Positions 1 through 34,662 of a stretch of 34,662 bases of DNA are shown here, in pieces (the stretch's first letter is position 1; the number at the start of each line of letters is the position of its first letter). This stretch comes from an uncultured Verrucomicrobiota bacterium. Its GTDB lineage: Bacteria; Verrucomicrobiota; Verrucomicrobiia; Limisphaerales; UBA9464. The stretch covers positions 1 to 34,662 of the forward strand of contig CAIPFS010000696.1 in the NCBI GenBank assembly GCA_903864375.1, written 5' to 3'. The translations under genes and the position numbers were made by a program. The notes under the pieces are model-generated. The model did no database searches. It was given only the letters and a program-made list of their open reading frames with translations, and was not told the DNA's origin.

Positions 1-753
1 CAGCAGCGGCCATAAACGGAGCCCGAGAACCCGGAGGACGGTTCCCAATCCCACCACGATAAACAACCCGCACGTCAGGTACACACAGGCCATCAACCGA
101 GCGAGGGAGACCAGGCTGTGAAGGCCAAACTTTCCGACCGTATAGGCCATGGCACCGAGTGCGGCAAGCGGAGCAAAGCGCATGACAATGGCCACGACAC
201 CCATCAGGACCTCCGAGAGGCGCTGGGAGAGATCCAGAACCACCTGCCCGCGAGAGCCGAGCCGAACCAGAGAGGTGCCGACCAGCAACCCCAGGACCAG
301 CACCGGTAACACATCGCTGGCGGCAAACGCGCCCACCGCGGTTTCTGGAATCAGGTTGAGAAAATAATCGGCCACCGTCATCCGCCGGGCTGCGGCTGCA
401 TAACCTTGAACTGCCGAGGCATCCAACGAATCCGGATGGATATGGAGGCCGTCACCGGGACGGACCAGATTCACCACCACCAATCCCAACACCAGGGCCA
501 CCGTGGTTGCCGCCTCAAAATAGATGACCGTTTTGAGCCCCATCCGTCCCACCTTGCGAAGGTTCCCCACCCCTCCGATTCCCGAGACCAGCGTCAGAAA
601 AATGATCGGTGCCATCAATGCCTTGATCATCTTGATGAAGGCATCCGCCAGGGGCTTTAGTTCGACGCCCCAATCACTTTTGAAATGGCCGACCGTCGCG
701 CCGATGAAAATGGCGATCAGGACCTGGACATAGAGGCTCTTGAGATGACGCAT
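1..753 (-). CDS. dctA: C4-dicarboxylate:cation symporter (DAACS/SDF family), 5' part; runs off the left edge
   Basis: Not in the ORF track (no stop in window). Manual translation from ATG at 753: MRHLKSLYVQVLIAIFIGATVGHF...LKPLADAFIKMIKALMAPIIFLTLVSGIGG...KVGRMGLKTVIYFEAATTVAL...LIPETAVGAFA...MRFAPLAALGAMAYTVGKFG, a close match to DctA N-terminal motifs. Confidence 0.9.
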   Translation of the reverse strand, partial: MRHLKSLYVQVLIAIFIGATVGHFKSDWGVELKPLADAFIKMIKALMAPIIFLTLVSGIGGVGNLRKVGRMGLKTVIYFEAATTVALVLGLVVVNLVRPGDGLHIHPDSLDASAVQGYAAAARRMTVADYFLNLIPETAVGAFAASDVLPVLVLGLLVGTSLVRLGSRGQVVLDLSQRLSEVLMGVVAIVMRFAPLAALGAMAYTVGKFGLHSLVSLARLMACVYLTCGLFIVVGLGTVLRVLGLRLWPLL

Positions 754-758
754 GAAAC

Positions 759-807
759 GGGGTTGCAGCGACTGACCATTATCAGCCAGGACCATTCCTG
801 CAACCCC
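759..807. promoter_or_regulatory. Inverted repeat/hairpin immediately upstream of the dctA start codon
   Basis: Perfect 10-bp inverted repeat GGGGTTGCAG (759-768) / CTGCAACCCC (798-807) with a 29-nt spacer that can form a further inner stem. It ends 5 nt before the ATG on the coding strand. Function not established. Confidence 0.35.
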
Positions 808-868
808 TACTTTCCGACTCCGGACGGGCAGCCGAGATGTCCGGAATCCGCCGATACCACCTGCCGGG

Positions 869-1912
869 CTACTTCGCCTTTTTCATCTTCCAGGCCATTT
901 GCAACATCTCCAGGTTGTACGGCTGAACAATCGTCTGTTCGGTCGAATAGAGGAACAAGGCGCAGCGGTAGACGTGATTGGCGACGCTGAGGACATAGTT
1001 CAACACAATCATGCCCGCGAACCAGAAGGCCCCGGTCACTCCAATGAACCAAAAATTTTCGGTCACAACGGAAACGGCCAGAGCCAGTCCCAGGAAAACC
1101 AACGAAGCCAACATCAGCACCACTCCCCCGAGTCGCACCCCGGCAAACCCAATCAGCGCCTCACCCCAGGTCTGCTTCAGGGTCATTGCGGATTTCTTCA
1201 ACATATGAAAGGGATTGACGGATTCCGTATCGGTGACGACCACAGGAATCACAAAGATGGAAGCAACGCTCCACGCGGTTCCCACGAGGCTCAACACCAG
1301 CTTGCCGATAATTCCAACCCGTTCCTCCAACTGCCGGATGACCAGACCCACCAGACCGGCAAAGGAAGCCCAAAGGAGAATCGCCTGCCAGCGGGTCAGG
1401 GCGTATTGAAGCCCGCGTCGGATCGAAACGCCATCGCCCCGGAGCGACGCCAGAATCTCGTGATAGAAGGCGACATTAAAGTAGGTGGCCAGGATCATTG
1501 ATAAAAGGTAGGCCGCTGCAAAATAAGCCATCCCCAGCGGGGTGAGTTGCACATTGTTTTCGGGGTCCCCCGAGCCAGCGCTTGCCCGGTGGAGTCGGGT
1601 CCGGTGATGCGGGACGGTCGACGGTGCCGCCGTGGCAGCGGAACCATCTTCCAGTGTGCCACCGGGGGCGGGCGCAGCTGAATTCGGTTCATTGTGGAAC
1701 ACGCTTTCCCAGACCGCCTGCCAATGCTCGGGCTGGGTGTACCGGTACCCCGTTTGTTGCAAGGCCAATGGGGTGACAAAAAACAAGAGAATGACGGCGG
1801 TGAAGAGAGTGGTCACCACCGGGAACACCAGAAGTTTTGGGTATTGCTGGAGGACGCTGACCGATGCCCGAAAGAGCTGCCAGCTGCGGGAGAATTTTTC
1901 GACGAGGTTCAT
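869..1912 (-). CDS. Multi-pass membrane protein, DUF6159-like
   Basis: 347-aa ORF with N-terminal 'KFSRSWQLFRASVSVL..PKLLVFP', about six hydrophobic segments and 'KKSAMTLKQTWGE', a pattern I associate with DUF6159. Confidence 0.7.
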   Translation of the reverse strand: MNLVEKFSRSWQLFRASVSVLQQYPKLLVFPVVTTLFTAVILLFFVTPLALQQTGYRYTQPEHWQAVWESVFHNEPNSAAPAPGGTLEDGSAATAAPSTVPHHRTRLHRASAGSGDPENNVQLTPLGMAYFAAAYLLSMILATYFNVAFYHEILASLRGDGVSIRRGLQYALTRWQAILLWASFAGLVGLVIRQLEERVGIIGKLVLSLVGTAWSVASIFVIPVVVTDTESVNPFHMLKKSAMTLKQTWGEALIGFAGVRLGGVVLMLASLVFLGLALAVSVVTENFWFIGVTGAFWFAGMIVLNYVLSVANHVYRCALFLYSTEQTIVQPYNLEMLQMAWKMKKAK

Positions 1913-1984
1913 GTCAGAAAAGGTTGTGTCGGTGGTCAGTGAATATCGCCGGGGCGAAAGAGGTGAGTGGAATTACTTTCTTAA

Positions 1985-2013
1985 TTTCCAACTGTTTTAT
2001 TCTGATTTGTCAA
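1985..2013 (-). promoter_or_regulatory. Candidate sigma70-type promoter for the DUF6159-like gene
   Basis: Perfect TTGACA on the minus strand (2013-2008) in a conspicuously AT-rich patch about 100 nt upstream of the ATG at 1912. The -10 element is poor (GGAAAT/GAAATT at 18-19 nt spacing). Confidence 0.35.
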
Positions 2014-2085
2014 GACATGGGTCTCCGCGTCCGGCATCTGCGTTGCGTTGCATTTGGACCGCCACGACTCCCGCCACACCTCCCA

Positions 2086-5000
2086 TCACTTGGAATGATA
2101 ATTGGGATAGGCGGGTCGCCGTTGCTTGACCGGCGGATTTTTCGCGAGGCTCTCGAGGGCAATGGCCACGGCCTTTTCCAACTGAAGGTCATGACCTTCG
2201 CGCCATGCCTTGGGATCGTATTCCACTTCGACGTCGGGGGCGATGCCGACATTTTCGACCTCCCATTCACCCTTTGTCCCGTAAATGGCCCAGTGGGGTG
2301 CAGTCACACGGCCCCCGTCCAACAGGGGCGGATATCCTCCAATACCAATCAATCCCCCCCACGTCCGCTTTCCCACCAGCGTGCCCACACCGGCCTTGCG
2401 AAAGAGCCATGGCAGCGCATCGCCACCGGACCCGGCAAACTCATTGATCAGCATCACCTTGGGACCAGGGCTCGCTGCGAGCGGGAACGACAAATCCTCC
2501 CCTTCGCGGGTGGTGGAATAGTTCATGACAGTCCGGCGAAGGTAATCGACCACATAATCGGCAATCTGCCCGCCGTGGTTGTACCGTTCGTCGATGACGA
2601 ATCCGGCCTTGTCGATTTGAGCGAAGAAGTAGCGATTGAAGCTGGTGTACCCTTCGGCGGCGGTGTCGGGCACATGCACATAGGCCACCCGGCCACTGCT
2701 CAACCGATCCACGGTGCGCCGGTTATCCTCAATCCAGGCATGGTAGCGCAAGGCGTGGTCATCGGCGATGGGCTTGAGTTTGACATCCCGGGCCGCGGTG
2801 CCATCGGGATTCGGCCCCACCCGGAGGATCACGGCCCGTTCGGCTTTGTCCTGAAAGCGGGAATAGATTTCCTCACTGCCAGTCAAATCGACGCCATCCA
2901 CCGCCAGGAGATACTCACCCACCCCCACATTGACCCCGGGCTCGGTGAGGGGTGCCCGGAGCTCTGGATTCCAATTTTCACCGTTGAGAATCCGGGCAAA
3001 TCGATACCGTCCATTTTCCACCCTGAAGTCCGCCCCCAAAAGTCCCACCTTCACCCGGGGTGGCATCGGCAAATCTCCGCCTCCCACGAACAGGTGCCCC
3101 ACTGACAGTTCTCCGAGCATCTCCTCAAAGAGATAGTTCAGGTCGAACCGGCAGGTCAGCGCATTCAAATAAGGGCGGTACTTTGCCGCCGTGGCTGCCA
3201 GGTCGAGGCCGTGATAATGCGGATCATAAAAGAAATCGCGCTCCAGGCGCCAGACCTCGTCGTACATCTGCCTCCATTCGGCCCGGGGATCGATGGACAG
3301 TTGAACGTCCGCAAACTTCAATCCCCCTTCTCCCGGTTTCGGGGCTGCATCGATGCCCGCGATGAACCACCCATCGTCCTTTTGATAGAGCAATTTTTCC
3401 CGCTTATCAGCGAGGGAGAATGCCTTGATGCCTTCCAGAAACTTCTCAGACTTTCTCTTGGCCAAATCAAATTTGTGCAGGGTGAGTTCGGGGCCCTCGT
3501 CCTCCTCCAGTGGGTTCAATGCCGGACCTTCCACCACCCAAAGAGCGTTCGATTTGCCCGCAACGAGCCCGAGGTAGTTTTTTGCCGGCATCGGCACGGC
3601 CACAATACGCTGGCTGAGGTTTTCAAGGTCGATCCGAATGGCCGCCGGTGCTGCATTGGTCGTCGTTCCGGCTTCATCCTTTTTAGGCGACTCTCCCGCC
3701 TTGGCCGTTCCCCCTGATTCGGGCCTGGCATCCGCACCCGCCGGTTTGTCCCCCTCTTTCGACTTTTCCGGTTTGTCCGACTCCACCTTTTCCTCATCGC
3801 TTTCCAGTGCCAGCGGCGATGGAAGAGTCTTGTCGAGGACAACCAGGTACAGGCTTCGGGTCACCGGATGGTTGATGGCGGACAAATCGCCCCAGCCAAG
3901 ACTTGGGCCAATATCGGTGCTGGCGGCGAAGTACAGGTAGAGTCCGCTGTCAGAAAATTGGGGACTGATCGCGTCGCTCAACCCGTCGGTCACCTGTTGT
4001 TTAACCCCATCGGCCAGGCTGTAAAGGAACACCGCCTGATGCCGGTTGGGGAGCGTCCTGCCATAGGCAATCCAACGGCTCGCGGGCGACCACGAAGGGA
4101 GAAAACCGCGATTGTAGGGGTCGGTATCCACCAGAACGGGGGTACCGCCCTCGACGGACACCCGCCAGAGATTCAACCGTTTGTCGCTAAAGGCGATATG
4201 TTTGGAATCCGGCGACCAGACCGGGTCATAAAAAAATGAAGGGGGCTGTCCCAGTGAGATCTTCCGGAGTTCCCCGGCCCCGCTCTGCTCTTGCAGATGC
4301 AGGGCATATTCACCTGAAGCATCACTGAAATACGCGATCCATTTACCATCCGGCGACCACGCGGGATTGCGATCCGCCACTGCCGGCGAACGGGTCAGAT
4401 TTCGAGTTTCGCCCTTCTCGGCTGGGACGGTAAGAATCTCACCCCGGACTTCAAAAACGGCCCGCTGACCCGTTGGTGAAAGGCGCCCCTCCTTCAATTC
4501 CTTGCCCTCGATCTTTTTGAAATGAGGCCGCACCTCTGCAAAATCTGCCGTCAGATGAATGTCGATGGGATGGGTCTGGGCGGAGCCAAGATCATACAAC
4601 CAGAGACGGCCAAATTGTTCACACACAATGCCCCCGGGTCCCGCCCCAGCTGACTTGAAGTCCAGACCTTCGTTCTTGACGACCTCCCGGACCCCCTGGG
4701 TCTTGAGGTCATAGGCAAAAAGCGTTACCGGACCGTGGCGATCCGATAGGAAGAAAATGGTGTCCTCCACCCACAGGGGATTGAAATCATTGGAGTTTTC
4801 CCTGGGAAGTTTTTGAACCGATGAATCGGCCAGGTTGGCGATCCAGATGGGCTTGGTTTGTCCACCGTGATACCGCTTCCAAGCTCGTTGCCACTGTAAT
4901 TGTGGCACATAGGCCAGATGACTGGCATCCGCAGAAAAGGAACCCTCTTCGGCCAGCGGCAGCGGGATCTCCGTGGCCGGTCCGCCATTTGTGGCAACGG

Positions 5001-5410
5001 TGAACAGTCGACCCCCATCCACCGGATTATTCCGGGCAGACCGGAAGAGCACCCGTTGCCCGTCGGGAGCCCCAGCCAATCACCACATCCGCACCGGGAT
5101 GTGAGGTGAGTCGGGCGGGAATTCCACCTTCCACCGGGATCAGATAAACATCCGCATTGCCGTCATATTCGCCGGTAAAGGCAATCGTGTGTCCATCTGG
5201 CGAGAAGGACGGGTGTTGCTCGCGCCCTGCATGAGTGGTCAATCGGACGGCATCCCCTCCACTCCGCGCCACCCGCCAGAGGTCCCCCGCGTGGACAAAG
5301 ACGACAAAGTCACGGCTCAGGGTCGGTTGTTGAAAGAGCAGCGGGGGAGCGTCACCGAGAAGCGGCAGCGACAGCCATGCGACAAACAGCGTTTTCCAAT
5401 CGATCTTCAT
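2086..5410 (-). pseudogene. Tricorn-family protease (S41, beta-propellers + PDZ + catalytic domain) split by a +1 frameshift; pseudogene or sequencing error
   Basis: ORF 5027..5410 gives the signal peptide and first PD40 repeats (GDLWRV, PSFSPDG, YDGNADVY). ORF 2086..5079 gives the rest, including HVPDT (His), DERYNHGG and NEFAGSGGDALP (catalytic Ser). Removing one G from the G4 run at 5070-5073 fuses them via ...VVIGW-APDGQRVLFRS into a 1107-aa protein. Confidence 0.85.
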
Positions 5411-5678
5411 GCAGGGAGTGGGAAGTGGTTGGAAGCGGATATCCGGGACACAACCAACATTTTATGGACGTTCAACCCGTGGTCGTACACCGGTCAAGGC
5501 AACTTTTGGAGTTCAGGCATTGTGCCGCAACGATTGTTGAATGAGGCCATGCGCCGCAGGACCGCCACCGAACCGGTCGCAGTCATGGGATGTCCCACCC
5601 GGCGGACGTGTCGGTGACAATACTGTCGGTCCCCTGGGTATCAGCCCACCCGGGGAAAGGGGAAAGGCCGGAATCCGC

Positions 5679-6731
5679 TCACTTCCGTGCCGGCTGACCG
5701 GCAAGACCAACCGGAAGGTTCTCCCGATTGATCACCACCGGATCACTGAGGAATTCGCGAGTAAACTGGTTTGTTCCCAGGCTCCATCCCCCATTCCACG
5801 ATTTGAAGTAGCGGACCTTGGGAAAATGATTGGTTACTCCGGCCAGAAAACGACGGTAATCAAAATCAGCGGGTGGTTTCTGGGGTCCATGAGGGCCAAA
5901 CTCGGAAAATCCAAATGGCTTGGGCAACGCCGCCAGTTCGGCATAGCCACGAATATGTCCGGGATCGATGAAATCGGTGTAGGCATCGAATCCCACCAGG
6001 TCGACAAAGTTGTCCCCTGGATAATAGACGGCCGTCTTGTCTCCGTGGTTGGGGGCATAAACCCAAAGCAGATTGTCGAGGCCACGGGTTTTGGACAGGT
6101 AGGTGAACATCTCACGCCACACGGCGATGAATTCGGTGGGTTCCTGGGCCCCCCACCAAAACCACCCACCATTCATCTCGTGAAAAGGACGCCACAGGAC
6201 CACGACGCCATCGCGCTGAAGCGCCTCGAGTCCATCGCCCAACTGCTCCATTTCCTTCAGCCATCGTTCCCGGGTTTCGCCTGGCTCCAACAAGGTTGAG
6301 AAACGGACGCCCTTATCCCGCAATCCGCCCCCCTTCGGATTGGCTGGATTATAGAGGTGGGCGCTGACCGTCACGAGTCCGCCTTGATGCCAGTAGGCAC
6401 TGGCCGCGGCGTTGGGCTTGACCACGGTCAGACCCCCGCGGCCAAAATCTGCATAATCCACCCCGATCATCGCCGGCCAATGACCCGTTCGATCATGGAT
6501 TTGCTCCATCAACCCCAGACCGGCGCCCTCTCCGAAATCGCTGAACTGCCCTGATAACAGACGCGGTCCCTCGGTCCGGGTCGACAATTCATGGAAATAG
6601 GCCAGCACCTTGCGGGCGGCCTCCGACGCCTTCGGATTCGCGGTTTCCGCCGCCGTGACCGCCAGAGAGACGATGCATCCGGCGACGGCAGCGAGCACGG
6701 GAAGGCAAACCCGATGGCGCATCGTTCTCAT
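5679..6731 (-). CDS. Secreted glycoside hydrolase family 26 (beta-mannanase-like)
   Basis: WRPFHEMNGGWFWWG acid/base motif, YYPGD..VDLVGFDAY and nucleophile in FSEFGP. A signal peptide follows ATG 6731 (or 6722); the upstream start at 6788 is unlikely. Confidence 0.9.
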   Translation of the reverse strand: MRTMRHRVCLPVLAAVAGCIVSLAVTAAETANPKASEAARKVLAYFHELSTRTEGPRLLSGQFSDFGEGAGLGLMEQIHDRTGHWPAMIGVDYADFGRGGLTVVKPNAAASAYWHQGGLVTVSAHLYNPANPKGGGLRDKGVRFSTLLEPGETRERWLKEMEQLGDGLEALQRDGVVVLWRPFHEMNGGWFWWGAQEPTEFIAVWREMFTYLSKTRGLDNLLWVYAPNHGDKTAVYYPGDNFVDLVGFDAYTDFIDPGHIRGYAELAALPKPFGFSEFGPHGPQKPPADFDYRRFLAGVTNHFPKVRYFKSWNGGWSLGTNQFTREFLSDPVVINRENLPVGLAGQPARK

Positions 6732-6774
6732 GGAATCGTGTTCACGGAGCCTCGGAGCCGGGTCAAACGCCTGA

Positions 6775-7719
6775 CTACTTTTGAACAACCCAGATGTTGC
6801 GGTAGAACACCGGATTGCCGTGACCCTGGAGGAAGAACGGCCCCCCTTCTGAGCTTTCCTTGCGACCGTTGCCCGGGGTGGGGCCCTTGAGCTCGAGATT
6901 TTCGTGAATCAAGACCCCGTTGTGCTTCACCGTCAGTCGGGCATTGGCCGTCTTTGTTCCCGCGGCATCGAAGGTCGCCGCCGAGAAATCAATGTCGTAG
7001 GTCTGCCAGGTCAAGGGAGGGAAGCACATGTTGACGGCAGGCTTGGCCTGGGTGTAGATGCCGCCACACTCGTTGTTCTCCCCCTTGAGCCCGAACGAGT
7101 CCAGCACCTGGACTTCGTAGCGATCCTGGACATACACACCGCTATTGCCGCGATCCTGGCCGCGTCCGAGCGGCTTGAAGGGCAGCAGGAATTCCACGTG
7201 CGCCGTGAAGTTGGTAAAGAATTGACGGCTCTTGCAACCCGCAAACAGCAGCTTCCGGTCATCCAGATGGCCCCCTTCCCAACCGTCGGCGCTGGTCCCA
7301 TTAAAGAGGACCACCGCACCCGCGGGAGCTTTTGCTCCAAGAGTGGGGCTCAGCCGCGACGTCTTTTCCATGAGATACGGTCCACCGGAAGCGGTGGTAA
7401 CTGAGATCTTTCCACCCGATAACTCCGCGTGATAACCGTTTTCTCCGGTGAAACGAATCATGTCACCGTCCCGCTGTCCGGGAACTTCTGTCCGGACCTG
7501 TTGATTCCAACCGGCGCCGGGAAGTCCCTCGGGATAGGTGACCATCCGAAAATGGTTGTCGCCGAGTGCAATGACCTGCGAACCACCCCAGTCATTTTTA
7601 TATTCGCCCTGGGCCAGGAAATCGGGACCACCCGCCTCCGGAGTCAGGTAGGTCGGGATGTCTTCGGCTACGGCCAGAGTGGCGGCGGTCATCAAGACCA
7701 GTCGGAGGGTGGATTTCAT
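6775..7719 (-). CDS. Secreted DUF1080 (3-keto-disaccharide hydrolase-like) protein
   Basis: AVVLFNG, HVEF, GQDRGNSGVY..RYEVQVLDS, PPLTWQTYDIDF and LQGHGNPVFYRNIW are DUF1080 motifs. A signal peptide starts at ATG 7719. Confidence 0.85.
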   Translation of the reverse strand: MKSTLRLVLMTAATLAVAEDIPTYLTPEAGGPDFLAQGEYKNDWGGSQVIALGDNHFRMVTYPEGLPGAGWNQQVRTEVPGQRDGDMIRFTGENGYHAELSGGKISVTTASGGPYLMEKTSRLSPTLGAKAPAGAVVLFNGTSADGWEGGHLDDRKLLFAGCKSRQFFTNFTAHVEFLLPFKPLGRGQDRGNSGVYVQDRYEVQVLDSFGLKGENNECGGIYTQAKPAVNMCFPPLTWQTYDIDFSAATFDAAGTKTANARLTVKHNGVLIHENLELKGPTPGNGRKESSEGGPFFLQGHGNPVFYRNIWVVQK

Positions 7720-7958
7720 GGATACAGCAGACCGATGCCGATGGATTTTGTCAGCGTCAATTTGCAGGGCGTTTCGTGAAGCGGGTCGGTTACCCGAACG
7801 CCTCATCATCCGGCTGGATCGCAACGGAGCAATGAACCGGGGTTCCGGGCAATTCGGGAGGCAGGGAACAAGGCGCTGTTGGTCAAAATCGATGATTGGG
7901 GGTCAACGACTGCACGGCGGCTTGCCCCGGACGCCCATCTCCGGTTAGCTGGACGCTC

Positions 7959-8804
7959 TTGGCAAAACCGACCCACATCCCGCTCCAGGGCAGCGATCCG
8001 ATTCCCATTCTGTATGAGGACCGTTCGGTGCTGGCCATCGACAAGCCTGTCGGCTGGATGCTGGTCCCGTTTACCTGGCAGCGGACCTCACGCAATTTGC
8101 AGGCGGCTTTGACCTCCTCCATCGCCGCGGGCCATTTTTGGGCCCGGTCGCGCGGGCTGACCGGCCTGCAACATGTCCATCGGCTCGATGCCGAGACGTC
8201 TGGTGTTCTGCTCTTTTGCAAAAGTTCCGGAGGCTTGCGCACCTACGCCGATCTCTTCGAAGCCCGCCGGATGGAAAAGGTCTATCTCGCCGTGACCAAC
8301 CGTAAACCGAATCAGGAGGCCTGGGTCTGCCGGGACCCAATTGCTCCGGTGGAGGGGGACTATGGACGGATGGAAGTGGACTCCGCAGGAAAGGAAGCCG
8401 AGACAGCCTTTCGGGTCATCGGCGCGAGCCCGGGAAGATACCTCATCGAGGCGCGTCCGGTCACCGGACGAACCCATCAAATCCGGCTGCACCTGGCTGC
8501 GGCGGATTGCCCGATCGAGGGAGATGAGCTTTACGGCGATACAACGGGAGGGCCAATGGGATTGCGGGCAACGGGCCTGGCCTATACGGACCCATTCACC
8601 CGGAAAGCAGTCGCCATTCGGGCACCGGTGGATCGATTCCTCGAAGGCTTTGGATTTTCGCGGGACGCATTTCGCTGCGAGTTCCGCTCGCTCCCCCCGC
8701 GGCCGCCTCGCCCCTCCAGCGACCGGCCTTCAACAGAGGCATCACCCAAAGGGAAGCCGGTGGGAGGAAAGGAACCAAGAGTGCCAGGGGACAAGGCGAA
8801 ATAA
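7959..8804 (+). CDS. RluA-family RNA pseudouridine synthase (no S4 domain)
   Basis: ILYED..LAIDKPVG, catalytic HRLDAETSG, GRTHQIRLHLA and PIEGDELYG. Start uncertain (TTG 7959 chosen; the ORF opens at 7896). Confidence 0.88.
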   Translation: MAKPTHIPLQGSDPIPILYEDRSVLAIDKPVGWMLVPFTWQRTSRNLQAALTSSIAAGHFWARSRGLTGLQHVHRLDAETSGVLLFCKSSGGLRTYADLFEARRMEKVYLAVTNRKPNQEAWVCRDPIAPVEGDYGRMEVDSAGKEAETAFRVIGASPGRYLIEARPVTGRTHQIRLHLAAADCPIEGDELYGDTTGGPMGLRATGLAYTDPFTRKAVAIRAPVDRFLEGFGFSRDAFRCEFRSLPPRPPRPSSDRPSTEASPKGKPVGGKEPRVPGDKAK

Positions 8805-8867
8805 CCCGTTCCGCAGACCTGCCGCAATCCCGGGGAAGCAAACGCCAGGGACCGATTCCGACCCACC

Positions 8868-9464
8868 ATGAAAGCGGACGCCTTCACCCAACTGCAGACG
8901 GAAATCCGCGCCTGCACCCTATGCACGGCACATCTGCCACTCGGACCGCGACCGGTTTTTCAAATCTCCCGCACTGCGCGTATCCTCATCGCCGGGCAGG
9001 CGCCGGGCAGCAAGGTTCACGCATCGGGCGTTCCCTTCGACGACGCCAGCGGCGACCGCCTGCGCGACTGGCTCGGTCTTGACCGCGAAACATTTTACGA
9101 CGCAAGCCGCGTGGCGATTTTGCCGATGGGTTTTTGTTATCCCGGCACGGGTAAATCCGGCGACCTGCCGCCGCGCCCCGAATGTGCCGTCGCGTGGCGC
9201 GAGAAAATCCTCCGCGAACTCGCCGCCGTAAAACTCACGCTCGTCATTGGAAGCTACGCGCTGGACTGGCATCTCGGCGCGCGCGCCAAGGGGACGCTCA
9301 CGGAGACGGTGCAAGCATGGCGGGAATTCGCCCCGACACTCTGGCCTCTGCCGCACCCCAGCCCGCGCAACAACATCTGGCTTAAAAAGAACCCGTGGTT
9401 CGCACATGAGGTGTTGCCGGAATTACGCAGACAGTTGAGGACGGCAGTGAACCCGACCGGGTGA
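8868..9464 (+). CDS. Uracil-DNA glycosylase superfamily protein
   Basis: CTLC, ILIAGQAPG, PFDDASGDRLRDWLG, PMGFCYPG...DLPPRPEC and LPHPSPRN motifs. Confidence 0.88.
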   Translation: MKADAFTQLQTEIRACTLCTAHLPLGPRPVFQISRTARILIAGQAPGSKVHASGVPFDDASGDRLRDWLGLDRETFYDASRVAILPMGFCYPGTGKSGDLPPRPECAVAWREKILRELAAVKLTLVIGSYALDWHLGARAKGTLTETVQAWREFAPTLWPLPHPSPRNNIWLKKNPWFAHEVLPELRRQLRTAVNPTG

Positions 9465-9587
9465 CCAGCGTGGTGGCCGCTTTCGTCGCTGAGGCTCTGG
9501 TTCATCCGAAGAGTGGTCACCGCAATGGATGGCCAGCCGCCCGCCGTATTTCCGTCGACGAGGAAAGCCGGAAACCACGGAGCAGCG

Positions 9588-10649
9588 TCAGGGCGCCGTG
9601 ACAAACTTAAGGACGGCCTGGGTGAATGCATCGGGCTGTTCGGCAAACGGGAAATGACCGCAGCGATCGATCAACAGAAGGTCCGAATTGGCAATGCCCT
9701 TTTGGACCGCCTGAGCGGCGGCGGGGGTGATGAGTCCGTCCTGCCTGCCGTTGATCACCAGGGTACGGCATTTGATCTTCGGGAGTTTTGAGCTGTCGTC
9801 GCGAGTGGCATAGTTGGCAGTCTGGATCAACGCCATGGCGGGTTCATTCGCGGGAGCAATCGCCGAGACCGGCACCTGATATCCGCTGAGCGCCTTCCGT
9901 ATCTGTTCATTATAGGCGGCTCCCACTGTACCATCGGCGTAATACATTTCGTTGAACTGGCTCATGGCAAACTGCATGGAGGACATCAACCGAGCCGGAC
10001 CTGCGGGCAATCCCCGGGCGTAGGGGATGTAGGGTTTGAGCATCTGGGCTCGCTGTTTCAATTTCGGATCAGCGCTCTGCTCGTCCTGGGCAATTTGTTT
10101 TTCGGAAAAATCCAGGATGGCCACCTGGGTTTGCGGCTGTGAAAGCAACCCGTCCACGAAGATGAAGCCCCGGGCGCTATCGGGATGAGTGGAGACGTAG
10201 TTGATTCCCAACATGCCGCCCCAGGAATGCCCGAGGACGTACCAATCCTTCACCTTGAGAAACCGGCGAACCTCCTCCACATCTTTGAGAAGATTGTCCA
10301 TGGTGTAGTCCCGGGTCTCCCCGGGGTCAGGCTGCGTCAGATTCTTCAGGACCAGGCGGGTGGATTGACCACAGCCGCGTTGATCGAGATAAACCACGTT
10401 GAGCGATCCTTCGACCGATTTACCCCACGGATAAAACATGTGAGCAGAAAAACCGGGACCACCATGCAAGATGAGGAGGTAGGGATTGGACGGATCCTGG
10501 CCGCGTACCCGAAAATGAAGCTGCGTCCCGTTGATCTTCTCCAGGTAGTCCTGATCCAACGAAGCCCCGAGCAATGGACCAAGACCCATCCCGAGCAGAA
10601 GGGAGATGCTGATCAGGCATCGGACATAAGCGGCGGGGTTTGAATTCAT
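9588..10649 (-). CDS. Secreted alpha/beta hydrolase, proline iminopeptidase-like (S33)
   Basis: Signal-peptide-like N-terminus, LHGGPG, YLDQRGCG, nucleophile elbow GHSWGG, GRQD acid and CGHFPFAE histidine. Confidence 0.85.
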   Translation of the reverse strand: MNSNPAAYVRCLISISLLLGMGLGPLLGASLDQDYLEKINGTQLHFRVRGQDPSNPYLLILHGGPGFSAHMFYPWGKSVEGSLNVVYLDQRGCGQSTRLVLKNLTQPDPGETRDYTMDNLLKDVEEVRRFLKVKDWYVLGHSWGGMLGINYVSTHPDSARGFIFVDGLLSQPQTQVAILDFSEKQIAQDEQSADPKLKQRAQMLKPYIPYARGLPAGPARLMSSMQFAMSQFNEMYYADGTVGAAYNEQIRKALSGYQVPVSAIAPANEPAMALIQTANYATRDDSSKLPKIKCRTLVINGRQDGLITPAAAQAVQKGIANSDLLLIDRCGHFPFAEQPDAFTQAVLKFVTAP

Positions 10650-10765
10650 GAGCCCAACCAGTTCAGCAGGTGCGGCAGCGGTTCGTCAAACGCCGAGGAC
10701 GATTTGTCGGAGATCAACCGATATTCCTTTTGATTTCGGGGGAAACCGTCTGGATCTTGCGGCAG

Positions 10766-11317
10766 ATGAATGTGCCCATCGATCAAAGCAGGAAACTCCT
10801 GGAGGTGTTGCGGGCCCGGTTTGAGAAGCACATGAGCCGCCACAAAGGACTCGAATGGACCGCTATCCAGGAGCAATTGGAGTCCAGGCCCGGGAAGCTC
10901 CGGTCACTCCATGAAATGGAAGGCACCGGCGGTGAACCCGATGTGGTGGGATATGATCGAAAGGCGGACGAATACCTCTTTTTTGACTGCTCTCCGGAGA
11001 CACCCAAAGGGCGGACCAGCGTGTGCTACGATCGGGAGGCACTCATTTCGCGGAAGGAAGCCCCACCGGCAGATAGCGCCATCGATATGGCTTCAGCGAT
11101 GGGGATTGAGCTCCTGACCGAAGAGCAGTATCTGGATCTGCAAAGGCTGGGAGAATTCGATGTCAAGACGTCGAGCTGGTTAAAAACACCGGCGGAGTTC
11201 AGGCGCCAGGGTGGAGCTCTTTTCGGGGATCGCCGGTATGGGCGGGTCTTCGTTTATCAGAATAGCGCTCCCTGTTATTATCGCGTTCGAGGGTTCCGGG
11301 GATGTCTCAGGGTGTGA
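10766..11317 (+). CDS. DUF4256 domain protein
   Basis: RFEKHMSRH.GLEW, EMEGTGGEPDVVG, DCSPETPKGR.SVCYDREAL, FDVKTSSWL and GGALFGDRRY..VFVY are characteristic. Likely start ATG 10766. Confidence 0.82.
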   Translation: MNVPIDQSRKLLEVLRARFEKHMSRHKGLEWTAIQEQLESRPGKLRSLHEMEGTGGEPDVVGYDRKADEYLFFDCSPETPKGRTSVCYDREALISRKEAPPADSAIDMASAMGIELLTEEQYLDLQRLGEFDVKTSSWLKTPAEFRRQGGALFGDRRYGRVFVYQNSAPCYYRVRGFRGCLRV

Positions 11318-11471
11318 TTTCAGAGCAAAGCCTTCGATGGTCCATCCGGACATCGATCCACTGACCTGTCCCATCGTTGGTCAACAAGGGTGGCTGGCAT
11401 CGCGAAGGGATGTAAAACAGGGAGATTCAAAACGGGGAGATCCGTGTTTCGACGCAGAGAGTTCGAACGGG

Positions 11472-13421
11472 TTACGGGGTCCCGATGACCGCCCTATAAA
11501 AGCGCTGACCTGCGTTCCCCGCCCCCGAATCGGAGAGGGTCTGAGTGGAGCCATTGAGGGTCAGGGAGGTGAGTGTCTGCCACCCGTTCCCCGGTGCACC
11601 GAGATCCGAGGAGTATTGAACCGTACAGGCGACGCCGTTCATGCCCCGAACGGAGAGCTGATGCGGAGGGCTGAAGGAGAGGGCTGGTGGCGGAAAGACT
11701 CCAAAAACGCCGATGCCGCTGCCCGTTCCCACGTAAACCTTGCCGTTCGAAATCATCGGCGTGGAGAACTTCATCGCAAGCCCCGTCAGATCCCGCACCC
11801 CGGCCTGGGTATTGTCGTAAAGCTCATGTGTGATGTCATTTGCATCGTACGCCCTGAGAATGGCGGAGCTCCCTGAACGAAAACCGCTGGCCTGGATGAT
11901 CCAAAGGATGGCATTGGTGAGGCCATTGGCGGAAAGGCACGGGGATCCGCCGGGAGCTCCCAGGCTTTCAACCGTCTGGGAAACGGGCACGGTCGATAGA
12001 CGGGCGTTGGTGACCGAGTAGCTGTAAAGATAACTGGAGATGAGGTTGATATAGAGCTGGTGATTGAAATAAAGCGGAGCGACACAGCTGGGAATCTGTG
12101 TCGAAACCGCCTGAACAATCTGGTCATTGCCGGTAGGGGAGTTGTGGCCCATATCGTCCCGGTCCACGAGGTAGAGGATACCATCCTTGCCCACCCCGAT
12201 GACCAGATGGGGGTGGGAAGCACTGCCCGCTTCATCTGGCAGGAGGATGGGGCCGCCGGAGCCCAAATCTCCATCCACTGAGGCGAGAAGTGCCTGGTCG
12301 GACGGGGAAAAATAGTCTTGAACCTGAATGCCGTTTCCCGTGGGAGTGGATCCGGAGGCAGGCCCCAGCTTGACGAAGCTGTCACCAAAGTTTGACTGGC
12401 CATCGAAGGTGCCGTTGCCGGTCATGAGGTAAATGCTTCCGTCGGCATCCGCCGCGGGACCCGCCCCGGCCATCCAAATCCCACCGGCAACTCCATTCGG
12501 TGTGTCGTTAAAAACGGACACCTGCTGGAGCGTTCTGGCATCATAGCCAAGGAGCCAGCCATGATAGGGTCCATAGTCGCCCATCGAGGAAAATGCAACG
12601 TAGACGACTCCGTTCAGCAGCAGGAGGGCGCTGCGCTGGAGCTGATAAAAATCATTGAACAGTACGGTTCCCCCGATCGAGTTGATGCCCATGCCGGGCG
12701 CCTGGGCTGAGATCTTGATGGGACCCCCAAACTTTTGAGCTCCGGTCGCCACGTCGAGGGCGCAGAGCAGGTGGTAATACGGCGGGTTTATTCCGCCGCT
12801 ATCTTTGACGTGAGCAACCAGATAGAGGGTGCCAGTCCCTGGGTCGATCACGGGCGTTCCGGTAATGCCCAGTTGGGTCAGCGATCCGTCCGTGGTGTTA
12901 TAATCACGGAGGGGGACGGCCGAGGTGCCGGCGGCGGCATCCGTCAGGTGGACGGTCCAGAGCGGTGCCGCTGTGGCACCCGTGTTGGAATCCGCATCGT
13001 AGGCATAGACGCTATCGTTCTCGGTCACTGCATACACCACATTGTGGACTCCTTTGCCTGGAATGGACACGCCTGTGAGGTACAACGGCTGGGCGTACAG
13101 AAAGTCGTCCGTGGGAAGGTTGAAGAGCAGGCCGAACGTGTTGGAATGGACCAGAGCGGGTGTAAGAAACGTTTCATGAGTGTTCAATCCCGATCGCGCC
13201 GTGTCGTAGTGCCAGGTGGTGACGTTGACGGGAGTAAGCGAACCCTCCGCGGGTGGGGTCGAACCCCAAAGGGAAAGGGCCACCCCTGGTATGAGGAGGG
13301 CTAGGAGGAGGAGTCGATGAAGGACCCCGTTTATCAACGTTCCGCTCACGCGCCTCCCGCTGTGCCGTCCAGGCCCCCGGCAGGATGAGACGTTGTGGAC
13401 GTGATCGGATTCAAGGTTCAT
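11472..13421 (-). CDS. Secreted PQQ-repeat-like beta-propeller protein with small C-terminal beta domain
   Basis: VTTWHYDTARSGLN.HET.LTP, YAQPLY, GITGTPVID, QRSALLL, YHGWLLGYD, GGIWMAG, DLGSGGP, KFSTP.ISNGKVYVG. Hydrophobic signal segment LLLLALLIPGVALSLWG. Start codon uncertain. Confidence 0.7.
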   Translation of the reverse strand: MNLESDHVHNVSSCRGPGRHSGRRVSGTLINGVLHRLLLLALLIPGVALSLWGSTPPAEGSLTPVNVTTWHYDTARSGLNTHETFLTPALVHSNTFGLLFNLPTDDFLYAQPLYLTGVSIPGKGVHNVVYAVTENDSVYAYDADSNTGATAAPLWTVHLTDAAAGTSAVPLRDYNTTDGSLTQLGITGTPVIDPGTGTLYLVAHVKDSGGINPPYYHLLCALDVATGAQKFGGPIKISAQAPGMGINSIGGTVLFNDFYQLQRSALLLLNGVVYVAFSSMGDYGPYHGWLLGYDARTLQQVSVFNDTPNGVAGGIWMAGAGPAADADGSIYLMTGNGTFDGQSNFGDSFVKLGPASGSTPTGNGIQVQDYFSPSDQALLASVDGDLGSGGPILLPDEAGSASHPHLVIGVGKDGILYLVDRDDMGHNSPTGNDQIVQAVSTQIPSCVAPLYFNHQLYINLISSYLYSYSVTNARLSTVPVSQTVESLGAPGGSPCLSANGLTNAILWIIQASGFRSGSSAILRAYDANDITHELYDNTQAGVRDLTGLAMKFSTPMISNGKVYVGTGSGIGVFGVFPPPALSFSPPHQLSVRGMNGVACTVQYSSDLGAPGNGWQTLTSLTLNGSTQTLSDSGAGNAGQRFYRAVIGTP

Positions 13422-13849
13422 TCGGATGGTCTGGGGGGATCGGGCGCCTGATGAAGCCGATGGCCCATGGTTGTGCCATGCGGGATCCGGCAGGGAATAC
13501 ATGCGATCGCGCCTCCTTTCGAAATCGGAAGCAATTCATGTGCCGATGGGTTCAGAATCAGAAGGTGCGGTAGTTCCGATACGAAAGGCCCGGCACCTGC
13601 ACACGATTCAGGGACGCAGGCGGAGCGGAAATGGCCGGTTCCCGAGAGTCGATATCCCGTTCATGCAACGCCGTTCGCCATTCCCGGCGGCCATCACTCC
13701 CCGTGCGCCTGGGACAGCAACGGTGGAAAGAAACTGATCGCTTGAGGACAGTCGGTCACCGGGTTTGCATTCTGGGGAGTCCGGCAGATTCTCTTATTCC
13801 AGGTCTCGATTCCCTGCATTTGAACCGCTCGGGTGGGGTCTTCTGGATT

Positions 13850-15850
13850 TTACGGCGTCCAGCGGTAGAGCAGGTTTTTCCCCCTCCAATCCTCCTCGAC
13901 GAGGACCAGGTATTCACCGTTCTGACGTTTCATTGCCGCAAGCGCATAAGGCATGTCCTGCCAGCCGGCATTGCCGCCAACTTCCGGGCCCGGGACGAAA
14001 CCACCGACATAGGTGCCGTCGTTGGCCTTAAGAATATGGGTCGGCTGTCGGTTCTCCTCGGGCTTGACCATGCCCACAAAAATATAGTCGCCCGCCACGG
14101 CAAAGGATTGAGGGGAAAGCGGTGTGCCTTTGTCGGTTCCCTTGGGATTGACCGGCAGCCGGATGGTCCATCGGACGGTTTTGTTTCCGTGAACCCAGCC
14201 GTCGTAACGGCGCAGGGTCTTTCCCACGACACCCCACGATTCGTTCTCATCGCTCTTGAGATACCCGCTGACATACAGCGTGTCGGTCGCCGCCTCGTAA
14301 TGGACCCGCCGCACGACCTCAAAGTCATCCGGCCAGGGCCAGGAGTCTGGTTTTGCCGTCTCAAAGCGCGGCAGGGCATCGTCACTCCACCCCAGGAATC
14401 GGAATCGGTGAATCGTCCGACCTTGCGCGTCGCCGTGCCAGATGTCGCCGTTCTCAGAGACGTTCCACGCCCAGGTTTCGCCCGGAGCGGTGATGCGACC
14501 GACAGGTCTGGCGATCAAGCCCCCGGATCCATCAAACGCAAACAATTGATATCCGCCGCCGTATTGGCCGATGCCATAAAGCAATCGACGACCTTGAAGG
14601 TGGCGGAGGAAAACCGTCATTGCTGAACTTGCCCGAGAGTCTCCGGGGTATGTGATGTGGTCGACCGTGGTCGCTCGCTGCCGCCAGATCAGGCCGCCTT
14701 TCCCGGATTCAAGATCGAGATCGAACAGGGCGGTCCGGCTGTAAACCACCTTGCCATCCGCATCTGGATCGAAACCAAAGGTGTCCACGAAGGCGTGATT
14801 GGCCAGTTCCCATCGCAGCTTCCCGTCCGGAGTGAACGAGCGAACCACGAGCGTTCCAACCGGTGCCCCGTTGAAACCAAGGGCGACGTAAAGGTTGCCC
14901 GCTGAATCTGTCCCCGCTCCACGGAGGGCATAGAGTTTGGTGGAAGAGGATGCACCCGGCGTTCCGGAGCGAATACCCCCTTGATCGCCGAACGTGGAGA
15001 CGAGCTTTGGGATGGCTTCGCCCACGTCGAAGATTTTCACCTGCTGGTCCTGACCGTCATCGCAGACGATGAGCCGTCCGCGTTGGTCAAAGGCAAGCGC
15101 TGTCGGTTTGGCAACGAAATCCAGGCCGGAAAACAATTCCACGCCGGTGACGTCAAAATGCTTCACGTTTGTGCCCGCCAGAACCCACAATGAATGGTCC
15201 GGTGCAAAAGCGACATCCGTGGCGGACGCAACCGTGAAGTGAGTGATCCGGCTGAAGTCGGATGCCCGACGCAGATCAATCTGATTGGTGTAAACCAAGG
15301 CGAGGACCCCCTCCTTCGCGGCGAGACCCAGCGCCTTGTCCGGCATTTCCTGCTCGTCGGAAAATTTCGCCGAATTGAGGTTTCCCGGCATCCAGGTGAA
15401 CCGGAGCAATTGCCCGCCGGTATTGGCGATAAAGATATTGGTTCCGTCCGCGGCGACGGCGCGGTTGCCGGTGCTCCAACCCCAGGCAGATTCCCGACCC
15501 CTCTCCTTCTTGAGGAGGACGCGGTTCACCTGACCGTCCTTGTAGAGCCCGATACACCGCCCTGCTTCATCCCAATCGGTGCCGGCAATGACCGTGCCAT
15601 CCGGGGTGACCTCAATCTCATCCGCACCATTCTGCACCCAGTAGCCCTGTCCGTTGGGGCCGCCATCCCCTGGGAACGAATTACCCACCCAGCTGGTGGT
15701 ATACTGTCCAGGCGGGGCTTTGAAAGCCGGCGTCTGAGCCAGGCCGATTGTTGCCGAAACAACGCTCAAAAACGGGATGACCGCACGGACCACGAGCGCG
15801 CAGGAACGGGACCCAGGGGTTTGGATTGGTTTCATTGGAATACGTTTCAT
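13850..15850 (-). CDS. Secreted NHL/six-bladed beta-propeller-like protein, function unknown
   Basis: Long ORF with a signal peptide (…SATIGLA-QT) and NHL-like repeats (KPTALAFDQRGRLIVCDDG..QQVKIFD; LRGAGTDSAGNLYV). Start 15850 or 15835. Confidence 0.65.
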   Translation of the reverse strand: MKRIPMKPIQTPGSRSCALVVRAVIPFLSVVSATIGLAQTPAFKAPPGQYTTSWVGNSFPGDGGPNGQGYWVQNGADEIEVTPDGTVIAGTDWDEAGRCIGLYKDGQVNRVLLKKERGRESAWGWSTGNRAVAADGTNIFIANTGGQLLRFTWMPGNLNSAKFSDEQEMPDKALGLAAKEGVLALVYTNQIDLRRASDFSRITHFTVASATDVAFAPDHSLWVLAGTNVKHFDVTGVELFSGLDFVAKPTALAFDQRGRLIVCDDGQDQQVKIFDVGEAIPKLVSTFGDQGGIRSGTPGASSSTKLYALRGAGTDSAGNLYVALGFNGAPVGTLVVRSFTPDGKLRWELANHAFVDTFGFDPDADGKVVYSRTALFDLDLESGKGGLIWRQRATTVDHITYPGDSRASSAMTVFLRHLQGRRLLYGIGQYGGGYQLFAFDGSGGLIARPVGRITAPGETWAWNVSENGDIWHGDAQGRTIHRFRFLGWSDDALPRFETAKPDSWPWPDDFEVVRRVHYEAATDTLYVSGYLKSDENESWGVVGKTLRRYDGWVHGNKTVRWTIRLPVNPKGTDKGTPLSPQSFAVAGDYIFVGMVKPEENRQPTHILKANDGTYVGGFVPGPEVGGNAGWQDMPYALAAMKRQNGEYLVLVEEDWRGKNLLYRWTP

Positions 15851-16141
15851 CCTGGCGGATCGCACAGTGGACTACCGAGGGTTGGGTCGTCGAGCTGGCG
15901 GCCCCGCTACGGCCTGTCGTGAGTTCGTCATTCAGGAACTGCCCTGCGCCAGTCGCCTGGCCTTCCCCGAGGCTGGCAAAAACATGCCGGCATCCCGTTC
16001 GATGTCCACAGGGAGTTTGATTCATGTCACGGTCCTCATCCGATCGGCAGGAACCAGCGGCCGCCCTTCCGCGCCAGCATTGCTCCTTGGGGGATTCCTT
16101 TCTCCCTTCCCAAATGGAGCGCGCCGGACATCATCCGGGCC

Positions 16142-16936
16142 ATGAAGTACAGCTATGCCGAATTGGCAAAGATGATCGACCATTCCCTGCTTCACCCGAC
16201 CATGACCGATCAGGACCTGGAAGACGGCTGCCGGTTGGCCGCCCGATACCAGGTGGCATCGGTGTGCATCAAGCCCTACGCGGTCAAACGGGCCGCAGAA
16301 TTGCTTCAAGGCACCGGTGTCCTTGTGGGTGCGGTCATCGGCTTTCCCCACGGCAATTCCACCAGCGAATCCAAGCGTTACGAAACCGAGCTCGCCTGCG
16401 CCGATGGTGCTGCCGAAATCGACATGGTCATCAATATTGGCAAGGCGCTGGGAGGCGATTGGGCCTACGTCGAAGCGGATGTACGGATCGTCTGTGACGA
16501 AGCGCATCGCCACGGAGCAAAGGTGAAGGTTATTTTTGAGAACGATTACCTGACCAAAGGCGGTGCCGGTCTGGGCAGTGACGACTTCAAACGAAAGCTT
16601 TGCGTTCTATGCGAGCGTGCCGGAGCGGACTGGGTGAAGACATCGACGGGTTACGGGTTCGTGAAGCAGCCCGATGGAAGTTATAATTACAAGGGGGCGA
16701 CTGAGCACGATCTCGCCCTGATGCGAGCCGCGGTCTCCTCCCGCGTTCAGGTCAAGGCGGCAGGTGGCGTGCGCGACCTCGACGGATTGATACGCGTCCG
16801 GGATTTGGGCGGCTCCCGGTGCGGTGCCACGGCCACGGCCGTCATGATGGACGAGTACCGGCGACGGGAAGCCGCCGAGGCAGCCGGTGGTGTCGAGGAG
16901 AAAATCTCAGGGCAACTGGGTGCGGGCGGATACTAG
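16142..16936 (+). CDS. deoC: Deoxyribose-phosphate aldolase
   Basis: IDHSLLHP, ASVCIKP, VIGFPHG, GAAEIDMVINIG, KVIFE, Schiff-base lysine in WVKTSTG, and VKAAGGVR. Confidence 0.95.
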   Translation: MKYSYAELAKMIDHSLLHPTMTDQDLEDGCRLAARYQVASVCIKPYAVKRAAELLQGTGVLVGAVIGFPHGNSTSESKRYETELACADGAAEIDMVINIGKALGGDWAYVEADVRIVCDEAHRHGAKVKVIFENDYLTKGGAGLGSDDFKRKLCVLCERAGADWVKTSTGYGFVKQPDGSYNYKGATEHDLALMRAAVSSRVQVKAAGGVRDLDGLIRVRDLGGSRCGATATAVMMDEYRRREAAEAAGGVEEKISGQLGAGGY

Positions 16937-17024
16937 TTCTGGTGGGCTATCTTTTGATGGAGTCCTTTTGCAGGCGAAACCATCTTCACCCCATTCAAAA
17001 ACAACCCGGTAGAACCCGGAGTGC

Positions 17025-18125
17025 CTACTGGCTCAGCGGATTGCTGACCCCGACGCCACCAAAGCTGCTATCCACGGCGTGGCCGCCTTCATTGGCCGCG
17101 ACCGTACGGACAAAGGTGTCGGTGATCAATTTTGCATACCGTTCAAGCGTCCGGAAGGGGCTGCGGGGAACATAGACGATATCTCCTGCCTGCAGACTCA
17201 CGTCTTTCTGGCGGCCCAGATAGATGGCCTGAAAGTTGACCAATCCGATCCGGGGCTCGGAGAGCGACCCGCGCACAATGGCCACCTGACTGACATAGGC
17301 ATCCGGCGTGGTTCCCAGGGCTTTGGCAATGGCGGTGGTCAGGGTCATGTGATCGACATACCCCAACGGACGAGGGCCCCGGACCGCTCCGAGAACATAG
17401 ATCTGAGCGGAAAGCGAGGAAGGCAGGTAGATGAAGTCGTCCGGCTCGAGATAGATGTTCTGCGTCGTATCACCCTGTCGCAACAACCGTTGAAAATTGA
17501 CGGGCAGCATCTCGCCGCTGCGAATTAAGAAACTGTGATTGAGATCAGCCAACTCCTCCGTGGTTCCCGTGAAGCGCGAAGTGAAGAGTCCGCCGGCCCT
17601 GGAAATGGCCTCGATCACCGTCATGGGTGCGTCCAGCGGAAAGACGCCCGATTTGTTAAGCCGCCCCATGACCCAGACCCTTTTGCTTTCAGCCCGTGTC
17701 AATTGCAGCGATAACTGAGGGTGCTGGTAGTATTGGGTCAGCTCTTTTTCCAGCTTCAATCGGGCTTCCTCGAGGGTCAGCGCCCAGACATCCATTCCAG
17801 GAAGTAGATCGAAATAGATTTTTCCATCGGCACAGACAAAAGTCGTCGTCCGCGTGCCTGTACGCCCGAGGATTTCCAGTTCAATACGGTCGCCGGGGCC
17901 CAGACGGTAGGGCTCGGTGGACGGTCGGAGCCATTCCGGACGTATCTGATTCGAGCTCACCACGCTGGTCAGATTGGTGGCGGGAGCTCCCACGGGGGCC
18001 GGGGTGGTTGCCCGGGGGTCAAATTTCTTGGCCACCAGAACCGATTCCGGCGCACAACCCGCCCAAAAAATTGCCATGGCCACCAGCAGGGGAGGGATGG
18101 GGATTCGGAAAAAGTTCCTGTTCAT
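17025..18125 (-). CDS. Polysaccharide export outer-membrane lipoprotein (Wza/OPX family), paralogue 2
   Basis: Lipobox-like FWAG-C, YRLGPGD...DGKIYFDLL Poly_export domain, SLBB domains (VWVMGRLNKSG, IYVLGAVRGP) and a C-terminal amphipathic helix. Confidence 0.88.
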   Translation of the reverse strand: MNRNFFRIPIPPLLVAMAIFWAGCAPESVLVAKKFDPRATTPAPVGAPATNLTSVVSSNQIRPEWLRPSTEPYRLGPGDRIELEILGRTGTRTTTFVCADGKIYFDLLPGMDVWALTLEEARLKLEKELTQYYQHPQLSLQLTRAESKRVWVMGRLNKSGVFPLDAPMTVIEAISRAGGLFTSRFTGTTEELADLNHSFLIRSGEMLPVNFQRLLRQGDTTQNIYLEPDDFIYLPSSLSAQIYVLGAVRGPRPLGYVDHMTLTTAIAKALGTTPDAYVSQVAIVRGSLSEPRIGLVNFQAIYLGRQKDVSLQAGDIVYVPRSPFRTLERYAKLITDTFVRTVAANEGGHAVDSSFGGVGVSNPLSQ

Positions 18126-18126
18126 G

Positions 18127-19176
18127 TCACTTGATTCCAGGGACCACCGGGCTGGTGATCAGGGGTCCGATGTTTTTGCCGGTCCAGGTGGTCACGACCG
18201 TCTGGATGAATGAAGTGACCGCAAGGTCGGCGAGGTCCTCCACCCGAATCCACGGACGGTTGGACACGTATACCAGGTCGCGGGGCAGCAGCCGGAAGTC
18301 GGAACCCTTGCCGGCGAGGATGTCCTTGGTATCGACGATGAAACGCTCGGGATTCTCGAGGCTGCCCCGGACAACCAGCACCCGCTGGCGGAAGGCGTTT
18401 TCAGTGAAGCCACCGGCCAGCGTGATGGAGCCGAGGACACTGGCGTCAATGGAGAGCCCCTGGGCGCCGGGCGATCCCACGGCACCCAGCACGTAGATCT
18501 CATTATTCACCGAGGACGGAAAATAAAGGTAGTCGTCGGGTTCGATCAGGATGTTCTGGCTCAAATCCCCACGGCGAAACAGCTTGTCGAGGTCAATGGG
18601 AACCCGCTGATGATTCCGGATCAGAAAGCTGCGGGGCAGATCCGCCAGCTCCACTGTGTTGAGCTGAAAAATGCCTGTTTCAAGTCCACCCGCCTGAGCC
18701 ACGGCCTCGATGACGGTCATGGGACGCTCCAGTGTAAATGCTCCCTTATTAATCACCTTGCCAAGAATATAGAATTTTTTGCTCCTCAATTCCCCGGGGG
18801 TCACGATGACGCGGGGGCGGATGTAGTACCTGGACAGTTCAGAGGCGACGGCCTCCCGAAGCTCGTCGATGGTCTTCCCGGCGGCCATCACCCCAAGGGC
18901 CTGGAGGTAATTCACGCGTCCGTCAGGGGCGATGACGACATTGGGGCGGGCCAGTTCGGGATGTCCGTAAAAGGAGAATCCGATGACGTCGTTGGGTCCC
19001 AGGGTGTAGTGCTCCTGCCAGGCGGCCTTGATTCTGGAATTGCTGCCCGAAAACACCAGCGGAGCCGACGGCTTCGGCGCGGTGGGAATGATGGCTTCGT
19101 CGGCGCGGGCGATGACGAGCGCCAGACAGACGGCAAGGAAGATCCGACACCCGGGGAAGCGGGAGGAAGAGCTCAT
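18127..19176 (-). CDS. Polysaccharide export protein (Wza/OPX family), paralogue 1
   Basis: YTLGPND...PDGRVNYL..AAGKTIDELR Poly_export domain and SLBB domains (FYILGKVINKG, IYVLGAVGSPG). ATG 19176 overlaps the upstream stop (ATGA). Confidence 0.88.
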   Translation of the reverse strand: MSSSSRFPGCRIFLAVCLALVIARADEAIIPTAPKPSAPLVFSGSNSRIKAAWQEHYTLGPNDVIGFSFYGHPELARPNVVIAPDGRVNYLQALGVMAAGKTIDELREAVASELSRYYIRPRVIVTPGELRSKKFYILGKVINKGAFTLERPMTVIEAVAQAGGLETGIFQLNTVELADLPRSFLIRNHQRVPIDLDKLFRRGDLSQNILIEPDDYLYFPSSVNNEIYVLGAVGSPGAQGLSIDASVLGSITLAGGFTENAFRQRVLVVRGSLENPERFIVDTKDILAGKGSDFRLLPRDLVYVSNRPWIRVEDLADLAVTSFIQTVVTTWTGKNIGPLITSPVVPGIK

Positions 19177-21194
19177 GACCACGGGAAGAGTTTTGCCTCC
19201 TGATTCAACAGAGCCCCGGCCAGCGGGCAACGGGCATTTTGCAGGATCACCAGGCGTTCACGGACATCGCGTCCGCGAGTCTGATTGCCCCGGGCGAGCC
19301 AGAGCAACTGGGGAACCGTTTCCGCCCACATCAGGGTATCCGGCTGATCGGTTCCGGCGATTTCGAGGAGGACCACCACACCGGTGGCCTGATTCCAGCG
19401 CCCGATCACCTCCTGCCATTGCTGCCGGTGCGCCGCCGTCCATTCCCAGGCGGGTGGCAGCAGCAACCAGACGGTCTGCCCAATGACCGGACCGGCTTCA
19501 TCCGGCCGGCTCAATGCCTGTTCGATGGGAATCACCCGCCCGTTGCGGGGTGCCCGATTGGTGACCACCAACACCGACGGATGGCGTTGGCCGGCCGCGG
19601 CGGCCAGGAGCTCCATCCAGGTGGAGGCTCCCTCCCGGCGCGCAGAGGTGACGAAACCGCAGATCACGTTGCCATTGGGGGTGGCCACGAGTTTGCTTTG
19701 AAGGGCCAGCCAGGTCCGGAAGGCCCAATGCGACTGGGCAACGGCATCCAGGCTTTCGAGGTCGGGAAGGCGCGCCAGAAGGGGCAGTTTGGTGACGCGC
19801 TTCAAATCGGCCGCGGTCTTGATCCGGTCATCCAACAATTCCACGACGCAGATGCCCAACAGGGTTCCCATGACACCCAGAATGCCTCCGACCACCGCCA
19901 GGAGGATGACCTTTTTGGAGCGCCCGGACACCTCGACGTCTTCGACATTGGCGTCGAAGTAGCGGTAGTATCCCGGGGAGTTTTCCTCGTAGAGCTGGGC
20001 TTCACGCTGGCGGCTGGCCAGAAGGGAACGGGAGCCTTCCAGGGATTGCTGACGGGCCTTGATCCGCACGAGCTGCATTGCCTTTTCGGGCAGTCCGCGC
20101 AATTTCTCGTCCACCTCGGTCCGGGTCGCCTTCATCTTTTCAATCTGGGCGGCGACGACCTGCTTGTGGGTTCGCAGGGTGAGCAGTTCGGAGTAATATC
20201 CGGTGGACAAGCCACCTTCTCCCTGACGAGGGGGAGCAATGGGGTTGGTGGCGGACTCCTGGGCCCGTTTCTCCAACTCGGCCAGGAGAGCCTGCTGCTC
20301 CTGAATGATCGGGTTGAGTTCGGTGTATTCCTGGCGGAGGTCCGACAGTCGTTCGCGAGCCACCTGCAACTTTTCTTGAACCGGGCTGTGGGTGGTCAGT
20401 TCCCGTTCGAGCGCGGCCATCTGAAGGTCGATGGTTTCGTACTCGATTTTCATGGTCGAAAACCGGAGGTCCAGGTCGCCAAGGGTGCGCAGGTAGGCAT
20501 CCATCTCCTTGTCAGCGTTGATCAGGCCGGCCTGTTTGGAAAATTCCAGTTCTTCCTGATTGGCCGCCCGGAGGTCCTCCTCGGTCTTGCTCAACTGTCG
20601 CTTGAGCAGGCGGTTCATTTCCACCGCCTCCTGCGTCTGCATTTCCTTGATCAACTTCACGACGGTGTTGCCAAAAATGTTCAGAACCCGCACTGCGGCG
20701 CCGGCGCTGCGTCCTGACACGTAGGTCACGGTGATCAGATCCGTGTTGCGTTCCGGCGTCACCGTCATATTACCGATGATGGCTCGCGAGGACAGCTGGG
20801 CCTCCTCGGCCACCCGCTGCATGACCACAGGCGATTTAACCAGACTGACCAGGGTCTGGACGGTCATCTGCCGGGGTTTGAACGGTTCTCCCAATTCGGA
20901 GGCGCGAAAAGTGGCGGACGACTCCTGGCGGATGAGTTGCGCCGTGGCCTTGTAGGAGGCTGTGAATTTCTTGTACCCCAGTGCCCCGGCAAGGAGGGCG
21001 AGAACAGCTCCCGCCACCCCCATCATCCACCATCGGCGAAGGAGGGCAGCGATCAGGCGGAGGGGATCGAGCGGCATGCCGGATCCGCCAGACGGAGGCT
21101 GGGGCGGCGGCCCGGACGGCACCACACCACCGGAGGCAGTCGGGATGGTTTCCAGACTGTTGGGCGGCAGGTCAGTTTCAGGTCGGGTGGTCAC
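19173..21194 (-). CDS. Wzc/GumC-like polysaccharide co-polymerase with degenerate kinase domain
   Basis: Wzz-type N-terminus (LLRRWW-TM-YKATAQLI), long coiled-coil, second TM, ELLDDRIKTAADL...LPLLARLP linker, then a P-loop-like remnant VTSARREGAST. GTG start. Confidence 0.85.
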   Translation of the reverse strand: MTTRPETDLPPNSLETIPTASGGVVPSGPPPQPPSGGSGMPLDPLRLIAALLRRWWMMGVAGAVLALLAGALGYKKFTASYKATAQLIRQESSATFRASELGEPFKPRQMTVQTLVSLVKSPVVMQRVAEEAQLSSRAIIGNMTVTPERNTDLITVTYVSGRSAGAAVRVLNIFGNTVVKLIKEMQTQEAVEMNRLLKRQLSKTEEDLRAANQEELEFSKQAGLINADKEMDAYLRTLGDLDLRFSTMKIEYETIDLQMAALERELTTHSPVQEKLQVARERLSDLRQEYTELNPIIQEQQALLAELEKRAQESATNPIAPPRQGEGGLSTGYYSELLTLRTHKQVVAAQIEKMKATRTEVDEKLRGLPEKAMQLVRIKARQQSLEGSRSLLASRQREAQLYEENSPGYYRYFDANVEDVEVSGRSKKVILLAVVGGILGVMGTLLGICVVELLDDRIKTAADLKRVTKLPLLARLPDLESLDAVAQSHWAFRTWLALQSKLVATPNGNVICGFVTSARREGASTWMELLAAAAGQRHPSVLVVTNRAPRNGRVIPIEQALSRPDEAGPVIGQTVWLLLPPAWEWTAAHRQQWQEVIGRWNQATGVVVLLEIAGTDQPDTLMWAETVPQLLWLARGNQTRGRDVRERLVILQNARCPLAGALLNQEAKLFPWS

Positions 21195-21226
21195 GGTTCA
21201 ATCAACCACTGGAATTCAATGGCGCG

Positions 21227-22381
21227 TCAGGAACTTGCAGCCCGACGGGCAATCGCTTCCCGGTACACGGCAAGAACTTGGGACGCATTGCGCTGCCAGT
21301 CAAAGCCTGCGGCATGAACCAGGCCCAACCGGGTCAACTCTTTCCGGCGGGCGCCGTCGGAAGCCATCCGGCTCAGGCCCTGAGTCATGCTATCGACATT
21401 TTCAGGGTCGAGAACCTCGGCCGCGTTGCCAATCACCTCGGCGAGAGCACCGCGGGTGGAGCTGAGCACCGGGCATCCGCAGGCCATGGCTTCCACCGGA
21501 GGAAATCCAAATCCCTCGAACAACGACGGATAAACCATCGTTCCCGCGGCTTGATAGAGGGCGGGAAGCGCGTCATCGGGAACAAAACCCAAAAAGCGGA
21601 TGTCCCGGCTGAACGGTGATTGCGCCGCAGCGGTGCGGATCAATTCCGCACCGGGCCAATCTCCGCCACCGATGGCCAGCAACCACGGAGAGGCCGTCTG
21701 GCTCTTGAATCGATTGAAAGCATCAAACAAGCGGACGTGATTCTTCGCCGGATGCTCCAGGCGGGACACGTACAGGAAGTAAGGGCTGTCCAGCTTCCAG
21801 CGACGGGCCACCTCGGATTCCGCCTCGGGGCGGAGTCCGGGCCTGAATCTCTGATGATCAATGCCATTGTGGACCACGTGCTGGCGTTGAAGTGGAACTC
21901 CGAAGAAACGCTCAATGTCCCTGGCCGTGTTTTGGCTGATGGCGATGATCTCCTCCTGGCGGCGGGCCAATTGCCGGACAACCACCTTCCCGTAGAACAT
22001 CCGGGCGGGATCGTATTTACCCCGGACATGAAACGGAGCGAGGTCGTGAATGGTGGCCACCCGTGCGCAGGGGGCGCTCCAGACCATCCGACGGTAACTG
22101 GGAACATGAAGGACATCGATTTCCATCCGGCGCAGCAACCCCGGAAGGGTGGTATGATGCCAGAGGATATTACGAACAGCGCGACGATGCGTCTCGGGAA
22201 CGGTGACGATCTCCGCCCTGCCCCGGGCAAAGGCAAACAACGGCAACTCCTCCTCCAGCACCAACAGGACGATCTCATGGTCACCGGGTGCCTCCAACAG
22301 GGCGCGGACCAGGGCGAGAATGTATTGTCCAACGCCGGACTTGCCGCGTTGAAGGACCGAGGTGGAAAAGGCGATGCGCAT
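21227..22381 (-). CDS. Glycosyltransferase family 4
   Basis: SGVGQY, TIHDL, AISQNT, VVHNGID, KNHVRL and the EX7E motif SLFEGFGFPPVEAMACG. Confidence 0.92.
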   Translation of the reverse strand: MRIAFSTSVLQRGKSGVGQYILALVRALLEAPGDHEIVLLVLEEELPLFAFARGRAEIVTVPETHRRAVRNILWHHTTLPGLLRRMEIDVLHVPSYRRMVWSAPCARVATIHDLAPFHVRGKYDPARMFYGKVVVRQLARRQEEIIAISQNTARDIERFFGVPLQRQHVVHNGIDHQRFRPGLRPEAESEVARRWKLDSPYFLYVSRLEHPAKNHVRLFDAFNRFKSQTASPWLLAIGGGDWPGAELIRTAAAQSPFSRDIRFLGFVPDDALPALYQAAGTMVYPSLFEGFGFPPVEAMACGCPVLSSTRGALAEVIGNAAEVLDPENVDSMTQGLSRMASDGARRKELTRLGLVHAAGFDWQRNASQVLAVYREAIARRAASS

Positions 22382-22383
22382 GA

Positions 22384-23898
22384 TCAGCTCAGGAGCAGGT
22401 TATCGAGCCGGACAATCCGGAGGACGTTCAGCACTGCGGGTGTCGGACCAACAAAACGAACCTTCATTCCCAGTTTGACCCCGTGCTTCCGCACCTTGAG
22501 CATCAGCCGGACACCAGTGCTGTCGATGAACCGAACCCCTTCCAGCCGGACATCCACTTCCGAGGTGTGTCCATTGCGCAGTTCGAGGTAATACTGGGTC
22601 ATATTCCAAACCGCGTCGACGTTGGCCGCCACGACCTCGCCCGTCCATACCAGGGGTCCCACCCGCCCGGAAATGTCCAGATCGACACCCACAGGACGCT
22701 CACCTTCCCGTGCCCGGGTCAATTCGTGGGCCGCCGCCAGGTCGGGAGCGGTGGTGAACATTCCGTCCACCCGCATCAATTCCAAAGCCCGGACGACGGG
22801 GGCGGACGGACCGACCAGAACCAGTTGTCGTTCGTCGGCTCGAAGCTGTTTGAGCAGTCGAATCAGCAGTCCCAGTCCGGTGCTGTCGATGAACTGAATT
22901 TGGGAAAGGTCCGCCAGAACATGCCCTTCGCTGGCCCGGAGCAATCGGATCAGATCGCGATATCTTTCGACGGCCGCGGCATCCAACCGCTCGCCAAACC
23001 GGACGATTTCCGAAATGCCGTGGGTTGTTTCCCGGATTCCCGTCGATTCAGTTCCGGGCGTCGCGGCGGATCGATGTCGTAATTCCCACCATTGGGTTGC
23101 GATGGCTCGACCAAAGACGACGAGGTCGACCGCATATCTTTTGAAGAGGCGTTTCGGTTCCTGCAACAGGCGGAAGATCCATTCCAAACCGGTCTTTTGC
23201 ATCCACCGGGGTGCGCGACGGACGGTGCCACCGAGGAAATCGATGGTTGCTCCCACGCCCACGCTGACCGGCACACCCGATGCCATGAAATGCATGCGAA
23301 TCCATTTCTCCTGCTTGGGACAGCCAAACGCGACGAGGACGATGTCGGGTCGGGCGGCGCGCAGGCGCTGGAGGACATCCTCGTGGTCCATGTCCACCAG
23401 CGGCTTGAACGGTGGCGAATAGGAGCCCACCAGTTGAAGGCGCGGATACCGCAGACGGGTATTGGCGGTGGCCCGCTCCAGGCTCGCCTCCGCACCTCCG
23501 AGGAAGAAAATCCTCCATCCCCGGCGCTCGGCTTCCGCGAGCAGAAGGGGAACAAGGTCGGATCCGGTCACCCGTTCCGGAAGGGGATTGCCGAGCAGAC
23601 GGGAGGCCCAGACGAGGGGCATGCCGTCACACAACACCAGGTCCGCCTCTGCCAGAATTCGTTGCAGTTCCACGTCGCGCAGGGCCTGGACGGCAAAATC
23701 GACGTTGGCCGTCGCGAGATAGTGGGGACGCTTCGAAAGAATCATTTCACCAATGATTCGCAGCGTGTCAGACATGGTGACCTTGTCGAAGGGGACGCCC
23801 AACATGGCCACCGGTGCCGGACGGTCGCAAAGGCTGTTCCGTTCGCCGGGGGAGGCCGGTTTCGAGGTGGTGGGGGCAGATCCAGGAGCGGGCATCAT
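22384..23898 (-). CDS. WecB/TagA/CpsF (GT26) glycosyltransferase fused to two STAS (anti-sigma antagonist) domains
   Basis: GT26 motifs TANVD, DGMPLVWAS, ERVTGSDL, FFLGG, GCPKQEKW, RAPRWMQKTGLEW.FRL.QEP.RL..RY, followed by DLSQIQFIDSTGLGLL and RLEGVRFIDSTGVRLM STAS signatures. Start ATG 23898 or 23895. Confidence 0.9.
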   Translation of the reverse strand: MMPAPGSAPTTSKPASPGERNSLCDRPAPVAMLGVPFDKVTMSDTLRIIGEMILSKRPHYLATANVDFAVQALRDVELQRILAEADLVLCDGMPLVWASRLLGNPLPERVTGSDLVPLLLAEAERRGWRIFFLGGAEASLERATANTRLRYPRLQLVGSYSPPFKPLVDMDHEDVLQRLRAARPDIVLVAFGCPKQEKWIRMHFMASGVPVSVGVGATIDFLGGTVRRAPRWMQKTGLEWIFRLLQEPKRLFKRYAVDLVVFGRAIATQWWELRHRSAATPGTESTGIRETTHGISEIVRFGERLDAAAVERYRDLIRLLRASEGHVLADLSQIQFIDSTGLGLLIRLLKQLRADERQLVLVGPSAPVVRALELMRVDGMFTTAPDLAAAHELTRAREGERPVGVDLDISGRVGPLVWTGEVVAANVDAVWNMTQYYLELRNGHTSEVDVRLEGVRFIDSTGVRLMLKVRKHGVKLGMKVRFVGPTPAVLNVLRIVRLDNLLLS

Positions 23899-23902
23899 AT
23901 CG

Positions 23903-24325
23903 CTAGGGCACGGAATCGGTCGACAACCCAAACGGTCGACGAAGCCAGGAAATCGTGGAGGACACTTCGATGTTCCCCGTTCGGGTCAAATACACGGACA
24001 GCCGGTAGCTTTGCGGCTCGACATAGTCGCCGTGCCAGAATTCGACCCCGTTGGTGAACAACCGGGCCTCGCTCGCGGCACCCTTTGGTTCGAGAGAAAA
24101 ACGAACCGACTCCCCATCGGCAATGTCGTCGAAGGTTCGTTGCTGACCGCAGGCCGTCACCCGCAGGGCGGAGACGGTCCGTCCCGTTTCATTGTAAATC
24201 ATGATGCGGGTGGTCCCGGCGCGCACCCAGGCGACCCCGGCGGAAACAGCCAGCATCAAAATGGCGAGCAACGGCAGCCAGACCCGGCGCCGGCGCCACC
24301 AGTCAGGGGGCAAAACGACGCGCAT
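23903..24325 (-). CDS. Small membrane-anchored/secreted hypothetical protein
   Basis: 140-aa ORF that exactly fills the gap between two operon genes; WWRRRR followed by a hydrophobic helix and a beta-rich domain. Confidence 0.7.
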   Translation of the reverse strand: MRVVLPPDWWRRRRVWLPLLAILMLAVSAGVAWVRAGTTRIMIYNETGRTVSALRVTACGQQRTFDDIADGESVRFSLEPKGAASEARLFTNGVEFWHGDYVEPQSYRLSVYLTRTGNIEVSSTISWLRRPFGLSTDSVP

Positions 24326-25505
24326 AGGTTTCGCTCAATTGTCGTCCGAGTGTCTTCCAGGACAACCGGTCTCGGACCGTTTTCTGACCGGTCACCTCCA
24401 ACCGTCGGCGCAGCGCCTCATCGCGGAGACCGTTACCCGTCTCCTCAATAAATGCCTGGGCTGTGTCGGCCAGCAGGATTTCCTCACCATGCCGGAGTTC
24501 AAGACCCTGGGCACCGATGGTGGTGGAAACCACCGGTGTGCCCATCGCCATGCTTTCGGGAATCTTCAACCGGGTTCCACCGCCGATCCGCAGCGGGACG
24601 ATTTGTAACCAGGCCTGCCGGTAATAAGGGCGAACGTCGGGGACACCGCCGGTGACGGTCACCCCCTTGCGGGAGGCGTAGGCCTGAACCTCTGGAAGCG
24701 GGGCCTTTCCCACGATGAGGACCCGCAGTTGAGGCACCCATTCCAGCAGTCCGTCATGGATTTCCTCAAAAAACCAGCGGAGCGCATCGACATTGGGCGA
24801 ATAGTCCATCGCCCCGCAGAAGAGAACCGTCGGTTCAACGGCCCGGGGCACCGGCGTGGATTCAGGGGTGAAAAAATCGAGGTCCACACCGTTGGTGATC
24901 ACGAGGGTCCGGACCCGCCTTGAAATCTCGAAACAGATGAAGTTCTCATCATCGGGACCACAGACCACCTCGAGGGCGGAGCGCCGGGCGATACGGCGCT
25001 CAAAGCGTCCCAGCTTGAACAAATTCTCCCAATCAAGAATGGACTGCCGGAACCCACGGGAAAGCGCGGCCCGCTGTGCCAGTTGAAATTGAAGGTCCAC
25101 CCGGCTCCGGTCGATGGCCAGGGGTAGATCCTGATGGTCCTCCAGAAAGTACTGGGCCATGACGATGTCGCACACATGGACCAGCGGATAGGTCTCGGTC
25201 CCGATAAACCGCTTCAGGGCCTCGGCGATGTGGGGAAGCCGCCAGTGGCGGATGGTGGTGGGAAGCGGATTCAGGAGTCGATTCGAAAGCCGGGGCCAGG
25301 CGGGATGGGAGAACCGGACAAATTCCACCCGTCGACAGAATTCCTGAAAATGAGGCTTCTGATCCTCCCGCTCTCCATTTTCACACAGGGCAAGGAGATC
25401 CACCTCGTGGTCCCTCGCCAGCGCACGCAGCAGGTGATAGGTCCGTTGAAAGGTTCCCCGATCGGGCGGGTATGGAACGTAGGGGTAGACAACAAGAAGC
25501 CGCAT
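24303..25505 (-). CDS. Glycosyltransferase family 4
   Basis: PYPPDRG, NGVDLDFF, FCGAMDYSPNVDA, DVRPYY, VPLRIGGGTRLKIPESMAMG.PVVST. Confidence 0.9.
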   Translation of the reverse strand: MRLLVVYPYVPYPPDRGTFQRTYHLLRALARDHEVDLLALCENGEREDQKPHFQEFCRRVEFVRFSHPAWPRLSNRLLNPLPTTIRHWRLPHIAEALKRFIGTETYPLVHVCDIVMAQYFLEDHQDLPLAIDRSRVDLQFQLAQRAALSRGFRQSILDWENLFKLGRFERRIARRSALEVVCGPDDENFICFEISRRVRTLVITNGVDLDFFTPESTPVPRAVEPTVLFCGAMDYSPNVDALRWFFEEIHDGLLEWVPQLRVLIVGKAPLPEVQAYASRKGVTVTGGVPDVRPYYRQAWLQIVPLRIGGGTRLKIPESMAMGTPVVSTTIGAQGLELRHGEEILLADTAQAFIEETGNGLRDEALRRRLEVTGQKTVRDRLSWKTLGRQLSETYARRFAP

Positions 25506-25507
25506 GA

Positions 25508-26668
25508 CTAGTGGTATCGATGCCAGAGTCGTTCGTAAGCCGCAACCAATCCCGGAAGTTGGGATTCCCGGGTCCGAAGTTCGCGTTGGAGCTCGCGTTG
25601 GAGCTGATCATCGCGCCCCTCGGTTGAAAGACTCCCCACACCCCCCAGCAACAGGCAAAGGGAGTGAAACAGGCGCTCACGGGGATAGCGCCCTGATAAT
25701 ACTCCCGGCCAATACCTGTCCCGAAGGTTCACCAGACGGTTGCGCCAGGCGGGTTGTTCCGGACATTTGTCGACACGGCTGCGGGCATAGTCGGAGCCGT
25801 TGGAAAACGAGGTGCCCAACCGACGATTCTCCTGCCACAACCAGACGCTTTTCGCGATGGTCTGCAATCGCTCGAGGGAGCCCTTCAGTTCCTCCCGGGT
25901 GGCGATGGTTCGACGCGGGTGCAATTTGAATTCCACCCCCGCCTGGTGATGAACCTGGACTGCCTTGAGGAACGGCAACTCCTCCGTGGGAGCGATGGCC
26001 AGGAGTCGTCGCTGGCGTTCCCGGCAACTCCAATGGTACTCCCCACGGCTCACCAGCACGACGTCACCCAATGCCAGCTCCAGCTTGGCCAGATTGCGCC
26101 CGACGAAATCGGCCTCCTCGGATCCAAACTCCGGGCGCTCCAACCGTTCCAGGCTGAACAGGAGTCCCGAACAGCGGTTCATCAACAGCCGCGTGGCCTC
26201 ATGGAGCGGAATGCGATGGGCGTCCCGCCGGTGGGCCGCCAGCGACAGGTCCAGAACGTTGGCATCGCCAAAGATCAGCCGGTTTCCGGCTGCGAGATCA
26301 TAATAAAACATCGAGGGCGGGGATGCCAGCAGCTTGGGCAACGTCATCACCTTGAACTCGACCTCAAGTCCCGCCGCAGGGGAAAGCCGGGATCCAATGT
26401 CATGCAATGGTCCCCGGAACTTCCGTTCGGCCAACAAGGCATTGCCGCGCAAAAAGACATAAAACTCGAGGTCGTTGTAGGGCCGTTCTCCATCCGGCGT
26501 CTGAAGGACCCCCCCCTCCCCGCGTCCGTAGCCACCGCCCAGCAGAATGCCATCGAGTTTCCAGCGTGGGATCAGACTCAGGACCTCGTTGCGCACGTCG
26601 AGGCAGAGCTGCGCCAGCCGCCGTTCGAGGTCCGGTCCCCCATCCACTGTGAACCGAATGGAATTCAT
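25508..26668 (-). CDS. Uncharacterised Pol-beta-superfamily nucleotidyltransferase-like protein
   Basis: 386-aa ORF translationally coupled within the operon. ILLGGGYGRGEG...YNDLEFYVF fits the hG[GS]...Dh[DE]h signature; a downstream EVEF strand could carry the third carboxylate; helical C-terminal half. Confidence 0.65.
   Translation of the reverse strand: MNSIRFTVDGGPDLERRLAQLCLDVRNEVLSLIPRWKLDGILLGGGYGRGEGGVLQTPDGERPYNDLEFYVFLRGNALLAERKFRGPLHDIGSRLSPAAGLEVEFKVMTLPKLLASPPSMFYYDLAAGNRLIFGDANVLDLSLAAHRRDAHRIPLHEATRLLMNRCSGLLFSLERLERPEFGSEEADFVGRNLAKLELALGDVVLVSRGEYHWSCRERQRRLLAIAPTEELPFLKAVQVHHQAGVEFKLHPRRTIATREELKGSLERLQTIAKSVWLWQENRRLGTSFSNGSDYARSRVDKCPEQPAWRNRLVNLRDRYWPGVLSGRYPRERLFHSLCLLLGGVGSLSTEGRDDQLQRELQRELRTRESQLPGLVAAYERLWHRYH
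25581..25604. repeat. 12-bp in-frame tandem duplication (LQRE x2) in the nucleotidyltransferase-like gene
   Basis: TCGCGTTGGAGC occurs twice, exactly, at 25581-25592 and 25593-25604. Confidence 0.7.
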
Positions 26669-27921
26669 GATGCCACCCGGGTTCCCCGGGCCAGGGCCAC
26701 CGTCTCCAACAGGTAGCGCTCAAACTGGTCCACAACCACCGGTTCATTGTAACGGGAGCGGACCTCGGCGTGGCCCGTCGCCGCCATTCGTGCTCGGGCC
26801 ACGGGGTCAGACGCCAGTTCAACGATGCGTTCCGCCAGCTGGGCGGCATCGCCGGCCGGGTAGGTCAGGGCGTTTTCGCCGTGCCGGAATAATTCCGGGC
26901 TGCCTCCGGTCATGGTGCCGATGACGGGCAGACCGCTGCTCATGGCTTCCAGCGGTGTCAGGGCAAACGGCTCCTCCCATTCCGAGGTGAACAGGAGGGC
27001 ATCGTGTGCACGGTAGATGCCGGGCATTTCGGACGATCGGGCGGTATGAAAATAGACCGGCAGGTGATGCTCGCGAACGTAGGTGTGCAGGCGGGTGGTG
27101 TAGTCGGCATCACCCCGGCCGTAAATGTGGAGCTCACCGGGAAATCGACCCTGGACGGCCGCCATGGCCCGGAGGGCCGTCATCACTCCCTTATCCTCCG
27201 CCAGTCGTCCCACATAGAGCAGTCGGTGAAGAATCTGTGAAGCCGGGGCGGGAGTACCGGAAAACCGTCCGATATCGACCGGACAATAAATGATGGCCCC
27301 GTGGCCCACAGAATAGCCTTTCGCAGCAGTCAAATCGCGCAGCGCCCGGCTGCAAAAAGTGATCCGATCAAACCGGATGGAGCGGACCGGATCCGCGGGT
27401 GCGACGGAACTCCATTTCCGCCGTTGACCGGTCCAACCCCAAGCTGTTCGCAACACCCGGGCCAGGAGGGACGGATGGCTGCGGTTCCACCAGTCGAGCC
27501 AGACATCTGCGGCCAGGCTTCGGGCAATCCAATGATCGGACAGATGGTAGGCCGTCGGGACAGGCAACCCCTGCAAGGTCAGGCAGATCGATTTGGAAAT
27601 GCCCCCAAGGTTCCAAACATGAACGACATCGGGTTCAAACCGGGCAACGGCCTCACGGACGCACCGGTTGTTGTGCACTTCGAGATCGGCCAGCGCCCGA
27701 ATCCCCAGCCACGGATGACCAAAAAAACCGTGAACGCGGAGGTCCCGACGTACCCCGGGCTCGGTGGCATCCTCCCGAACCCCGTCCACCCGGTGATTGG
27801 AGGTCAGAACTTCCACCGTGTGTCCACGGGCACGCCACGCCGCAACCATGGCGGCGCAGATCAATTCATATCCCCCGACATAATGCGGGGGATAGAGATT
27901 GGACAGGACCAGTATTTTCAT
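26665..27921 (-). CDS. Glycosyltransferase family 4
   Basis: MKILVLSNLYPPHYVGGYE, YVGRLAEDKG and EX7E motif WEEPFALTPLEAMSSG. ATG 27921 overlaps the upstream stop (ATGA). Confidence 0.92.
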   Translation of the reverse strand: MKILVLSNLYPPHYVGGYELICAAMVAAWRARGHTVEVLTSNHRVDGVREDATEPGVRRDLRVHGFFGHPWLGIRALADLEVHNNRCVREAVARFEPDVVHVWNLGGISKSICLTLQGLPVPTAYHLSDHWIARSLAADVWLDWWNRSHPSLLARVLRTAWGWTGQRRKWSSVAPADPVRSIRFDRITFCSRALRDLTAAKGYSVGHGAIIYCPVDIGRFSGTPAPASQILHRLLYVGRLAEDKGVMTALRAMAAVQGRFPGELHIYGRGDADYTTRLHTYVREHHLPVYFHTARSSEMPGIYRAHDALLFTSEWEEPFALTPLEAMSSGLPVIGTMTGGSPELFRHGENALTYPAGDAAQLAERIVELASDPVARARMAATGHAEVRSRYNEPVVVDQFERYLLETVALARGTRVAS

Positions 27922-28787
27922 GCGGGTGTGGATTCCTTCCAGCCCTGGCGGTAGCCGGCCAGCTTGCCAGCCCGCTGCGCCCATCGCACCCGCGCGGCAT
28001 GAGGCCATTCACCGAACCTCCGGTGGCTGGAGCAAAACCGGAAATCATGCCGGACGTCGCTCAGCCAGCCGAGAAGGACAATACGCCACCAGGAAATCCC
28101 GTCCGGATGCCGGCTCCAGGCCCGGGCGATGGCCCGGGCGTCGCCAAAGCTTCGTCGCCGGGCCTGTTCGACGGTGTAGTTATGCGAGTGCATCACCACC
28201 GATTCCGGGACATAGAGGACGTCGTAGCCCTGCGCCCGGCACCAGCGTGTATATTCATCGTCCTCGGCGTACTGCAATTCCTCCCGGAATCCACGGCGCG
28301 CCCAGGCATCCCGCCGGAGGCCGCTGCTGACCATGCTGAAAAAATGCTCCCACCGGGCGGATTCCCGGGCGGGACCAAAGCAGCGTTCATAATCACAGGC
28401 ATACACAGCCTGGCAGTCCGGACGCGGAATCTGACGTCCGAAAACCGCTGCGACCCGGGGATTGGCCAGCGGAGCCGCCAGCCGGGGAAGCCAGTCGGTC
28501 CCCTGGGGCGTCGCGTCGGCATTGAGAAAGAGGCAGACGTCGGCGCGGGCCAGCCGCATCCCATGATTCATGACCCGGCTGGGATTATATTCCGCGGGTG
28601 TGATCTGGATGAAGTGGGCCGGCTGGAACGCCCGGATGAGCTCCTGGGATCCGTCGGTGGATCCAGAGTCGATCACGATGAGCTCCCAATTCCGATACTG
28701 CTGAGCCCGCAGGGCCGGGAGCGTCCCCTTGAGGGCCCACGCCTCGTTGTACGAGCGCATGATGATGCTGACCAGCGGTTCGCTCAT
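27918..28787 (-). CDS. Glycosyltransferase family 2 (rhamnosyltransferase-like)
   Basis: VSIIMRSYNE, VIDSGSTDGS, FLNAD (DxD variant), AAVFGRQIPR, YAEDD, VMHSHNY. Confidence 0.9.
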   Translation of the reverse strand: MSEPLVSIIMRSYNEAWALKGTLPALRAQQYRNWELIVIDSGSTDGSQELIRAFQPAHFIQITPAEYNPSRVMNHGMRLARADVCLFLNADATPQGTDWLPRLAAPLANPRVAAVFGRQIPRPDCQAVYACDYERCFGPARESARWEHFFSMVSSGLRRDAWARRGFREELQYAEDDEYTRWCRAQGYDVLYVPESVVMHSHNYTVEQARRRSFGDARAIARAWSRHPDGISWWRIVLLGWLSDVRHDFRFCSSHRRFGEWPHAARVRWAQRAGKLAGYRQGWKESTPA

Positions 28788-30346
28788 GGGACGGACCTCC
28801 GACGGATCGGAAAACGACGGCCAAATTTCCGGGTCAATTCCTCCTGTTCGCCCGGTCGCAAGGCCATTCGCCAGAGTCCGAACGCACCCACCACGCCCGC
28901 CAGCGTCCCCTCAATGAACATGGCGGCCATGGTCGAGCCACCGGGTGCCAGTACGACCAGTTTCAAGGCGATCAGGACGGCCAGCATGGGGAGGCATCCC
29001 AGCCACGAGGGAATCACGGATTGCCGGAACAAGGGCCAGCCTTTGAGACCCGTGTTCTTGGCCATCCATGGCCACAAGTGGACCCATCCGAAATAGAGGG
29101 TGGGAATCAATGAACCGACCGCCACCGCCACCACGCTCCGGGTTGCCAGCACCAGGCCGACACTGAGAATGAGATTGGCGGCAGCCTCGCCGAGGCCAAG
29201 CCACATCAGTCGACGTTCATGGCCGGTCATCATGAAGATCCGCTTGGAAACGCTATGGGTCAGGATCGTGGTGTAAAACCAGGCCAGCAGCACATGTCCC
29301 ACAAGGATGGTATCCGCCGAGAGCGACTTGTCGCCGGTCAACAAACGAAGCAGCTCGGAAAGGTAAAAGGCACAGAGCAGGTAGAGCGGCGTGGCGATCA
29401 GCACGGTCCAGCGAAGGCTGTTGACCAGCAAATCCTGAAGCGCGGCCGTGTCTCCGGTGGCATGGAGATGGGCCGCTGCCGGCGAGAGGGTGTCCTGCAC
29501 CTGCTTGGTGAACTGGCTGAACACCTCGGCCACTTTTGCGCCGGCCTGATAGAGTGCCACTGCCGAAACCGAGAGAGCGGCACCGAGCACCAGCTGATCG
29601 GTTTTCCCCAACACGATGTTGGTGGCGGTGCCCAGGTAGGCAAACACCGAAAACTGCATGGTCTCCCCCATCATCGACGGTGAAAACAGCGACGGACGAA
29701 TCCGAACGCCAGGCATCCGCTGGAGGGCGAAGAGCGCCGCCAGAAAGTCGGGGGCCAATGCAAAGAACAGCGCGATGAACATCACCGCCATGAAACTCCA
29801 CTTGAACCAGACGGCGGCGGCGATGAAACCGAGCCGCAGGATCAGCGCTCCGGAAATCAGGTTGTTGGTCAGCCGGATGCGTTGCTGCCCGCGGAGCACC
29901 TCCGGGAAGATGCCCATCGGAAAGGCCAGCCCGATGCCGAGAAAAAACACCACCATGACCTTGCGGAACTCCTCATGATTGGCGGCGGAGACGCCAAACC
30001 ATCGGACGATGGTGGCCGAGCCCGCCAGGACCACCAATGCGATGGCCACGGAAATACCGGCATAGAAGACCAGGATGGTGCTCAGCACCCGGCTGAGCTT
30101 TTCCCAATCCTTCAGGACCGAAAGTTCGGCCACCCGCTTTTGGGCGGCAAAGCCGAATCCGAAATCGAGAAGGATGCCATACCCAAACACACTCCAGAGC
30201 AGCGACCAAAAGCCAAACTGCTCCTGATTCAGGGACTGATACAACATCCGGAACGTGAGCAGACCGACGGCCATGCCCAGGACGGTCCGGACATAGTTCG
30301 AAATCGAGTTGCTCCAGATGTTGCGTTTGACCTCGGCGTAGCTCAT
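28784..30346 (-). CDS. wzx: Oligosaccharide flippase (Wzx, MOP superfamily)
   Basis: About 520 aa with many TM segments; L..EQFGFW...LLDFGF and KTDQLVLGAALSVSAVALYQ motifs. ATG 30346 overlaps the upstream stop (ATGA). Confidence 0.85.
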   Translation of the reverse strand: MSYAEVKRNIWSNSISNYVRTVLGMAVGLLTFRMLYQSLNQEQFGFWSLLWSVFGYGILLDFGFGFAAQKRVAELSVLKDWEKLSRVLSTILVFYAGISVAIALVVLAGSATIVRWFGVSAANHEEFRKVMVVFFLGIGLAFPMGIFPEVLRGQQRIRLTNNLISGALILRLGFIAAAVWFKWSFMAVMFIALFFALAPDFLAALFALQRMPGVRIRPSLFSPSMMGETMQFSVFAYLGTATNIVLGKTDQLVLGAALSVSAVALYQAGAKVAEVFSQFTKQVQDTLSPAAAHLHATGDTAALQDLLVNSLRWTVLIATPLYLLCAFYLSELLRLLTGDKSLSADTILVGHVLLAWFYTTILTHSVSKRIFMMTGHERRLMWLGLGEAAANLILSVGLVLATRSVVAVAVGSLIPTLYFGWVHLWPWMAKNTGLKGWPLFRQSVIPSWLGCLPMLAVLIALKLVVLAPGGSTMAAMFIEGTLAGVVGAFGLWRMALRPGEQEELTRKFGRRFPIRRRSVP

Positions 30347-31629
30347 GGGGCCGTCCTCCCGAAACGCGTTGCCGCATGACGCTCTGCCGCCCGATAGAGC
30401 CCTTCCAATTGAACCGCCACGCGGCTCCAGTCGTAGCGTCCCCGGGCCTCCTCCCGCCCGGCTTCGCCCAACCGGCGGCGCAGACCGGAATCGCCAGCGA
30501 GAAGCAGCAGACGTTGGGTAAGGTCGGCGGCGGTCCCCTCCTCCCCGGGGCGGATGAAAAGGCCGTTTTCCCCGTCGTGAATCAGCGCCCGGAGGCCACC
30601 CACATGATTTGCGACCACCGCCCGACCGGCACTCCACGCCTCCAGCACCACGATGCCGAACGGCTCATGGCGGGACGGCAGCACAAAGACGTCGCAGGCG
30701 TGATAGGCCTCCACGAGCTGGGGATCGTCGTTGCGCAGCCCCGGCAGCAATCGAACGGAACCGGAAAGCTGTCGTTCGGCCACCAGAGCCCGGAGACGTG
30801 CAGCGTAGTCCGGCTGGGTCTCCGGTCCGATCAGGACCAGAAAGGCATCGGGCTGATGACGGATGAATTCAGAAAATGCCTCCAGCAGAAGCAGTTGATT
30901 TTTTTGGGGATCAATCCGGCTGAGGTTCAGAACCACGAATCCGTTCGCGGGGATTCCATGACGGCGACGGAATGCGGCACCGTCCCCGGTGGCGAAACGG
31001 GCCGAATCCACCCCATTCGGCAGGTAGGCAATGCGATCGTGTTTCAACTGCCCCCGGGCCTTCTCGAGTTCACCCGCCCCCACGCAGATCACTTGATCGG
31101 CATCGTCCAGAATACGTCGGGATCCGAAGAGGGCCCCGAAAACCTTGCCCCACTCCGGCTTGTTGGCGATGGGGCGGAGCATCTGTTCCCGTTCGGCCTC
31201 AGGAACATCAAACACGCCGCCATGGAGGGTCACGACAAACGGTTTCCGACGGAGACGGGCGGCGGTTCGAACCTCTCCACCCAGCCGCTTGAGGGCGTGG
31301 GCATGGAACAGCCGCACGTTGGGGCGGGATAAGAGCCCACAGAAGAGGGAGAGGGAAAGCAGGTTGCCCCCTTTTTTGTCCATGGCGGCCCGGTCCTCGC
31401 GGCTCAACCCCAAAAAAGGATAACAGTAGGGATACCGGTGGACCGGCACTCCCCCCAATTCCTCATGCCTCTGACTGGCCAGGGCCATGGAGGTCATGAT
31501 TTCCGGAGCGGCACCCGCGCGTTGTTGCTGACGCGAGATCTCGAGAATCACGGTTTCCGTGCCTCCCCATTCCGCGGCGACAAACCGGCGGGGAACATGA
31601 ACGATCCGTTGTTTCTCCGACGGGTTCAC
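30343..31629 (-). CDS. Glycosyltransferase family 4
   Basis: WGGTET, TLHGG, LPNGVD, SRIDPQKNQ and EX7E motif RHEPFGIVVLEAWSAG. GTG start overlapping the upstream stop. Confidence 0.92.
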   Translation of the reverse strand: MNPSEKQRIVHVPRRFVAAEWGGTETVILEISRQQQRAGAAPEIMTSMALASQRHEELGGVPVHRYPYCYPFLGLSREDRAAMDKKGGNLLSLSLFCGLLSRPNVRLFHAHALKRLGGEVRTAARLRRKPFVVTLHGGVFDVPEAEREQMLRPIANKPEWGKVFGALFGSRRILDDADQVICVGAGELEKARGQLKHDRIAYLPNGVDSARFATGDGAAFRRRHGIPANGFVVLNLSRIDPQKNQLLLLEAFSEFIRHQPDAFLVLIGPETQPDYAARLRALVAERQLSGSVRLLPGLRNDDPQLVEAYHACDVFVLPSRHEPFGIVVLEAWSAGRAVVANHVGGLRALIHDGENGLFIRPGEEGTAADLTQRLLLLAGDSGLRRRLGEAGREEARGRYDWSRVAVQLEGLYRAAERHAATRFGRTAP

Positions 31630-32384
31630 GAGCGCAGAAAGAGGAAGGTGCCCCCTTCCTCCCGTTCAACGTGAAATCCGAGATTCAACAAATCCCCGAC
31701 AATCCGGTAGGTGGCCGCATGCCCGATGAAACCAGGGTGCAATTCAACGATGATCTTGCGAACGGAGGCGGGAAGCTGGCGGAAATCGACATATTGTTCG
31801 GCCCCTTCAATGTCCATGATGAAAGCCGTGGGGGAATAATCCATCCGGGACACGAGGGTGGTCAGGGACACTCCCGGGACCTGAACCGAGCGCCCGCCGG
31901 AACCGGCGACCAGCGAGTTTTCCCAAAATTCGTTGCCGATATTCAAGGTCACCATCCCGTCCGATGCCGCCAGTGCCAGATTCAAGACGTTCGGAGTGCG
32001 TCCGTTGATTTCGTAGTTGCGCTTGAGGCGCTCCACGGTTCCCGGATTGGCCTCCACCGTCGTGTAGCGGGTGATGCCAACGCGAATCTGGCAGAACAGA
32101 CCGATGAACCCGATGGCACCTCCCACCTCCAGGACCGTGTCCTCCGGGCGCAGGAACTGTTGTGCCAGCAGACGTTCCTGCACTTCATAACGCCCCAGCA
32201 GAAGATTATTCTTCATCACGGAGGACAATCCTTTGACCTCCAATTGCACCCCCTCCAGGGTGACACGCTCCACCTTGGGCAGGGAGAACTTAAACCGCCA
32301 GCGGGTGCGAAAATCCTGCCAGAGCTGATACAGGAGCGTTCGCTCGATCAGGCTGGGGCGTGTCGACGAAGGGGTGGAACTCAT
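31626..32384 (-). CDS. FkbM-family SAM-dependent methyltransferase
   Basis: VLEVGGAIG (motif I), TVEANP, FIMDIEGAE and IIVELH are FkbM/Methyltransf_21 motifs. Confidence 0.88.
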   Translation of the reverse strand: MSSTPSSTRPSLIERTLLYQLWQDFRTRWRFKFSLPKVERVTLEGVQLEVKGLSSVMKNNLLLGRYEVQERLLAQQFLRPEDTVLEVGGAIGFIGLFCQIRVGITRYTTVEANPGTVERLKRNYEINGRTPNVLNLALAASDGMVTLNIGNEFWENSLVAGSGGRSVQVPGVSLTTLVSRMDYSPTAFIMDIEGAEQYVDFRQLPASVRKIIVELHPGFIGHAATYRIVGDLLNLGFHVEREEGGTFLFLRS

Positions 32385-33598
32385 GGAAGGTTGGGCGTTG
32401 CCCCGGTCCGGTTGCGATCCCGGGCGAGCAGGGCGGTCTCTTTCATCAAATCACAGAGGTGGGGAATGGCAGTCAGACTGTCGGGAAATTCACGCTGATT
32501 GGTCAGGACGGTGGCGTACGAATGCCTGTCTGTCGGATGATAGCCGTGCATGGCGCGGATGGGGCGCTCGCCCATGTGGCTCGGAACGATAAGAACGCCC
32601 TCCTTCACCAGGAAGATCAACTCCCCGAAATAGCGATCCTCAAAGCGCGTGTGCATCGCCTCCAGTTCGTTGTCGGGCAGAATCCGGCCCTCAGGCACCT
32701 GCTGTAGCGTGGCCTCGATCAACTGCCGGGCCCGATCATTGAAAAACCAGAACCGGGCCATGGTGGAATCGTACACCGCGGCGTAGTCCTTTTGAAATTT
32801 CAACGGCAGGGCATCGATCCGGGCCATCAAATCGAGGTGGATGTCGCAGTTGGCCATCCCGTGATCGCTGAAAACGTACAGGCGAATGTCGTCGTACCGG
32901 CTTTGGGCGGCCTGGATGAGTTGTTGCAGCCACTGTTCATACACCCGGAGGCGGGCGGGAATTTCCGGTGAATCATTGCCCACGCGGTGCAACAGGCCAT
33001 CCAGACCCGCCCAGTAAAGAAACGCAAAGTCAATGGAACCATCCCGCAACCGGGCGGCGAGGGCGTCGCGATTGGCCTCCTCGGACTGGGCTGGATCACT
33101 GACAAAGTACGGAATCTGCTGTGCCACCAGGAAATCAAAGATATTCTCACCCCGGTTCATTCCCCCGGGTCGCAGCGGGCTCTTTTTCTCAGTGAAGTCG
33201 TACCGATGGATGTGCTGGAACGGAATGTTATAAAGATCAAAATAACCCTGAAACTGAAGACGCGCCTTGAAGATCCGTGTGAGCACCCGGCGGACGATGC
33301 GTCGCCCCGTCAGAGCCCGGGGAAGCCAGCGGAGCCACCGGAGGGAGCGGAACGGCGAGTTTTTCGGGTCATGGACAAAATAACACCAGTTGCGATGCTG
33401 AACCGGCCATCGCCCGGATAGAATCGACGGCACACAGGTCGAGCTGTAGCCAAAGACGCTGTCCAATCGTCGCCGGAGGGGGACGAATCCGTTTCCAAAG
33501 GGATCATTCCGGAGGATTTCCCATCCCATGGCGTCAATCATGACGAAGAGCGCCAGCACGGGCTTCCGGGGTGCGCTCCCGGGCTGTTCGGAATTCAT
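32381..33598 (-). CDS. Alkaline-phosphatase-superfamily protein (type I phosphodiesterase/nucleotide pyrophosphatase-like)
   Basis: Metal-ligand motifs VMIDAMG, GYSSTCVPSILSG (nucleophile region), LDGLLH, FSDHGM and MHGY. No signal peptide evident. Confidence 0.85.
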   Translation of the reverse strand: MNSEQPGSAPRKPVLALFVMIDAMGWEILRNDPFGNGFVPLRRRLDSVFGYSSTCVPSILSGRWPVQHRNWCYFVHDPKNSPFRSLRWLRWLPRALTGRRIVRRVLTRIFKARLQFQGYFDLYNIPFQHIHRYDFTEKKSPLRPGGMNRGENIFDFLVAQQIPYFVSDPAQSEEANRDALAARLRDGSIDFAFLYWAGLDGLLHRVGNDSPEIPARLRVYEQWLQQLIQAAQSRYDDIRLYVFSDHGMANCDIHLDLMARIDALPLKFQKDYAAVYDSTMARFWFFNDRARQLIEATLQQVPEGRILPDNELEAMHTRFEDRYFGELIFLVKEGVLIVPSHMGERPIRAMHGYHPTDRHSYATVLTNQREFPDSLTAIPHLCDLMKETALLARDRNRTGATPNLP

Positions 33599-33987
33599 GG
33601 CGTGGAAGGAGGTGTTGCCAGGGTGGAGATCAGGCGACGGGCTTCGGCCGCCAGGGAACTGGGACTGAACGGCTTGGTCAGGTAGAGCGCCGCCCCGGAG
33701 CCCTGGGCTTCCGTGCGGGTGATGGTCTGACCGCGGGTGGTCAGCATGATGATGGGGATGGCGGAGGTCGAGGGAGTCGCCTTCAGATGCCGGAGGGCGG
33801 TGATTCCGTCCATTTCCGGCATGGTGACATCCATGACGATCAGGGCCGGGAGTTCCCGGCTGGCCAGCTCAATGGCCTCACGACCACTCCGGGCCGTCAG
33901 GATTTGATACCCATCCTTCTTCAGGCTCAGTTCGGTGAGTCGCAACATGTGCGGCTCGTCATCCACGATGAGAACTTTGCGGCTCAT
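33595..33987 (-). CDS. Single-domain response regulator (receiver only)
   Basis: VLIVDDE, phospho-acceptor in IVMDVTMPEMDG, MLT and YLTKPFSP; 130 aa with no output domain. Confidence 0.92.
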   Translation of the reverse strand: MSRKVLIVDDEPHMLRLTELSLKKDGYQILTARSGREAIELASRELPALIVMDVTMPEMDGITALRHLKATPSTSAIPIIMLTTRGQTITRTEAQGSGAALYLTKPFSPSSLAAEARRLISTLATPPSTP

Positions 33988-33988
33988 G

Positions 33989-34662
33989 TTAATAAAGCAG
34001 GTTCCCGGCAAGAACCAGCAGGGCGGTATCATCGGCCGGTTCTCCGGAGTTTTCGAATTCACCCAGCAGCTCCACGATTTTACGACGGGTCACATCGATG
34101 GGCTCGGCACTCACGACGGCGTTGCGCAGCAGGGCCTTGATGGGCTCGAGGCCCAGAAGGTCGCCGTCCCGGTTGCGGGCCTCAATGAGTCCGTCGGTGA
34201 ACAACAGGGCACGGCCCCCACGGTAGGAACGCGTCTCTTCGGAGGGCTCGGAGTCCTCCACAATACCGAGAGGGGGGCCGCCGGCCCGTACCTCGCACAC
34301 CTCCCCATGGGCGTCCGCCAGGAGCATCGGGGGATGACCGGCACCGGAAACCCGGATTTCACCCCGTTCCACGTCAATGTAGGCCAGTTGGGCGGTGATG
34401 AACATTTCGGCCGCGTCCAACTCACTGAACAGATTCTGGTTCAGCCACGCCAGGAATCGCCCCGGGTGAGGGGCGAGGTCGCGTCGGGATCGCACCAGGC
34501 TCCGGAACATGAGGGCAAACAGTGCCGCCGGAAGCCCTTTGCCCATCACGTCGCTCATCACCAACAGCAGATTGCCGTTATCCGTGACGAGGGCATCGTA
34601 GTAATCGCCGCCAATCTGTCGGGCACTGCGGCAAAACCCGGCAAGCGATGCACCGGGAAGCA
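33989..34662 (-). CDS. SpoIIE/RsbU-type PP2C serine phosphatase, 3' part; gene begins outside the window
   Basis: Frame is open to the window edge: SARQIGGDYYD...SDVMGKGLPAAL, MFITA, GAGHPP, FTDGLIEA and ADDT are the PP2C-SIG metal-binding motifs. Confidence 0.92.
   Translation of the reverse strand, partial: LPGASLAGFCRSARQIGGDYYDALVTDNGNLLLVMSDVMGKGLPAALFALMFRSLVRSRRDLAPHPGRFLAWLNQNLFSELDAAEMFITAQLAYIDVERGEIRVSGAGHPPMLLADAHGEVCEVRAGGPPLGIVEDSEPSEETRSYRGGRALLFTDGLIEARNRDGDLLGLEPIKALLRNAVVSAEPIDVTRRKIVELLGEFENSGEPADDTALLVLAGNLLY

Follow-up and report, generated by a model that had tools for sequence, protein, structure and literature searches.

What would a serine-phosphorylation switch control if it is encoded within a polysaccharide operon, with no sigma factor alongside it? 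This question is raised by a locus from the metagenome-assembled genome (MAG) of a Verrucomicrobiota bacterium. The window that we analyzed, by which we mean the whole stretch of 34,662 nucleotides, encodes a PP2C phosphatase, a receiver, and a glycosyltransferase of family GT26 that is fused to STAS domains. Judging by the gene content, it is somewhat probable that a partner-switching-like serine-phosphorylation module without a sigma-factor output acts on STAS domains, likely those of the GT26 fusion. This suggests that the GT26 enzyme itself is switched on or off, rather than gene expression.

The operon and its limits

The window is an entire contig (C696), so the phosphatase gene, which is truncated at the contig end, is incomplete. 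The ORF listing of the window includes 16 co-oriented genes on the minus strand, which span 34660 to 17025. For the start codons that we chose, eight junctions have 4-bp start/stop overlaps (ATGA seven times and GTGA once): REC/AP, AP/MTase, MTase/GT4, GT4/flippase, flippase/GT2, GT2/GT4, GT4/p386, and Wzz/Wza. The remaining junctions have gaps of 1, 2, 7, 2, 32, and 1 nt, along with one 23-nt overlap. The widest intergenic gap is the 32 nt between GT4d and Wzz. This recount agrees with the initial annotation, which had reported at least 16 co-oriented genes, eight 4-bp overlaps, and no gap above 32 nt.

The operon carries on upstream on another contig of the same genome (C557). Counting those genes, the operon has at least 22 genes and is of the Wzx/Wza type, for an exopolysaccharide or a capsule. 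Just 3' of the last gene, on the minus strand, is a terminator-like hairpin with a T-rich tail (17005..17020). This is a possible end of the operon, but it is merely plausible as a terminator because such sites are as frequent, in total, in shuffled sequences.

A bifunctional switch protein, a receiver, and a free STAS protein

The truncated gene (33989..34660, minus strand) encodes the C-terminal 223 amino acids of a switch protein of about 606 amino acids, and corresponds to the SpoIIE/PP2C domain (Pfam SpoIIE, E = 7e-42). The N-terminal 378 amino acids, with an RsbW-like kinase domain and a GAF domain, are encoded on C557 (3169–4284). This piece matches residues 1–378 of the switch protein from a relative, L109, at 84% identity, and if both pieces are mapped onto L109, then the gap between C557 and the end of the window is about 11 nt. 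The full-length protein (L109:10416–12236) contains HATPase_c_2, GAF, and SpoIIE domains according to Pfam. The HATPase_c_2 hit in L109 (E = 2.2e-20) identifies an RsbW/SpoIIAB-type kinase domain, and the same N-terminus is present on C557. Both the metal-binding Asp motifs of the PP2C domain and the ATP-binding N and G boxes of the kinase domain are conserved.

The single-domain receiver (33595..33987, minus strand; Pfam Response_reg, E = 1.8e-27) has 130 amino acids from the ATG at 33987, which is 1 nt past the PP2C stop, although the ORF could reach a GTG at 34062. A small receiver gene comes after the switch gene in most of the related loci.

On C557, the gene order is PRK-like, Bac_transf, hexapeptide acetyltransferase, free STAS, and the N-terminus of the switch protein (residues 1–378). 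The free STAS protein has 111 amino acids, and its gene lies directly before the switch gene in both genomes (C557 2830–3162; L109 12240–12575). Its D-S-x-G motif is kept in 35/35 unique sequences. The Bac_transf protein, a sugar-phosphate transferase of 262 amino acids, has Bac_transf as its sole Pfam match and lacks a STAS domain.

The initial annotation had considered that the upstream sequence might hold a kinase, free STAS proteins, and a sigma factor. The kinase turned out to be fused, via the GAF domain, to the window's own PP2C domain, and the free STAS protein is encoded right before it. No sigma factor was found on C557 or in the close relative L109, and none of the 22 products (16 from the window and six from upstream) has a sigma-factor domain in Pfam. 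The claim that the only STAS domains are the fused ones holds inside the window, but not beyond it. Given the kinase and GAF domains and the free STAS protein on C557, we predict a switch in which a bifunctional protein (kinase, GAF, and phosphatase) resembles SypE, the free STAS protein resembles SypA, and the receiver is a separate protein. Elsewhere in the genome, there are two further pairs of STAS and RsbW-like proteins (on C417 and C524).

The GT26-STAS fusion

The fusion protein (22384..23895, minus strand; 503 amino acids) is a GT26 (WecG/TagA/CpsF) glycosyltransferase with two C-terminal STAS domains. Its GT26 core is at 23134–23646 (PF03808, Glyco_tran_WecG; E = 2.1e-66). Membership in GT26 is clear: it scores 223.3 bits against PF03808, whose curated cut-off is 27.4, and 160 bits against TIGR00696, whose cut-off is 69. 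The best NCBIfam match is EpsA-type but is under the cut-off. The fusion aligns with residues 5–223 of TagA (7mpk; E = 2.5e-58). In TagA from T. italicus, T37 and D65 are described as the catalytic threonine and aspartate, and R214 and R221 as arginines of the C-terminal appendage (PMC6493773). Via 7mpk, these residues correspond to T62, D90, R242, and R249 in our alignment of 39 sequences (A3). D90, R242, and R249 are invariant and T62 is nearly so.

Pfam finds STAS in two stretches of the protein (E = 3.4e-25). STAS1 (22729–23025) has a D-S-T-G motif whose serine, Ser338, is encoded at 22882–22884. STAS2 (approximately 22387–22692, with the profile match at 22393–22569) has Ser459, encoded at 22519–22521. 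In searches of the PDB, STAS1 aligned with SpoIIAA, TM1442, and RsbV, while STAS2 resembled transporter-type STAS domains, which counts against our preferred explanation. The AlphaFold2 model of the fusion has a pLDDT of 87 and a pTM of 0.85. Across 96 fused sequences, the acceptor serine of STAS1 is kept in 92, and STAS2 has serine in 89 and threonine in five (94/96 with either). In proteins with a single fused STAS domain, the acceptor serine is kept in 13 of 16 unique sequences. Ser338 and Ser459 are the putative phospho-acceptors.

Linkage of the fusion to switch genes

To examine the distribution of the fusion and its neighbors, we used two sets of loci. Set A has 80 related loci, of which 78 encode the fusion; our counts are for the 47 of these whose upstream sequence extends for at least 9 kb. 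Set B is an evenly drawn sample of the phylum with 34 fused loci, for which we considered 16 kb upstream and 2.5 kb downstream. Because our HMMs are local and narrower than Pfam's, and because the genomes are related, the counts from this survey are neither complete nor independent. With that in mind, set A has a kinase or PP2C ORF in 27/47 loci, a free STAS protein in 17/47, and a small receiver in 26/47. Another two loci in set A (L019 and L024), additional to the 27, have the switch module 10–13 kb upstream.

In set B, there is a kinase or PP2C ORF near just 5/34 fusions, so GT26-STAS proteins are often without an adjacent switch; a free STAS protein is present in 11/34. Of the remaining 29 genomes of set B, five have their best switch-protein match on the same contig, 14–31 kb away, and 10 have no match at E ≤ 1e-25. 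As a control, 20 loci with unfused GT26 proteins contained no kinase or PP2C ORFs, one free STAS protein, and no small receivers. Overall, any part of the switch was found at 13/34 fused loci (set B) but only 1/20 unfused loci. The expectation that fusions co-occur with kinase or PP2C genes was borne out in the comparison of set A to the unfused loci (27/47 vs. 0/20), but the co-occurrence depends on the clade, as set B shows.

Across the phylum, the gene set is kept through several rearrangements, in Prosthecobacter, Luteolibacter, Coraliomargarita, and MAGs from the Limisphaerales, and the carriers of the whole rearranged locus include cultured Prosthecobacter and Luteolibacter, for example Prosthecobacter fluviatilis and Luteolibacter pohnpeiensis. 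In L041 and L044, the contiguous order is Bac_transf, STAS, STAS, kinase-GAF-PP2C, receiver, and GT26-STAS. The Luteolibacter-type loci have divergent operons. Opitutales-type loci have free STAS, p386, GT4, and GT26-STAS, in this order, and the 16 kb upstream contain no switch gene. The GT26-STAS gene of L131 immediately adjoins a switch gene of independent architecture (Hpt-REC-SpoIIE-HATPase_c_2).

Comparison to known systems

The principle of regulating a polysaccharide enzyme in this way is already known from Anabaena sp. PCC 7120: Harada, Matsuoka, and Ehira (2026) report experiments in which All4160, HenR, and Alr3423 form a system that gates a STAS-fused polysaccharide transferase (PMC13555669). 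According to their account, phosphorylation is inhibitory, and they call the strategy specific to cyanobacteria (PMC13555669). As described, that system shares with ours a transferase that is fused to a STAS domain and acts early among the lipid-linked steps, a receiver-linked phosphatase of the SpoIIE type, and an RsbW-type kinase. Its output is an enzyme and not a sigma factor, which for our locus is predicted from the genes. The reported arrangements differ in several ways. All4160 has a single N-terminal STAS domain on an initiating transferase (Bac_transf, PF02397), while here there are two C-terminal domains on a second-step GT26 enzyme. The genes for All4160, HenR, and Alr3423 are unlinked, while here all of the components are in one operon. 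Also, here the kinase and phosphatase form one polypeptide with a GAF domain, the receiver is a separate gene, there is an extra free STAS protein, and the host belongs to the Verrucomicrobiota instead of the cyanobacteria.

By domain content, the locus also resembles the syp locus of Vibrio fischeri, an exopolysaccharide locus that is described as encoding a single-domain STAS protein (SypA) and the bifunctional SypE, whose N-terminus is an RsbW-like kinase and whose C-terminus is a PP2C domain. The traits reported for syp that we liken to our locus are post-transcriptional control and phosphorelay input via a receiver. SypE is described as kinase-REC-PP2C, while here GAF takes the central position and the receiver is encoded by the following gene. 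We know of no GT26 protein or STAS-fused enzyme in the syp locus. The target of SypA is described as not known (PMC4517449, PMC10120452).

The canonical switches RsbU/RsbV/RsbW and SpoIIE/SpoIIAA/SpoIIAB are built from the same three protein families, and their STAS partner likewise has a D-S-x-G acceptor serine. They differ in that our locus lacks a sigma factor, has its kinase fused to the phosphatase, and has three STAS candidates (one free and two enzyme-borne). As for TagA/WecG, the fold family is shared, and so are the equivalents of the catalytic threonine and aspartate and of the appendage arginines (PMC6493773). These enzymes are described as having as their substrate the lipid-linked product that the initiating transferase makes, and the known ones as stopping after the appendage and being regulated by a membrane-induced change from dimer to monomer (PMC6493773). 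Here, the STAS tandem continues past the appendage.

A proposed mechanism and its alternatives

What we observed is the set of genes, their domains, the conservation of catalytic and acceptor residues, and a linkage that persists across the phylum despite rearrangement. From this, we infer which protein phosphorylates which, whether phosphorylation activates or inhibits, and how the regulation is coupled to the appendage. The inputs would be the GAF domain and the receiver, which may be phosphorylated by an unlinked histidine kinase. These inputs would determine how far kinase or phosphatase activity prevails in the bifunctional protein. The kinase would write, and the phosphatase would erase, a phosphate on the D-S-x-G serine of STAS domains. 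The likeliest targets would be Ser338 and Ser459 of the GT26-borne domains, together with the free STAS protein. By analogy to SypA and All4160, the unphosphorylated state would be ON. The STAS tandem lies right behind the C-terminal appendage, on which TagA-type GT26 enzymes depend for catalysis and for binding to the membrane; therefore, the phosphorylation state or the partner state would gate the second lipid-linked step in the synthesis of the repeat unit. The initial annotation had also suggested a gate at an early committed glycosyl transfer. The kinase and free STAS protein upstream, the co-occurrence, and the precedent of All4160 (as reported in PMC13555669) speak for this, and the clade-dependence of the co-occurrence speaks against it.

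Because there is a free STAS protein, the fused STAS domains need not be substrates, which also counts against our preferred explanation. In a rather unlikely alternative, the free STAS protein would be the sole substrate of the kinase and phosphatase, as in a SypA-like route, and the fused domains would be unphosphorylated docking partners. The unphosphorylated free STAS protein would then bind a target, possibly the GT26 fusion (by STAS-STAS contact), or would free the fusion from the kinase. It fits this view that the free STAS gene immediately precedes the switch gene and that the motif of its product is invariant (35/35 unique sequences). The free STAS gene is also the more persistent neighbor of the fusion in set B (11/34, vs. 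5/34 for kinase or PP2C), and Opitutales-type loci keep it without a switch gene within the 16 kb upstream. Similarly, SypA is described as being downstream of SypE in V. fischeri, and some vibrios reportedly have SypA but not SypE. However, the fused domains keep their acceptors about as strictly (92/96 and 94/96), for which mere docking has no obvious need, and the substrate reported in Anabaena is the fused STAS domain itself (PMC13555669). A bolder version of our preferred reading, which we consider unlikely, is a true partner switch in which the tandem and the free STAS protein compete for one bifunctional kinase/phosphatase and a committed glycosyl-transfer step replaces the sigma factor. 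If so, then the fusion would be a Rosetta stone, and the target of free STAS proteins from exopolysaccharide loci, such as the long-sought one of SypA from Vibrio, would be a transferase for one of the first lipid-linked steps.

It seems quite improbable that the module controls something else (for example, a sigma factor encoded elsewhere, export, or a different enzyme from the operon) and that the STAS tandem is an autonomous module which shares only the fold and has a role in ligand binding, oligomerization, or membrane targeting. STAS domains do occur in non-phosphorylated contexts, and SulP transporters and MlaB-type proteins are among the weaker matches; there are many fused loci without switch genes next to them; and the genome has the further STAS and RsbW-like pairs on C417 and C524. 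But the operon has no sigma factor, the parts of the switch are enriched at fused and not at unfused GT26 genes (13/34 vs. 1/20), switches of two unrelated architectures are encoded right next to the fusion, and the acceptor serine is conserved. As large glycan loci sometimes carry regulatory genes along, the neighborhood might instead be an accident of operon packing with no functional meaning. We consider this very improbable: the gene set survives several rearrangements in separate named lineages, and the eight 4-bp overlaps couple the genes translationally.

A degenerate Wzc-like co-polymerase

The Wzz/Wzc-like polysaccharide co-polymerase (19173..21194, minus strand; 673 amino acids; Pfam Wzz) has a degenerate BY-kinase-like domain at its C-terminus. 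It aligns with Wzc (9xgv) over residues 41–460. A profile of the C-terminal domain, built from 13 sequences, gave weak matches to Etk (3cio, E = 0.0074) and to CapA/B, VpsO, and Wzc (E = 0.02–0.8), and these all cover the same C-terminal half. Among 31 homologous C-terminal domains, none has the Walker A motif GxxxxGK[ST] or a C-terminal tyrosine cluster (there are 0–2 tyrosines in the last 30 residues), so the tyrosine kinase does look disabled, as had been noticed. As in the group-1-type capsule systems with a Wzc/Wzb cycle, a co-polymerase of the Wzc type, whose C-terminal domain is cytoplasmic, is encoded next to Wza-like exporters. The locus differs in lacking the Walker A lysine, the tyrosine cluster, and any gene for a Wzb-type phosphatase. 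The initial annotation had suggested that the serine switch may stand in for the Wzc/Wzb cycle; of this idea, the sequences show the degenerate kinase domain.

Other genes of the operon

The other genes of the window are also on the minus strand. The receiver gene is followed by a gene for an ENPP-like phosphodiesterase of the alkaline phosphatase (AP) superfamily (32381..33598; 405 amino acids; Pfam Phosphodiest, E = 1.7e-16), which has weak matches to ENPP5, ENPP6, and ENPP7 in the PDB and which always adjoins the receiver gene in related loci. Then come an FkbM-family methyltransferase (31626..32384; 252 amino acids; above the cut-off for NCBIfam TIGR01444, E = 5.2e-13) and a GT4 glycosyltransferase (30343..31629; 428 amino acids; Pfam Glycos_transf_1, E = 1.2e-33). 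The Wzx-like flippase (28784..30346; 520 amino acids from the ATG at 30346, within an ATGA overlap) matches MatE and Polysacc_synt_3 in Pfam, and matches WZX_like in NCBIfam below the cut-off.

Altogether, Pfam identifies four GT4 genes and one GT2 gene in the window. The GT2 protein (27918..28787; 289 amino acids; Glycos_transf_2, E = 2.7e-22) is followed by a GT4 protein (26665..27921; 418 amino acids from the ATG at 27921; Glyco_trans_1_4, E = 1.3e-26). Another GT4 protein (24303..25505; 400 amino acids; Glyco_trans_1_4, E = 1.2e-24) has a counterpart directly 5' of GT26-STAS in most related loci. Here, a 140-amino-acid protein with a hydrophobic N-terminal stretch (23903..24325) is encoded in between; it has no match in Pfam or NCBIfam, and its homologs are in nearer relatives only. 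The last GT4 protein (21227..22381; 384 amino acids; Glycos_transf_1, E = 1.5e-30) comes after the fusion.

The conserved protein p386 (25508..26668; 386 amino acids; Atlas lead 0.88) belongs to no named family and has no sequence match in Pfam, NCBIfam, or the PDB, but it has 50 homologs in related loci. Its AlphaFold2 model (pLDDT 92.5) is most similar, by Foldseek, to ANT(4')/kanamycin and AadA nucleotidyltransferases (E ~ 1e-3, TMq 0.34), so its predicted fold is like that of Pol-beta-type nucleotidyltransferases. The last two genes (18127..19176 and 17025..18125) both encode Wza-like outer-membrane polysaccharide export proteins with Poly_export and SLBB domains.

A polysaccharide operon with a full set of partner-switching parts

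The metagenome-assembled genome (MAG) is in 731 contigs and is 76% complete, and the window is one entire contig (C696). On the minus strand, from 34660 down to 17025, it contains 16 co-oriented genes. The initial annotation described this chain accurately in every detail that can be counted: besides the 16 genes, there are eight junctions with 4-bp overlaps (seven ATGA and one GTGA, given the chosen start codons), and the widest gap is 32 nt. By Pfam and NCBIfam, and in the order of transcription, these genes encode a SpoIIE/PP2C fragment that is cut by the contig end (33989-34660), a single-domain receiver (33595-33987), an ENPP-like phosphodiesterase of the AP family (32381-33598), an FkbM-family methyltransferase, a GT4 glycosyltransferase, a Wzx-like flippase, a GT2, another GT4, a 386-aa protein without a family (p386), a third GT4, a 140-aa protein without a family, a GT26 (WecG/TagA) glycosyltransferase with two C-terminal STAS domains (22384-23895, 503 aa), a fourth GT4, a Wzz/Wzc-like co-polymerase, and two Wza-like exporters.

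A close relative (G001), whose GT26 fusion is 89% identical to the window's, has a full-length gene for the switch protein. This 606-aa protein has an RsbW-type kinase domain (HATPase_c_2, 2.2e-20), then GAF, then SpoIIE. Going upstream from it in G001, there are genes for a 111-aa free STAS protein, a hexapeptide acetyltransferase, an initiating sugar-phosphate transferase (Bac_transf), a PRK-like kinase, and a further GT4. The window continues directly upstream on another contig of the same genome: C557:1-4286 encodes a partial GT4, a PRK/uridine-kinase-like protein, Bac_transf, a hexapeptide acetyltransferase, a free STAS protein, and the first 378 residues of the kinase-GAF-PP2C protein. 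C557 stops at residue 378 and the window starts near residue 384; when both are mapped onto the corresponding locus of G001 (L109), about 11 nt lie between them. Together, the two contigs give an operon of at least 22 genes (16 in the window and 6 on C557). The initial annotation had suggested looking upstream for an RsbW-type kinase, free STAS proteins, and a sigma factor. The kinase domain and a free STAS protein are there, and Pfam domains indicate no sigma factor among the 22 operon products. The operon carries the full set of partner-switching parts.

Functional residues of the switch are conserved in alignments: the ATP-binding boxes of the kinase in 29 sequences, and the metal-binding aspartates of the PP2C domain in 37 sequences. 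The receiver, judged by eye from its sequence, retains the acidic pocket, the Thr, and the Lys that are expected of a functional receiver. Elsewhere, the genome has a separate pair of a small STAS protein and an RsbW-like kinase (on C417) and another free STAS protein (on C524). With a local HMM, we found only three SpoIIE-type phosphatase domains in the whole assembly.

We recognized no Wzy-type polymerase or O-antigen-ligase-family membrane protein among the 22 genes (17025-34660 of the window plus C557); a polymerase gene may therefore lie elsewhere, or the protein may be too divergent to detect. A scan of 16000-34662 for promoters and terminators gave no more matches than shuffled sequence (4 versus 4.0 promoters and 18 versus 17.1 terminators). 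A hairpin after the last operon gene is plausible; otherwise the scan is uninformative about operon structure.

The GT26-STAS fusion

The GT26 part of the fusion aligns to full-length TagA from Thermoanaerobacter (7mpk) over residues 5-223 (E = 2.5e-58). According to a study of TagA, this enzyme switches between inactive cytoplasmic dimers and active membrane-bound monomers, in which a C-terminal appendage completes the active site; T37, D65, R214, and R221 are described there as catalytic or as supplied by the appendage (PMC6493773). In an alignment of 39 sequences, the equivalents of all four residues are invariant or nearly so. In the AlphaFold2 model of the fusion (pLDDT 87, pTM 0.85), the appendage leads into a long helix (residues 247-273), then a short low-confidence linker, and then the two STAS domains.

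Both fused STAS domains have the motif D-S-T-G, with the putative acceptors at Ser338 (codon 22882-22884) and Ser459 (codon 22519-22521). In a search of the PDB, STAS1 matched SpoIIAA, TM1442, and RsbV (E = 1e-13 to 3e-6), and STAS2 weakly matched the STAS domains of transporters. Across the family alignment, the acceptor serine is kept in 92/96 sequences for STAS1 and in 89/96 for STAS2 (with threonine in 5 more). It is also kept in 13 of 16 unique single-STAS fusions and in all 35 unique free STAS proteins from the neighborhood. The best 120 database relatives all match PF03808 and both STAS models, and the names of their sources point to Verrucomicrobiota.

Linkage of the fusion to the switch

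To survey gene neighborhoods, we used two sets of loci, both scored with local HMMs that were built from the proteins of the locus and are narrower than Pfam's. For the first set, 144 stretches of genome contigs encode a relative of the fusion, and we kept 80 loci, which include the cultured bacteria Prosthecobacter fluviatilis (KACC 12649, locus L049), Luteolibacter pohnpeiensis (KCTC 22041, locus L082), and Thalassobacterium maritimum. GT26 is fused to STAS in 78 of these 80 loci (69 with two STAS domains and 9 with one). Upstream sequence of at least 9 kb is available for 47 fused loci; of these, 27 have an ORF for the kinase or PP2C, 17 have a free STAS gene, and 26 have a small receiver gene. 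No switch part was found in the flank in 19 of the 47; in two of these 19 (L019 and L024), the module lies 10-13 kb upstream, just past the flank. In the genome with L020, a PP2C that is 84% identical is encoded on a separate short contig. Five loci whose GT26-STAS genes are of the Verrucomicrobia type come from MAGs labeled as Bifidobacteriaceae (L022), Saccharimonadales (L033), Cyanophyceae (L038), a Methanomassiliicoccaceae archaeon (L068), and Zhongshania (L098), probably through contamination during binning rather than through transfer.

Comparing loci gene by gene with tblastn, we found that the whole locus is kept but rearranged, from Limisphaerales MAGs to cultured Prosthecobacter and Luteolibacter. 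The kept genes encode Bac_transf, the acetyltransferase, the free STAS protein, the switch protein, the receiver, the AP-family protein, the flippase, GT4 and GT2 glycosyltransferases, p386, GT26-STAS, the Wzz-like protein, and two Wza-like proteins. The Prosthecobacter loci are co-linear, and the loci from Luteolibacter and from MAGs labeled as Akkermansiaceae are broken into divergent operons. Two loci (L041 and L044) are compacted, with Bac_transf, STAS, STAS, kinase-GAF-PP2C, receiver, and GT26-STAS in immediate succession. A tandem pair of free STAS genes precedes the switch gene in L041 (7104-7734), L044 (5725-6354), and L110 (13010-13872). Also, a second and independent switch architecture, Hpt-REC-SpoIIE-HATPase_c_2, abuts or neighbors the fusion in L131 (568-4652) and L130 (1422-3584). 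In L131, there is a 4-bp overlap between it and the stop of a GT26-STAS-STAS gene of 689 aa.

For the second set, we drew 401 genomes evenly from the phylum and took 36 places where the match extended past the GT26 domain or ranked high, with 16 kb of upstream and about 2.5 kb of downstream sequence. Thirty-four were fused. One identical protein is common to both sets (L083 and L135). As a control, we used 20 places with unfused GT26 from the same sample. Any switch part was present at 13/34 fused and 1/20 unfused places (Fisher p = 0.009). By part, the fused places had a kinase/PP2C ORF in 5 cases, a free STAS gene in 11, and a small receiver gene in 3, versus 0, 1, and 0 for the control; for the kinase/PP2C alone (5/34 versus 0/20), p = 0.14. 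All of these counts are indicative only, since related genomes are not independent and the local HMMs are narrow.

We also compared the full switch protein to the 29 genomes that have the fusion but no neighboring kinase/PP2C. There was a match at E ≤ 1e-25 in 19 of these genomes and none at that threshold in the other 10. In five (G368, G299, G101, G314, and G293), the contig with the fusion also carries the best match, at a distance of 14-31 kb to the other side of GT26. Four of these genomes are of the Opitutales type, with a PP2C-type gene of 574-580 aa at 24-31 kb; in G293, the distance is 14 kb. Four Opitutales-type loci (L135, L136, L138, and L140) encode a single-STAS fusion with a free STAS gene about 2.3 kb upstream, and no switch gene within 16 kb of the fusion. 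Given the counts in the phylum sample and the distant or missing switch matches, the linkage of the fusion to the switch is strong in some clades and looser or absent in others, and it is not necessarily universal.

Comparison to known systems and a proposed mechanism

For Anabaena, a paper of June 2026 described a module like partner switching whose target is a polysaccharide enzyme instead of a sigma factor: Alr3423 phosphorylates All4160 (an N-terminal STAS domain with Bac_transf), the REC-SpoIIE phosphatase HenR activates it, and the authors call this strategy of gating an enzyme lineage-specific to cyanobacteria (PMC13555669). In the locus that we describe, the enzyme is from another family (GT26) and acts at the second step, and its STAS domains are in tandem and C-terminal. 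Also, a single operon holds all of the parts, and the locus belongs to another phylum, Verrucomicrobiota. The syp locus of Vibrio fischeri is alike in having a free STAS protein and a bifunctional kinase...PP2C protein within an exopolysaccharide locus; here, the central domain is GAF instead of a receiver, and the receiver has a gene of its own. The locus combines features of All4160 and syp and differs from each. For STAS phosphorylation as a post-translational gate on polysaccharide synthesis, there is one genetic model, SypA/SypE, whose target is said to be unknown, and one recent demonstration on an enzyme, that of All4160. Our locus supplies a concrete hypothesis for the target of SypA.

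The relevant matches from a literature search on STAS and glycosyltransferases were the Anabaena paper and its preprint, and one paper about SypA. Within the incomplete scope of our search, we found no literature on GT26-STAS (WecG/TagA/CpsF) fusions or on a switch of this kind in Verrucomicrobia. Here, outside the cyanobacteria, STAS domains are joined to a different early transferase, a second fusion that is independent of the first, which suggests that STAS-gated polysaccharide synthesis is a general principle. With the kinase, phosphatase, receiver, and free STAS in one operon, the locus provides a compact and genetically tractable system for studying how STAS controls an enzyme.

The locus is an operon for polysaccharide assembly and export that encodes a kinase-GAF-PP2C protein, a receiver, a free STAS protein, and a GT26 enzyme bearing two STAS domains with intact acceptor serines, and all of these parts are kept together through rearrangements. 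We propose that the balance between kinase and phosphatase depends on the GAF domain and on the receiver, which would get its phosphate from an unlinked histidine kinase. (Hybrid-kinase-like REC genes adjoin the switch in L118 and L097.) The kinase would phosphorylate the STAS serines and the PP2C would strip the phosphate. By analogy with SypA (PMC10120452, PMC4517449) and All4160 (PMC13555669), unphosphorylated STAS would be the ON state.

As to which STAS domains receive the phosphate, we lean slightly towards the fused domains themselves being the substrates, and the near-universal acceptor serines in both are consistent with this. A less probable arrangement, which we consider doubtful, is that the fused domains are docking partners for the free STAS protein, which would act like SypA; the acceptor serine of the free proteins is conserved as well. 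A predicted complex of the full G001 fusion with the free STAS protein of the same genome gave scores of 0.00 and 0.00, where the mark is 0.32; run without controls, it speaks neither for nor against docking. The STAS tandem would pass its state to the adjacent appendage of GT26, which is catalytic and membrane-binding. The upstream sequence and the neighborhood survey, which the initial annotation had proposed as tests, bear out its central idea of a serine switch on a biosynthetic enzyme: this is a real and well-conserved system, whose mechanism we infer.

Other genes of the locus

The alignment of the co-polymerase to E. coli Wzc takes in only the periplasmic and transmembrane part (residues 41-460). 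With a profile of the final 218 residues of the co-polymerase, the C-terminal halves of Etk, CapB, VpsO, and Wzc come up as weak matches (E = 0.0074 to 0.8). Both a Walker A motif (GxxxxGK[ST]) and a tyrosine-rich tail are missing from all 31 homologs, so "kinase-dead Wzc," as the protein had been called, is a fair description. We speculate, as an idea and not a result, that the serine switch may fill the role that the Wzc/Wzb tyrosine cycle has in other capsule systems.

p386 (25508-26668, minus strand) has no match in the PDB by phmmer. Its AlphaFold2 model is confident, and the nearest folds, which are weak matches, are Pol-beta nucleotidyltransferases of the aminoglycoside/MNT type, so p386 is tentatively nucleotidyltransferase-like. 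We found 50 homologous ORFs in related loci. In many lineages, p386 is flanked by the free STAS gene on one side and by the GT4/GT26-STAS pair on the other.

The genes for the receiver and the ENPP-like AP-family protein, which overlap by 4 bp in the window (32381-33987, minus strand), stay adjacent in several named lineages, for instance in L082 (2167-3647), L049 (955-2543), and L057 (3283-4859). This adjacency hints that the AP-family enzyme may be part of the signaling module and not of glycan chemistry. We also considered a split regulator of the PorX type (REC-PglZ) for these two genes and dropped this idea because Pfam identifies only Phosphodiest, not PglZ.

Past the operon are two long ORFs on the minus strand, at 11472-13502 (676 aa) and 13850-15865 (671 aa), which have no Pfam or NCBIfam family. 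We considered them as possible paralogs within the system, and they are not related to each other. The rest of the contig (1-10649 and 16142-16936) contains ordinary genes, which encode a dicarboxylate symporter, a DUF6159 protein, a tricorn-like S41 protease, a GH26 protein, a 3-keto-disaccharide hydrolase, a pseudouridine synthase, a UDG-family protein, an alpha/beta hydrolase, and DeoC.

Follow-up and report, generated by a model that had tools for sequence, protein, structure and literature searches.

A GT26 glycosyltransferase fused to tandem STAS domains in an exopolysaccharide operon is a candidate for direct phospho-control

The window analysed here, a 34,662-nucleotide contig of an uncultured Verrucomicrobiota bacterium, carries a gene in which a glycosyltransferase of family GT26 (WecG/TagA type) is followed in frame by two STAS domains. 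Given that two switch domains are fused to this enzyme and that a matching kinase and phosphatase are co-encoded with it, direct phosphorylation probably switches the enzyme on and off. The reading that we favour, and hold with moderate confidence, is a partner-switch-like phospho-switch that would act directly on the GT26 enzyme via its fused STAS domains and would be run by the kinase-GAF-PP2C protein of the same operon.

The coding sequence occupies positions 22384..23898 of the minus strand and specifies 504 amino acids plus a stop, starting from an ATG. A longer frame from an alternative TTG start (22384..23931, minus strand) can also be drawn, but the ATG is preferred because a small upstream gene ends at 23903. 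Pfam places the GT26 domain first and the two STAS domains after it. Glyco_tran_WecG (PF03808) matches residues 85-255 over all 168 profile positions (E 2e-66, 223 bits against a cut-off of 27.4), and STAS (PF01740; E 3.2e-25, 88 bits) and STAS_2 (PF13466; E 5.2e-20) each match two stretches of the protein above their curated cut-offs. Of the NCBIfam models, TIGR00696 (wecG_tagA_cpsF) passes with 160 against a cut-off of 69, and TIGR00377 (anti-sigma factor antagonist) matches two stretches with 83 bits against 53. In a genome-wide profile search, STAS domain 1 (61 bits) and STAS domain 2 (34 bits) each exceeded the cut-off. The architecture of GT26 plus tandem STAS, as proposed in an earlier sequence-only reading of this DNA, is thus borne out by Pfam and NCBIfam matches that all lie over their cut-offs.

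The GT26 catalytic region, of GT-E type, spans 23074..23814 (minus strand; residues about 29-275, delimited from Pfam, the alignment to TagA 7mpk and Foldseek) and closes with a C-terminal helical appendage formed by helices 231-274 of the AlphaFold2 model, with R243, R250 and R254. STAS domain 1 (22714..23043, minus strand; residues about 286-395) and STAS domain 2 (22387..22713, minus strand; residues about 396-504) follow. Each carries the motif FIDSTG, with Ser339 encoded at 22882-22884 and Ser460 at 22519-22521; the two codons lie exactly where they had been assigned from the letters alone (22884-22882 and 22521-22519). The AlphaFold2 model of the whole fused protein has a mean pLDDT of 92.5 and a pTM of 0.90, and in it Ser339 and Ser460 are the first residues of helices 339-354 and 460-475, respectively.

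The source assembly is fragmented (731 contigs, 76% complete), which leaves room for the view that the fusion is an artefact, arising from mis-assembly or from a lost stop codon in a metagenome-assembled genome. The same three Pfam families, however, were present in all 120 of the best homologues listed, which come from many sources, and 106 of 150 cluster representatives (50% identity clusters) cover the GT26 and both STAS domains. The fused form is also found in complete genomes of cultured strains, namely Desulfoluna limicola (L077) and Cerasicoccus frondis (L065). Together, the homologue architectures and the complete cultured genomes rule out an artefactual fusion, to which we attach practically no probability. 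GT26-STAS proteins are spread over Verrucomicrobiota, Desulfobacterales, Lentisphaerales, Armatimonadota and other groups. The initial assertion that typical GT26 enzymes are single-domain proteins holds for the characterised ones, but the fused form makes up a large family.

As part of the explanation that we consider best, the gene would encode a catalytically competent glycosyltransferase of the TagA/WecG/GumM type with a GT-E fold, judging from the residues that it retains. In the alignment, TagA residues T37, N39, D65, R83, Q167, E168, R214 and R221 (comprising the Asp that acts as catalytic base, the pocket-forming Thr and Asn, Arg83, the Gln-Glu pair and the appendage arginines, numbered as in PMC6493773) correspond to T63, N65, D91, R109, Q196, E197, R243 and R250 here. 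These positions are nearly invariant across an alignment of 91 family members, and they are kept in 9 of 10 cross-phylum members, the single exception being Q196A. Positions aligned to the membrane-patch residues of TagA are hydrophobic (W232, L238, I241 and L245). The best Foldseek match of the predicted structure of the GT26 part is TagA 7mpk (TM 0.92, target-normalised; rmsd 1.7 A over 195 columns), and the predicted structure has the GT-E fold.

This fold and the catalytic and appendage residues are shared with TagA/TarA of Thermoanaerobacter italicus (PDB 5WB4, 5WFG, 7MPK and 7N41), WecG and GumM, and like these enzymes the fused enzyme probably works on the product of the priming enzyme. 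It differs from them in its STAS domains, which TagA/TarA, WecG and GumM do not possess. Identity to TagA is about 34%, and TagA Tyr137, which stacks on the uracil, aligns with Pro163 of the fused enzyme. Orthology to TarA, WecG or EpsA was rejected, as every equivalog score falls far under its cut-off (TarA NF041710, 137 against 350; WecG NF002980, 102 against 323; EpsA NF041872, 184 against 500), and so none of these named GT26 enzymes is orthologous to the fused enzyme. Most likely, the enzyme would add the second sugar to the undecaprenyl-PP-sugar supplied by the Bac_transf priming enzyme of the cluster. Bac_transf, Wzx, PCP and Wza are all encoded in the cluster, a context predicted to go with an undecaprenyl-PP-linked acceptor.

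The serine of D-S-[ST]-G, which we take to be the acceptor position in SpoIIAA and RsbV, is strongly conserved in both STAS domains. Asp338 and Ser339 are kept in 121 of 121 close homologues; 120 of the 121 have Asp459, and at position 460 there is serine in 115 sequences and threonine in 6. The sequence-only reading had staked its idea of phospho-control on the conservation of these serines in orthologues, and the counts agree with it. In the 91-sequence alignment, with members down to 31% identity, S339, D459 and S460 are at least 90% conserved. The initial idea that two sites could allow graded or two-input control meets a mixed picture further out. Of 106 diverse tandem members, 67 retain D-[ST] in both domains, and the loss can affect either site: 39 have only one D-[ST] or none, and 4 are without either serine, as counted on a quick (faster-setting) mafft alignment of 151 sequences. 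Given these losses, phospho-control cannot be universal in the wider family. The best Foldseek matches of the STAS parts are SpoIIAA, RsbV and TM1442 (TM 0.73-0.87).

The fused gene is embedded in a minus-strand exopolysaccharide operon of the Wzx/Wza type. From the contig end towards the fused gene, the minus strand encodes the C-terminal SpoIIE/PP2C domain of the kinase-GAF-PP2C gene, which is cut by the contig end (33989..34660; SpoIIE match 33992-34660, E 7e-42); a single-domain response-regulator receiver (REC) of 130 amino acids, the stop of which overlaps the start of the next gene (33595..33987; E 1e-27); an alkaline-phosphatase-superfamily (Phosphodiest) protein (32381..33598); and a 252-amino-acid protein with no Pfam match at E 0.001 and a faint FkbM-type methyltransferase match at E 0.069 (31626..32384). 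There follow a GT4 glycosyltransferase (30343..31629); a Wzx-type flippase (MatE/Polysacc_synt_3; 28784..30637), whose true start is likely near 30430 because its orthologues have 548 amino acids; a GT2 glycosyltransferase (27918..28787); a GT4 glycosyltransferase (26665..28008), which may actually begin at an internal ATG (27921) that overlaps the GT2 stop; a conserved 386-amino-acid protein without a Pfam family (25508..26668); a further GT4 glycosyltransferase (24303..25505); and the small upstream gene mentioned above (23903..24325), whose 140-amino-acid product has a hydrophobic N-terminal stretch and is conserved in genome G001. A GT4 glycosyltransferase lies immediately downstream of the fused gene (21227..22381), and beyond it are a Wzz/PCP-like chain-length protein (19173..21194; the Wzz match is just below the Pfam cut-off) and two tandem Wza-type export proteins (Poly_export plus SLBB; 18127-19230 and 17025-18125), again on the minus strand.

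The rest of the operon was located on contig C557 of the same genome, which encodes Bac_transf, a hexapeptide transferase and a 111-amino-acid stand-alone STAS protein with DSSG. The STAS gene stands directly before the kinase gene, and the N-terminal 378 residues of the kinase-GAF-PP2C protein (the RsbW-like kinase and GAF-like domains) are encoded at the C557 end. The orthologue in genome G002, a 606-amino-acid HATPase_c_2-GAF-SpoIIE protein, served as the reference for the join: C557 stops at residue 378 and the window resumes at 384, with no exact overlap between the C557 end and the window end and about five codons missing. The N-box and G-box residues of the kinase are invariant in 15 orthologues. 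The GAF match is marginal: it scores 24.8 bits in this genome, below the cut-off of 27, which the G002 protein just passes (27.2 bits).

These components resemble the partner switches of Bacillus subtilis (SpoIIAA/SpoIIAB/SpoIIE and RsbV/RsbW/RsbU) in the STAS fold with D-S-[ST]-G at a helix start, in an RsbW-type kinase with intact N and G boxes and in a SpoIIE-type phosphatase. Unlike in the B. subtilis switches, the STAS domains here are part of an enzyme, the kinase and phosphatase form one polypeptide and no sigma factor is seen. Pfam scans of the cluster genes, of the G002 extension and of the flanks of a second STAS/RsbW pair in this genome (contig C417) found no sigma-factor families and so lend no support to a sigma-factor partner switch. 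The suggestion that the enzyme titrates an anti-sigma factor and thereby feeds back on transcription is conceivable but gains no support from these scans either; moreover, kinase and phosphatase are joined in one protein here, an arrangement shared with SypE, whose action lies below transcription (PMC10120452). What stands of the initial interpretation is the architecture, the two serines and their conservation, and its idea of phospho-control gains strong context from the phosphatase-kinase, STAS and receiver genes of the operon and from the co-occurrence of the kinase-GAF-PP2C gene with the fusion among close relatives.

Of 41 relatives, 7 carry the fused GT26, and all 7 also have the kinase-GAF-PP2C gene; of the 34 that lack the fusion, 4 have that gene (Fisher p 1.5e-5, in which kin are not independent). 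In a sample of the phylum, for which 3 candidates per genome were scored, an orthologue (E 1e-40) was detected in 3 of 21 tandem-form genomes against 4 of 379 others; at this scale, the idea that the fused enzyme always goes with the kinase-GAF-PP2C gene is rejected. Genomes G043, G044 and G045 contain no full-length orthologue. In 80 loci taken from genome contigs, a kinase and/or PP2C gene occurs within 9 of 48 fused loci and within 0 of 32 unfused GT26 loci, and the remaining 39 fused loci have no kinase or PP2C within about 10 kb. The position of the kinase/PP2C gene varies from about 11 kb upstream (G041) or 6 kb upstream (L039) to 1.2 kb downstream (L039 and G041 being upstream cases, G309 the downstream one).

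Most distant loci, then, are without a nearby kinase or phosphatase, and one or both serines are absent in some family members. Both observations would suit a role in which the STAS domains are not phosphorylated and serve instead as a protein-protein, oligomerisation, ligand-binding or membrane-binding module (as in SLC26, MlaB and RsbR/RsbS) that assembles the enzyme with pathway proteins, the serines being kept for structure. MlaB and sulP models also match weakly, and SLC26 STAS chains are among the fold-search hits. We nevertheless judge such a scaffolding role to be rather unlikely, given that the best family match is to the anti-sigma-antagonist type (the TIGR00377 score above), that D-S-[ST]-G hardly varies in either domain among relatives, and that the operon supplies a kinase and a phosphatase, which co-occur with the fusion.

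Sequence comparison within the genome bears on which STAS domain the kinase would serve. The nearest relative of both fused domains is the stand-alone STAS of the operon (STAS1, 34% identity; STAS2, 35%), STAS1 and STAS2 being less similar to each other (31%) than either is to the stand-alone protein; against the other STAS of the genome, on C417, STAS1 has 24% identity and STAS2 gives no match. We count this similarity in favour of the phospho-switch, but the three operon STAS domains, as mutual nearest relatives, could also compete for one binding site. It is thus conceivable that the stand-alone STAS is the real effector and that the fused domains bind the RsbW-like kinase chiefly as competitors of that protein, or else that they report pathway status; in neither case would the activity of the enzyme itself be regulated. 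The stand-alone STAS with DSSG directly adjoins the kinase gene and the two stay together in 4 relatives without the fused GT26, so that the fused STAS domains need not be kinase substrates; in Vibrio, moreover, it is a stand-alone STAS protein, SypA, that is the downstream effector (PMC10120452). We consider this competition unlikely, since no sigma-factor or other obvious output gene is seen in the cluster and the simplest reason for fusing STAS domains to an enzyme is that the enzyme is what they control, as with All4160 (PMC13555669). The pTM of 0.90 for the three-domain model further suggests that the STAS domains are packed against the enzyme.

Under the favoured phospho-switch, the operon kinase would itself engage the fused domains. 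A predicted complex in which the tandem STAS meets two kinase domains scored 0.60, against 0.06 for the best control. Of 80 solved complexes, 58 attain the pass mark, as do 2 of 110 mismatched pairs; scores of 0.60 or below were obtained for only 7 of those 80 solved complexes and for both of the mismatches that passed. At least 93% of contacts are shared between runs, with a partner pLDDT of at least 76, but because the SpoIIAB-SpoIIAA and RsbW-RsbV complexes are already solved, the predictor may be reproducing known structures. We therefore read the predicted complex as weak support for phosphorylation of the tandem STAS by the operon kinase.

We infer that the operon would encode a partner-switch-like phospho-relay whose recipients are the two C-terminal SpoIIAA-type STAS domains. 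The RsbW-like serine kinase domain would phosphorylate Ser339 and/or Ser460, the phosphate would be taken off by the SpoIIE/PP2C domain, which belongs to the same three-domain protein, and the GAF-like domain together with the adjacent stand-alone receiver protein would set the balance between kinase and phosphatase. The STAS domains appear to attach directly to the end of the C-terminal appendage, which in TagA supplies active-site arginines and the membrane-binding face, and by this route the phosphorylation state would decide whether the appendage docks and the enzyme associates with the membrane, and thereby how active it is. The active form is probably the unphosphorylated one, as the analogy with All4160 and SypA suggests. 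Because exopolysaccharide synthesis draws on a shared undecaprenyl-phosphate pool, the carrier-committing step that follows priming would be a sensible point for a fast switch.

Direct phospho-control of a glycan-assembly enzyme via a fused STAS domain was first shown in 2026, and only for a different enzyme, the cyanobacterial priming enzyme All4160. In All4160 of Anabaena sp. PCC 7120 (STAS plus Bac_transf), phosphorylation of the acceptor serine, Ser74, by the kinase Alr3423 inhibits the enzyme and the SpoIIE-type HenR reactivates it; All2285 and Synechocystis XssP are related cases (PMC13555669, Mol Microbiol 2026). The parallels with the present operon are a polysaccharide transferase bearing a SpoIIAA-type STAS domain with an acceptor serine, an RsbW-type kinase and a SpoIIE-type phosphatase, and the control of All4160 acts on the enzyme rather than on a sigma factor, as we propose for the fused GT26. 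All4160, however, is a priming phosphoglycosyl transferase of the Bac_transf family with one N-terminal STAS domain, whereas here a next-step GT26 enzyme bears two C-terminal ones. In the present case, kinase, GAF-like domain and phosphatase make up one protein, whose gene shares the operon of the enzyme with those for a REC protein and an additional stand-alone STAS. The two systems also come from different phyla, and the cyanobacterial fusion was called lineage-specific by its authors (PMC13555669).

No publication on a GT26-STAS fusion was found in the literature searched, the coverage of which leaves most subscription journals outside. If our reading is true, GT26-STAS proteins extend direct phospho-control to a different enzyme class, to further bacterial groups and to a two-site design. 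The reading is directly testable in cultured carriers, for example Cerasicoccus frondis NBRC 105381 and Desulfoluna limicola ASN36, whose proteins each have D-S in the two STAS domains.

A second relevant system is that of Vibrio fischeri, in which the kinase-REC-phosphatase protein SypE controls the STAS protein SypA (acceptor Ser56) within a polysaccharide locus and below the level of transcription, the target of SypA being given as unknown (PMC10120452); SypA and SypE of the syp locus are also treated in PMC4517449. The likeness, in domain layout and gene content, lies in a stand-alone STAS and a tripartite kinase-sensor-phosphatase encoded in a polysaccharide locus. In contrast to SypA with its unknown target, the STAS domains described here are fused to a candidate class of target, and our reading, if true, provides a concrete candidate for what SypA-type stand-alone STAS proteins act on. 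A bolder proposal, which we regard as possible but doubtful, is that the tandem STAS tail would be a built-in receiver whose two sites each engage one protomer of a dimeric RsbW-like kinase, and would gate a TagA-type appendage/membrane switch of a committed-step glycosyltransferase. As a Rosetta stone, the fusion would then reveal the 'unknown target' of SypA-type STAS proteins as an early glycosyltransferase of the lipid-linked pathway, and direct phospho-control of glycan assembly would be a general bacterial strategy, not a cyanobacterial speciality. The two regulators also differ in their centre, which is a REC domain in SypE and a GAF-like domain here, where the REC is a separate gene.

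The minus-strand open frame at 22384..23931 encodes a GT26 glycosyltransferase fused to two STAS domains. The in-frame ATG at 23898 is the better-fitting start, since a 140-aa gene upstream runs to 23903, and gives a product of 504 aa (22384–23898). Pfam matches Glyco_tran_WecG (PF03808) over its full profile at residues 85–255 (E 2e-66), and STAS (PF01740, E 3.2e-25) and STAS_2 (PF13466, E 5.2e-20) to two stretches each. In NCBIfam, the protein exceeds the thresholds for two superfamilies, wecG_tagA_cpsF and TIGR00377 (anti-sigma-factor antagonist), so that the two profile collections agree on the architecture proposed in the sequence-only reading. Scores far below the NCBIfam equivalog cut-offs rule out an identity as TarA, WecG or EpsA. 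In a Foldseek search with the AlphaFold2 model (mean pLDDT 92.5, pTM 0.90), the N-terminal part resembled TagA (TM 0.92 normalised to target) and the STAS parts TM1442, SpoIIAA, RsbV and RsbS, while the combined GT26-STAS-STAS architecture was absent from solved chains.

Alignment to full-length TagA (7mpk), with residue roles as described in PMC6493773, indicates that the catalytic base Asp65 corresponds to D91 and Thr37, which orients the donor sugar, to T63. The conserved pocket residues Asn39, Arg83, Gln167 and Glu168 correspond to N65, R109, Q196 and E197, and the appendage arginines Arg214 and Arg221, the latter stabilising the UDP phosphate, to R243 and R250. These eight residues are near-invariant across a 91-sequence family alignment and are retained in nine of ten members of different phyla, one having Q196A; judged by this conservation, the GT26 part looks active. 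Hydrophobic residues occupy the positions matching the TagA membrane patch. The uracil-stacking Tyr137 of TagA has Pro163 as its counterpart, and the donor may therefore differ from that of TagA.

Both STAS domains carry FIDSTG, with the serine codons exactly where they had been read, at 22884–22882 (Ser339) and 22521–22519 (Ser460), and in the model each serine is the first residue of a helix (339–354 and 460–475). The serines proved to be conserved among 121 close homologues: D338 and S339 occur in 121/121 and D459 in 120/121, and position 460 is Ser in 115 and Thr in 6. S339, G343, D459 and S460 are also at least 90% conserved in the 91-sequence alignment, whose members reach down to 31% identity. 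Among 106 diverse tandem cluster representatives, compared by quick alignment, D-[ST] is found in both STAS domains in 67, in STAS1 only in 12, in STAS2 only in 22 and in neither in 5, four of which are without serine at either site. These counts indicate that both sites are under selection in most lineages and that each can be lost. On sequence grounds, both STAS domains look like phospho-acceptors; alternatively, they may be unphosphorylated scaffolds.

The fused gene belongs to a long operon on the minus strand, whose part within the window opens with a SpoIIE/PP2C-domain gene cut by the contig end (33989–34660, E 7e-42) and a 130-aa receiver protein (33595–33987, E 1e-27) whose stop overlaps the start of the next gene. 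There follow an alkaline-phosphatase-superfamily protein, a protein of unknown family, GT4, Wzx, GT2, GT4, a 386-aa protein without a Pfam family (25508–26668), GT4, a small, N-terminally hydrophobic protein, the fused enzyme, GT4, a 673-aa Wzz/PCP-like protein (19173–21194; Pfam Wzz 24.9 against a cut-off of 25.5 bits) and two tandem Wza-type exporters (Poly_export plus SLBB, 18127–19230 and 17025–18125). A sigma-factor gene was not seen in the cluster, and titration of an anti-sigma factor by the fused enzyme, which had been offered as a second explanation, is thus without support.

The 386-aa protein is conserved at the same cluster position in three relatives (G001, G002 and G004; 58–82% identity). 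A search of the long C-terminal part of the Wzz/PCP-like protein found no kinase family, and this protein may be a PCP whose cytoplasmic domain is degenerate or novel. The exporters are distantly alike, the 18127–19230 copy being ~37% identical to orthologues of the 17025–18125 copy; in genome G011, the counterpart of one exporter and the PCP form a single 1,113-aa ORF. Outside the operon, all on the minus strand, lie two long putative ORFs (11472–13502, 676 aa, and 13850–15865, 671 aa) with no Pfam family at E 0.001, a GH26 mannanase-family gene adjoining a 3-keto-disaccharide-hydrolase-domain gene (5679–7824), and a 997-aa tricorn-like protease with PD40, Tricorn_C1, PDZ and S41 domains (2086–5079).

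The cut phosphatase gene is complete in G002, a genome of the same genus whose fused enzyme is 90% identical, where it encodes 606 aa: an RsbW-like kinase (HATPase_c_2), then a GAF domain, then SpoIIE. Upstream of this kinase-GAF-PP2C gene, G002 encodes a 111-aa STAS protein, a hexapeptide transferase, a Bac_transf priming enzyme, a uridine-kinase-like protein and a GT4. By tblastn, another contig of the window's genome, C557 (L016:1801-2916), stops at residue 378 of the G002 protein (84% identity), and the window takes it up at residue 384 (91% identity); the two contig ends share no exact sequence overlap. These end points indicate that the gene is merely split by a contig break, and hence that the polysaccharide cluster continues on C557, which also encodes a Bac_transf enzyme, a hexapeptide transferase and a STAS protein with DSSG. 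The N-box and G-box residues of the kinase are invariant across 15 orthologues. STAS1 and STAS2 are each closest to this stand-alone STAS (34% and 35% identity) and are 31% identical to each other. Possibly the stand-alone protein is the true substrate and effector and the fused STAS domains compete with it.

A separate pair on contig C417 (L017:1054-1791) comprises an RsbW-like kinase of 133 aa and a STAS of 101 aa with C-S-A-G in place of D-S-x-G; its neighbours are an oxidoreductase and a universal stress protein, not a sigma factor. This STAS is 24% identical to STAS1 and gave no match to STAS2.

We propose that phosphorylation of the fused STAS domains would form a partner-switch-like phospho-relay ending on the enzyme itself. 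A complex prediction for two kinase domains with the tandem STAS scored 0.60, the best of three controls reaching 0.06; runs agreed in at least 93% of contacts, with partner pLDDT at least 76. The mark applied is passed by 58 of 80 solved complexes and 2 of 110 mismatched pairs, with only 7 of the 80, and both passing mismatches, scoring ≤0.60. Because SpoIIAB-SpoIIAA and RsbW-RsbV complexes have been solved, the pass may reflect memorised structures, and the prediction lends weak support to the kinase–STAS complex. TagA alternates between two states (PMC6493773): dimers in solution are inactive, and monomers bound to the membrane are active, with a C-terminal appendage folded onto the active site. 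In the model, the corresponding appendage (helices 231–274) leads directly into STAS1, and, to judge from the high pTM, the three domains pack against one another; phosphorylated serines could thus gate appendage docking or membrane binding. The unphosphorylated form would be the active one, by analogy with All4160, an Anabaena STAS-Bac_transf enzyme which the kinase Alr3423 inhibits and whose S74A variant overcomes loss of phosphatase HenR (PMC13555669), and with SypA, the stand-alone STAS of the Vibrio fischeri syp locus, active as S56A and inactive as S56D (PMC10120452).

Against the 2026 All4160 precedent, the fusion is a new variant: its transferase belongs to a different class, its two STAS domains are C-terminal, kinase, GAF-like sensor and phosphatase form one protein, and its carriers belong to different phyla. 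No treatment of a GT26-STAS fusion was found among the papers listed by the literature searches, which reached few subscription journals. The window adds a case in which every part of the module (priming enzyme, stand-alone STAS, kinase-GAF-PP2C, REC and fused enzyme) is encoded in one operon and both serines are intact.

Scored at E ≤1e-40, a kinase-GAF-PP2C orthologue is present in 7/7 close relatives with the fused enzyme versus 4/34 without it, and in those four a stand-alone STAS still lies beside the kinase. Related genomes are not independent, so Fisher values overstate this co-occurrence. In profile searches of 80 GTDB loci, a kinase and/or PP2C lay inside 9/48 fused versus 0/32 unfused GT26 loci, with flanks limited to 10 kb that miss arrangements like the window's own (10–12 kb). 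The gene lies ~11 kb upstream on the same strand in genome G041; a kinase/PP2C is upstream at locus L039 and on the opposite strand at L047. In G309, which belongs to the same class and consists of one contig, an open frame of 594 aa matching GAF-PP2C (in the region G309:C1:3523851-3527728) lies 1.2 kb downstream of a tandem-STAS GT26 on the same strand, an order unlike the window's. Such variable order favours a functional link over synteny that was simply inherited. Counting against the link, an orthologue (E 1e-40, three candidates scored per genome) occurs in 3/21 tandem carriers versus 4/379 others among 400 genomes sampled evenly from the window's phylum, each at least 90% complete, and genomes G043, G044 and G045 are without a full-length orthologue.

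A check of taxonomic spread revealed a large family in several phyla. Among 8,000 candidates scored from a 5.8-billion-protein collection, 3,665 proteins matched at E ≤0.001. All 120 homologues among the matches listed (50–100% identity) have the same three Pfam families; their source names are Verrucomicrobiota, Limisphaerales, Pedosphaera and Verrucomicrobiales, plus one Methylomirabilota label, and one reads 'Anti-sigma-factor antagonist and glycosyl transferase'. In the best 150 matches from an exhaustive search of 50%-identity cluster representatives, quick alignment covered GT26 and both STAS domains in 106, GT26 and STAS1 only in 30 and GT26 only in 9; five, probably fragments, are missing most of GT26. 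Within the best 80 of 589 confirmed loci in GTDB species genomes, the tandem form occurs in many Verrucomicrobiota orders, including cultured Cerasicoccus frondis NBRC 105381, and in Lentisphaerales, Desulfobacterales, Armatimonas and one Baltobacteraceae MAG; the one-STAS form occurs in Acidobacteriota (Terracidiphilus), Bryobacterales, Anaerolineae and Chthonomonadales. Among the Desulfobacterales carriers of the tandem form is Desulfoluna limicola ASN36, whose genome is complete. In the 400-genome sample, matches run through both STAS domains in 21 genomes and into STAS1 only in 15 more. Of 41 close relatives, seven encode the fused form, truncated at contig ends in two; in the remaining relatives, GT26 is found only as a stand-alone enzyme (~35% identity). 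A second GT26, stand-alone and 34% identical to the fused one, is encoded in the window's own genome (G000:C210:586-1353), as in most relatives; the fused enzyme is thus an extra, cluster-specific paralogue.
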